The translations under genes and the position numbers were made by a program. A stretch of 64,000 nucleotides of DNA from Octopus sinensis (taxonomy: Eukaryota): contig NC_042998.1 in the NCBI RefSeq assembly GCF_006345805.1, positions 86,304,001 through 86,368,000 on the forward strand. Reading direction: 5' to 3'. Shown in pieces: positions 1 to 64,000 of this stretch (positions are counted from its first letter, which is position 1; each line of letters opens with the position of its first letter). The notes under the pieces are model-generated. The model was not told where the DNA came from, made no database searches, and worked only from the letters and a program-made list of their open reading frames with translations.

Positions 1-394
1 CTGTTTGATGATTTCTGCCCAGTATTTTAAATATTTCTATGGTTGTTTTTCCTTTTCCAGGCTCTGACACGATAGTAGACTTCTCATTCGAGATAAGATC
101 ACATTTCTGACCAATAATGCCACTTAAATTGGGCACCTGCCTAATAATTTGGGACAGCAGAAATGTTGCTGCTACACGATAATGGCTGCCATTTGTTTTC
201 ATCAGTGCAGATCCAATTTATTTTAACAGAATGTGTGCAGGTAGGTGTTGCCAACGATCAGTGGGAAAACAACTGGTTTTGAATGAATATACATTTATTT
301 ATTGAGAGATGGTTGATTTGCCTAATAATGTGGGATGCAGTGTACTTTAGCTATACCAGTCATGACTTACAGATTCAATATTATTAACTGCTCT

Positions 395-1790
395 CTGTAA
401 TCTTGACAGAAAAAATGAAAATTATTGACACCTAAGGCAGATAGAACAATTTTATCTGCCAAGAAAGGAAGGTGGCCGTGGACTTTTACAACTGGAATTA
501 ACAATGAAGATTGCCACAATTGGTCAAAACTCCTACCTGAAAAACTGTGATGACTGTATGTTAAAACTTGTCTTAAAGCATGGAAACAAGAAAACATCAT
601 ACTCAGTAACAAAACAAAGAAATATTTAAGTAAATTCCAAATACAACAAATCCCAGAAATAGACGTACTGGAAACAAGCACTGAAAAAGTTAAATGTATG
701 AAAACCTGCGCTTAAACTGCTGCCTTAAATATTCTTACTGATAAATGACAAGAAGACCCTGTCAATGGCAAATACCCAAGGAGAGCTAATAATGCCAATG
801 TTGACAAAGCCCTTACCCATCAATGGTTAGTGTTTTCTGGCTTAAAATCAGACAGAAGGGTTTATCATAGCAGCCCAAGATCAATGCCTACCTACAAGGA
901 GCTACCAAGCCAACATATTAAAGAACAGCAGTAGCCCAACATGTGATATATGTAAACAACAAAATGAAGCCATTGATCATGTTGTCTCCCTGTGCAGCCT
1001 TCTTGCACCTACAGAGTATCTCAACAGACATGATAAAGCAGCACATTATATTCACTAGGCAATTTGCAAAGACTTGGACCTGCCCCATGATAAAAACTGG
1101 TGGGAAAACAAACCACCTCCAGTGCTTGAAAATGACCACATCTCACTCCTTTGGAATTTCACAGTTCAAACTGACAGAAAGATACAAATAGGCCAGACAT
1201 TATATTGAAGGTTTTCAGACAAAACTCATGCCTCTTCATCAATATGACTGTCTCAATCAACATAAATGTTTGTCAAGACCTACCAAAAACTGAGAAGGTA
1301 TAAAGATCTTGGAATAGAAACTGGCAAAATGTGGAACCTCAACAATATCTGTTGTCATAGGTGCCCTAGGACTGATAGCAAAAGAGGCTGATTGATACCT
1401 AGCTCAGATACTAGGAAATCCAAAAATGGAAGAAATTCAAAAAATAGTGCTTGTGGGAACTGCCCATATCCTACATAAAATATTGTCTATGTAATCCACA
1501 AAATATTTTATCTGTAAACAGTGTCAATATACTCTTAAATGTACATAACTGCAAACACCTTTTACTGTCATCTTAACATCAGACTATCATCTTATAGTCA
1601 AATTTCTAATTTACTTATGTTTTGACAGACATTCTCTAGAGCAATACTCTGTGCAAAACCAAATATTTGGCACCCTAGTCATGACACAAACTTGAACTTC
1701 AAAGTGGTCTCTTGAAGTCCCTGGGAGAGAGTTGGAGTCAACTTCTACAAATACAAATCAAAAGCCAAACAAATAATAATAATAATAATA
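395..1790 (+). mobile_element. Decayed 5'-truncated R4/Dong-like non-LTR retrotransposon (3' part)
   Basis: Broken-frame translation gives PKAD..FYLPRKEGGRGLLQLELTMKIATIG, then RPDIILK..CL...M and AHILHKILSM* (stop 1492-1494). Ends in a (TAA)n tail at about 1773-1790. Confidence 0.8.
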
Positions 1791-2341
1791 AAAAAATAAG
1801 TTAAGAAATTTACAAATTTACATATCTACAGTTTTCAAACACACAAACGATCAACTTTAAAAACTTTAAAATCCATAACTGCCTTGAATACTTATCCTTC
1901 CCTCTGTAAACATCCATTTTTTTTTCTTCTTCTTTCTAAAAACATCAGGCTTTTCTTTGTGTGGACTTACAAAAATACTATCTTTGGTGAATCTTAAAAC
2001 TTTCTATGAAAATTTGACTTTTCTTTACTTCCTCCCTGAATATTCAAATATAAATGTAAACATATATTTTTTATTGCATAAACACACCTGTTTTCACTAA
2101 CTGGACATACAAATATTTCTAGAAAAGTCAACTTCAATCTCTACAATATTACCTTTATTTTCTCCGTCTACCCGAAATATGCAAACATACTTTTTATTGC
2201 AATAACTCAAACACACATACAGAACAGAATAACTTGGTCCTTCCTTAATTTTTCTTAAGGTTAAGGTCACTGTTCGGTGCTAGTGGTAGTAGACATTTGA
2301 ACTTTTTTTTACCCCGTTACACCTAAAACCCACATGAGCCA

Positions 2342-2582
2342 CACTTACTACTACTACTGCTATTGGTGCTACTGCTCCTACTACTACTACTGCTACTACT
2401 GCTGCTGCTGCTACTGCTGCTACTACTACTGCTACTGCTACCACTGCTGCTGCTGTCACTACTACTACTATTGCTACCACTGCTGCTGCTACCACCGCTG
2501 CTGGTACTATCACTGCTGCTGTTGCTGACAATGATATTGCTGCTGCTACAACTACTGGGGTTGCTGCTGCTAATGATGATGA
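2342..2582. repeat. Degenerate trinucleotide array (CTA/CTG/CCA)n
   Basis: Visible in the sequence. It produces the poly-L, poly-A/V and poly-C/Y ORFs of the track. Confidence 0.95.
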
Positions 2583-5500
2583 GGCCCCTGTATGAAGATT
2601 AGTGGTAATTTTTTTTTTTTTTTAATGAAAACTAAATATTAATTTAACTTTACTTGAAAAGAAAATTTCTAACAGTACACCGAATCACTTGTCCAATGGT
2701 TATACAGGAAGCGCGCCCGTCAGGAGGCTGCCAGCCTGATGGCGAAAAATTTTCAAATGGCAGAATATCTTCCCGAATACGAACCTGGAAGGTCACTTAA
2801 ACGGGATTTGTCCCAAATTAAGCCCCCAAAGTTCACCACCACAACAACCAGAAAATCAAAAAAGTAAAAGAACTAAATGGAACCAGGAAGAATATAAAGA
2901 AGTAATATATGCTTATTACTTTGCATTAAGTAGGCCAACCCAAGAGAAACACACCGCAAACTTCTACAGAATTTGGAGGGGCCGGAATCCAGTTAGCAGA
3001 CCAAACCTGGATGAAAACAGATTAGCAAATGTTAGAAGAGATATCTTCAGAAATACCAGACTCACAGATGCAGAATTAACCTCTATTAAAAAAGTGGTAG
3101 AAAATGACCTAAATGTAAGTCAAGAAAGAAATAACGAAGCTGAGGAGAGGAATGTTGGGCTACAAGCATTGACTGAAAGGCGACAATCTGCCGAAACAAT
3201 TCAAGATCCTGAAGAAAAAGAAAAATATAATGACCCTAGAAAAAACAGCCCGGAAAATGATGTCGAAACAGAATTTGAAGATCACATGTTTGTTGAACAA
3301 CACAGAAAATCTGTCATTGAAATGAAGCAAGAAGTTCTGAATGAGCTTGCAGTTGTAGGCCATACAACTATGAATGATAGGGAACCACTCCATAAACTCT
3401 CAAATGCACACCAACATAAAACACAAATGCAAATTGGCAACTGCGATACACAAGAAATCATACACCAACTAAAACCCGATCTTAATAAATTAAATGAAAT
3501 TATTTACTCTGTCATAAGGTAATCGAAAGACGCTGTTTAACACCCAAAAAGCCAACAATACCAAATTCGAAAAGAAAATCAAACTGGAGGAGTAGAATTG
3601 AAACTGAAATTGAATCATTGTGAAGGGAGATATCAATATTAACTGAGCTAATCTCTGGAAATGATGTAAGATCAAGAAAAGGCAGGAAGATTGTGAGAAA
3701 ATATGGACACCCAACAAGAGAAGAATTAATGTCAGCGAAAGAAACACTTAAACAAAAAGTTTAAGCAAAAGCTCAGATAATACGCAGATTTGAGAAAAGA
3801 ATCAAATTCTACAAACAAAGTAAGATGTTCAAATCCAATGCCAAACCATTTTACAGAGAAATAGGGAAAGAAAAAATAACCATTGAAAATCCACCCCTAA
3901 TGGAAGAAGTTGAAAACTTTTGGAAGGGGATCTGGAGTGATGAGAAACAATACAATGAAAATGCAGAGTGGATCAAACACACCCAAGATGACTACAAAAA
4001 TCTACAAGAACAGGTATGGGAAGACATCTCAATCGCCGACCTAAGGAGGGCACTAACGAAGGCTCATAAGTGGAAATCCCCTGGTATTCATAGAGTACCA
4101 AATTTCTGGCTCTCATCACTCTCGTCCGCACACAAAATGTTAGTAATACTATTTAATAGTATTATGAAAGACCCGAAAAAAACACCCCATTGGATGGCAA
4201 ATGGTATTACTTACCTCCTCCCCAAAAATAACAAAACGAAAGAACCAAAAAACTACTGGCCTATAACATGTTTATCTACTACCTATAAGATTTTGACATC
4301 TATTCTAGTAGAGAAAACATACACGTTTATGGAAGAAAATAACCTCTTTCGCACTGAACAAAAAGGATGCAGACGAGGCTCATACGGATACAAAGATCAG
4401 CTCCTAATTAATTGCATTATCCTTGAGAACTGCCATAACAAGCGCAAAAATCTCTGCTCTTCATGGTTTGATTATAAAAAAGCCTTTGACAGCATACCGC
4501 ATTCGTGGATTCTGAAATCGCTGGACATTTTCAAAATTTCTCCTGTGATTTCAGATTTTTTAAAGTATAATATGTCACTATGGAACACGAAGCTCCAATT
4601 ATATCATTCTAATGGAGTATTGCGCTCAAACAACATTAGCATAAACTGTGGAATTTTCCAAGGTGACTCACTTTCACCACTAATTTTCTGCATAGCACTA
4701 ATACCACTCTCAAGTGAACTGAATAGAACAGGATATGGCTACAAAATTGACAACAGGAAAATAAACCATCTATTTTATATGGATGATTTAAAACTATATG
4801 GCAAAAATGATGAAGAGCTTGAAGGATTATTACATACCGTGAAAGGATTCAGTGATGATATCGGGATGGAGTTTGGCCTTGAAAAGTGTGCCAAAGCCAC
4901 TTTTAAGAAAGGGAAATTAGTAAAGTCTAGTTCAATCGAATTAGATGTCGAAACAGTAATAAAGGAACTTGAGCAGGAAGAAACCTATAAATACCTAGGA
5001 ATAAATGAAGGCTCTGGTATCCAGCATGCAAGCATGAAAGAGAACGTTAGGAAGGAATGTTACAGAAGAGTTCGAGCAGTCCTGAAGTCTGAACTGAATG
5101 CTTATAATAAGGTGTTAGCCATAAATTCCTTAGCAGTACCAGTTGTTCTTTATAGCTTCAATATGCTTAACTGGAATACCAGTGAAATAATGAAAATTGA
5201 CAGAAAAATCTGCAAGTTACTGACTTGTAATAAGATGCACCATCCAAAGGCAGACGTGGATCGCCTTTACCTTCCCAGAGCTCAGGGAAGTTGAGGTCTG
5301 ATCCAGCTTGAACTTACATACAAAACCAACCACAATCGAACTGGCCAAATACCTTGAAGCAACCAACGATTGGATGCTAAAACTTGTTGAAAAACATGAA
5401 AGACCGAGAAAACTGCACTCTATTCTCAAAAAGAGCAAAGAATTCGCTGCTGATCTCTTAGATATCCACCAGATTGATCAGGCTGAAGGAGATGTGCCAA

Positions 5501-6525
5501 CTGCAGCTGCAAAGAAAATAAAATTAACTGCAAAGACAAAAGCACAAGAAAATTTAGCTAGCAGATAGGAACAGAAACCTCTCCATGGCAAGTATGTGGC
5601 CCGTAACAAACAAGCTGATGTCGACCAGAAACATACGCACCAATGGTTACGAAGCTCAGGGCTAAAAGCAGAAAGTAAAAATTTCATATTAGCTGCTCAA
5701 GACCAAAGCTTATTAATCCGGAACTACCAAGCCAATGTGATAAAAAATGGAGCTGACCCAAAATGCAGATTCTGTAACGATGAGATTGAAACAATAGACC
5801 ACCTAATCTCAGAGTGTAGAGTCTTAGCACCAGCAGAATATAAAGCAAGATATGACAGAGTTGGCCAGTATTTACATTGGACAATATGTCGGTATTATAA
5901 AATCAAAACCGCTGACAAATGGTATAAACACCATCCTGAAGCTGTGACTGAGGGAGAAAATGTGTTGATTCTATGGGACTTCCCCATACAGACCGACAAA
6001 ACTATAAAAGCTAATAAACCGGATATTATTATAAAAGATCAGACAAAAAAGATGTGTTTATTAATTGACATGAGTATCCCTTGCAATCACAATATAGCAG
6101 CGAAAGAATTTGACAAGATTTGTAAATATAAAGACCTGCTAATAGAAATTGAAAAAATGTGGCATCTCAAGGCGACTACTGTACCAGTGATTGTAGGATC
6201 TCTAGGAATGATAAAAAAAGATACTGAAACCTATTTGAAAATGATTCCAGGCTTACCATCCCTACAGGAAGTGCAAAAAATTGTATTAACAAGAATGGCT
6301 CATATACTGAGAAGAGCATTATTGCTGTGAAAACAACATCCATCCACAAATTTATTTATTTATTAATTTTTAAATACATATTTTGTCTGTGAATTTGCGT
6401 GTGTAATCTGGGAATGCATACAATGAGCTTCTCTGCCCTAGGTGTATGGAAAATACTCGGTGAGAAACGGAAGAAAATTTGAAGAAAGAAAGAAAAACCA
6501 TAATAATAATAATAATAATAATAAT
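2583..6525 (+). mobile_element. Near full-length but inactivated R4/Dong-like retrotransposon (RT, CCHC zinc finger, restriction-like endonuclease)
   Basis: N-terminal KRTKWNQEEYKEVIYAYYF (about 2870). RT in ORF 3825-5294 (GIFQGDSLSP, YMDDLKLY). CRFC..ETIDHLISEC finger and NKPDIIIKD..LIDMSIP..KEFDK nuclease in ORF 5596-6330. Stops at 3520, 5292 and 5566 plus frameshifts. (TAA)n tail at 6501-6525. The 5' boundary is approximate. Confidence 0.92.
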
Positions 6526-7794
6526 AGGTGGAGGAAGGATGAAAGATAGAGAGATGATGGGTGGAGAGTAGGTGGTTAAAAGTTGCAAGAGTGCAGGGAG
6601 TGAGGTAAGGATGTATAATGACAGAAGTGTAGGTAGTCTGTATGGAATGATTCAATGGAGAGTGAGTAGTAACACACAATAAGGGTGATCGATGGAAAAT
6701 CTAAGTGAAAAGGAATAATCTAAAGAATGAGGGAAAATGTAAAAAGAAGTGGTTCCAGATAGTGGGGGTGATAATTGGTAGCACAGGAAGATATGAATTA
6801 TGTAGTTCTGCTCTCATTTAATTATAGCAGCTGAATAGTGAAGTTGTTAGAAGAGTGATGAGGGGATAGGGAAGGCTTGACAATGACACATTGGCAAGGG
6901 ATCCAGTTGCTGTATATATACATTGTGCTCCAGAACCTGTTTCACCATGATGGGCAGGTTATAATGTGTTTTGCCATTCATCTCAGCTCTTGATTATCTA
7001 TGAAGCCCAAAACTCCATCTATCTGTGTAAACTGATTTATCAGTGATATATGAATAAAACAATAATAATAATTGGATACGTATTTACTTTTTTAAATAAA
7101 TTTATTTTTACATAATTTTCAGGATATACAAATATTTTTGTTAAAAATTTTATTTACAAACTTAACACTCAATCAAAATTCTTATCACAGTTCCTTGCAC
7201 TGCTGATGTAAAAAATGCTGCTTTGCTGAGTCTATAATGTGTTAGACTATCTATCAAGAGGCTGCTGATTAATACACCATCACCAGCCATATACATTGCC
7301 AAGACTTTTAACTAGTAAATGGCTAACTTAGTCATTTTATTTAGAAACAGGTACTATGGTGATATTACAATACATCTTGTAAGTAAGAATAATATCAAGT
7401 AATTAATATTAAGAGATTCATTAGCTTGCAATGCTCAGTTCAGATCTTCATATGAGCCTGAAGTACCTTTCCTACACAATCAGATTTGACAAAGGAACTG
7501 ATACAGATGGAGTTCAACCTGTTTTTGGCCATTGTATTGTAGACAATTCCATGATAAATTTAAAATAACACATAGCTAAAAAAGTCATGCCTGGCTCTCA
7601 AGATAAGATGATGACTTAAAAAGCTAAATAACTTCAATATATTACGCTAAATATATTTTAACAACTATGAAATGCTTTTGAATAATTATGATAAAAAATT
7701 TTACATAATATTATAAAAAGTGGTTAATTATAAAAATAAATTGCACACATACACACACATATATATATATATATATAGACACACACACACATAT

Positions 7795-7876
<82 letters not shown>

Positions 7877-7903
7877 CAAAATTATTTTATTCCACAACAG
7901 AAG

Positions 7904-8163
7904 AAATGTCAGAAAAATAGAAGCTGAAAATGTACCGAGAATAGTTAAAGTATTTTTTTTATTATATCTAAAGATTTAATTGGTTTCACAGTTTACACTG
8001 ATTTTCTAATAGTTGAAATAGAAAGTGGCAACATAGGCCTCATCTTTCTATTTCAACTATTTGAAAATCAGTGTAAACTGTGAAACCAGTTAAATCTTTA
8101 AATATAATACAGAGATATTTTAACTACTCTCAGTGCATTTTAAACTTCTATTCTTCCTACATA
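7904..8163. mobile_element. Fold-back (MITE-like) element with about 120-bp imperfect inverted arms
   Basis: 7904-8024 is the reverse complement of 8045-8163, with a 20-nt loop. A single-arm relative lies at about 55020-55170. Confidence 0.75.
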
Positions 8164-8962
8164 TTGGGTTATCCCATAAATAATGAGGTTTTTCAATTGC
8201 ATGAACTAAAAGTTGGAGAGGAATGGGATAAACTACATGCATCAACTTGTTATAAAAGCAGGTAGTAATTTTAACAGTTATTTTTCCAAAGCTATAATGG
8301 AAGTGACAAAGGAGCATATTCAGCATATTTTGCTTTATGAGTTCAATAAATGCAACAATGCAATCGGACAATAAGCATAAGCCAGGGTCAATGATGGTTC
8401 CAGAAATTTTGAGCCGGAAACTACAGCCTAGATGAACCTTGTCCTGGAAGATCTGAACAGCTTCATGAAAACATCTTACAAAAACTCTGGTGGAACAAAA
8501 TCCCATCGTAACTGTTGAGGAACTACCAGAGAAGCTTGTATTTGGTTATTCTACCATTCATTGACACCAGCACTAGAAGAAAAACGACCATCTTTGGTTT
8601 CAAGAATAAAGATGTTCTTTCATTAGGACAATGCTCAGCCACATACAGTGAAGATGACATTCTAAAGGCTGGAGCAGTTTGAATGGGAAACGATGCTCCA
8701 CCCATTTATTCTTCAATCTTCAAAATCATTTGGACGGAAAAAATATGAATTCTGTAGAGGAGGTCAGAACAGTACTGGAGGAGTATTTTTCATCATGGAC
8801 AAGTGAATTTTGGAAGAGGGGCCTTGCAAGTCTACCAGATAGATGGAAGAGCATTGTAGAAAATGAAGGAGAGTATTTTTGAGATTAAAAAGAACTTTGT
8901 TTATCTTATTTTGTAAAACAAAAGAAGTACAAAAAAAAACGCATATTTATGGGATGACCCAA
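8164..8962 (+). mobile_element. Internally deleted mariner element with TIRs and TA target duplication
   Basis: TA|ttgggttatcccataaata ... tatttatgggatgacccaa|TA. Remnants MEVTKEHIQHILLYEFNK (ATG 8297), WFQKF.AGNYSL, DNAQPHT and LPDRWKSIVENEGEYF. Confidence 0.92.
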
Positions 8963-9013
8963 TATATATATATATAATATATATAGGAAAAAAGCAACAA
9001 GAATGGATTAAAA

Positions 9014-9101
9014 TCTCGGTACGATCGTTTCGTACGAGGACATCTTTAATAAGCTACAAAAAATGCAGTGAATACAGATGGCTCGTACTCGTCAGCCGAA
9101 A
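9014..9101 (-). ncRNA. Type I hammerhead ribozyme (mirror copy of 10054-10141)
   Basis: Reverse complement of the plus-strand motif, with CUGACGA at 9095-9089. Confidence 0.85.
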
Positions 9102-10053
9102 AAAACATCAGAGAATTCCCAAACATCAAAAGGGGTAGATACAAAAGAGGTTGTAAGATTAACTGCATTGAAGAAAGTTCGATTCATGGAGATCCGATGA
9201 AAGGTTTTAAACTTACAGAATTTGTGCATGTCTACGTATAGCTCATATTGAATTTTTAATCAAGTTGTGTGAAGAAATTTTCGGATACAGTCATGCAAAA
9301 TTTCTGAAAATCCGAGTAAGAGGCAAAGTGACTGCCATATCATGTAGAGGAAAGTCTGAGTAAAAGCAAAGTGACTGTCATATCGTGTAGAGGAACAGAT
9401 TGTTATTGAAATTTACAAGAATCGGAGATAAGTTCGATTCTTGGAGATCCAATGAAAAGTCTTGAACTTACAGAATATGTGCATGTCCTTATAGTTCATA
9501 ATCCAGTTTTGTGAAGAGATTTAGGGTACAATCATGCGAAAATATCAGGGAATCCGAATAAGAAGCAAATTGACAGTCTTATATTGTAGAGGTGCCTGTT
9601 GTTAATGAATTTTACAAGAATCACAGAGAGAGGGGGGAAGGAAGTAGGATTTAATCAGTTACTGCTATTAGAGCTATCAAAGAGAAAGGAAAGGGGAAGC
9701 TAAGGGGATGGACACAAGTTGATACTACCAGAAAATCTAAGCTTGTTTAGTGCAAAATTCGAACTGAGGTCAACAATTTATTTCTTTATTTATAAATGTT
9801 ACTATTAATAGAATGTCAGGTTACAATGAGAGGTCAATTAGAAAGGAAAGAAAAATGGGCATGACTGTATCCGAAAATTTCTTCACACAACTTGATTAAA
9901 AATTCAATATGAGCTATACGTAGACATGCACAAATTCTGTAAGTTTAAAACCTTTCATCGGATCTCCATGAATCGAACTTTCTTCAATGCAGTTAATCTT
10001 ACAACCTCTTTTGTATCTACCCCTTTTGATGTTTGGGAATTCTCTGATGTTTT

Positions 10054-10141
10054 TTTCGGCTGACGAGTACGAGCCATCTGTATTCACTGCATTTTTTGTA
10101 GCTTATTAAAGATGTCCTCGTACGAAACGATCGTACCGAGA
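10054..10141 (+). ncRNA. Type I hammerhead ribozyme with intact core
   Basis: Stem I UCGG(10056-59)/CCGA(10136-39); CUGACGA 10060-66; stem II GUACGAG/CUCGUAC (10067-73/10117-23); GAAA 10124-27; minimal stem III with palindromic CGAUCG; GUA cleavage triplet 10133-35. Confidence 0.88.
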
Positions 10142-10289
10142 TTTTAATCCATTCTTGTTGCTTTTTTCCTATTTGTAATCACCCCACTTGTCGTATGGTT
10201 AACACCATATAGATTTCCGGTGCATCCTAGTTAAGGACCATATTCATGTGAATTCTTTAGAATTCACTTGAATCTCAATTACTTAACCG

Positions 10290-10378
<89 letters not shown>

Positions 10379-11380
10379 CATATATATATATATATGTGTG
10401 TGTGTATATATATGCATATAAATGCACACACAAAATACATACAAATGCATGAATATATTTATCCAATATGAGTTTGATTTTGATGAAATGTTCAAAATCA
10501 AAAACATTAACTATTGATGGGATTTATTAATTTCCTTTTACATTCACAAGTAAATATAATATTTAGCTTGCTATACTTCAGTAGCTTCAACATCAATACC
10601 ATGATCTGAATTATCAGGAGGAGTCGTAAAATTATTGTTTACCCTATTCATTTCTGCATCACGTTCTTTGATAACACTGTCCAAATCTGATTTGGAGTTG
10701 TCTGCTGGCATTGAATATGTTGTGTCATTATCAAAGTTGTTAAGATTTTCTGGTGCAGCATTGATATTTTTACTATACACATCATGAAATTCGTTGTTAA
10801 TGTTGGAGTGCAAACTATAATAATAAAAGAAATAAGATGAAAATATGTTATTAAATTAAAACCACAGAACGTCATTTAATAGTATTAATACTTTGATACA
10901 ATAGAGCACTCAATATAAATTCAGTATATAATATTCTCATTGAATATATTTAACTAAAGTTTTAAAACCACGGATGTCATACTTCTCACGTTCAGAACCA
11001 TTTACAGCTGTTTCTGTTTTGTACTGTTCATGTAGTCCCGTGGTTAGATTACAGTTGGCATCTAAGTAGTTAATTGAATTATGCTCTTTTTCTATTGTGA
11101 TGGTTAAGCCAAAACATTTAAAGAACTTATATAGTGTTTTCTTTAGTAGTTCTAATCACCTATATGAGGTGTTTTTAAGGATAAATAACACTTTAAGATC
11201 TTAGAACTTATCTGCCAAAGAAAATTATGACCAACTACAACACAGAAGAGAAAACTGAACCTTTTGCACCTTCCAGACCCCTCATAACAATTAAGGGCCA
11301 TAAAGTAAATTTCTTAACAGACACGAAAGTTAGACTAATCTGCCCCAATAAATCCGATCTATGTAAGCTAAGTAAATTAA

Positions 11381-11774
11381 TCTCTCTCTATATATATAAA
11401 GCTGAAGTTGTCTGTGTATGGCAGGTTTGGTAGCCTTCAACTAACACTATCTCCTCCAAGACCCTGCACGCAAGTTGACCAAAATTGAGAGTATGATAGA
11501 AGAAGGCTTGCCCTTCCTTTTGTAGAAGAAAAGATTCAAATCGGACCATGTTAACACCAAAAATTATTTACATAAAAAAGGTACTTTTTTCTATGAAAAT
11601 CCTTACTTTTTACGATTTTTTGACTGCTGTGTCACCATCTTTCGGTGTATTTCAACCAGAAAAATGTTCACTTAAAGAGAATAACAAGCTACATAATGCA
11701 AAATTTTTACTTTTCAAAAATTCCAATTCTGAAGGGTCGAAACAAACCCGAGCAATGCCAGGCGATACTGCTAG
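11381..11774 (+). mobile_element. Non-autonomous Helitron (394 bp) inserted in the PLE RT gene
   Basis: 5' TC (tctctctctatatatataaa), 3' hairpin cccgagcaatgccagg and terminal CTAG. Inserted between A11380 and T11775 with no TSD; removing it restores the PLE frame SK-LIL-YKY. Confidence 0.88.
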
Positions 11775-12600
11775 TATTATATAAATATATCCCTACTATA
11801 AAAAATAAAATCATCCTTGAATTATGGTTAAATACTCACAAAGCCTTTAACTGGTTCTCCAAGATACAGAATAAATATAGCTATAAGTTCCTACAAATAG
11901 ACATAGAGAACTACAACTGATCAATTAACTCTAGAATTCTAAATAGCGCTCTTATTTTCGCCAAAAAACATACCGAACTGACAATGAATGAAACTGAGGT
12001 AATCATAGAAGCTAGGAAATCTATAATAAAATTCGATAACAAATTATGGGTAAGAAAGGATACCCCCAATTACTTCAACATCACTATGGGAGCGAGCCCC
12101 TGATTCATCACAGGTATCCAACTTATTAGATATTTACCTATTATCACATTTACATGAAGAATTCCCAGAGATCAGGAGAGGCCTTTATAGTGACGATGCA
12201 TTATTTATCCTTAAAAACACCTCAAATAGGAGACTAGAACTACTAAAGAAAAATCTATATAAGTTCTTTAAATGTTTTGGCTTAACCATCATAAAATAAA
12301 AAGAGCATAATTCAGTTAATTACTTAGCTGCCAACTGTAATCTAACCACGGGACTACATGAACCGTACATTAAACTGAATACAAACCTTAAATATATAAA
12401 TGCACTTTGTAACCACCCAAACTTTATAAAAAGAGGACTTGTACAAGGCATCAGCATAAGAATCTCATATTTCTCATCCAACAATGCAACTAAAAATCAA
12501 TATAGTCACTAAAATGTAAGCCTGAAGACTTAACAAACTTTTTCCTTTTTCTTTTGCCCTTTCCTTTCATTTCCCTTTTTCACGTATTTATTTTCCTCTA

Positions 12601-12685
12601 AATCATTCTGACAATGTTTGTTAAATGGAATGAGATAAACACAAATCTACTTCGATTTGATAAACAGAAACAGCTGTAAATGGTT
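12601..12685 (+). ncRNA. Type I hammerhead motif (core variant CUGACAA) at the PLE 3' end
   Basis: Stem I AAUCAUU/AAUGGUU; CUGACAA 12608-14; stem II UGUUUG/UAAACA; GAAA 12667-70; palindromic CAGCUG; GUA. One core position deviates from CUGANGA. Confidence 0.7.
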
Positions 12686-13143
12686 CTGAACTACAATTAA
12701 ACTAGGACCTTTTAATACCTATGGTCAACTTCTCATTGTTATTTATAGCTCCATTTCTTTTATTTTCTATAGATATATTAAACCACAGTTTTACCTTTAA
12801 ATTACCAACTACTGTATACCTTTTAGCTAGGACTATACATAGTGAGGTAATACACCAGTAGTGCCTACGGATACATTTATCCCTTAGATGGATAATATAT
12901 ATAAATATAGATATATATATATATGATTACACACACACACACACACACAAAATTAAATAACAAAGAAATTATGCAATGACCTCCATTAGCTTGCAGCTGC
13001 TCTTCTATAAGTTGTAGTGCACTCAGAGCTGAGACTATGTGCACTGCCTTATATCTTCCTTGGTACTTCTAAAATCATTCATGCACACATATACACACAC
13101 ATATATATATCCATATATATGCTTAAATATATACATGTTTGTT

Positions 13144-13175
<32 letters not shown>

Positions 13176-13499
13176 TACACACAAAGGGGTGCTGGAAAGT
13201 TTCTGGCTTTAGGTATCACGAAAACCTTTGTTGGAGGCCCAACTTACCAAGTTCTTTTGCAGGGCTTTGAAAAACTGAAGGAAGTATGCAAGTCAGAGAG
13301 GGGAATATGCTGAATAAAATCATGATTAACTGATCCCTCTGTATTTCCTTTAAACCAAAGCCAGGAGCTTTTCTGCACCCACTCATGTGTGTGTGTGTGT
13401 GTGTGTGTGTGTATAGAGGGTGCAATGAATAGACTGTCATCTAAATTATGCAAAAATGAAAATAACACTGACATCTCATTTTAACAGATATATTTACCA

Positions 13500-14010
13500 A
13501 AATTACATGAAAATATCTTGAAATACTAAGTGGGTTCTGAAGGAGCCTTCAATTGCTCCTACATACTTATGCATGTTTAGTTGCCCATTTGGTCCTATAG
13601 CTATTACCTCCATGTTAACATTGGCCATTCAGTGGACATGCTGTGTTACCCCTACATGATCATCCTGCCTCTGTCTTGGGTGTGGGCCTACTTACTAAAA
13701 TCTTTTTTACATTAGGTCCACAGCTAAAGGAAATTCTCAGGGTATGCCTATTGAATATTTTGCTGAATCTATTTGTATGGGGGAAGTGTTTATCAACTAA
13801 GCTAAAAATCTTACCTACCTGGGTTTTAACATTTAAAGAGAACAGTAGTGTGAATAACATCACTTTCTGGTGCTGCTTTCTCTTGGAGGGATTAGGTTCT
13901 GACATGTAACTAATTCTATCCTTGAAACTACTGGCAAGCAGAGCCTCATTGTCAGTATCAAAAATCTCTTTGCTGGAAGACAAGCTGGAGATTCTTCTGC
14001 TGACGTCCTT
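13500..14010 (-). mobile_element. Penelope-like element remnant (linker and GIY-YIG start)
   Basis: ORF 13660-13983 has FSLNVKTQVGKIF..KHFP..KIFNRHTLRISFSCGPN. Downstream are C.C...CPLNGQC and KYVGAIEGSFR in shifted frames. Confidence 0.8.
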
Positions 14011-15427
14011 TACCAGGTTCTAGCAGAAGGATCGCCAGCCCCAACATGGCGAACACCTAATAAATAAACTGTTTCCCACCACCTTCAATATAAACTCCCA
14101 CACACACACACTACATGCAGACATAAAGATCACATGACTAACAAATACAGAAAGGAAACACACTAGCAAACACAGTAATGAATACCTACACCCCATGCAA
14201 AAGTTATACATACAGTACCACTACACATCCCATTTCCACAAGAACACCAGCCTGATAGAGACACAATTCCTACAAACACTTCATAATAACTCTTACTGAC
14301 TTACAGCATAACCAATCCAGTGGCAATGTCTTGGTATCAAGGGACATAACACTTGAGTAAATCCCCTACCCAGTTAGTTTCATAACCTTTTCCCGACAAC
14401 CGCAAACTGGATGTCTCCTGTCACTTCCAATAATAGTGAACAGTTGCCATATTTCATTTCATATCGGCTACCTCTGGTGAGCATAGGGTTATATTATCTC
14501 ATTGTTACCTAACACTCTGCCATACTCCTGGCGTGAAATCATCTGGTAAGATCAGCTGTGGTTATATAATATTGTACACTTTAGATAATACACCCACTTT
14601 ATTGACAGATATACAAGTGCATTTTTTTCCTGACTTATAGATGTTTAGACAATTTACACACATCATCATCATCATTAAGCATCTTTTGCCTTCCTGGAAG
14701 GCTTCATCAGACTCCAATCTGTTTTGACATGGTCTCTATGGCTGGATGCCCTTCTTAGCACCAACCACTCCAAGAGTGTAATGGGTGCTTTTAGGTGCCG
14801 CTGGCATGGGTGCCATTTGCATGACACCAGTATCTGCCATGACTGCAGTTTTACTTGGTTTGATAGGTCTTTCCAAGCACGGCATAATGCCAAATGTACT
14901 CAGTCCTTGCTTCCATGAGATCTAACACTCAAAAGCCCTGCATAATGCCAAATGGTCTCAGCCCTTGCCTCATACACACATGTATATATGTTTGTGTGTG
15001 TGTGTATATATATATATATACACACACACACACATATCAGTATAAGATAGGCTTCCCTACAGTTTCCACCAATCTGATATCACTCACAAGGCATTGGTCA
15101 ACCTGTGACAGTAGTAGAAGACACTTGCCAAAAGTATCATCCAGCAGGATCAGCCCTAAAAGCACATGGTAGCAAAGCAATCACACAGCTACTTCTGTAC
15201 TCGTTGCTGATTGATATAATCTAGTATGCTATTACTTGTTTTATTGGCTCTAGAAAGAAGGAAATTAACTTTATCTTAGTGATATTTGAACTCAGAACAC
15301 TGAGATATTAATTTAGTTCCAATAAAACATTCAGCTTCCATCTGTTTTTACCCTTTATCTCATAATAAATAATAGCAAACATTTTGAAACAAACTTTTCA
15401 TTTTAAAATCTGTTTTGTAAAACATAC

Positions 15428-15493
15428 CTCCCTTTCTCTGGTAAGGGACCACCCATGTCATTTTCATCCAAACTGTTGTATAATGGATTAACC
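15428..15493 (-). CDS. Cadherin-related gene exon (cytoplasmic NPLY / SLDEN motif); last exon identified
   Basis: Acceptor atatttttcag, donor ag|gtatgt. 66 nt, phase 2 to 2. VNPLYNSLDENDMGGPLPEKG. No stop is reached, so the gene continues downstream. Confidence 0.88.
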
Positions 15494-15653
15494 CTGAAAA
15501 ATATTTATATAAAACACAAATAAATTTTTTGAAGAAAAAGTCCATGGGTTATTGATAAATTAATATGTTTTTTCAGAGTTTTACTTTACAAGAAATATAT
15601 AAAAAAATTTCTGAGAAAATGCCTCTTTCTCTTATGTCACTGACAGTGTAGAC

Positions 15654-18600
15654 CAGTGTTTTCCAAACTTTTCATGCCAAATTGCAATATCACCCACCTA
15701 TTGGCCAAAAAATGCTCCATTGCCCACCTATGTAAAAAAAAACCTGACATCCCCCAACACTAAATCCCCTAGGAGAATCTCCCCTTGTATCATTTGACAC
15801 ACACACTATACTGTAGACTTGTTGCCTCGTTAATGCCATCTGGACTAAATATGTGGTTGTTTACAAATCTATTGTGGGTTTAGTTTTGCCATTAGTGTGA
15901 ATAAAATTCTAATGTTAACTCTATATTATGCAGGCAGATTAACTTCAGTAAACTTGTGCTTTCTTTTACACTGATTTCTATTTTCCCCAAATGAACCATT
16001 GAACAGAACTACCAATGCAAAAATAATTAATGATTGTATTATAAAAGAGAAAAATACAACTTTTTAATGAGAACCATGTCTGGGGCAATGCAGCTAGTGC
16101 AAATACATTCAGTCTCAAACTTGTCAATTTTAGCACAAGTCTACTCGTTGTGTTACTTCCAGTTCAATTCTTTTATGGGAGTGTAAAATTCCAATATGGC
16201 TAAAACCAGATTCAACCAGGTATGAGGTAGGAGAGGCAAGCAAAAGTAATTTCAGATGTTTCCGCAGATTGGGGTAGGAATTCAATATACCTTGATGATA
16301 CCACAAACCTTCTTTGCCATTATGGCAATAGCACATTGTGGTGTCATCATCATTTTGTAATTCTATCAATTCCTTCTGTTTGTCATCCTCACAAATGACT
16401 GCATCAAGCTCAAACGGATTGTTATACCAACTTGGCATATTCAGCACAATAACATCCTGAAATTGCACTATCATGTTTGTGCAATGACTGCAAATAGATG
16501 TTATATATAGTTAAATCTTCAACAGCCAATTCATCTTTGAAAAAATTTTGAAATGTTAGTCTTATACAGCACCAATTTCAAAATGAAGGTAGTGATAAAT
16601 GATTTACAATCAATGAGAGTTTTCCTGTTTCCTTGCAATAACTTATTCAAATCATTCAATTTTGTGAATATATCACAAAGAAAAAAGTTATCGCACCTTA
16701 CAGTCATCAATGAAGCATATAGTGGAATATCTTCAAAGAAAGATATGATTATATGAAATAGTTCAACAAAGTGTAAAACACAGTTTCCTTTTGACAGCCA
16801 CCTCATTTTGGTATGGTATAAGACTTTAGTATAGTCCTCATCATTTCTCAGACTGAGTTGACAGAAAATTTGATAAGACAAGGGACTGGACTTCAATTTG
16901 TTCACAGTCTTGATAATTAACTGTAGTGCATCATCCACTCTACTGTTCACATTTTTTGCCACTAAATGCAACTGGTGTGTCAAGCAATGAACAGTTAGTA
17001 TCTGGTGGAAAATTTCTCTGTGAACAGCATTTCCTCATAAGGTTGAAGGTCTTCGCTGAAATACTGAACATATACCATATCAAACATTGATTGTCAACAA
17101 CAGTTGACTCATCCCCTTGCATTCAAAACGCTGGAGAATATTGGTGAGCTGATGTTTGACATCTTTGGCCATTTCGTCGATGCGTCAAGAAATCATTTTA
17201 TTACTCAGTGGGATCTTCATAATGTTATCAGGATTTTCATGCATAATGGTTGATAAAATCTTTTTAATAACTGGGCGAAGTAATGTTTCTCTAGTTATGT
17301 GAGACTTCCCAGACTTAGCAACAAGCAATGCAATGTTGTGCAATGCAATCAACCCATCATTCTCTTGCTTACTAGTTTCTCGGAGTATTAGCAACAAGCA
17401 ATGCAATGTTGTGCAACGCAATCAACCCATCATTCTCTTGCTTACTAGTTTCTTGGAGTAGTCTGTTGAATGTTTGTTTGCTTTTTGAAAGAGGTGCTCA
17501 GTTTCAAAATGTATGAATGCTTTGCATCAAAGTGATACTTCAAGCATGAAGGTTTCATCAGTTCATTGGTCAATGTTTGATGGCAAAGAAGGCACATTGG
17601 TTACAGACAGTTCTGAGGAGAGGCAATAAATTCAAACAATAAATAATCCCTACTGTACTGTCAACAAATTTTCTTGACTGGAGGCATCAGTAAAGTAAAA
17701 CTATGAAAATGAATTTCTACGGACAACGTCAGAAAGGCAGTATGGTATTCCCAAAGAGAAGAAGTTGATAGAGTAGAGTCAGATGACATGTCTTTACTGG
17801 AGCAAATACAAATCTAGTTTGTTTGGCTGCCAGCTTTTCAAAAATTGAAGTTATTGAAAATTTTATAATTTGGCACATTAATATACCTTTCTAAGCTAAA
17901 TTGTTGGTGTTATTAAACTTTTTCCAGAAAAATGTTTTTAAAAAGTTATAGAGGTTTAAAGTTTGGTCATTTTCACCCAGTCAAGAAACCCAATTTCAAA
18001 GCTGTCATGTTGTGCATGGTTGCACATTTTGTCAACAACCTGAAAATAGCACTTGTATTTTGATATGAGACTGTAGAATTACACACAGCATATAATCCTT
18101 CATAAATTTTTTTTGTTTTTCAGAGTTTTCAGAAGTTTTCATGAATTTGTATTCTATACATAGGAATTCATAGGATTATGCAAAAAAAGGAGAAAAAATT
18201 GTGGTGGAGCATGATTTAAGGCCTAAGCCTACTTCACTGCTATTTTTAGCACATATGACAACCATCTCAATGACGGTGCAACAAAAATATTTGATCGATA
18301 AACAAGTCTGCTTATTTTAAATACAAAGGATGTTTCATGCGAGTAGTCAAATCGATAAAAGTGCATCTGTATTCTACAGTTGCCTAGATATGAAACCATA
18401 GAATTACGCATGACATATAACACCTGATAACTTTTTTATTTTTCAGAAAATTTTTAGCAAATTTGTATTCTACACGCAGGGCTTCATAGGATTATGCCAA
18501 AAAGTAAAAATTGTTGTGGGGTGTGATTTAAAGCCTAGGCCTATTTGGTTGCTATTTTTAGCACATATGACAACCATCTCATTGACTGTGTGACAAAAAT

Positions 18601-18855
18601 GATAAACAAGTTGAATGATAAACAAGTTCACTTTTTTAATCTCATGCAAGAAGTCAAATCGATAAAAGTGCATCCTTATTCTAGATATAAGTAAATGCAG
18701 ACTTAATTTCTAAAAATGCTTTGTCACTCATAAAATGCTCGAATTACCCACCAAAATCTCAAATCACCTATCATTTTCTAGAAATTCACCCATCACCCAC
18801 CTGTAAGTTGAAATTGCCCACTGGTGGGCGATATCAATCACTTTGGGAAGCTGTG
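15654..18855 (-). mobile_element. Full-length decayed hAT (Buster/Charlie-type) transposon
   Basis: TIR cagtgttttccaaa / degenerate tttgggaagctgtg. 8-bp TSD gtgtagac (15646-53) / gtgtaaac (18856-63), matching nnnTAnnn. Transposase remnants: BED-like CLLCHQTLTNELMKPSCLKYH (ATG 17687), HTKMRWLSKG and PTSYLVESGFS. Confidence 0.88.
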
Positions 18856-19920
18856 GTGTAAACATATGTCAACCTTATTGACAGTGTAAACAATGCAAGC
18901 CTATAAAACTTTTATATTTGGATAACGCAAAATTAATGATATGCACCTTGAAATGGAGTTTCAAGTATTGAACAGTTACTTTTTCTTTGCTAGCTTAGAA
19001 ATTAGTAGATGTATAAGACAGAAGTTCTACCCCAAAACACACACCTTAATTAGCAACAAATTGCAAATAAATATTCTAACTGCTTTGAATATTCTTTGGA
19101 TCCTTCTATTGTGGAATGAATTATTATGAAATCAGGACTTCTAAATGCAGACACTGATGCATGAATAGATAATTTACAGTTGGATGCTTTTCTATTGATA
19201 AGTACTCAACAGTGAAAGAGCGTTGGAACCTGTTACAAAGTTATGCTTTCTAAAAGGAACATCTAATTGCTACAACAGATTTTGAGCAGACCTACAAACA
19301 GAAAGTTTGTTTTGGTAAAATATATTATTAGAGTATCGGAATATACTACACACAATCCTGGAATGCACTGCAAAATTGCAGGCAGCTGGACAAGGAAGGA
19401 AGATCCGTCATTCACAAGGCATAAATCTAAAACATTATGGAATAATACATCTGTTTATGCTGCACAAATGCCTTGCAAAGTGTACTTTATTTCCTTGCTA
19501 CAGTCCAAAGAAACATGTTACTCAGAGTTCAATACAACTACAGTGATTGCTGTCTTTAACACAAAGCTACAAATATGTAGTGGAGAGAACTCAGATTGTA
19601 GACATGGAAGATATACCACAAAGCATTTTGTTTGATACTTCAACAATTCTACTGATCCTTAATAACAAGTTTCTAATTTTGGCTCAAGGCAAGAAAATTC
19701 AAGGATAGGGCAAGTGACTTAAAACAATACCAGTACATGACTGGTACTTTATTTTATCAATTCTGGACTGATGAAATGTAAAGATTGATTGCTGTCATAG
19801 TTATGAAACCAATTATAACCTACATGTAATTAAATAATCAAATGTTTATAAAAAAAACAATAGGAGTTAGAAAGGATAGAGAAGAAGGAAAAAATGAGAA
19901 AGAGAGAAAGAAAAACATAC

Positions 19921-19978
19921 TGTCCCTCTGAAAACAAATTGGTTCCAGGATATACAACTTCAGGTGTATCATCTGATG
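19921..19978 (-). CDS. Cadherin-related gene exon (cytoplasmic PGTN motif)
   Basis: Acceptor tatatcattacag, donor ca|gtatgt. 58 nt, phase 1 to 2. (A)SDDTPEVVYPGTNLFSEG(Q). Confidence 0.9.
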
Positions 19979-20364
19979 CTGTAATGATATAAAAATTAAA
20001 TAATGACCATAGTTTTCTTTGACAGATAAATTTCTTTCATGCATTGAATACAAAGACAAACACAGTTTAGGATACTTAAACAAAATAGAATGTATAAAAT
20101 TGAACTACTAAGAAAAAAGCAATACTGAACATGAAATGACGTTCAGTTCAACAGTCATAGCATGGCCACAGCTCATGAGCTGAAACTAGTTGAATTCAAT
20201 TCAATGCATATCATCATCATCATCGTTTAACGTCCACTTTCCATGCTAGCATGGGTTGGACGGTTCAAATGGGGTCTGGGAAGCCAGAAGGCTGCACCAG
20301 GCCCAGTCTGATCTGGCAGTGGGCCTGGTGCAGCCAGCCACAGCTCTGAGCTGAAACTAGAGAG

Positions 20365-20404
<40 letters not shown>

Positions 20405-20564
20405 ACAGTATTAATAAAATAGGAGATGGAATGTGTAATAGACTTTATTGAGTACAACACATGTTTCGACCCGTTATCTATGAATAACAACAGGTAAGTG
20501 AAACTGTGCCGGTGCGTTACTTATCATCTATTTATACATTTTGTACAATTTCTTCATTTTATAT

Positions 20565-20637
<73 letters not shown>

Positions 20638-20654
20638 CATGTGTATATACATAT

Positions 20655-22190
20655 ATCATCATCATCCTTTAATACTCATTTTCTATGCTGGCATGGGTTG
20701 AGGGCTTGACCAGAGCTGGTAAGCCAGAGAGCTGCACTAGGTTCCAATCTGATTTGGCTTGGTTTCTACAGCTTGATGCCCTTTCTAACACAAACAACTT
20801 TACATTGTATGTGGGATACTTTTAACGTGATATTGGCTGAGCGTTTTTACATGGTACCAGCACAAGCGCTTTTTATGCAGCACCAGCACAGGATTCATGC
20901 AGGCCAATCATCTCCAGCAGGGGATGTAGCCTTAACACTTTTGCTGTGAAGGACAGGTCTTCTTGAGTACAGCAATGTGCCAGGTATTTCAGTCCTTTGT
21001 CATCTCATATGAAAGTTGCAGTGTTCTGAGGTTATCGTGTCCTCGTAGGTCTCCCTCTTCCACGAGTTCCATCCACTTTGAGTGAGTGGCACTTCTTAAT
21101 GGAGCTACTGACATCCATCCATATCATATACTCAAACCAGCACAGTCTTCTCTCTTGGCTGCATCTAATTCCTCCTGTGCCTAACTTCTCTCTCAATATA
21201 CTAACACTTTGTAACACATGTACACTTATATTACACATTCAGTGGAGCAAACTAGCCTCATTCCTCTTGAGCCTTCACATGTCCTCTGCATTCTGGGCCC
21301 ATGTCTCACTACCATGTAGAATTGCTGTCCATATGCATGCATCATAGAATCTTTCTTTCACTCAGAGAGAGAAACCTTTGGTTGCCATCAGAGTAAAAGC
21401 TCTCTGAATTTTCTCTATCTTATTCTTATTCTAGCTATCACACTCTCCATACATCCTCCTCTACAACTAATTAGATCCCCTAGAAAGAAGAAATTATCTA
21501 CAATCTTTAAAGGGCCTCTGGGACATTTGAGAAAATCGATCTCTGGAGTATCTGTAGTTTTTATAAAGCTGTATGTTTTTTTCAACACTTTCATATATCA
21601 GGGAAAACACTACTGCATTTAACCCTCTATCATAACTCTCACAACTACTCACTTTGAGGTGTCTATAAACTAGCCATCCTCAGTGCATTTCTTTTCTTCC
21701 ATAGTAGCTAAAGAAGGTATTATCCTCAATGACTGATATAACAGTCACTGTCTCTCATTTACTGAATGTTCTCATCCTAAAAAGAATGTTACACTTTAGC
21801 ACAAAATATGTAACATGTCTGTTTATAGGTGTTTGCAAATCTTCTCCAGAAACAGAAATATTTTTTAGGAGCAAGCACAGCTGTATGGTTCAGATGTTTG
21901 CTTTCTAGGTATGTACTTTGGGTTCCCTCCAATGTATGACACCTTGAACAAACTATTGTCGATTGAATTTGGTAGATGGAAACTGAAAGAAACCTGTTGT
22001 GTGTGTGTACTTACACTCTGTCGAGTATGCACACTGACATTACACATCCACCGGATCGTACTGGCTTCATTCCTTGCGAGCTTACGCATATCCTCAGCAG
22101 CCACAGCCCATGTTTCACTGCCATGTAGCATGGCTGTTCGTACACATGCATCATACAGTCTACCTTTTACTATGAGCAAGAAGCCCTTTG
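20655..22190 (-). mobile_element. RTE-like LINE 3' fragments with (CAT)n-tailed 3' UTR
   Basis: GRLYDACVRTAMLHGSETWAV..RWMCNVSV and REKLG..IRCSQERRL..GRGRP. (cat)n tail near 20656. At least two interrupted pieces. Confidence 0.8.
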
Positions 22191-22595
22191 TATATATATA
22201 TATATATTGTTTTTAAATATTTTGTTTTAATTACTTGTATTTGAATTTTCTAGTAATGATATATTATATTTTGTTATATTTTTCTTATATAAGTTAATAT
22301 TTATATCTATTTATTCTAGTTTTATTTATACCATGTTTTTAACGAAATAAATTTTATAAATAATAAGTCCTATTTATTAAGTTTAAAGATTTAGTTAACA
22401 ATATATTTGTTAAGATATTTCGTATTTGTATTTTATGATATAATATTGTATCTTATTCGATTTTTATTGTAAAATTACATTTTTTTAATATATATTTATA
22501 TTTTCTTACAAGATTATATATAAATCCTTAAATCCTTAAAAATGTTTTAGCCCGAAGGCAGCAGCCATATCTAATTATTTTATTGTTTTTATCTT

Positions 22596-22678
22596 GGACC
22601 TGAAGAGTCACTATATTTAAATTGAATTGGTTTTTCTGTTATCAGTTTGAAAATATAGCTACGAAACACGTGTAGTCC
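22596..22678 (+). ncRNA. Type I hammerhead ribozyme (second family)
   Basis: Stem I GGAC/GUCC; CUGAAGA 22600-06; stem II GU..CUAUAUUU/AAAUAUAG..AC with a 2-nt mismatch; GAAA 22663-66; palindromic CACGUG; GUA 22672-74. Confidence 0.78.
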
Positions 22679-22936
22679 TTTTACCAATTGCATATTTTTT
22701 TTATTTATTATTTTGTACTTTACTTAATTACTGATATATGTTTTATTGTATATTTAATTTTTTCTATATGGTATAATTTAATTATATCATTGTTATTTCA
22801 TTGTTGAATTGCTAAAAAGTGGTTTTTCTCTAATTTATATACATATATTATATATTGTGAAATTTGATTTAGTTTTCCTAAATTGAATTTTTCCCTGTAA
22901 GTTTGGAATAATATTCTGTAATATTATTATATATAA

Positions 22937-23245
22937 TCATCATCATCATTTAGCGTCCGTTTTCCATGCTAGCATGGGTTGGACGGTTTAACTGGGGTCT
23001 GTGAAGCCGGAAGGCTTCATCAGGCCCAGTCAGATTTGGCAGTGTTTCTACGGCTGGATGCCCTTCCTAACGCCAACCACTCCGCGAGTGTAGTGGGTGT
23101 TTTTTACGTGCCACCTGCACAGGTGCCGGACAGAGCTGGCACAACGGCCATGAACGGATGGTGCTTTTACGTGTCACCGGCACGGGGCCAGGCAATGCTG
23201 GCAACGGACACGAACGGATGGTGCTTTTACGTGCCACCGACACGT
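22937..23245 (-). mobile_element. (CAT)n-tailed SINE-like / RTE 3'-UTR repeat; representative copy of a family with about 10 copies in the window
   Basis: Shared core (catcat..tttaacgtcc..catgctagcatgggttggac..ggatgcccttcctaacgccaaccactcc) also at about 14661, 20212, 36441, 37590-37878(+), 38120-38545, 43338 and 58400-58593(+). Confidence 0.85.
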
Positions 23246-23261
23246 ATATATATATATGTAT

Positions 23262-23316
<55 letters not shown>

Positions 23317-23318
23317 TA

Positions 23319-23815
23319 TAATCAAAATAAGCAACAAGAATACCTTTGGTAATTTGGTACGAACATTTCACACTACATCATTTTATTAAACATTGTAAGT
23401 ATTACATCAGTTTTAAAATGTTGAGCAATCATCAGCCATTCATAGAGGTTTTCCATCAATACATATACTTATTTCCATGTTAATTGATAATATTATAAAG
23501 AGCGTAGATATACAGATAGAGATGTTTAGCAGATCAAAATTTCTGAAAGAAAATCTGCAGTCAGAAGATAAATTCTAAAACCTTAATGTTCTTAACATTC
23601 AAATCAACATCTCTGTCTTTATATCTACCCTCTTTATAATGTTATCAATTAACATGGAAATAAGTATATGTATTGATGGAAAACCTCTATGAATGGCTGA
23701 TGATTGCTCAACATTTAAAAACTGATGTAATACTTACAATGTTTAATAAAATGATGTAGCATGAAACAATCGTACCAAATTACCCAAGATATTCTTGTTG
23801 CTTACTTTGATTATA
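23319..23815. mobile_element. Inverted PLE-type terminal repeat pair (about 208-bp arms) with degenerate hammerheads
   Basis: 23319-23526 is the reverse complement of 23606-23815. CUGAUGA 23697-703 and GAAAC-AAUC-GUA-CCA 23763-77. The flank resembles 10172-10260. Confidence 0.7.
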
Positions 23816-23881
23816 ATCACCCCATGGATTTATATGGATAACACCACACAAAATTCTGGTGCATCTGACTTAAGTACCATA

Positions 23882-23917
<36 letters not shown>

Positions 23918-24785
23918 ACTTCCGAGAGATAAGTATACAATTTATTTAAGAAATAATAATGTAATCTATATGATTATTGATTGATGATTATGAATTTCTA
24001 ATTTTTTTTATTTGTTAATGATAATTTAGATACGTACATTTATTATGATTATTATATGTGAACTTAAATCGAAAAACATTAGTTTGATTACTTTGTGAAT
24101 TAGATTGTAAAATGTTTTAGTATAGCTAAGTGTTTTATTATATTTAGTACTATTGAATTTAATAATAATAATAATAAATACTTTTTCCGCAAATAATTTT
24201 ATAAACAATAAGTAATACATTTTTAGTTTTGGAATTTTTTTTAAAAATTTTTTATTTCAAAAATATTTTCAGAATGATAAGTATAATATCTATTTAAGAA
24301 ATAATGGAGTAATTTATTTATCTACTTATATGTTTATTGATTGAAAAAATATGGATTTCTAATTGCTGTATTTGTTAATTGTAATTTAGATACGTACTTT
24401 TATTTAGTTTTATAATTTTATTATTTTATAATTATTATATGTGAACTAAAATCTAAAAGGATTAAGTGTGAATGTTTTGTAAAATAGTTTGTAACGTAAA
24501 ATATTAGAGTATAGCTAGTGAAAAGATATTCTATAGTTTGTTAATGTTATTCTTAAAGCTAAATTATATCTTCACAGATAAATACATTTTTCTATCTATT
24601 TACACTATTTTTTTACCTTAGGGTTTTAACATGATAAATGTATTATAAGCACCTGGTCCTACTGTTTAAGTTTCAAATTTAGTTAATGGAGTTTCTTCAA
24701 TAAGAACAATCATAATTTCATTTCTTTAAGAAATATTGTTTAATTCTATTTCATTATTTATTTAACTATTATTGTTATTATTGTT

Positions 24786-24887
24786 GACCTGAGGAATGAC
24801 TATACTTTTAAATTGAATTGTTTCTCGATTAAATTTAAATTTAATTGTAATTCGAATTTAAATTATAGCCATTAAACGTACGTAGTC
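24786..24887 (+). ncRNA. Degenerate hammerhead motif related to 22596-22678
   Basis: GAC-CUGAGGA-AUGACUAUA..UAUAGCCAU-UAAA-CGUACG-UA-GUC. GAAA is mutated to UAAA. The downstream flank is similar to that of the 22596 copy. Confidence 0.55.
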
Positions 24888-25119
24888 TTTTTACTTATTA
24901 TATATGGTTTATTCATTTTTGTACACTTTATGATCTAGTGATATGTTTTATAATATATTTTATTTTTTTATGATTTGGCTTATTTCTATCACTGTTTGAA
25001 TTGCATAATAGTGGTTTTTCTATAATTCATATATATTATATATTCATATTGTGAAATTTGATTTAATACTAAATTGGATTTTTCCCTGTGACTTTGGAGT
25101 TATACTCCCTAGTATTATT

Positions 25120-25175
<56 letters not shown>

Positions 25176-25678
25176 CATTCCTTGCAAAAATTGCTCTTAA
25201 ATGTGGTTTTGGTTGTTGTGACTGCTTCTTCTAGCATGTAAAAATTACCTGTTAAAGGTAGTGTTCTCTTGTGTTTAAATGTACACTATCATATATTGAG
25301 AATATGTTGTCTATTGATTTTTATACATGCTAGGCCACTGGTGGTGAAATTTCAAAACATATTTGCCATGCTGTATAATTTTACGAATGATTATAGCATT
25401 TCTAAGATCGGTTTGGTGTTTCATTTACTGCTGACTGAAACTGCACTTGTATGGTGTATTTTCAAAAATTATAACATATAATCATGAGATTCGTGTTGTC
25501 TCTAAATTATATGTTAATCATTAAGGCACGGTTACTAATGGGGATTCGCCTAGCAAATTATTTTATTTGCTACAAAAATCTGAAACCTAGGTATAACCAT
25601 AAAAAATAACAAGGTGAAAGTTTTTTATTTTTCATTCCTCTCGAAAATTGCTCTTAAATGTGTTTTGATCATGGTGAA

Positions 25679-26935
<1,257 letters not shown>

Positions 26936-27466
26936 TAAAAATTGAAGCACCCCAAAGGGCAATCAAAAAAGATAGATGGCATGACAGGCCTCGACTATTG
27001 GGGTCGACTAGAAAAGCTAAAACTCTATTCTCTCCAACGTCGTCGTGAGCGCTACATCATCTGCATGATGTGGAAAATATTCCATCAGCATTGCCCAAAT
27101 GATGTTGGCATCACCTTAAGGTACATCCAAGGCTTGGGCCCCGTGCCATCCGCCCCAAACAAAAAATCGCACTCTCATCTCATAACAACAATACGGCACA
27201 ATTATTTCACCTCAATTGGCCCCGCTCTCTTTAACACATTAAAACAGAAACTGACCCTATAGGGTTCAAGAAGTCTTTGGACAGATTCCTTCAAGAAATC
27301 CCGGATAAACCCCCTACACCCCGATATGTCTCTGTAAACATTACTCTCTACTTGAGTGGGCCATAGTGCCCAAATTCTGACTTGAAAGACTTCACCAGGT
27401 GGTGCTATTAGTTAGACATGGCCTGGGCCAATAATGGCCGAAACCTATCAAAGTATCAAAGTATAT
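26936..27466 (+). mobile_element. CR1-like LINE 3' end with (ATCAAAGT)n tail
   Basis: DYWGRLEKLKLYSLQRRRERYII..WK. A related copy lies at about 55672-56170. Confidence 0.8.
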
Positions 27467-27510
27467 ATACATATACATATACATATATATATATATACAT
27501 ATACATATAT

Positions 27511-27560
<50 letters not shown>

Positions 27561-27580
27561 TATATATATACAGATATACT

Positions 27581-27615
<35 letters not shown>

Positions 27616-27729
27616 ATATATACATATACATATATATATATATATATGTATACATATACATATATATATATACATATATATACATATACATATATATATA
27701 TGTTACATATACTATATATATATACATAT

Positions 27730-27760
<31 letters not shown>

Positions 27761-27924
27761 CATATACATATACATATACATATACACATATACATATATA
27801 TATATATACACATATACATATATATATATATTACACATATACATATATATATATATATACATTACATATACATATACATATATATATATATATGTATATG
27901 TATATATATATATATTATGTATAT

Positions 27925-27959
<35 letters not shown>

Positions 27960-28243
27960 TATGTATATATGTATATGTATATGTATATATATATGTATTG
28001 TGTATATGTATATGTATATGTATATATAGGTATATTATATATGTATATGTATACATATATTATATGTATATGTATATGTATATATATGTATATATATATG
28101 TATATGTATACATATATATATATTATATGTATATGTATATAATATATAATGTATATATATATATATCTATATATATATATATATGTATATGTATTATACT
28201 TTGATACTTTGATAGGTTTCGGCCATTATTGGCCCAGGCCATG

Positions 28244-30396
28244 ATATCAGCAATGATAGTAGAGTTATAGAACCAAACGATAGTGTAGGAATACCGACAA
28301 ATGATAATACTACTTTAGAAGATAACATCAACTGCAATAATGATAACATTATTTTAGATAGCAGCACCAATAATAATAATAATAATGAAAGTAGAGCTTT
28401 AGAACCAAATGAAAATGTAGGAATACCTATAAATGATAATACTGTTTTAGATAATAATATTAACTACAATAATGATAGAGTTTTTTTAGATAATAACAAC
28501 AATCAAAATCATGATAAATTTACCCGCTCTGCTTCGAGCAACAGTAATATAAAACTTCTATCCTCAAGTATTCCACCTCTAATTATAATGCCCCTAGATG
28601 TAACTGCAGAATTAAATCAAAATGCCGGCCCCTGATTTATGCGGGTTAATTAACATAATCTATAAGTGCTCCGTAACCACAGATAATAATAAGTTCTCTT
28701 ATGTTGGATGCACTGTAAATTTTAAACAGAGATTGAATAATCATCTCTCATCTTTTAAATTACGTCATAAGGCTGATAGCACTACTCTTTCTAGTAAAAT
28801 TTGGGAACTAAAAAACATAATATCAAATATAACCTTAATTGGGAATTAGTCAGAAGAGCAAACCCTATAAAAATAGCAGAGTAGGCTGCCAACTTTGCTC
28901 CATGGAAGCATTCGAAATACAATGTATAAAAATAATGGAGAAATTCAATTAAACAGCAGAATTGAACTTGGAAATTCTTGTATACATGCTCGGTTTAAGA
29001 CTCTTAATATTTTAAATGATATTTTAATCATATCTCAATTGATAACTGTATACTGGAATCATTTTACATAAAATTCATTTTGACTTACATATCACTCCTA
29101 CATAGTATATTATATATTTAACTAGAAAGATAAGTTCTAACTAGCTATGATTATAATTTTTCTCTCTCTGATGGTACTATTTAATACTTATTGACTTAAA
29201 TTATTTATTGATTTATTTCTATTGGACCATATTATTAATAGATTAATTTTATCTCCATTTCTTAGTCTATTTTTTATCCCATTACATTTAGTTAGTTAAT
29301 TCTCTTAATTTCTTTTAACTTTTAAAATTAATTTCTGCTAATACCAGACCTATCGTAGTGTATTGTGATGTGATATAATTTATCAAAATAATATAATATA
29401 ATATAGTGTAGTGTATTATAGTTTAGTATAATAATAATATAATTGTTTAATTTCATTTAATATAACTTTATGTATGTATTATAGTTTAGTATAATAATAA
29501 TATAATAGTTTAATTTCATTTAAAAACAACCCCATTTTTCTTTCCTTTCTAATGACCTCTTTGTAACCTGACAATCTATTAATAGTAACATTTATAAATA
29601 AAGAAATAAATTTGTTGACCTCAGTTCGAATTTGTTCCAAACAAACTTAGACTTTTTGTTAGTATCAATTGTGCCCATCCCCTTAGCTTCCCCTTTCCTT
29701 TCTCTTTGACAGCTTAAATAGCAGTAACTGATTAAATTCCTACCCCCTTCCTCCTCTTTCTGTGATTCTTGTATATTTCATTAACTACCTGAACCACTAC
29801 AATAAGGCTGTCATTTTTTGCTTCTCATTCGGACTCCCTGATATTTTCGCATGATTGTACCCTAAATCCCTCCACAAAACTGGATTACGAACTATAAGGA
29901 TACACAAATTTTGTAAGTTCAAGACTTTTCATCAGATCTCCAAAAATCGAACTTATCTGCGATTCTTGTTAATTTCAATAACAATCTGTTCCTCCACACG
30001 ACATGACAGTCACTATCTTTTTACTCAGACTTTCCTCTACATGATGTGGCAGTCACTTGCGCCTCTTACTCGGATTTTCAGAAATTTTGCATGACTGTAT
30101 CCGAAAATTTCTTCATACAACTTGATCAAATATTCAATATGAGCTATATGTAGACATGCATAAATTCTATAGGTTTAAAACCTTTCATCAGATCTCCATG
30201 AATCGAACTTTCTTCAATGCAGTTAATCCTACAACCCTTTTGTATCTACCCCTTTTGATGTTTGGGAATTCTCTGATATTTTTTCGCTGACGAGTACGAG
30301 CCATCTGTATTCACTGCATTTTTGTAGCTTATTAAAGATGTCCTCGTACGAAACGATCGTACCGAGATTTTAATCCATTCTTGTTGCTTTTTTCCC

Positions 30397-30397
<1 letters not shown>
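28244..30397 (+). mobile_element. Penelope-like element 3' part: GIY-YIG endonuclease remnant, AT-rich UTR and pLTR with hammerhead
   Basis: IIYKCSV..SYVGCTVNFKQRLNNHLSSF..STTLSSKIWELK (ORF 28622-28849), then KPYKN..CQLC in a shifted frame. The terminal about 870 bp is homologous to 8983-9858. Confidence 0.85.
30284..30366 (+). ncRNA. Type I hammerhead motif, same family as 10054-10141, with one G missing from stem I
   Basis: CUGACGA 30287-93; GUACGAG/CUCGUAC; GAAA 30350-53; CGAUCG-UA; CCGAG. Confidence 0.75.
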
Positions 30398-30430
<33 letters not shown>

Positions 30431-30492
30431 ATACATATACATATATATACATATACATATACATACATATACATACATATACATATACATAT

Positions 30493-30527
<35 letters not shown>

Positions 30528-30621
30528 TATATATATACATATACATATATATCTATCTATACATATACATAATATACATATACCTATACATATATATACA
30601 TATACATATATATACATATAC

Positions 30622-30669
<48 letters not shown>

Positions 30670-30789
30670 TTATCTAGTTTTCAGCTCACTAGCTGTGGTC
30701 ATGCTGGGGCACCACCATTAATATATATATATAGATATATACATATACACACATAATATATAATTATATATACATATACACACACACAC

Positions 30790-30820
<31 letters not shown>

Positions 30821-30920
30821 TACATATAGTTTTAATCCAAACATGAAAACACAAAGAGAGAACACAACGCGAGGACGTTGAACATGTATAGTATTATTGG
30901 ACGCTTAGGAAAGAAGGAGA

Positions 30921-30956
30921 CACTAACCCTAACCCTAACCCCTAACACTAACCCTA
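30921..30956 (-). repeat. Short interstitial telomeric-type (TTAGGG)n tract, imperfect, about 6 units
   Basis: Plus strand reads cactaaccctaaccctaacccctaacactaacccta. Confidence 0.85.
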
Positions 30957-32687
30957 GGGATCCTGTTTTTTGTGTGCTGGCCCTGCACACTGGGACATAT
31001 TTGTCACATATGGCTTGTATTATGGACATGAAACGTTTGTATTTCATGTCAATGTCTGGTGTGGAAAGACATTTAGGCCAATCCTGTTTGAGGATCTCTT
31101 TCTCAATCAACTTCCAATTTGCTTTATGAAAGGTTAGTTTGGAGAGATTGTGGATGCTTCGTATAGGCTGTGTCGCTAGGGGGGGGGATGCTTTTGGTCC
31201 ATACATAGACAGCTCTATTATGTTGTGATCTGAGACCATTGTCAACATCACTTTAACATAATGGATAATATCCATATTATTTGTGAAGCAGAGATCCAGT
31301 ATATTATTTGCCCTGGTCGGTTGCAGCACTATTTGCTCCATGAAAGAGGCATTTGTGAGATGGAGCAGGGACTCTGCCTGTGCATGCTGATGGTGTGTCA
31401 TCCCTGGGAGCATCTTCCCCCCAGGCCTTTCCTCATTGGGGAAGTTAAAGTCACCCATGAAGAATACACTGTTGTGTTGTTCCAGTTTGGTGAGAACTTC
31501 TATTTTTGTTAGGCAGTCTTTAAACATGCCTGTGTGATTTGGGGCATCCGGTCGGTGATATGTAGTACATATGACGATATTCAGTTGCCCTATGTGTACA
31601 ATTTGAGTGTCACACACTGAGTTTGAATATGACAACAGGACCTGGGACATGAGATCATCTCGGATGTACACTGCAACTCCATGACTCCTCTCTTTTCTAT
31701 CTGAGCGTATGACAACATATTGCGGTATGTTTATTTCTGCATCCCCTATATCAGGTCCAAGATATGTTTCTATGAGTGCCATGCATAGGGCTTGATTGCA
31801 TGCTGCAAGGTCTCTCAGGAATGAGATTTTCCTTTTACAGCTGCTGCCCTCCTACGTTCAGTAGAAATATTTTTGTGGTGTGTGTGTTGGTGTTTGTGGT
31901 GGCCATCCTGCATCTGTTGGTGGTGGCCTTATGTGGTAGTAGTTCCAGCTTTGTGTCTGTAGCCAGGGCAGCTGCTGGACAATTTTTTGTGCTATGCACA
32001 AAAAAGATTACTGTTCAGCTGCTGCCCTTCTCACATCTGGGTGAATCTGGCCATTTGTTTGGGCTATGCAAGTATCCTTTTTGGACTGCACACTACATCC
32101 GCATGTCGTCTGTTCAGGAGTAGTCAGTGCCCCGTTTTTCTTCTTTGATATTTTTTTTTCTTTTTGTCCTCCTCATGGGAGGGATTTTTGTCCTTGGGTT
32201 CATGCAGTTTTAGCAGGGCTTCTAATGTGCAAAACGACATTTGCACCATCATCGCCAAGCCAAGCAGTCTCCTTTCAGATAGAATTTGCAGATGCTCCTG
32301 CTTTTGCCCTTGTAGCTCTTGCTGGGCTCTTCTGTTTTTTCTGATAGTTTTTGTTGTTTTGTTTTCTTTTCTTTTACCTCTTGCTTTCCGTCGATTTTAG
32401 GTGCTTTCCTTTTTTTTTGGCCATCACACCTCTTTGGTCTTAAGTTGTGTTTCCCATGGTTGCAGGTCCTCATTGTGTCTTTTGTTGGGCCCCGGATGCT
32501 TTCCTCCATCCTTTTTGTCATCCCTGGTGCAGTCACCTCCAGATGATGTCCAGTGTGTCCATGTTTCCCTAATTAGAGCATATGAACAGATGGAATTCGC
32601 ATTTCTCTTGCTCTATCTGGGCGGTGGTCCTGAGAAATCATTGCTTTTAAGTGCCGTTGCAATGATATTGTTTGGGGAGTCACCTTA
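30957..32687 (-). mobile_element. CR1-like LINE 5' part (ORF1 with CCCH-like finger and AP endonuclease), truncated before the RT
   Basis: ICKFYLKGDC in ORF1. ORF 30832-31782 has ETYL..IRSDR..VAVY..MGDFNFP..LDLCFTNN..SDHN (APE motifs). Homologous to 34905-36300. Confidence 0.88.
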
Positions 32688-32921
32688 TCTCTTATGATAA
32701 AAGCAATTTTCTCTGCCTGTTTACCATCTTCGTTTTTAATACAATTCTACAATATAGAATTTCTTCATTGGGAATTTACCTATGATCTTTCGAAGTAGAT
32801 TCGATTGGGTCAATGGCATAAAAGATTTTTTTCAATTTGACCCCTAATTAAGCAAAATTCGGAAAAGTAAATAGTTTACGATTTTGGCCTCTCTCATTTC
32901 AATGCTTTACTCATGCTATTA
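32688..32921 (+). mobile_element. Helitron-like 5' end running into the assembly gap
   Basis: A|TCtcttatgataaaagc..ctctgcct, similar to the 5' end at 40503. Confidence 0.6.
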
Positions 32922-33021
32922 NNNNNNNNNNNNNNNNNNNNNNNNNNNNNNNNNNNNNNNNNNNNNNNNNNNNNNNNNNNNNNNNNNNNNNNNNNNNNNN
33001 NNNNNNNNNNNNNNNNNNNNN
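32922..33021. other. Assembly gap (100 N)
   Basis: Run of n characters. Confidence 1.
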
Positions 33022-36000
33022 GAAGCCAAGGCTATCACAGTATCTTGTCCTACATCTTGATGGCAAATTTGGAGTCCTTGGCACAATGCAGTAGCGCCCA
33101 GTTCTGGCTTTGTTTAACTCTCGATGCCAAAGTTTGGGACAGTCCTTCTGGATCTTCCAGATGTATATTATGGCATATCTTTCTCGCCTAACTCTAAGAA
33201 TAGAGTCTCAATCTCTTGAGTCTTTCCCAATAGCTTATATGCTGCACAGAGGCTATCTTTTCGTGTAGCTTCGTTGGATCGCCTCAAGTTCTGTGATTAA
33301 CTTGACACTGGATGGTGACCATAGCTGAGAGCAATAGTCAAAGTGGTTAGGACAAGAGTCCTCCAAAGGACCATCATGGTTTCCGGTCTCTTGTTCTGAG
33401 GTTCTAAGAATCCATCTGGTCAGCCGCCTACATTTCATTGCCAATTTAGCAACAGACATGACGGTTGCATCATACTCATGGTAAATGCCAGGTCTCACAC
33501 TGATTGTGCCTCTGGAATTGCAATCCCTCCAGTCCAGTGTATGTATTAGGTATTGCATTTAGTTTTGCATGCTGATAGCATAGAGCTTGAAACTTTTCAG
33601 CATTGAACTGCATGCTATTCTTTTCAGCCCACTTGTATATTTTGTCCAGCTCACATTGCAGGTGCTTAATGTCTTCAGGGTTCTGTATTGCCTGTGAAAC
33701 TTTTGTATCATCTGCATAACTTGTGATTGTGTCTCTCTGCGTGGCTGAGGGCATGTCTGAGAGCGCCATTATGAACAGTAGTGGTCCCAAAACAGTGCCT
33801 TGCGGAACACCGCTCACTATTTGCGTGTTAATGGAAGTGGCCCCATTGGCTACTACCACCTGACTTTTATCCTTCAGAAAGTCATGAAGCCATTCCCCCA
33901 ATTTTCCAACTATGCCAAGATCACACAGTTTGTGACATAGCATTCCATGATCGACTTTATCAAAGGCCTTTGCAAAGTCGAGATATATGACTTCCACATT
34001 TGAGTGGTTGAGCAGTCGTTCAGCACCCAGTCATAGGTTGTAGGAGCTGAGTTAAGCAGCTTCTTCCTGGTCGGAAACCATGTTGGGTGTCCGGCAGCAA
34101 GTTATTTTCTTCAAGGAAGGTGATTAGATTCCTTCTGACTATTCGTTCCATGACCTTGCTGATGTGTGAGATCAGAGTGATAGGTCTGTAGTTCTTGGCC
34201 TCTGCTCTGTTACCTCTTTTATGAATAGGGCATATTTTATCTTCCTTCGGTTTTCTTGGAAGTTTGCCAGTTGCAAGGAAGCTCTGAAAGAGGAACTGCA
34301 ATGGTCTTACTAGGAATCTCTTACATACTTTTAGAAGGATTGCTGGGAATCCATCTGGGCCAGTAGCTGAGTTTGTTTTCATTTCATCAATAGCCTATAT
34401 TACATCGTCTTCCTTTATATTGATGTAATCAATCATCGCTGCCTCCAATTTTATATCTGCAGTGGTAAAGAAGTCAGTTGGATTGCTGACTTGAAAATGC
34501 CCTAGGGGTGGTGTGAAAATACTCTTGAATTGCTCATTTAGTATTTCACTTACCCTCATTGGATTTCCTGTGAGTGTGCCATCCTTTTCAGGAGTGGCCC
34601 TATCCTACAGTGCACCGTAGCTGTTTCTTTGGCATACCTGTAGAAAGCTCTGGGGTTAGATTTTATGTGTCTATAGCCCAGGCTTCTTTGTCTGCTCTTT
34701 CTTTTTCATGGGAGAGTTGCAGACATTTTTCAATTTCCAACAGTTTTATTTTCAGGCGGGACTTTTCACTGCTTTCAATTTGTTTGTTTAGGCGATTTGA
34801 AACTTTTGTACGCCGTCTCATTAGAATTTTCCTCTCTCTGGGGATTTTGCTCTTGTGTACAGTGGCCTTTCTCTCTGGGACACATCTGTAGCATATGGCT
34901 TGCATTACAGACTGAATTGTTGAAGTTTCATGTCGATGTCTGGCGAGGAGAGACATTCAGGACAGTTTTGTTTGAGGATCTCTTTCTCAATTTGTTTCCA
35001 GTTTGCCTTATGGAAGTTCAAGCTGGAAAGATTCTGAGAGTTTCTTGTAGGCTGCATGTCCATGCTTTCCTTTGGCCCGTACATGGTCAGCTCTACCATG
35101 TTGTGATCCGAGAGTAGTGTCGGTGTCACTTTCACATTATGGATAAGATCCATATTATTTGTGAAGCAGAGATCCAGTATGTTACCTGCCCTGGTTGGTT
35201 GGAGTATTACTTGCTCCATGTACAGAGTGTTGATGAGGTTCAGGAGGGACCTCGCCTGTCCTCGTTCACATCGTGTCATTCCTGGGAGAGAAAGGCCCTC
35301 GGGCCATCTGACATTGGGTAGATTGAAGTACACTCCCATAAGAAGTACACTTATGTGTTGTTCTAATGTGACTAGAACTTCTAATTTTATAAGGCAGTCT
35401 TCAAACTTGCCTACATAGCTTGGGGCATCTGGAGGGCGATATGTAGCACATATAACTACACCAAGTTGCCTTATATGTACAATTAGTGTGTCACACACCG
35501 AGTTTGAGTATGACAAAAGGACCTGGGGTGTGAGGCCCTCACGGATGTACATAGCAACTCCTCCATGGCTCCTTTCTTTTCTGTCAGTCCGTAGTATAAC
35601 ATACTGTGGTATATGTATTTCCGCATCTGCTATGTCCGGTTTCAGGTGTGTTTCTGTAAGTGCTATGCATAAGGCTTGATTGCATGCAACAAAGTCTCTT
35701 AAGAACGGGATTTTTGTCCTGTTACTGAGTGTTAGCAGTTCTCTGATATTCAGTAGGAGCATCGAGGTGAGGTGTATGCTGTTGCCGGCGGTGTCCACCT
35801 TGGGTCTATTTGCTGTGGCGGTCTTGTGTATTGTGGATAGTCCTATCTGCGAGTTTGAGTTTGATGGAGCCAGGTTAGCTGCTGTACAATCTTTTGTGCC
35901 ATGCACAAAAAAGATTCTTGTTCAGCAGCTGCCCTTTCAATAACATGTCGGCGGTTTGTAGCACGCACCACATCTGCGTACCTCCGTTTTGGGACAGGTG

Positions 36001-36300
36001 GTGCATGGTCCATTCCTTTTCCTTTTGGTAGTTGGTTTCTGACCTGTTTCGTGCTTATGTGGTAGGGTCTTTGATGTGCAAAACGGCAGCCTGCACCTTC
36101 CTCTCCATGCCAGCAGACACCTTTCAGGTAGAATTTACACATTTGTGTGCGCTGTCTGTTTCTATCCTTTTTGGTACATGGATAGTCAGGTTTGCTTCTA
36201 TCCTTGGCTGTTTCATTTTTTGGTTTTGTTTGAGTTTTAGTTTTTCCTTCTTTGGCTGTTTCATCCTATGTTTTTCCTCCTTTTATTTCTTTTTTGGCTC
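33022..36300 (-). mobile_element. Decayed CR1-like LINE (CCCH-finger ORF1, APE, RT)
   Basis: CKFYLKGVCWHGEEGAGCRFAH; APE in ORF 34905-35906; RT motifs NYRPITL, QHGFRPGRSC, YLDFAKAFDKVDH, SGVPQGTVLGP and YADDTK, split across frames. Confidence 0.93.
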
Positions 36301-36315
36301 TTTCATCTCCATTTA

Positions 36316-36361
<46 letters not shown>

Positions 36362-36935
36362 GTATGTATATATGTATATATATATAATGTATGTATATAT
36401 GTAATATGTATATATGTAATATGTATATATATATATATATCATCATCATCATCATCATCGTTTAACGTCCGTTTTCCGCGCTAGCACGGGTTGGACGGTT
36501 TCGACCGGGGTCTGGGGAGCTCGGGACTGCCCCAGGCTCCAGTCTAGTCTGGCAGTGTTTCTACAGCTGGATGCCCTTCCTAACGCCAACCACTCCGCGA
36601 GTGTAGTGGGTGTTTTTTACGTGCCACCTGCACAGGTGCCAGAGGGGTCTGGCATTGGCCACGTTCGGATGGTGCTTTTTATGTGGGGGGGTGCAGAAAT
36701 ATAGGGAAGCACCAGTGGGGAGGGGTGGTTCAGAGAAATGATGACAGGTTCTAGGCAAGTAGAACGTAGGATATCGAGAGAGGGGTAATGCATGGTGAAA
36801 TAGCGTATTGAAGAGGGGGGGGGGTTCGAAGAGTAGACACCTATAATGGTGGTGGGAGAAGCGACATCCGGTATAGATGGAGCAAAAATATAGATATCCA
36901 GTATTGGTGGTGGGGGTGGGTAGGGCGGGTGCACC

Positions 36936-37416
36936 GCGAAGATACGAATGTTGATTATACGAGGAGAAATGATATGAAATGAATAAGATTAGATAAGATA
37001 GACAGATAGAGAAATTTGATAAAATTATGAATGGTCAAAGATAGACAGAGAAATTTGATAAAATTATGAATGGTCAGTAAAGAGTTGAAAATAGCAATTC
37101 AAAACACCTATCTTGTTCGCAATCGGAAATTCACAGCTTGTAGATGAGAGAGAGAGAGAGAGAGATAGTACATGTGAATTAGAGATAAAAGGCTTCAAGA
37201 TGGCGCGAAGATACGAATGTTGATTAATACGAGGAGAAATGATATGAAATGAATAAGATTAGATAAGATAGACAGATAGAGAAATTTGATAAAATTATGA
37301 ATGGTCAAAGATAGACAGAGAAATTTGATAAAATTATGAATGGTCAGTAAAGAGTTGAAAATAGCAATTCAAAACACCTATCTTGTTCGCAATCGGAAAT
37401 TCACAGCTTGTAGATG
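36936..37416. repeat. Near-identical 211-bp direct repeat pair with a (GA)n spacer
   Basis: 36936-37146 versus 37205-37416, with a 1-nt indel seen. Confidence 0.9.
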
Positions 37417-37959
37417 GATGATGATAATCATTTATAGCTATCCCATCATATAAAGACAAGGAGACACAAACACACACACACATAATTAAATGCATATATG
37501 ATGATGATGATAGATTCCAGTCATTAGACAATGTATGAGGGTTCAACAATTTCTTACCAAACAACACACAGATAATTTGTTTATAGTGAAGGCCGATGCC
37601 AGCGCCGCCTTGACTGGTGTCCGTGCTAGTGGCACATAAAAAGTACCAACCATTGTGGATGTTGCCAGCCTCCTCTGGCCCCTGTGCTGGTGGCACGTAA
37701 AAAGCACCCACTACACTCATGGAGTGGTTGATGCTAGAAAGGGCATCCAGCTGTAGAAAAATTGCCAGATCAGATTGGAGCCTGGTGCATCTGCTGGCTC
37801 TCGAGACCTCAGTCAAACAGTTCAACCCATGCCAGCATGGAAAACAGACGTTAAACGATGATGATGATGATGATGATGATAATCAAATGTTTGTGTAGAC
37901 ATACACTCACTCCCTCCATCAAATCAACATTACATGTATAGGTGCAACAGGTGCCATAT

Positions 37960-38095
37960 ATCAGATGACGAAATGATCACAGAGCAACATGAAATGAAGT
38001 GCTTTGCTCAAGAACAAAACACAACACCCGGTCTGGGAATTGAACCCATGATCTTGCAATTGTGAGTGCAACACCTTACCACTGAGCCACACACA
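37960..38095 (-). mobile_element. tRNA-derived SINE head
   Basis: Minus strand has an A-box-like tggctcagtgg and a B-box-like ggttcaattcc. Confidence 0.65.
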
Positions 38096-38773
38096 TCTGT
38101 ACACATTAACTATATACTTATATATACCCAGTACGCTCTGTAAAGTAATTGGTGTTAGGAAGGGCATCCGCCGTAGAAACCACGACGGAACGGACAATGG
38201 AGCTTGGTGCAGCCCTACCAGTTCCTGTCAAACTATCCAATCCATGCCAGCATGGAAAACAGATGATAAACGTTGACAATAATATATACATCATCATTAT
38301 CATTTAGCATCCCCTTCCATACTGGCATGGGTTGGACGGCTGACCAGGGCTGGTAAGCTGGAGAGCTGCACCAAGTTCCAGTCAGATTGGGCATGGCTTC
38401 CACGGCTGGACGCTCCTCCCATGCCAACCACTCCAAGAGTGTAATGGTTGCTTTTTATATAACACTGGCATCTGCCACAACTATGATTTCACTTGGCTTG
38501 ATTAGTCTTCTTCTGAAGCATGGCATAGTGCCAAGGTTTCAGGATACATATAATATGTGTGTGCATGTGTGAAGTGTGTAAAGTGTGTGTATATATATAG
38601 AGAGCTTCAGATAACAATCATGCAATTTCATATTGATTACACTAGTTAGAGGTTTTTGTTTGAGTATATAATTTTTACCTTGTATGTTCCAGGTGGAGCA
38701 TTCATAATTCTTGTTTTCATGACATCTAGAGGCATAGTGAGAGAGTTGCAATTGTACCTGCCATATGTATGTA

Positions 38774-38804
<31 letters not shown>

Positions 38805-38985
38805 GTATGTATGTTATATATATATATACATATATATATGTATGTATGTATGTATGTATATATGTATATATATATATGATGTATGTATGTATGTATATAT
38901 GTATATATATATATGATGTATGTATGTATGTATATATATATATATATGTATGTATTATGTATGTATATATGATGTATGTATGTAT

Positions 38986-39049
<64 letters not shown>

Positions 39050-39647
39050 ACAGGCTACTTTCAGTTTCTGACTACCAAATCCACTCACAGCCATGTATAT
39101 CTTTCTTTGCAGTAAGGAAAATTTCAACATGTTTTTCATGCTCATGCTGAGTGAGAGATGGCTAATTTGCTAGCTGACTCCATCACTTATTAATACTGTT
39201 CTTTAAAGCTCCCTGCATTAAATACATTATCACTAACTTAACTACTTTGTTTTCCCAGTGATTAACATCTCTAAATTATTTATTCTGTAACAGATTTTTA
39301 TTTTTAAATGCTAACCACAGGGCCAACCATTGTGCAATTGTCTTATTGATTCTTTAATTGCTACTTCAACAAGTACATTTAGGCTTGCTTTGCTGATGAG
39401 ATTAGAATAGCCCCACATGATAGTTATATACAATTCTACATTGATCTCATTGGTTTGGGAGAGAAGTTAAAAATTATGGATACTGGCCTGCTTTCCTAGA
39501 ACATAATACATAAAAAAAAGTTTCTAAGCCAATGTAAGCTAAAAATCATATCCACAGATACAGGACATCTCAAAGGTCAACTTTGCAGCCAAAAGGTTGA
39601 CATTGCATCCATTCCAAACCAAAGACAGAGACATTAAAACAACTTAC

Positions 39648-39688
39648 CATATACAGTGGTTTTAGCTGCTCTTAATTTCCTGGAATAT
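39648..39688 (-). CDS. Cadherin-related gene exon (juxtamembrane cytoplasmic)
   Basis: Acceptor tattctatttttcttcag, donor g|gtaagt. 41 nt, phase 2 to 1. YSRKLRAAKTTVY, similar to the YxRKLxAxK juxtamembrane motif of CDHR2/Cad87A-type cadherins. Confidence 0.9.
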
Positions 39689-40502
39689 CTGAAGAAAAAT
39701 AGAATAAGCAGTGTACAGACAAACAAATATATCATTGAAATCATTTCAATACATCTATATGACTTCATTTTAACAAATACAAGAGTTTATTCAAATAAAT
39801 GAATAGAAACCAATAAGAAGAATGCTGTTAGAATGGATTGACTGCATCACCACTCTAGGTTATGTGTGGGGGGACTAACTACTGTGCGTGTGTGTATGTC
39901 TGTATGTTTTAGGCCAAGGTTAAATAACCATAGGTCCTCTTTTAGGATCATAGGGAGGTGCAATGTTATAGTATTACCCAGCAACATATGGAGATTAAAA
40001 GAAGAGACAACACCATACAAAATTAACTGGAAGCTGCTTGAAGAATCTGGGCTATATCTCAATGGAAGCAGATGCTGCACTCTTTCCTTGGCAGAGAGGA
40101 CAATGACTGCAAATAATTTGCATGATCCAGATGCCTTCTTGAATTCAAATAGTAATGTTTTAGCTGATGCCCTTATGCCAGAAAATTTGCTTTGGAAATG
40201 TGGTCTTCTGTATTTGTAGATTAGAGAACAGAATTTGCATACACAATCTGACCCATTTCAGCTACAGCTGAAATTGTTCAAGGGGAGATAACTCTTCTTT
40301 TCTTCTCAAAGGGTTTCTTATTTCAGTTTTTTCCACCACCAAACTAACCAAGACTCTATACCTGCTTCCACTGGTAAAGAATCTATGTGCCTCCAGCCAG
40401 TAGGTCAGATGAGTTTCCTATATTGCTAAGTGCATTAGTAAATGTGAAGCCAATGGTAACTTTCTGACTGGTTATATGCCATAACCAAGGATATACTACT
40501 CA

Positions 40503-42896
40503 TCTCTTATTATAAAAGGCAGATTTTATCTGCCTCCCAAACCATTTGTTTATTATACAAATCTACAATATAGAATTTCTTCAATTATAATTTACCTATC
40601 ATTTTTACGAGTAGAATACATCGGGTCGTGGCAGGTACAGTTTTTCCTATTTCACCCCCAATTAAGCAAAAATTAGAGAAAACTAACTATTTAACAATTT
40701 TTCTCTTTCAGTTCAAGTGATTCACTAATACCATTACCACTACACTTTCTCTTCCTTTCTCTTTGCAAGTGTGCAACGATTAAAGTGAAAGTATTTATAT
40801 AAAAGGGATGAACTGCTTCACTCATGCTATCACCATAATTTCTCCTACTTTCTCTTTGCAAGTGTACCTTAAACCACTACTCAAAAAAAACAACACAGCA
40901 AACAGAAACAAATAAATACATAACGATTTACTCCTCACACAATTTCTTCAATTACAGTTTACCTATGATTTTTTAAAGTACTTCCATTCAGTCATGGCAT
41001 ACAAAATTTCTTTCAATTTGACCCTCAATTAAGAAAAAATTCGAGAAAACTCAATATTTTAACATTTCACTCTTTCACTTCAAAGCCTTTACTCTGCCTA
41101 TTACTCCCACTTCCTCTTTACACACATAGACACGCAAATATATAAATAAAATTGTAAGCTAACATATGTGTGTGTGTGCGTGTGTGTGAGTGTGTGTGTG
41201 CATGTGTGAGGGTGCGTGTGTGTGTGTGTGACTGTGTGTGTGTGTGTGTGTGTGACAGGAATGACCCATTCAGACTGGTCATCCTTTTTGCTAGAAGATC
41301 ACCTATGCTACACCACTGGTTTTCAGTTCATATTAATCAAATTAATATTCACAACAAGAAGGACTATTCATTATAATACATCAGTTCCACACATTTACCC
41401 TGGTTCCATTTCGGACAACTGCACAAACATTTGCCATTTGACACATGTATGTAAACAAATTCCTTTCTTAAAAATTTCAATTCATTTTCTTTTTCAATTC
41501 ATACAAAGTTATTTAGGACGAATATAAGATCTAAAGTATATCCAAGTAGCAGAAAGATCGCCCAAAAGTGTATATAGATATTTAAATGTATTTATATATT
41601 CATCTATACACACATGTATGTATAATGTGTGTGTATATATTTCCATAGAGGTAACCATTCACTCCGCACAAAGTTTTTTAGGACGAAAATAACATCTAAA
41701 GTTATCTCTAAGAAGCAGAAAGATCGCCCAAAAGTGTATATAGATATTTAAATGTATTTATATATTCATCTATACACACATGTAAATGTATTTATATATT
41801 CATCTATGCACACATGTATGTATAATGTGTGTGTATATATTTCCATAGAGGTAACCATTCACTCCATACAAAGTTTTTTAGGACGAAAATAAGATCTAAA
41901 GTTATCTCTAAGAAGCAGAAAGATCGCCCAAAAGTGTATATAGATATTTAAATGTATTTATATATTCATCTATACACACATGTATGTATAATGTGTGTGT
42001 ATATTTCCATAGAGGTAACCATTCACTCCATACAAAGTTTTTTAGGACGAAAATCTTTATATATAAAAGAAAGGTTGTGTGTCTGTCTACTCCGATTTAG
42101 ATTCCTAACTACTCCCACATTTTGCGATGCAGTTTAACCAAAGGCGGGTATCTTATAGTCGTGATTCATATCGAGCCCTTCTGGGTATTAGCGCACGTCT
42201 ACGATGAGTCTACGATTTTACAAATAATTTACCATCATTTTTTCCCATTTTAATGCATATTTTTTTAAATAAAGGGAAGTAACTCTCAAACTTCACACCA
42301 ATATGCGTGCTCATATGCGACGTAATATCACATAAGCAGCATTTCCTCACACCCTCCTTGCACTTGGCGAAGGCAAAATACCAGGGGATGAAAATGGTAA
42401 TATTGCCATCGATTCCATTTGTACCATTGTTAAGACGCCTTCTGATCTCAGAGATGCAGTGTTCCAAGATCTACAAGCTAATTATCAGAATATGGATTGG
42501 ATTGGCCAAAAGGCTATACTGGCCCCGAGGAATAAAACTGTTCACCATATTAATGATGAAATGCTAAAACTCATTCCTGGGGAAGTCTATGTATATCAGT
42601 CTATCGATACAACTCCTGACCCACAGGATGTCATCAACTATCCAATAGAGGTACTCAATTCCTTTGAGCACCCCGGACTACCACCACACATTCTCAAACT
42701 TAAAGTTGCTGCCCCTATAATGCTCATCAGAAATTTGGTTCCCCCAAAACAATGCAATGGCATTTGATCGTTAAGTCCTTATCTCCCAGCAGAAACTTAT
42801 GTCAATATTTGCCTGAATAATCATCATAATTCAGTGCAATCATTAACAGTACTTTCAAGCAATTCAGCCCTGAGCAATGCCGGGCAATTCTGCTAG
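40503..42896 (+). mobile_element. Composite Helitron with a RepHel helicase fragment and internal minisatellite
   Basis: A|TC 5' ends at 40503 and 42054. Minisatellite of about 165-200 bp at about 41500-42050. ILAPRN..HINDEML..YPIEVLNS..GLPPHILKLKV..PIMLIRNL..CNG (42459-42767). 3' hairpin ccctgagcaatgccggg and CTAG|T at 42893-97. Confidence 0.85.
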
Positions 42897-45032
42897 TATG
42901 AACATAAAATGATATATAATATAGTATATATATATATATATGTATAAAAAATATATAAAATGGGATAAGAACACAAAACATTCAAATAGACGATATGAAA
43001 ACGAACAAGTCATTCGAAGTCTCTAATCTTCAGTCAAGAACCGGATCATCCTCGCAATTTTGGCTGATTAATCTTGAGATTGCTCCGATCTGGCCAGGAA
43101 AAACTAAGCTACGAGCATTAGATTTCTTGGAAAAAGGATCGAATGTATACGAAACAAGGACAGAAAAACGGACGATGTTACACGAAAATAAATACAAAAA
43201 ACAAAAAGTAATACGAATATAAATACAAAAAACAAAAAACAATAATAATAATAACAGGACAAAGACAACGGGTGTCTTTCGACTTTAGACAATTCAAATT
43301 AGCTGGCGTGTGAGAAAAATAATACCTTATGGCAGACATCATCATCATCATCATTTAACGTCGGTTGTCTATGCTGGCATGGGTTGGATGGTTTGACCAG
43401 GGCTGGTAAGCTGAGAGGCTGCACCAGACTCCAGTCTAATTTGGCATGACTTCTATGACTGGATGCCCTTCCTAACACCAACCACTTCAAGAGTGTAATG
43501 GGAATTTGTGAGTGCCACTGGCATTGGTGCCAGTTGCATGACACCAGTATCAACCCATGACTACAATTTCACTTGTCTCCATGGCTCTCCTTCTCAAGCA
43601 CAGCATATTGCCAAAGGTCTCGGTCATTTGTTATTGCTTCCATAAGGTCCAACACTCAAAAGATGCTTCTTGCATTCCACCCGACATGGGTGCTAGTTAT
43701 GAAAAACTAACTCACCAAGAGTCAACAGTCTCGCAAGGTACTGTAGTAGGCCCGGAGAGGAGACCAAGCAAATATCCAATCAGATCTGCACATTGTTATC
43801 CAATAGATGGAAAAACACAACATGCAGCTGCAAGCGGATCATCTGTGTATGTTGTTCATCTTGGAATGACAGAAATGTTTTTCTTGGATCTGAGACTACC
43901 ATTAATTAATAAACATCCAACTATCTTATGGTTTTCAAAATAACTACAGAATACCCATGGGTACTGTTGCTAGTAATGATTCTCTTTTATCGCTCTTTAA
44001 AATGTGTTAATAAAAAAGGTAACAAAAAGAAGGAAAAAATTAATGTAAGTTGTAAACTATTGAAATAACAACATAGCAACAGAATATTGTTTTGCTTTAC
44101 TTATTTTATATAAAAAAACACCTCCAGTGAATGGTCCAAATCAGTTGACAATATATATCCCATGCCAATTTGGTTACATTTACTTACCTTCCATAGAATC
44201 TATTTTGGGGTGATGCCTGAGATTTCAATATTTTGTAATCTTCTTAACCATTTTAATAACAAATCCACCTAAGACTGCCCCTGGTTCTATAATATAAACT
44301 TCCTGTTTAAAGTAATCTAAACGAAATCTTTCATGTTAAACATCACTTTAATGATAACAAAGTTATTTTACTGAATTCTTTGTTATTTTCAAACTTAATT
44401 GAAATAAAGGTCGTTGTATTTCAACAGAAATAAGTTAACAAAAGGCTTAAACATTCTTTTAAAATATGAATGTCTCGTGGATGATAATACTGTTTCAAAT
44501 TTTGTCAATGCATTCTCATTAGCTGCAACCAAGGCATACTACTTGAATGCATGACTTACTATTTCTGGAACTTCACTATATCTTGAACACTATCATTCAA
44601 ATGTTATACAATGTCTTGAGAGTCTGCACAAATAAAGTGAGATTGCCAGTAAGCAGTCCAATCCTTTTGTTGGCCCAACCCAAGAGGGAACCAACACAAC
44701 ACACTCATTTTGCAGCTTAAAGGTACTAATGTGTATAAGATGTGTGAGTCAATTTTAAACAAAAAAAACTGTACTCCAATTTTGAATTAACAGCTTCTCA
44801 AATAAATTTGTATTCCCTTCCACAATATTACAATTTACTATTGGAAAGTCATCCTAAATTTCAATGTTACAAAACTTCTAAGCAATATTTTTCCTCATCT
44901 ATGAATGTATTTTAACTTTCATCTCAGAACACAAAAGCTTCTTTGAATTGAAATCAATTCATATAAAATTTTCAAAAGTTTATACTTAGGAAATATTTAA
45001 AAAATGAGTTCATCAGTCTGAGAACTACCAAC

Positions 45033-45157
45033 CTGCGATTACTTGCATAAAATAGAATAATCGTAATGATCAATATGCAAACCAACACTGCAATGACCGC
45101 AATAAAAATTATGAAATTCTTTTCATCGTTGTTAACAACTGTAGGTGGTTCAGTTTC
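45033..45157 (-). CDS. Cadherin-related gene exon encoding the transmembrane helix
   Basis: Acceptor ctcttctag, donor ag|gttggt. 125 nt, phase 0 to 2. ETEPPTVVNNDEKN-FIIFIAVIAVLVCILIITIILFY-ASNR(R), a hydrophobic stretch of about 23 aa followed by basic residues. Confidence 0.9.
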
Positions 45158-47254
45158 CTAGAAGAGCAAGAAATATCAATCTATAATGATTTTTACAGAA
45201 AGTAAACATAAACATAAAAATCACATAAGAACAACATCAATAATTAAACAAAAATTTCTAACTGAGGCAGAGATTCAGCAATTTGTTGGATGGGGATTAG
45301 TTAATTAAACTCATCCCTATATTTAACTGATACTTTATTACTTTGCCTTAATGTAATAAAGGTAGTTTGGACAAGATTTGACTTCAGAATGTAAAGAACC
45401 AATGCAAATACCACAAGGATTTGGTCTCTGACACTGAAATGATTTTGACAATCAACTGCGCTAGCAATAACAACAATAGCAGCAGCAGCAACAACAAAAA
45501 CAACAGCAACAACCTGTATAGATTATGACTGTGGTAATTGGTGTATTAGAGACTGCAAATGAATAAAGAAGACTGGAATGGAATCTCTTGCAGAGCTTCT
45601 ATGGAAGATTTGCCTCTTAGGAGCAGGGAAGATCATTAGAAGGGTTTTGAACATTTCATGTGGATATCTAACATTACAGGTAGTAACATGCAACCTATGT
45701 AAAACCTACCAGGAATTAAATTCTGAGTCAAAACGATAATAATAATGATGATGATGATTTCTTTTATTTGCCACCAGAGTGAAGGATGAAGGGTACAATA
45801 CAAAGACAGACATAAGGTGTGGGGGTTTACATATAACGGAATGTTAAAAAAAAAGTTAAAGGAAAAGTATACATTAAAACAAGGGAAGTATACATAGTAT
45901 ACAGCACTAAGAAGAAAGAATAATAAAGAAAATTACAGTGATGCAGGCCTCCTGTATCAAGAAGACCTCTAGGAATAATCAAGGAACCCCACCATCCAAG
46001 ATCACCCTGAATACCAAGCTCTCTTTCCAACTCCTTTCCTCCAACTCACTGGTCTACACTTTGAGTAGTATCATCCACTCTTGTAATTTTTGCAACTTTC
46101 ACCCACCTTTTGATAAATTCACTTGAGGACAGCACCCCCCTCCCCACCCCCAGTTTCCTTTTCAAGTGAAACTTGAAATAGTTGAGGGTTTTACAAAAGA
46201 AGAATGAATCTGTCCTCATTCCTTTCAGCTTCATCCACCAAACAACTGCTTTTGCTACAGCCACCAGGCAAAGGAAAACTGCCTTGACTGCATAATTAAA
46301 GGCAGGCAGCAGGGCAATCATCACTATGGACTCAGACGACAGACAGATCCATCCCACATGACAGCAGCTGTTTGACATAACTTCACATGTCAGCAATGCC
46401 AAGACACTGAACAGGTGCAATCAGAATAGTTTCGTTGCTCTGTCTGACAGCACATCCATGCCTGTTGAGTTTATCTCGAACTAGTAGCCCACCCCCTTCC
46501 TGGTAGTATTACCAGACCAAAAACATCTGGAAATTATACATAATAGTCCCCAACCCGTTCATTTTCATCAATGCCTAGGGCCTCCCAATTTGTTTCAGTC
46601 ATTAGACTGCAGCCATGCTGGGGTACCACCTTGACAAATTTTTAGTTGAATGAGTTGACTCCAGTACTTATTCTTTTTGCTAAGCCTTGTACTTATTCTA
46701 TTGGTCTCTTTTGCTGAACTGCAAAGTTACAAGCTTGTATAGGAAAACTGCCTTGCCTGCCCAATTAAAGGATGGCAGCAGGGCAATTGTCACTATGAAC
46801 TCGACTATGACAGTGTGAAACGTGAAACGCAGCAAATGATTTTAACTCAATAGAGGCCATTGATTGGTTAAAATTCGAAAAATTAAACTACGTTAAACTT
46901 ACAAATTACAATTTTCTCAAGAAAGCCAAGAGAAAAAACTGTTTTATTTTGACACATTCTACCAGTATACGAAGTTTAAAAGTGTTTAGTTAACTAGAAA
47001 TTGTGTTGAAAACTGCCGTTCAAAAGGAAAAGATCTGTATATGTGATTATACCAGCTTCTAAAAAAACAAACCAAAATCAAGCATTAACATTGCTGAAGA
47101 TAATTATCTTTTAAAGAATATATCTTATTTCCTGTGTTCAAAATAAAGCTTCTTATTAATCTATATGACTCCTGTATCCTGGTGAAAATCTCTCCAATCT
47201 TTACAAGAGGAACACAAAACATTTACCATTCAAAATCTGAAATCAGTTTCCTAC

Positions 47255-47321
47255 CTTAACATTCTCTACTGAGAAATCTTGAAACTTCTCTGCATTTAAA
47301 ACTGTTTGCGTATCAAGGATT
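47255..47321 (-). CDS. Cadherin-related gene exon (end of membrane-adjacent domain)
   Basis: Acceptor ttttttttccattaatatatag, donor aag|gtagga. 67 nt, phase 2 to 0. ILDTQTVLNAEKFQDFSVENVK. Confidence 0.8.
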
Positions 47322-49677
47322 CTATATATTAATGGAAAAAAATCAAACAGGAATTTAGTAGTTTCTTGATTTTCTATATATTTTCTACATAAAGCAAAGT
47401 AAAATTCATTATATACTTATTCATATGGTGGAACTTCATACAAATATATAAGTATCTTCTTATTGTCTTAGAAGGAACAGTTTGCCTTTAAGAAACACAT
47501 GCATTGGTTCTATTCTATTTCTTTACTCAACTAGAGATTCAATTAACCAATAAGCTAATTGGTTTTTCGAGAAATTGTACAGTCAGTCAATCAATCAGTT
47601 GGTTTGTCAAAATCTTTTCATCACCATTTTCCATCTTATCAAATTTGTTCCTTTCTCTGAGACTGCATACAGGAATAGAAAGTCCTTGGTGAAATAGAAC
47701 CAGTGTGTGTAGCTCTTATTAGCAAAATGACCCCCACCAAAAAATACAAACAACATCTGTTTCAATATACAATTTTGCATTATGAATCTTGCAAAAATGA
47801 AATAAAGGCATTTTATTTAATGTCAACATTTTCAATAATTCTAAGATCACCTTTACATATTTTTGATTTTTGGAAGCAAATAAAAATAATATTTGGTTGC
47901 CTTTACAGTACACAATGCTAAAATATATAATATATTTAGTTTAAAAGTCTAATGAAATACTTTGTGTTTTAATCTGCACTCTAAGAGTAAATAGTCAAGT
48001 ACTTTACCACTCAGATTTTGTGTAAATCTAATTTTCAAACACCTATAACATACTTCTTTTGCAAAATAACATGAGATTTCACGAAAGTCTCTTCATTGTG
48101 GATTTGCTAAGAGTCAGTTGAATCAAAGCATTTACACTCAGAATATCAGCCACCCTAAGTTCTTTAAATACCTAAGATGAATATAACATATAATTACTCA
48201 GTTATCTTTTTATCTTTGGCCTTCTAATTTGTTTTGTAAAACATGCAAAGTTACAACTACCAGCAAAATCTTAGAATACAGTAAGCTCACATTATGATAC
48301 TTGATTCTCTACAATCACATTATAGTATATAATACTAGCTTAGATTGAAGTATGGCCTATCTCTCAAACATTAAGTCAGTAAATTTCATGTCACAAGTTT
48401 CTTCAAGGGGAGCTGGGTGTAACTAACTTAATGAAAAAGAGTTTTCAATCACCAGTTCTTTGATTCAGTAATGAATTGTTCTAACCTTAAAACAGAGTTT
48501 CAAACTAACAAGCATTTAGTGATTATAACCCAGAGAAACACCACTAGTCGTTGATAAACTACAAAAATTAAACTGAAAAGCTTATATTTCATCCATTTGC
48601 CTAGTCTTATTTTGTAAGGGAATAAAAAAGGCAATAAATTTCAAATTTGTCACTAATTAGTCCCAAAAGGGGTTTTTTGTTTTTGTTTTTTGCAAAGAGT
48701 TTATATTTTCTTTTATTAGTTTAATCCAGAAGCATGGGCAATGCCCAAGACCTTTGCAAGACATTCAGGACTACTAAGATCGGTCTGATTAATATTCTTT
48801 TTCAGGAAATTTGGAGGAAAAAACATGTACAAGGATGCAATTTAAGAGGAGTGGCGTTCTGATAGAACTAGATATAGGGATTAGTGCAATGCAGGCAGAT
48901 GGATGGGGATGGTGAAAACAATATGGGAGATGAAAGGATAAGAGGCAAATGCACTGGAAGCGCCAGAGTATAAGTTGCATAAGACCAGCAATCTTCAAGA
49001 AACAGCAGCCAATGTAGTAGTGGGAGAAAAGACAGGGCGGAGACAGCATGTTTGTGGGCCAGAGCAGTTGTGTGATGGTGAATAACTTCATGTCAATGGA
49101 GTCAAATGGCGTTTTTGTGAGGATGTACATTAGAAATTATAGATAGCTATATTGACAGAATGTAGGAATTGCTTCATCACCATTTCACAGTCTACATAGC
49201 CAAACTCTGGCCATTTCATTCCATCTACCTGTGAATAGGTATAAAGCAAAGAGACAGATTACATCTGTTAACATCAAAAGCAGGGTTCAAACCATTATAA
49301 TTATAGCTTGGAGAGTGATGAGTTCTATCATGGCACATTTTACATATACAAGATGAGACAGTCTTCAGTAGGGCTCCTAGCATTTAACGGGTTATACAAC
49401 CCATAGCTACAGCTAAAAGGAAACAAATATAACTTGATATTACATACAAATTTAAAAATCTAAAAGAGCAAATGTTCAATATTTTACCTATTTGTATGCT
49501 GGACATTTTCTCAGATATATAGAACAATGGTTGGAAAGTAGGCTTTAGTTTGAACAGAGACTTGTGTGTAAACTAAGAATACAAAGCTATGCCTGATACA
49601 AAAGTTCTATCTCTATATTTTGAATAATATGTTTATTAATTTTAATACATAAATAGAAAACTAAAACTGTGACTCAC

Positions 49678-49746
49678 TTTAGAAGCTCTTTAGGAGGAAC
49701 TACCTTTTTAGTTGCATTTTTAACTGCAAATAAAACCAGACTTGTC
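49678..49746 (-). CDS. Cadherin-related gene exon (membrane-adjacent domain)
   Basis: Strong pyrimidine tract tcttctttttattttatcattgtag, donor aa|gtgagt. 69 nt, phase 2 to 2. TSLVLFAVKNATKKVVPPKELL(K), containing an N-glycosylation sequon (NAT). Confidence 0.85.
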
Positions 49747-50184
49747 CTACAATGATAAAATAAAAAGAAGAAAAATATATTCATAAAATTCAAAATAACA
49801 ACATTACACACATACAGAAACCCAATCAATCAGGTAGATATCACCTCGTCAAACTAAGTCACATACCCCCTTAAAATTGATCACAACACCGTAAGCTAAC
49901 TACCTTTCTCTCTCCCTTCAAACTATTATGATTCCTCCTTTTGTTTTACTTTTTGTCTTTTCTTTCTTCCCCAATCTTTTTTCTAGTATTTAGAGACATC
50001 TCCAATTATAGATGAAGGGACAAGTTTCTAAGTTCTACAATACAGAAGAGTCAAAAGGCCACACAAATCAAAACTTCTATTAAATTACACACACACACAC
50101 ACACAAAACCATGACTATATGACTGAGAAGCAAGTTTCTTTACCACACAGACAGGTGTGGTTGTGTGTATGCATGTATGTCTGT

Positions 50185-51070
50185 ACAAAGGCAAGTTAAA
50201 AGTTTTGCAATATTTACATACCGGTTAGTTTGCTAGGTGTTTCTATTGTATACCTGAAATAGTTCAAGCTTTGGAAGGTAATGCTGAGGTTGGTAGCATC
50301 ATGGTAGTGCACTGATGTGTTGTACATTGCTTCCCTCCACATGTGATTTGAATGTGCAATGAAGTCTAATTCAGGAATATATGCTTTGTGTTCAAACTGG
50401 GCCAAAAACATTTGTTGCACAAAATGTGAAGGTGCAGTTGATCACAGTACAGTAACCAGATGATTCAAGAATTTTCACTCAGATTGCAAGAACCATGACA
50501 ATCAGATAAGGTCAGGCAGGCCTAAAACCATAGATTCTGAGGCCATGCTCCAAGCTATAAAAGTAAATCCAGTAAGTAGCACTTGGAGAGTACAGGCAAG
50601 TTCAGCCTCTTATAGTCCAGTGTGGCTAGTCACCTTTGCAACCTCAGCAAAAACAACTGGAGCTGCTCAATTCAGCCTCATAGAATGAGCCCAGCTCATG
50701 TACAGAGCAAGTGAATGTTTTGCAAGGAACTCCTGGAAAATCTGCATAATCTGCAGTTCCTTAAGAGGATAGTAACATGCAATAGAATGTGAATATTTTC
50801 CACAATCCATGCATAAGTATTGATTAAGCAAGAGCCAGCTTCTGGAACCTGTCACAAAACATGAGCATTCTAAACACAAGGTGATGTTCTGCATGGAATT
50901 ATGAGGAGATAATTCACTATAAGTTCATCCCAGATGGTTGAAATATTGGTGCTAATCTGTACTCTAAACAGCAGGAGAGGCTTATGCAATTATGCAGCAA
51001 AGACACCCAGCACTGGATAACAGAAAGTGAGCTCTACTACAGCAAGACAATGCAAGACCTCATACCATTC
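50185..51070 (+). mobile_element. Decayed mariner element
   Basis: HSTVTR*FK..SGRPKT.DSEA (HTH region), LKRIVTC and QDNARPHT in broken frames. Boundaries are approximate. Confidence 0.7.
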
Positions 51071-51380
51071 AAACATATCCCTACATATTCCTACTCCACC
51101 TTCCCTATCCTTCCCATCCTATTCCACACACCCTCTCCCACATACCCCAACCCTCTGCCTACCCACAAGCCCCAACTCTACCCCAACCCTCAGCTGAACC
51201 CACACCCCACCCGTGCTTTCTCCACTCTCGCTTCTCCCACCACCCAACATCACACCACACCACACTACACCATACATTACACATCACATTACAACACACC
51301 ACCCACACACCCATCCCCACATTTTGTTTATAAAAGAACATTGTTTTTGTTTTGTTTTTTGTGGGTGGGGCTTTGAAGAC

Positions 51381-51425
<45 letters not shown>

Positions 51426-51552
51426 CAGACAGATAGATAGTCAGAGGGATAGAAAGATGAGTAGGGTAAAAGAGAGAGAGCAGGGCTATTCATTTTCCTA
51501 CCCACCACTTTTCATTGTATTGAAATGGGTTTTTTAAGGATTGTCAAAAAAA

Positions 51553-51587
<35 letters not shown>

Positions 51588-52992
51588 AGTAAAAACTTGT
51601 TTACTACTTATACCATTGCTTTGAAATGGTTTTTAGGGATGGTAAGAAAAGAAAGGAAAGAAAAAGAAAAAATAGGGAATAAGAAATAAAAAATAATAAA
51701 AAATGTTTTCCTGTCCTTTCTGTTTCATACTCATTGAGTTATATTTAGAATATATTCCTGTCATACATTTATTTATATATTTTTGGTAAGGTGTAGTTCT
51801 GTATGAAAATACATTAGTAAAATAAAAAAAACTATATATATCTCATACCCATACATATGTACATACATAGAAATGTACTCTTTGCTTCTTTTTTTTCTCT
51901 TTCAAACATTTAATTTCAAAGAGAATCTTTTTATGAAGTGTAGTTCCACTGCCTTTTGGTATTGCAGACAATGCAAGACCTGTGTACATTTGTAAAAGGG
52001 AAAGATTTTGAACTTTCCGTCTCCACATATTTCTAGGTGCTTACTCAATGGGATTTTTCATAGTTCTTCTTGCCAGATATGTACATCACACCTAACACTC
52101 TACACACACACACATATGCATGCACATATATACTTGAATATATCTACATACATGCAAGCATGTATGCATGCATAAATATGTACTTACATATACATACATG
52201 TATAAATATGTATGTGGATACTAATGTAATAATATATAATAATATATAGTAAAGCATTTAATCTGAAACTCTGTTATGTATGTTTTTGCACTATTCTTGG
52301 TTATAATGTCGACCCAATGACAAGTTTTTTTATCAGGCAACTATAATGCACTGATGGTAATCTTCTCATCTGAGATCAGCAATTAGCACATGACAATGGT
52401 TCAGCATATATTTACATCAACCGCTTTAAACCATGCAGTGTTTATTTATGTAAATTGTCCTCATTGCAAGGGCAATAAATTCGACAAAACTGGCATAGCT
52501 GGATGCAACTGTAAATTCCGTGAAGGATCAGAAGAATTTGCTGAAAGTGTATACAGTTGATAGGAAGTCATAATGGAAATGATGGTGTAACCACCAAAAC
52601 TGCTGCTTTTATACTATTATGGGGATGAAGTTTTGAACTAATTTGGAAATATTTACATGAAGAGTCTAACAAACCTATCAGATTCCTCGAAATTTTCACA
52701 GTGGCCTCAATTATCAATTCTGAGAGTGATAATGGCTATTTATATCAACCAGAACACAAGCAGGTATAAATCTGCAGCAGATAGGGTTGCACATATTTTC
52801 ATCATCTGATTCAAAGCAAGTACACAGTGCATGTAAATTTATGCCAGCTGATGTTATGGGGTTAATTACAATGGTTTCTGCTTCATTATGTATTTTAATT
52901 CCATCTTTAATTTTATATGAAGACTAAAATTGCTGAAGGAACGCACACGCACACACACAGCAGTAAAGCCATTATATAAAATAAGAAAATAC

Positions 52993-53085
52993 CTTAGAGG
53001 ATCAGGTTCACCTTGACCATTTTGGGGGACATCAAGTTTGCCAGGAACAATTTCATATTCCTCTCCCACAACTGATTGAAGAAAT
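52993..53085 (-). CDS. Cadherin-related gene exon (membrane-adjacent domain)
   Basis: Acceptor tatgtttctag, donor ag|gtattt. 93 nt, phase 2 to 2. FLQSVVGEEYEIVPGKLDVPQNGQGEPDPL(R), in frame with both neighbouring exons. Confidence 0.85.
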
Positions 53086-54106
53086 CTAGAAACATATACA
53101 CATACAAATATTAGAGATGGAAGAAGTAGTATTAATAGCAAAAGCAATCTTTATACCCTACAAAACATGGATATATTGTTAAAGCACTGACTATTGTGGT
53201 ATTTGAGAGGTCTTCTCATATAGTTATACGATGCTAAAAGCAGTCACATATAACATAGCAGACAAGAACTTCCAGATCACATAATTTCAGAATTCTGCAC
53301 TTCTTCAGTGGCTGGTGCCCAGCTGTAGAAACTATGCCAAAGCAGACAACAGAGCTTGGCGCAGTCCTCTGACTAGGTACATATGTGGCTGTGTTGTAAG
53401 AATTCTGCTTCCTAACCAAAGTAGAATTGTGATTATTACTCAATAGGTTCTCTCACATAATCTTCTCATGTAAACACAAATTTTATTCCCCTTTTGCTCA
53501 TTATGTAAAGTTTTTATAATTGCTCATAACTGTGACTAAATTTTTTCACTCATTATTTAAGTACTACAACATCAGTTTACTTTCTCCTACTAGCATATTC
53601 TCTTTCAACATACTTCCTTCTCCACAACCTCCCCCACCACTCCTTTATCTCAATGTACATCTCCTGCTGCTTTGACAGACCAGGTGGCATTCCCAACTAA
53701 TCTATTATCTGCTTCACATAAATTTGACCACCCATGACGTTCGTTTTGAAGAGGATGGCTTTAACTTCATCTTCTTGCCCCCTCCCTCACTCTCTTTCTC
53801 TCTGTTTCTTCACTTCTATCCCTGTTCTTTTCTTCTTATATTGTAGAAGTTCTTCCTCTGTCCCATACATCACGTTTGCCAATCTTCTTTTGATGAGAGG
53901 AGCCAGACTTATTGCAATACCTTCATGTGACTGGTAACTGGTTACATACCCATGACGTTTTGCACATTTCACCAGAAAATTATGATTATTATGATTATTT
54001 CATAACACTGAGCTCCTTGAAACAGCTGTCATGCTAAGAAATTACCTATTCTATTTTGTATTTTTTGTGATCCATGTAAATACACATATAGACAGACACA
54101 TACACT

Positions 54107-54138
<32 letters not shown>

Positions 54139-54778
54139 TAAATAAATATAGACATATATCAATGTCTGTGTACATGCATGTCTGTATGTGTACACATATA
54201 CATACATGTGTATGTGTACATATGTGCATGTTACCAAATGATCCGCTGAAAAATTCACAGAATGAATATGCACACAAACATGAATATATGCAGAGACTTT
54301 TGCATAAATATATACACAAACTCATAAATATACAATCCTATGCATTCATAATAATATGTGAAAAACATATAAAATTCTGCAATCAGGCACACACATATAG
54401 GTAAAAACAAATCTCACATCACTCTATTAAATGTCACGTGACTCTATTGTGTTCTATTGTTTTATCTAAGATGGAGACAAATCCTAATGTCTCAGGATAC
54501 AGACTCAAATAATTAATGAGAGATATCTCTCTGAACATGAAACCAATGATAGTCTGGTTACCCCATGAATAAAGAATATTTATCCACTGTGTGTACACGT
54601 GCGCGCACACACACACACACAAACACACAGTTTGATAAGTGCCAGCACATGAAACTCTTGAGCCTTGAGTCACTCTATAGCTTCTGCTGAATATCAATAA
54701 AAAATATATACACACATTCATATTTTGAGTTCTATTTTCCCTGTCTGCATCACCAGACCTATACATATATATATATTT

Positions 54779-54985
54779 AAATGGGGAAGGCCAGTTTATG
54801 GGATTGCCTTAGGTTTCCCATCCATGAAGAGTGTAGCTTTATGGCATATCATCAGATCCCCAAAACCAGTTGCCCCATGACCTCTTTAAAATATTTTGAA
54901 GAGGTCATAGGCCAACAGGTTTTTGTGATCTGATGATACACCACAAAAAACCTAAGGTAATTCCATAAACTGGCCTTCCCCATTT
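54779..54985. mobile_element. Fold-back MITE, imperfect hairpin over its whole length, with TTAA-like flanks
   Basis: aaatggggaaggccagtttatgg..ccataaactggccttccccattt, plus inner arms atcatcagatc/gatctgatgat and atgacctctt/aagaggtcat. Confidence 0.75.
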
Positions 54986-55671
54986 TTAATATATACTGCT
55001 CTACATCTTAAAGTGTGCTAGAAAGCAAATATATTTTATTCCACATGGGTGGAAATATAGGAAAAATAGAAGTTGAAAATGCACTGAGAATAGTTAAAAT
55101 ATTTTTTATTACAATATTTAAACCTTTAACCGGTTTCACAGTTTACACTGATTTTCAAAAAGTTCAAATAGAAACACGTTGCTTGCTTCTGACTAGTGTT
55201 TGAAGTTTGCCTTATTTTTATATGGAGTTTAAGGCTCAAATTAGTATATGTATTGAATAGGATTTGATTGTAGGACTGGTCCTAGAAACTTTTGTAGGTT
55301 CCCTGCTTCATTTGTATGTTAGTCTCAAGTGACAATGCTTGGCATTGTAAGTTAAGATTGACACAGTTGACTGAACAAGTCCAAACAAACAATGCTCTGA
55401 ATGTTTTCTGTCACATCATTAAGTTTATAACCTCTTGTAAGTTTCCCACTATGTTCATATCATGTGACAGTATATTTTGCATCTAAAAAGAGGGCCAACA
55501 TGGTTGAGTGAACATGTTTAGTTATAATCTAGACAGACCTAATTTAATCTGTCTGGAGGGAAAGTGGCAGGAATCATATATAGTCCAACTGGTTAAAGCT
55601 TCAAATATTTTAATAAAAAATATTTTAACTATTCAACTTCTGCTTTTCCTATATATACATACATACATATA

Positions 55672-56170
55672 TATATGTATAGGATCGATTATTGGGATCG
55701 CCTTAAAGCCTTGAAACTCTACTCTCTTCAGCGTCGCCGTGAGCGGTACATCATTTGTACGATGTGGAGAATATACCGCCAATTTTGCCCAAATGACCTG
55801 AACATTAGCTTCAAGGTTCATCCAAGACTGGGACCACGGGCCATACATCCCCTGCCCAATTCAAGATCACAGCATACATGTACACTGCAACATAATTTCT
55901 TTTTCCTCAACAAGCCCTGCCCTATTTAACATTGTCCCGAAAGAGATCAAAGAGGAAAAGGATCCCATCAACTTTAAACGAAGTCTGGATAGATTCCTTC
56001 AAAGAATACCAGATAAGCCACCCATAATTGGATACAACTCACCCAACAAAAACTCATTACTTGAATGGACCATAAACAAAACTTGACTTAAACAGGATTC
56101 AAATAATCCTATCAGGTGGTGCTATTAAGTTAGACATGGCCTGGACCAATTTTTGGTTGAAACATATCTA
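55672..56170 (+). mobile_element. CR1-like LINE 3' end
   Basis: DYWDRLKALKLYSLQRRRERYII; same 3' UTR as 26936-27466. Confidence 0.8.
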
Positions 56171-56311
56171 AGTTTATATATAGTGTTTATATACATATAT
56201 ACATAAAAATATATATGTGCACTTACACAGACACACACACACATTCAAACAATACTATATACAATGTAGTTTTGTACTTATAGATGTAAGAAAAAATATC
56301 AGTGTCCTTAC

Positions 56312-56400
56312 TTTATAAATTCTGGGTTTTGACTCCTAACTTCGTCAATTGCCTTTGTAAATACAATTTTGACCTCATTAGCTTCAGATAAAATATGAAT
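56312..56400 (-). CDS. Cadherin-related gene (CDHR2/Cad87A/CDH23-like), first identified exon; start of the membrane-adjacent domain
   Basis: Acceptor ttttgctttttacag, donor aa|gtaagg. 89 nt, phase 0 to 2. Translates to IHILSEANEVKIVFTKAIDEVRSQNPEFI(K), resembling the segment after the last EC repeat in Cad87A/CDHR2-type cadherins. Confidence 0.85.
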
Positions 56401-56499
56401 CTGTAAAAAGCAAAATATATATATTTCATTAGATATTATAACAAATGACAAGAAAATATATGCATCCCATGTAAAAATCAATCCTATCTCAGTAAACAT

Positions 56500-57365
56500 T
56501 TAAGGATCTCTTACAATAATTTGGCCACTGGTCATTAGGGTCTGGCGAGACATGTGTAAAGTATATATGTAATGAATTCATAATAAAAGAGAATAGAGAT
56601 TTATATCCAGACATCATAAAACTGCAGAAAGATCTAAATGAAATATACAAATGGGTTAACAAAAATAACATGCTGTTCAATGCTATGAAATTTCAGGCAC
56701 TCCACTATTGGTCCAACACCAGGCTAAAATCAAAATAAATTGGATCAGGAGGTAATATGATCCCAGAGTCACAGTCGGTGTGTGACCTGGAGGTTCACAT
56801 GAGCAATGATGAAACATTCCATGTGCATATTACCAAGATGGTAACACTGTGCAGGTGAGTGGCTGAATGGATTCTGAGGATATTCAGAACCAGGAAAAGG
56901 GAAGCCCTGCTACTCCTATGAAGGACTTTCATTCTCAGCCACTTGGACTACTGCTCCCAACTATTGTCCCCAGAGAGTGTGAAACAAACTGTGGAACTTG
57001 AAGCAATCCAGCGCCAATACACAAAGAAGATTGACTTGATGCAAAAGATGAGCTACTGGGAGAGGCTAAAGGAGCTGAGTCGCCTATTCCATGCAGAGAA
57101 GATGAGAAAGATATGCAGTAATATATATTTGGAAGATCTTGGAGGGTATTGCTCCCAATTTTGGAATTGACGGCTATATCTCATCTTCCCCATCTAAAAT
57201 AAGGACACAGTACTGCAATAGTCTGAGTTTCAAGGACCTGCAATTGTTTAACATCCTTCCAGACAACCTTAGAGATCTACATGGTGTTGATGTGGAAGTT
57301 TTCAAGGAATGTCTGGACAGGTTTCTATCTGAGATACCAGATGAACCCACATTGCGGCAGGAGAT
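56500..57365 (+). mobile_element. CR1-like LINE RT C-terminal fragment
   Basis: DYCSQL..P..VKQTVELEAIQRQYTKKI..SYWERLKEL and LFNILPDNLRDL..FKECLDRFLSEIPDEP. Confidence 0.78.
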
Positions 57366-58593
57366 CCCCTGCTCCCTTATTTGGTGGTCAATGCAGAAAC
57401 TATGGATAGATGAGTGGTTGGTGAGAGCTGTACAAGCCATATGCAGGGAAGCTGTCAGTAAGATGAGGGTTGGCAACAAGTATAGCAATGAATTTAGTGT
57501 AGAAGTAGTTCATCATAGTCCTTCAGGCAATAACAGGAATTTAAGATGGGCTGCCCTTGGGAGCTCCTCTATGCTGATGATCATGTTCTTATAGCTGAAT
57601 TACTACCAGAATTAGAGAAAACACTTGAAGATGGCCCTGCTCTTATGTAGAAAAGGCTTAGGTAGAAACTCCATAAGCTGTACCTGGTGGGAGCTATGGA
57701 CAAATAAGAGGTAGAGTTATAACTGAGGAAGGTTCACACAGAAAATAGTCTTTGTATATGGCAGATGTATATGCACAATAAACACCAGAAACATACAGAA
57801 ATTAAAGTCCATCAAATACCAAGGGGAATACTTAGAAGTAATTGATAGCTTCCATTATCTGGGTGACCAAGGCAGATGCTCCAACAGCATAGCTGCTAGA
57901 ATAAAAATATGCTGGGCAAAATTCAGAGAGCCTCTATCTTTTTTTTGATAACACAGGCCTCCCCTCAGAATGAAAGGTAGATGTTATGATGCCTGTGTGC
58001 ATATAGCCATGCTACCCAGCAGTGAAACATGGGATGTGACTACAGAGGACATGTGATGGCTTGAAAGAAATGTAACTTGTATGCTTTGCTGGATGTGCAA
58101 TGCCAGTGTGCATGTACAACAGAATGTAAGCGTCCTGAGAGAAAAATTGGGCATAAGAGGTATCAGATGTGGTGTGTAAGAGAGAAGACTGCCTTGGTAT
58201 GGTCATGTGATGTGTATGGGTAAGGGCAGCTGCATAACAAAGTGCCAATCTCGAACTGTGGAGGGAATCCAGGAAGACATGGATTGAGATGGTGAAGCAT
58301 GATCTTTAGACGTTGGCTCTCACAGAGGTGATGATAAATGATCGAGACCTTTGGTGATTTGCTGTGCTTGAGAAGACCAATCAAGCCAAGTGAAATCATA
58401 ATTGTGGCCAGTACCAATGATACGGAAAAGGCATCCACCACACTCCTGGAGTGGTTGGCATTAGGAAGGGCCATAGAAACCAAGTCAAATCAGACAGGAA
58501 CCTGGTACAGCTATCCTGCTTACCATATCCAGTCAAACCATCTAACCTATGGTAGAATGAAAAACAGACCTTAAATGATGATGATGATGATGA
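57366..58593 (+). mobile_element. RTE-like LINE 3' part with SINE-like (GAT)n-tailed UTR
   Basis: IDEWLVRAVQA..REAVSK.RVGN, PWELLYADD and SETW..RWMCN..LREKLGIRGIRCG, followed by the shared repeat core and a (gat)n tail. Confidence 0.82.
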
Positions 58594-58759
58594 TGTATAA
58601 ACTTCCTTTAGGTTAGCTGCTCTACCTTGATTGTTTACATGTTAAAAGGTGGTACTCTTGTGGTTACATAACCAAGGTTTGACTCTGATCACTCCAGTTT
58701 TCTTTCTTGTGTTACTGAGTAAACATGGCTGCTCCACTGGCAGTGTGCACCAAAGAATA

Positions 58760-59750
58760 ATAGAGATCAGTGATTTGTTTCTGCTAGTCTGAAGGTGTGT
58801 CAAGGGCTGAAATTCATCACACACTTTCAGTACAATGCTCTACAGTGTAGAAGTGTATAAGAGCAGACTAAAAAGTTTTAAAATAGCCAGACAAGTGTAA
58901 AGCAGCAAGAGGGAGCAGGATGTCCATCAAGCTACATCACTGAGAGATGGTTCTGGTGAACCAATGAGAGACTATTGATGAGGTAGCATGTTCTCTGCAT
59001 AGGAAACTATCCATGACAATCTTCATTTCCATGAACTCTATGTGAGATGGGTGCCAAGAGAGCTTAACAAAGTGTGTAAGTGCAATTGTGTGGAGATCTG
59101 TGAATGTTTTACTTGACTGCTACAATGACAAAGGCAAAGCATTTTTAGAGAGAATAGTCACAGGAGATGGGAACTGTGTCCATCACTTTGAGTCAGAATC
59201 CAAAAGGCAGTGTATGCAGAGGAAACACCCAGAATCACCAGCAAAAATTCAAGACTCAACCTTCCACAGAAAGGGGATCTTAACATTTTTGGAGATGCTA
59301 AAGGGTCTATACTGGAATATTATCTGGAAAAGGGGTTTACATTCACCAGTGAAATGCTGGCCAACAAAGTAAAACCAGCAATTTTCACCAAACAATGAGA
59401 TCTATTGTCAAATCAAAAGGTATTGTTGCACAACAATGCAGGCCCACATATGGCCATCCACATCTTTGAAAGCAATGAAAAGTTAGGTTCTGAGTCACTA
59501 GAATACCTTGCATAGTCTAGATCTTTCCCCTTCTGACTATCACCTCTTTGCATCACTCAGAGATCCTTTACAAAATCAATGGTTTGCTATGGATGGATGA
59601 AGAAGTGCATAAATGGTTACACAACCAGCTGCAAAGCTTTTCCAAAAGAATAAGTAAAATTTTTTGACCACTGAAAGAAATACATTGAAAAGCAAGGAGT
59701 TTGTTTTAATAAATTGGAGAAACAAGAGTGTGTATAATTTTTTACTGAAT
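58760..59750 (+). mobile_element. Decayed mariner transposase remnant
   Basis: RWVPREL, IVTGD, HNNAGPH and SLDLSPSDYHLF motifs in broken frames. Boundaries are approximate. Confidence 0.8.
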
Positions 59751-59765
59751 GATATATATATATAT

Positions 59766-59961
59766 ATATAATTAAGGGCTCCTAAATAAGGATGCCAAGT
59801 GCTAGGGACACAAAAAAGGGATAAATTTATCGAGAGTGAAAATCAAAAACATTTACCAATAACGTTATTGGTAAATGTTTTTGATTTTCACTCTCGATCA
59901 ATTTATCCCTTTTTTGTGTCCCTAGCACTTGGCATCCTTATTTAGGAGCCCTTAATTATAT
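59766..59961. repeat. 196-bp palindrome with no spacer and one mismatch
   Basis: Centre AAC|GTT at 59863/59864; arms checked base by base. Confidence 0.95.
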
Positions 59962-60088
59962 TTCTACATGAATAATATTTTTCTATATGAATAATATTTT
60001 GTCAAATGACTAATTCGTCCTTTGTGCTGGGCAACTGGTAGTAATCTATATTATTACCCTTTTGATTATATATATATATATATATATA

Positions 60089-61316
60089 CAGGGATTTGAC
60101 AAAAAATGGAAACACCTTAAAATTTCAAACAAATTTATTTTAATATGGGGTAGGACTGCCTTTGGCAGTAATTACAACTTCAATTCTATGAGGTATGAAC
60201 TCATACAAAGTTTGAATTGTTTCCAAAGGAATTTTTGTCAATTCTTCAGCTAAAACAATCTCCAGCTCTTGTAGTGATGATGGTGGATGATATTGACTTC
60301 TTACTTTTTTTTCTAAAATGCACTATAAATGTTCAATAATATTGAGATCTGGGGACTGTGGTGGCCAGATAAGATGTTCAACTTCACTAGAATGTTCCTC
60401 ATGCCATTCAGTAACAACTCTACCTGTGTGAATTGGTGCATTATCCTCCTGAAAGATTGTGTTTCCCTCCAGAAACAGTTCCACAATCATAGGATGAATT
60501 TGATCAGATAAAATGCTTAAATAGTCTTCACTATTAATTCTACCATGAAGGGAAATCATTGGGCAGGCGAATTTCCAAGATATAGCCCCCAGATCATCAC
60601 ATATCCTCCTCCATGTTTAACAGTTGGAAAAAGGCGGTCTAGGTCAAATGCTTCTTTTGGCTGTCTACACACATATACTCCACCGGTGGTCAGAAATAAG
60701 GTAAAGGATGACATTCTTCCACTGCTCTAGGGACCAATTCTGTAAGTTTTTACTCCACTCTAAATGCTTTGCAATGGTTGTTTTTGGAAGTAGTGGTTTT
60801 CTGATTGCAGCTCTCCCATGAAATCCGGCTTTATGCAGCTCCCAGCGAACAGATTTTGTGGAAACTGAGTTCTCGAGGTGGTCATTAAGCTCTGCAGTAA
60901 TTTTGGGAGCTGTACTTTTGTGATCCTTTCTAATAATTTACGTAAGAGTCTGACGGTCCCTATCTGAAAGTTTTGGTTTTCTTCCGGAGTTTTGTTTCGA
61001 CGAGGAGGTTTTTCACTCTTTCTCAAAGGCTATCATCACTTTTGAGACAGTACTTCTCAGTACACCAAACATTTCGGCTGTTTTCATTATGCTAGCACCT
61101 GCCATACGAGCACCAACAATTTGATCTCATTGAAAGTCTGATAGATCGTTCATTTTAATGAATTTTATTTACCTTTTCCTGATGATATCTGAAAAGAAAA
61201 TGCAATTTTAGCAAAAAATATTAAGCAACACTAATAATAAATAAAAACTTTTGACAGTTTTATAGATATTTCAAAATTATAATGCTAGGTATTTCCATTA
61301 TTTTGTCCAACCCCTG
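60089..61316 (-). mobile_element. Tc1-like transposon (1228 bp) with DD36E spacing, inactivated
   Basis: TIRs cagggatttgacaaaaaatggaaacacct / aggtatttccattattttgtccaacccctg with TA flanks. D-NAPIHT..WPPQSPDLNII-E has 36 residues between D and E. The first catalytic Asp region (expected FSDES) is deleted near 60705. Confidence 0.9.
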
Positions 61317-62279
61317 TATATATACAATATATACATATTGTTATATTTCAGGATGATCATTTTTGTTTATTGCCAAATAAACACGCATACACTATATTTG
61401 TTCTTCACTTGTTTATTACTGTTTCTATTTTATGTCCATTGTTTGTAATCTTTTGTCACACACCTGTGACCTCTTCAGCGACTTTCTATCAAACATCTCT
61501 TCCTGTTCTGGTTTGTCCACTTAGAAACCCAACAAAATAACCACCTTTCACAAGCTACCATCCCACTCCTCTCAATCATCTCCCCACTCTCCACCTCTAC
61601 ATCTGCTTCTCTCAATACTTTAATCATTCACCCCTCCCTCTTCCTGATTTGACTTTGCTTCAACACTTCCCACAACCTCATTAAGCTGCCTACTTCCTTC
61701 CTCCACTTTTGTTTACCTTCCTCTTCACCCATCTACCTTTGAATTTCCCTGCATTAATATTTGAAAAGTTAGATACCCATCCTTCCACCCTGAAGACAGA
61801 GACCAGATCTATCTAATGTTTATGTGCTCCCACTACAGGTTCATATCCATGACTTTTACGAAGTACATCTGCCAACATTATGAAGTAATTCTAAGTCCCC
61901 CAGAAACAGCTGTTGGACCTGTAAGCATACTTCACCTCTTAATTTGCTGAGTCTTTGTACTCTGTGTAAGTTTGCTCTGTTAATATATAAATATCTATAT
62001 ATTCATACATAAATATTCATTGTCTAAATATTTTCAGTCTTTATTTTCTCTCTATTTACATGCATATATGTCTATATATTTTGTGTATATAGCCAAAGCA
62101 GTGTCATTTCTTAATTTGCATCGTTGTCTCTACATCTACTTCTTGTTATAGCCACTCTTTACCCCATTGACTTAGTCCTTGGAAAGATTTCAGAGTGTAA
62201 CTTCAGATCATTTGAGTGCTAAGTCTTTTCTGTTTGAGTATCTCTGAATTTTATTTGTTAACTCTCTCTCTCTTCTCTC

Positions 62280-62546
62280 ATATATATATCTATATATATC
62301 AATATATAATATATATCAATATATATATATATCTATCTATATATATCTATATCAATATATATATATATCTATTATATCTATCTATATATATATATAATAT
62401 ATATCAATATAATATATATATCTATATATATATATATAGATATATATATATATATATATATATCTAATATATATATATAATCTATATATATATATATTAT
62501 TATCAATAATATATATATCTATATATATATATATATAATATATATC

Positions 62547-62580
<34 letters not shown>

Positions 62581-63521
62581 ATATATATCAATATATAATA
62601 TATATATATATATATATATCTATATTATATATATCTATATATATATTATATTATATATATATATCTATATATATATAATATATATATATCATATATATAT
62701 ATATATCTATATATATATATCAATATATATATATATATATATTATCAATATATATATATATCTATATATATACTTATTTTAAGCAGCAGAAAATTCAACA
62801 AAATCTGTTACTCTGAGTTTCTCGTTGCCGTTCAACGGCAACGAGAAACTCAGAGTAACAGATTTTGTTGAATTTTCTGCTGCTTAAAATAAAGCATATT
62901 ACTCTACCACTGGTATTTGAGTACTCTTTTTTCCACCTTGTTTCACATTTATGTGTTTACTCCGGCTACATAATATCTATATATTATATATATAATATAT
63001 AGATTAATATATATATATATCAATATATATATATCTATATCAATATATATATATCTATATCAATATATATATATATATATCAATATATATATCTATATCA
63101 ATATATATATATATATCTATCTCAATATATATATATCTATCTATCTATCTATATCTATCAATATATATATATATATATTATCTATATATATATATATATC
63201 TATCTATATATATATATATATAATCTATCTATATATATATATATATATCTATCTATATATAATATATATATATCAATCTATATATATATATATATATTAT
63301 ATATATAGATATATATATATATCAATATATTATATATAATATATATATATATTATATATATATCAATATATATATATATATATATCAATATATATCAATA
63401 TATTATCAATATATATCAATATATATATCAATTATATATATATATATATATCAATATATATATATATATATATATCAATATATTATATATATATATCAAT
63501 ATATATATATATATATCAATA

Positions 63522-63561
<40 letters not shown>

Positions 63562-63765
63562 ATATATATATATATATATCAATATATATCAATATATATA
63601 TTATATATATATATATATATATCTATATATATATTATATAATATATATATATCAATATATATATATATATCAATATATATATATATCAATATATATATAT
63701 ATCAATATATATATATATATATCAATATATATATATATCTATATATTATATATATCAATATATAT

Positions 63766-63800
<35 letters not shown>

Positions 63801-63841
63801 TATATTATATATATATAATATAATATATATATTATATATAT

Positions 63842-63880
<39 letters not shown>

Positions 63881-64000
63881 TATATCATATATATCTATAT
63901 AATATATATATCAATATATATCTATATATATATATCTATCTATCTATCTATATATATCTATCTATATATATATATTCTATCTATCTATCTATCTATCTAT
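62280..64000. repeat. Long (TA)/(TATC)/(TATCAA) microsatellite
   Basis: Visible in the sequence; interrupted by the 62774-62960 insert. Confidence 0.97.
62774..62892. repeat. Perfect 119-bp palindrome (59-bp arms, 1-nt centre)
   Basis: Centre C62833; arms ttattttaagcagcag...ttgccgtt / aacggcaa...ctgctgcttaaaataa. Confidence 0.95.

Follow-up and report, generated by a model that had tools for sequence, protein, structure and literature searches.

The 3′ third of a probable cadherin-23-like or cadherin-87A-like gene of octopods, spread over nine small exons

RESULTS

The 64,000-nt stretch of DNA that was analyzed (the window) very probably contains the 3′ third of a genuine octopod gene with multiple exons, which encodes a non-classical, single-pass cadherin that bears a membrane-adjacent domain (MAD) and belongs to a cadherin-23-like/cadherin-87A-like group. 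It is an ordinary eukaryotic gene, and the window holds its last nine exons, which encode the MAD, the membrane anchor, and the inner tail. We infer the cadherin identity and the full-length product from relatives with EC repeats directly upstream; these relatives, together with the profile and fold of the MAD, bear out the proposal of a first-pass annotation that the C-terminal part of a cadherin is encoded here.

Exon chain and gene model

Eight GT-AG exons with compatible phases and approximately 202 stop-free codons had been proposed, and this chain was rebuilt from the window sequence on the minus strand (56400-56312 to 15493-15428), with all quoted peptide fragments recovered. Every acceptor of the eight exons was an AG after a pyrimidine-rich tract, every donor was a GT, the phases were 0-2-2-2-0-2-1-2-2, and the lengths summed to 608 nt (202 codons without a stop). 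The proposed span (15428-56400) thus holds eight exons but was incomplete at the 3′ end, because the last exon listed ends at a donor; a ninth, terminal exon, absent from that annotation, carries the stop codon TAG (10814-10571, minus strand). The nine-exon model encodes 283 aa and ends in ATEV. All 17 splice sites were canonical and conserved in position, and tblastn recovered the exons one by one. The features are as follows.

Exon 1 in the window, 56312..56400, minus strand: 89 nt, phase 0 in and 2 out; start of the MAD, IHILSEANEVKIVFTKAIDEVRSQNPEFIK; AG acceptor, GTAAGG donor
Exon 2, 52993..53085, minus strand: 93 nt; end of MAD helix 1 and strand 2, FLQSVVGEEYEIVPGKLDVPQNGQGEPDPL; tblastn E = 1.9e-12; also in the O. 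sinensis locus (L001)
Exon 3, 49678..49746, minus strand: 69 nt; MAD strand 3, RTSLVLFAVKNATKKVVPPKELL; splice sites and tblastn
Exon 4, 47255..47321, minus strand: 67 nt, end phase 0; MAD helix 2 and last strand, KILDTQTVLNAEKFQDFSVENVK; splice sites, tblastn, and O. sinensis locus
Exon 5, 45033..45157, minus strand: 125 nt; extracellular linker and transmembrane helix (about 45121-45050, NFIIFIAVIAVLVCILIITIILFY); tblastn E = 2e-11 to 2e-15
Exon 6, 39648..39688, minus strand: 41 nt; basic juxtamembrane motif R-YSRKLRAAKTTVY; splice sites and O. sinensis locus
Intron 6, 19979..39647, minus strand: 19,669 nt as written, including 100 N (gap 32922-33021 inside)
Exon 7, 19921..19978, minus strand: 58 nt; ASDDTPEVVYPGTNLFSEGQ with the conserved P-G-T-N motif; splice sites, tblastn, and O. 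sinensis locus
Exon 8, 15428..15493, minus strand: 66 nt; VNPLYNSLDENDMGGPLPEKG with an NPxY-like motif; GT donor, phase 2; tblastn and O. sinensis locus
Exon 9, terminal, 10571..10814, minus strand: 241 coding nt plus TAG (10573-10571); AG acceptor, phase 2; tblastn E = 5e-31 to 7e-28

The counterpart of exon 1 in the O. sinensis locus (29450-29538) has identical splice sites, and tblastn similarity to exon 1 (query P0002, E = 2.6e-8) stops exactly at the acceptor. Exon 6 agrees with the family consensus RYxRKLRAAT and with O. sinensis isoform X2. An AATAAA follows the stop codon of exon 9 by 43 nt. The coding share of the eight-exon span, estimated earlier as about 1.5%, was recalculated as 608 of 40,973 nt and was again 1.5%. 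Both this low share and the failure of the stop-to-stop ORF list to report the gene arise because its huge introns are filled with LINEs, DNA-transposon remnants, and (TA)n arrays; exon 2 was the sole exon within a listed ORF (52866-53147). That the gene was called hidden only means that it is undetectable in a prokaryote-style ORF list.

Membrane-adjacent domain

By profile and predicted fold, residues 1-106 (approximately 106 residues) form a ferredoxin-like MAD of the CDH23/PCDH15 kind. The best PDB match of the window peptide in phmmer was CDH23 (8TRI, residues 349-452), and the peptide alone reached just E = 0.067 against CDH23 MAD28 (approximately 21% identity). A comparison of the peptide with cadherin membrane-proximal regions had been suggested as a check, and a match was obtained with the family profile (CDH23 MAD28, E = 1e-31; PCDH15 MAD12, E = 2e-7 to 1.5e-4; Nup54, weak). 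The AlphaFold model computed with an MSA had a MAD pLDDT of 78-89 and the topology E-E-H-E-E-H. Its top 10 Foldseek matches were solely CDH23 MAD28 (E = 6e-7, rmsd 2.6-3.4 Å over about 100 residues), PCDH15 MAD12 (E = 1e-5 to 3e-4), and the Nup54 ferredoxin-like domain; since the MSA consists of CDH23-like relatives, the fold match depends partly on the profile match. Against Pfam PF23206 (PCDH15-like domain), the window peptide scored 15.4 bits (E = 0.018), below the cut-off of 27, and the Argonauta relative scored 23.5 bits. Many arthropod relatives do carry PF23206, a model built from a more distant branch.

Transmembrane helix and cytoplasmic tail

A hydropathy scan found one hydrophobic stretch (exon 5, mean Kyte-Doolittle 3.6), followed by basic residues, and AlphaFold predicted a helix at residues 117-158 (pLDDT 91-98); together these correspond to a type I single-pass topology. 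The cytoplasmic tail of approximately 135 residues contains the motifs RYxRKLRAA, PGTN, and NPxY/F/W and the C-terminal -T-E-V. Its exon 9 part is acidic and Asn-rich and ends in DVEATEV, which the sequence motif predicts to be a class I PDZ-binding-type C-terminus; a C-terminal S/T-x-I/L/V was present in 29 of 40 relatives. In the family alignment, P172 was invariant and T174 nearly invariant, and the window protein retained all nine invariant or nearly invariant residues. The order MAD, TM, R-Y-x-R-K-L-R-A-A, PGTN, NPxY/F/W, (N)SLDxN, and C-terminal S/T-x-I/L/V, and with it the order first proposed (MAD, TM, RKL, PGTN, NP, SLDxN), was kept in more than 30 relatives bearing automatic cadherin-23, 87A, or CDHR2 labels. 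A search with the profile of the tail alone gave 97 matches, nearly all unnamed short fragments, and none was labelled Cad87A, CDHR2, or vertebrate CDH23.

Relatives and their annotation

The 283-aa peptide was 76% identical to O. sinensis LOC115232682 (XP_036370891.1/XP_029658562.1, "uncharacterized protein," 400 aa) over 283 gap-free columns that cover all junctions (phmmer E = 2e-129). Protein identity to O. bimaculoides LOC106877917 (XP_052821843, "protein dachsous") was 71%; the MAD, TM, tail motifs, and final ATEV are common to the window protein and these two octopus relatives. The identity to the Argonauta hians cadherin GAB1597288, which has seven Pfam Cadherin domains (E = 1e-98), was 43-45%. 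Cadherins of 1,100-2,300 aa with 6-11 Pfam Cadherin domains each matched at E = 1e-13 to 1e-4 in gastropods, bivalves, a brachiopod, an annelid, a hemichordate, and arthropods. The source names of relatives, cadherin-23(-like) (NCBI, JGI), cadherin-87A-like (as in Crassostrea), and CDHR2-like (as in an O. sinensis paralogue), are automatic best-hit labels. Full-length relatives measured 1,100-1,950 aa, and complete-looking ones 1,300-1,950 aa. The expectation that automated annotation could shorten or miss the gene held for octopods, in which this gene is represented by two "uncharacterized protein" models (191 and 400 aa), a "protein dachsous" of 691 aa that is mis-spliced, and a "Fat 4-like" model that is partial. 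The O. bimaculoides model P0001 begins within exon 4. Relatives of the gene are already in the databases, mostly as shortened and poorly named models, and a specialist would find nothing unexpected here.

Divergence from the O. sinensis locus

All nine exons of the O. sinensis locus equal those of the window in length, phase, and splice sites. Intron sizes differed up to fourfold, and DNA identity was a mosaic (76-99%), with blocks of 94-99% and of 76-88%. Exon 3 was identical at 69 of 69 nt, within a 3.5-kb block of 98-99% identity, and a 250-bp tract across this exon is hypervariable between two O. sinensis haplotypes. O. sinensis also has a paralogue that lacks the MAD but whose terminal exons are near-identical. 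The likeliest source of the mosaic is gene conversion among the members of a small family. The window gene may be either a paralogue of LOC115232682 or its orthologue from a different Octopus species.

The dN/dS against the O. sinensis coding sequence was approximately 1.5 overall (MAD, 1.05; linker and TM, 5.8; tail, 1.47), which fits relaxed constraint as much as diversification. This ratio, a non-synonymous share of 85% of the differences, near the neutral expectation of 79%, and the existence in O. sinensis of at least one further paralogue of this small family would suit a decaying or non-functional unprocessed pseudogene paralogue of the O. sinensis-type gene. We regard a pseudogene as improbable, however, because the 283 codons contain no stop and, compared with O. 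sinensis, no indel, each of the 17 splice sites is canonical and at a conserved position, the invariant and nearly invariant residues, tail motifs, and ATEV are all retained, and the differences spare the conserved motifs.

Upstream end of the gene

No EC-like exon was found on the strand of the gene in 56401-64000, nor elsewhere in the window. This 7.6 kb without an EC exon, and the short octopod database models (191 and 400 aa), would also be expected of a cadherin-derived, EC-less MAD-TM-tail protein that stands alone under an internal promoter. Such a protein is very unlikely here: exon 1 starts at a phase 0 acceptor without an in-frame ATG context, the open frame upstream of it is intron-like, and the short models begin mid-domain, as is typical of truncation. 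Moreover, the O. sinensis locus has two EC exons upstream, and its model continues over a 17.7-kb intron into a preceding exon that encodes DADDNPPIF and the last EC repeat. In the Argonauta model, the matching domain is joined to EC repeats that span 860 aa. The EC-repeat (5′) part of the window gene is accordingly predicted beyond coordinate 64000.

Intron 6 and the assembly gap

The longest intron, given earlier as approximately 19.7 kb, measured 19,669 nt as written, an assembly figure that counts the 100 N of a gap; in O. sinensis, intron 6 is 4,933 nt and has no gap. The gap (32922-33021) is 6.6 kb from the donor of exon 6 and 12.9 kb from the acceptor of exon 7, and is embedded in LINE-derived sequence (Pfam RVT_1 and Exo_endo_phos_2 on ORFs either side). 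Two LINE fragments of the same sense (36142-33022 and 32536-30832), with 73% identity between their endonuclease parts, and long (TA)n arrays (TRF) occupy the intron. Both gap flanks mapped into the single O. sinensis intron 6 with order and orientation kept, and relatives aligned straight through the exon 6/7 junction with zero residues missing. Tiny exons (41-125 nt), AG/GT pairs that are frequent at 35% GC, and a gap within the longest intron could raise the thought of chance open stretches in AT-rich DNA or of a scaffolding misjoin, but this is refuted by the match to an independent protein (E = 2e-129), the separate tblastn recovery of each exon, the same structure in the gap-free assembly of a relative, and the colinear gap flanks.

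DISCUSSION

CDH23 has about 3,350 aa and 27 EC repeats and ends in ITEL. The window gene is like it in that the MAD directly precedes a single TM helix, in its class I PDZ-binding-type C-terminal end, and in that residues 1-106 matched CDH23 MAD28 (PDB 8TRI) best, both in sequence and in fold. Its full-length relatives, however, are far shorter than CDH23, a size that argues against strict orthology to the tip-link protein. The PCDH15 MAD12/EL/PICA domain (PDB 6BXZ, 6C10, 6C13, 6C14, 6EET) and Drosophila Cad99C correspond to the weak PF23206 match of the window MAD, and MAD12 is farther from this MAD than is CDH23 MAD28. Past the TM helix, the juxtamembrane region and tail of PCDH15 did not align to the window protein. 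Cad87A is close in size to the lophotrochozoan relatives of approximately 1,900 aa. The likeness of Cad87A and CDHR2 to the window gene comes through this size and through the automatic labels of the relatives. For CDHR2 (PCDH24), a MAD10 was predicted (10.1101/460097). The clustered protocadherins expanded in octopus are also of the cadherin superfamily and likewise show near-identical tail exons among copies in a small family. In these genes, the ectodomain and TM are encoded by one large variable exon, with six EC repeats and no MAD. In contrast, nine exons of 41-244 nt encode the window MAD, TM, and tail; on account of these small exons and of the MAD, a clustered protocadherin was rejected.

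By analogy with the properties of PCDH15 MAD12 and CDH23 MAD28 (10.1101/460097; PDB 8TRI, 6BXZ, 6C14), the ectodomain would be a Ca2+-stiffened filament, and the MAD would sit on the membrane, packed against the last EC repeat, where it may favour parallel cis-dimerisation and act as a mechanically weak element. From sequence, two candidate docking or sorting sites can be named, the basic stretch next to the membrane and the NPxY-like motif. Harmonin is bound by the tails of CDH23, PCDH15, and CDHR2; by likeness to these, the C-terminal -T-E-V may bind a PDZ scaffold, and an extracellular link would thereby be connected with the actin cytoskeleton inside microvilli or cilia.

The mosaic identity, a dN/dS of at least 1 that peaks in the linker and TM, the MAD-less paralogue, and the tract across exon 3 are the reasons for considering a small Octopus MAD-cadherin family that swaps sequence by gene conversion and diversifies quickly outside a few fixed motifs. 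We hold this reading to be unlikely. If it were true, and selection rather than conversion noise were at work, the family could serve in the recognition of cells or individuals, as the MAD-bearing equivalent of the diversified protocadherins of cephalopods. As it stands, the mosaic divergence among copies offers a modest starting point for the study of gene conversion in the MAD-cadherin family.

The significance is mostly one of annotation. LOC115232682, LOC106877917, and the "dachsous," "Fat 4-like," and "CDHR2-like" models represent parts of a single family of MAD-bearing cadherin genes, whose exons are dispersed through over 50 kb of introns rich in transposons. A correct full-length model is needed for any count of cephalopod cadherin diversity, and to ask whether cephalopods use links like those of CDH23/PCDH15 in the hair cells of the statocyst, the microvilli of photoreceptors, or the brush borders of the gut.

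Exon chain and gene model

The first-pass annotation had proposed a cadherin gene of eight GT-AG exons at 15428-56400, and all of the peptide fragments that it quoted are present on the minus strand of the window. The exons were rebuilt from these fragments, and a ninth was found by tblastn with the Octopus bimaculoides protein LOC106877917.

Exons of the gene, in gene order (exons 1-8 were obtained by reading the DNA around the quoted peptide fragments)
56400-56312, minus, exon 1
53085-52993, minus, exon 2
49746-49678, minus, exon 3
47321-47255, minus, exon 4
45157-45033, minus, exon 5, the transmembrane (TM) exon, which had been given only as "TM"
39688-39648, minus, exon 6
19978-19921, minus, exon 7
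15493-15428, minus, exon 8, ending at a donor in phase 2
10814-10571, minus, exon 9, terminal, with an AG acceptor in fitting phase and a TAG stop

Each of exons 1-8 is preceded by a pyrimidine-rich tract and AG and followed by GT. The rebuilt exons reproduced the claimed phases exactly (0-2-2-2-0-2-1-2-2), and exons 1-8 together (608 nt) encode the claimed 202 residues without a stop. Coding density (1.5%) and the size of intron 6 (19,669 nt, N run included) agreed with the earlier values of about 1.5% and 19.7 kb. Thus, the eight exons were accurate as described, but they did not complete the gene: exon 8 ends in a phase-2 donor, so the gene continues downstream, into exon 9. The complete model of the portion in the window has nine exons that total 852 nt and encode 283 aa (C-terminus ...DVEATEV), with AATAAA 43 nt downstream of the TAG stop.

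The window is AT-rich (GC 20-42%) and contains a single N run (32922-33021). No second copy of any exon was found in the window, and arrays of mutually exclusive alternative exons were dropped for this reason. No RNA family was found in the window with Rfam.

Assembly gap and intron 6

The N run interrupts intron 6 at a distance of 6.6 kb from exon 6 and 12.9 kb from exon 7; it lies between LINE fragments of one family and the same sense. Repeats of this kind are a frequent cause of assembly gaps.

LINE fragments flanking the gap
30832-36142, minus, extent of the fragments on both sides of the gap
35906-34908 (endonuclease) and 34382-33479 (RVT_1), minus, Pfam matches in the upper copy, a broken 3′ part
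31782-30835, minus, Pfam endonuclease match in the lower copy, a 5′ part, 73% identical to the upper endonuclease

Both fragments have a CCCH-like start and an Exo_endo_phos_2 endonuclease, RVT_1 is found in the upper copy only, and the ORF of the upper copy extends into the gap. No coding sequence is missing at the exon 6/7 junction, across which three relatives align gap-free. Window segments on either side of the gap (39738-39366 above; 21609-20677 and 20211-19036 below) are collinear, in matching order and orientation, with one O. sinensis intron 6, which is 4,933 nt long in an assembly without gaps. The join across the gap is therefore sound, and the intron length alone is uncertain. The surplus length of intron 6 is made up of approximately 5 kb of LINE debris and of (TA)n arrays that reach 1.25 kb.

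Other elements in the window

Further elements
3825-6330, plus, downstream of the gene, long open ORFs of a non-LTR retrotransposon (489 aa with RVT_1, E 1.7e-28; 244 aa with zf-RVT)
16130-16983, minus, intron 7, two adjoining ORFs of 150 and 114 aa, neither matching Pfam
42459-42764, plus, intron 5, a 102-aa ORF with a Pif1 2B domain (E 2.6e-10)
approximately 61126-60143, minus, intron upstream of exon 1, a frameshifted Tc1/mariner-type transposase remnant (DDE_3, E 1e-9; motifs HGGG..MIWG, QEDNAPIHT and WPPQSPDLN)
25684-28198, 30397-30673, 38763-39036 and 62000-64000, very long imperfect (TA)n arrays

The retrotransposon downstream of the gene looks like a fairly young insertion, and the Pif1 2B ORF is probably a Helitron-type helicase remnant. 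Judging by eye, the intron 7 ORFs may come from the C-terminal portion of a hAT-type transposase. Besides the Tc1/mariner remnant, LINE tails are present in the 7.6 kb before exon 1. The (TA)n arrays lower the local GC content to 20-25% and, when translated, account for the many "YIYIYI" ORFs in the ORF list.

Homology and annotation

The window protein was searched exhaustively with HMMER against 1.84 billion representatives, which gave 40 matches. The top match was O. sinensis XP_036370891 (400 aa; 283 of 283 residues aligned gap-free, 76% identity, E 2e-129), and the partial Argonauta hians protein GAB1597288 (1,136 aa) also aligned over all 283 residues (43-45% identity). By tblastn, all nine exons were recovered individually, with similarity ending at the predicted boundaries. 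The corresponding O. sinensis locus (L001, LOC115232682, on chromosome CM016860.1, without N) has nine exons of identical length with co-located AG/GT sites, and the splice model reproduces NCBI isoform X2 of this gene at every residue. Together, these findings mark the exon chain as a real gene and not a chance arrangement. At the exon 5/6 junction (L001 48387/52877), isoform X1 reads RRLYRKL and isoform X2 reads RRYTRKL; the latter agrees with the splice model, and no donor/acceptor pair within approximately 60 nt in L001 yields the X1 reading.

When the 202-aa peptide was used in a word-indexed protein search, one relative was returned, O. bimaculoides LOC106877917, and the O. sinensis and Argonauta proteins, both present in the collection, were missed. 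Lack of an identical protein in such a search thus does not mean that the gene is unannotated in its source genome. All octopod database models of the gene are fragmentary or misnamed: one of 191 aa begins within exon 4, one of 400 aa begins within an extracellular cadherin (EC) repeat, a "protein dachsous" of 691 aa skips exons 3-6, and a "Fat 4-like" model is partial. Only exon 2 is represented in the window ORF list, within a 93-aa ORF. These models and the ORF list justify the earlier warning that automated annotation could truncate or miss the gene. Such failure is commonplace in eukaryotic gene prediction, and the gene itself is an ordinary one of known kind.

Cadherin identity

No EC-like exon was found in the open stretches of the 7.6 kb upstream of exon 1 (56401-64000), and tblastn searches (word size 2) with the sequences that precede this region in three relatives found none there either. 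This is explained by the preceding intron, which is 17.7 kb long in O. sinensis: there, the exon before that of the membrane-adjacent domain (MAD) encodes the end of an EC repeat and is itself preceded by an exon carrying the linker DADDNPPIF. In the Argonauta protein, the same MAD is joined to a stretch of approximately 860 aa in which Pfam recognises seven Cadherin domains (E 1e-98), and Lottia, Nucella and further relatives have 6-11 such domains.

The MAD comprises residues 1-106 of the window protein. With the window peptide alone, Pfam gave only PF23206 ("PCDH15-like domain"), below threshold, and the best phmmer match in the PDB was cadherin-23 (8TRI residues 349-452, end to end, E 0.067). 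A profile built from 32 relatives matched mouse CDH23 EC25-MAD28 (E 1e-31) and five protocadherin-15 MAD12 structures (E 2e-7 to 1.5e-4), with a weaker match to the Nup54 ferredoxin-like domain; this is the set expected from the definition of the MAD fold (10.1101/460097). From a 45-sequence alignment, which replaced a poor single-sequence model (pLDDT 56), AlphaFold2 predicted strand-strand-helix-strand-strand-helix for residues 1-100 (pLDDT 78-89), followed by a long helix at 117-158 (pLDDT >90). The ten best Foldseek matches of this predicted model in the PDB were CDH23 MAD28 (E 6e-7, rmsd 2.6-3.4 Å), PCDH15 MAD12 and Nup54, with a sharp fall thereafter.

In the cytoplasmic tail, an alignment of 34 relatives showed a conserved R-Y-x-R-K-L-[RK]-A-A-T directly behind the membrane, [PV]-P-[GN]-T-N approximately 15-25 residues beyond it, and N-P-x-aromatic (NPLY in the window); (N)SLDxN is often present. 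A C-terminal [ST]-x-[ILV] occurs in 29 of 40 relatives (ATEV in the window), and the window protein retains all nine invariant or nearly invariant family residues. A tail-only profile search aimed at Cad87A, CDHR2 and vertebrate CDH23 returned unnamed fragments only.

Relatives are named "cadherin-23(-like)" in Argopecten, Haliotis, Lingula, Saccoglossus, Armadillidium, Caerostris and Lucilia, "cadherin-87A-like" in Crassostrea and "CDHR2-like" in O. sinensis. On the MAD, the EC repeats of relatives and these names, the gene is filed as a MAD-bearing, CDH23-like/Cad87A-like non-classical cadherin. It was not accepted as a CDH23 orthologue because its complete-looking relatives have only 1,300-1,950 aa, compared with approximately 3,350 aa in CDH23. 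Searches of the literature on Cad87A/CDH23 and on octopus cadherin-23 found nothing specific. The first-pass cadherin interpretation, for which a HMMER search of the spliced peptide had been proposed, is supported by the cadherin relatives matched, with the additions described above.

By analogy with PCDH15/CDH23 (10.1101/460097), the MAD would sit on the membrane, packed against the last EC repeat and favouring parallel cis-dimers, and Ca2+-dependent linkage would be provided by the ectodomain. The C-terminal -T-E-V may engage a PDZ scaffold, and the NPxY-like and basic motifs may be adaptor or sorting sites.

Mosaic divergence and gene copies

DNA identity between the window and O. sinensis was bimodal, with blocks of 94-99% beside blocks of 76-88%. 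Identity was 98-99% over 3.5 kb around exon 3 (window 51075-47602, L001 39082-42616), with all 69 nt of exon 3 identical, and 94-97% around exons 6-8; the surroundings of exons 1, 2, 4, 5 and 9, introns included, reached 76-88% only. Intron lengths differed up to fourfold. Over 283 codons, dS was 0.081 and dN 0.127 (dN/dS approximately 1.5, not significantly above neutral), with a dN/dS peak in the linker and TM helix. That the window copy is a decaying pseudogene is unlikely, since its reading frame, splice sites and motifs are intact.

The O. sinensis haplotig L002 is 99.3% identical to L001, and their only coding differences are six substitutions in exon 3, all non-synonymous. Diversifying selection focused on this exon was dropped as the main reading because five further substitutions adjoin in the intron, 170 nt upstream, and six of six is not significant (P approximately 0.24). 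The resulting 11 substitutions in a tract of approximately 240-250 bp (L001 40301-40539, L002 approximately 1180-1421) look like a short conversion tract.

An O. sinensis paralogue (L003, VCDQ01000384.1, 12200-31954) has no MAD exons between its EC exons and TM exon; a different TM exon lies 3.1 kb after the last EC exon, and the 80 residues encoded by its terminal exon are identical to those of the chromosomal gene. Identity of the paralogue to L001 is 98% from exon 8 on but 84-94% at exons 5-7. Per-exon comparison with O. bimaculoides gave discordant affinities. These patterns are most simply explained by gene conversion among the members of a small gene family. The window copy may be one more paralogue, or it may be an orthologue from a different Octopus species. 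This mosaic divergence is the sole lead that deserves a further look.
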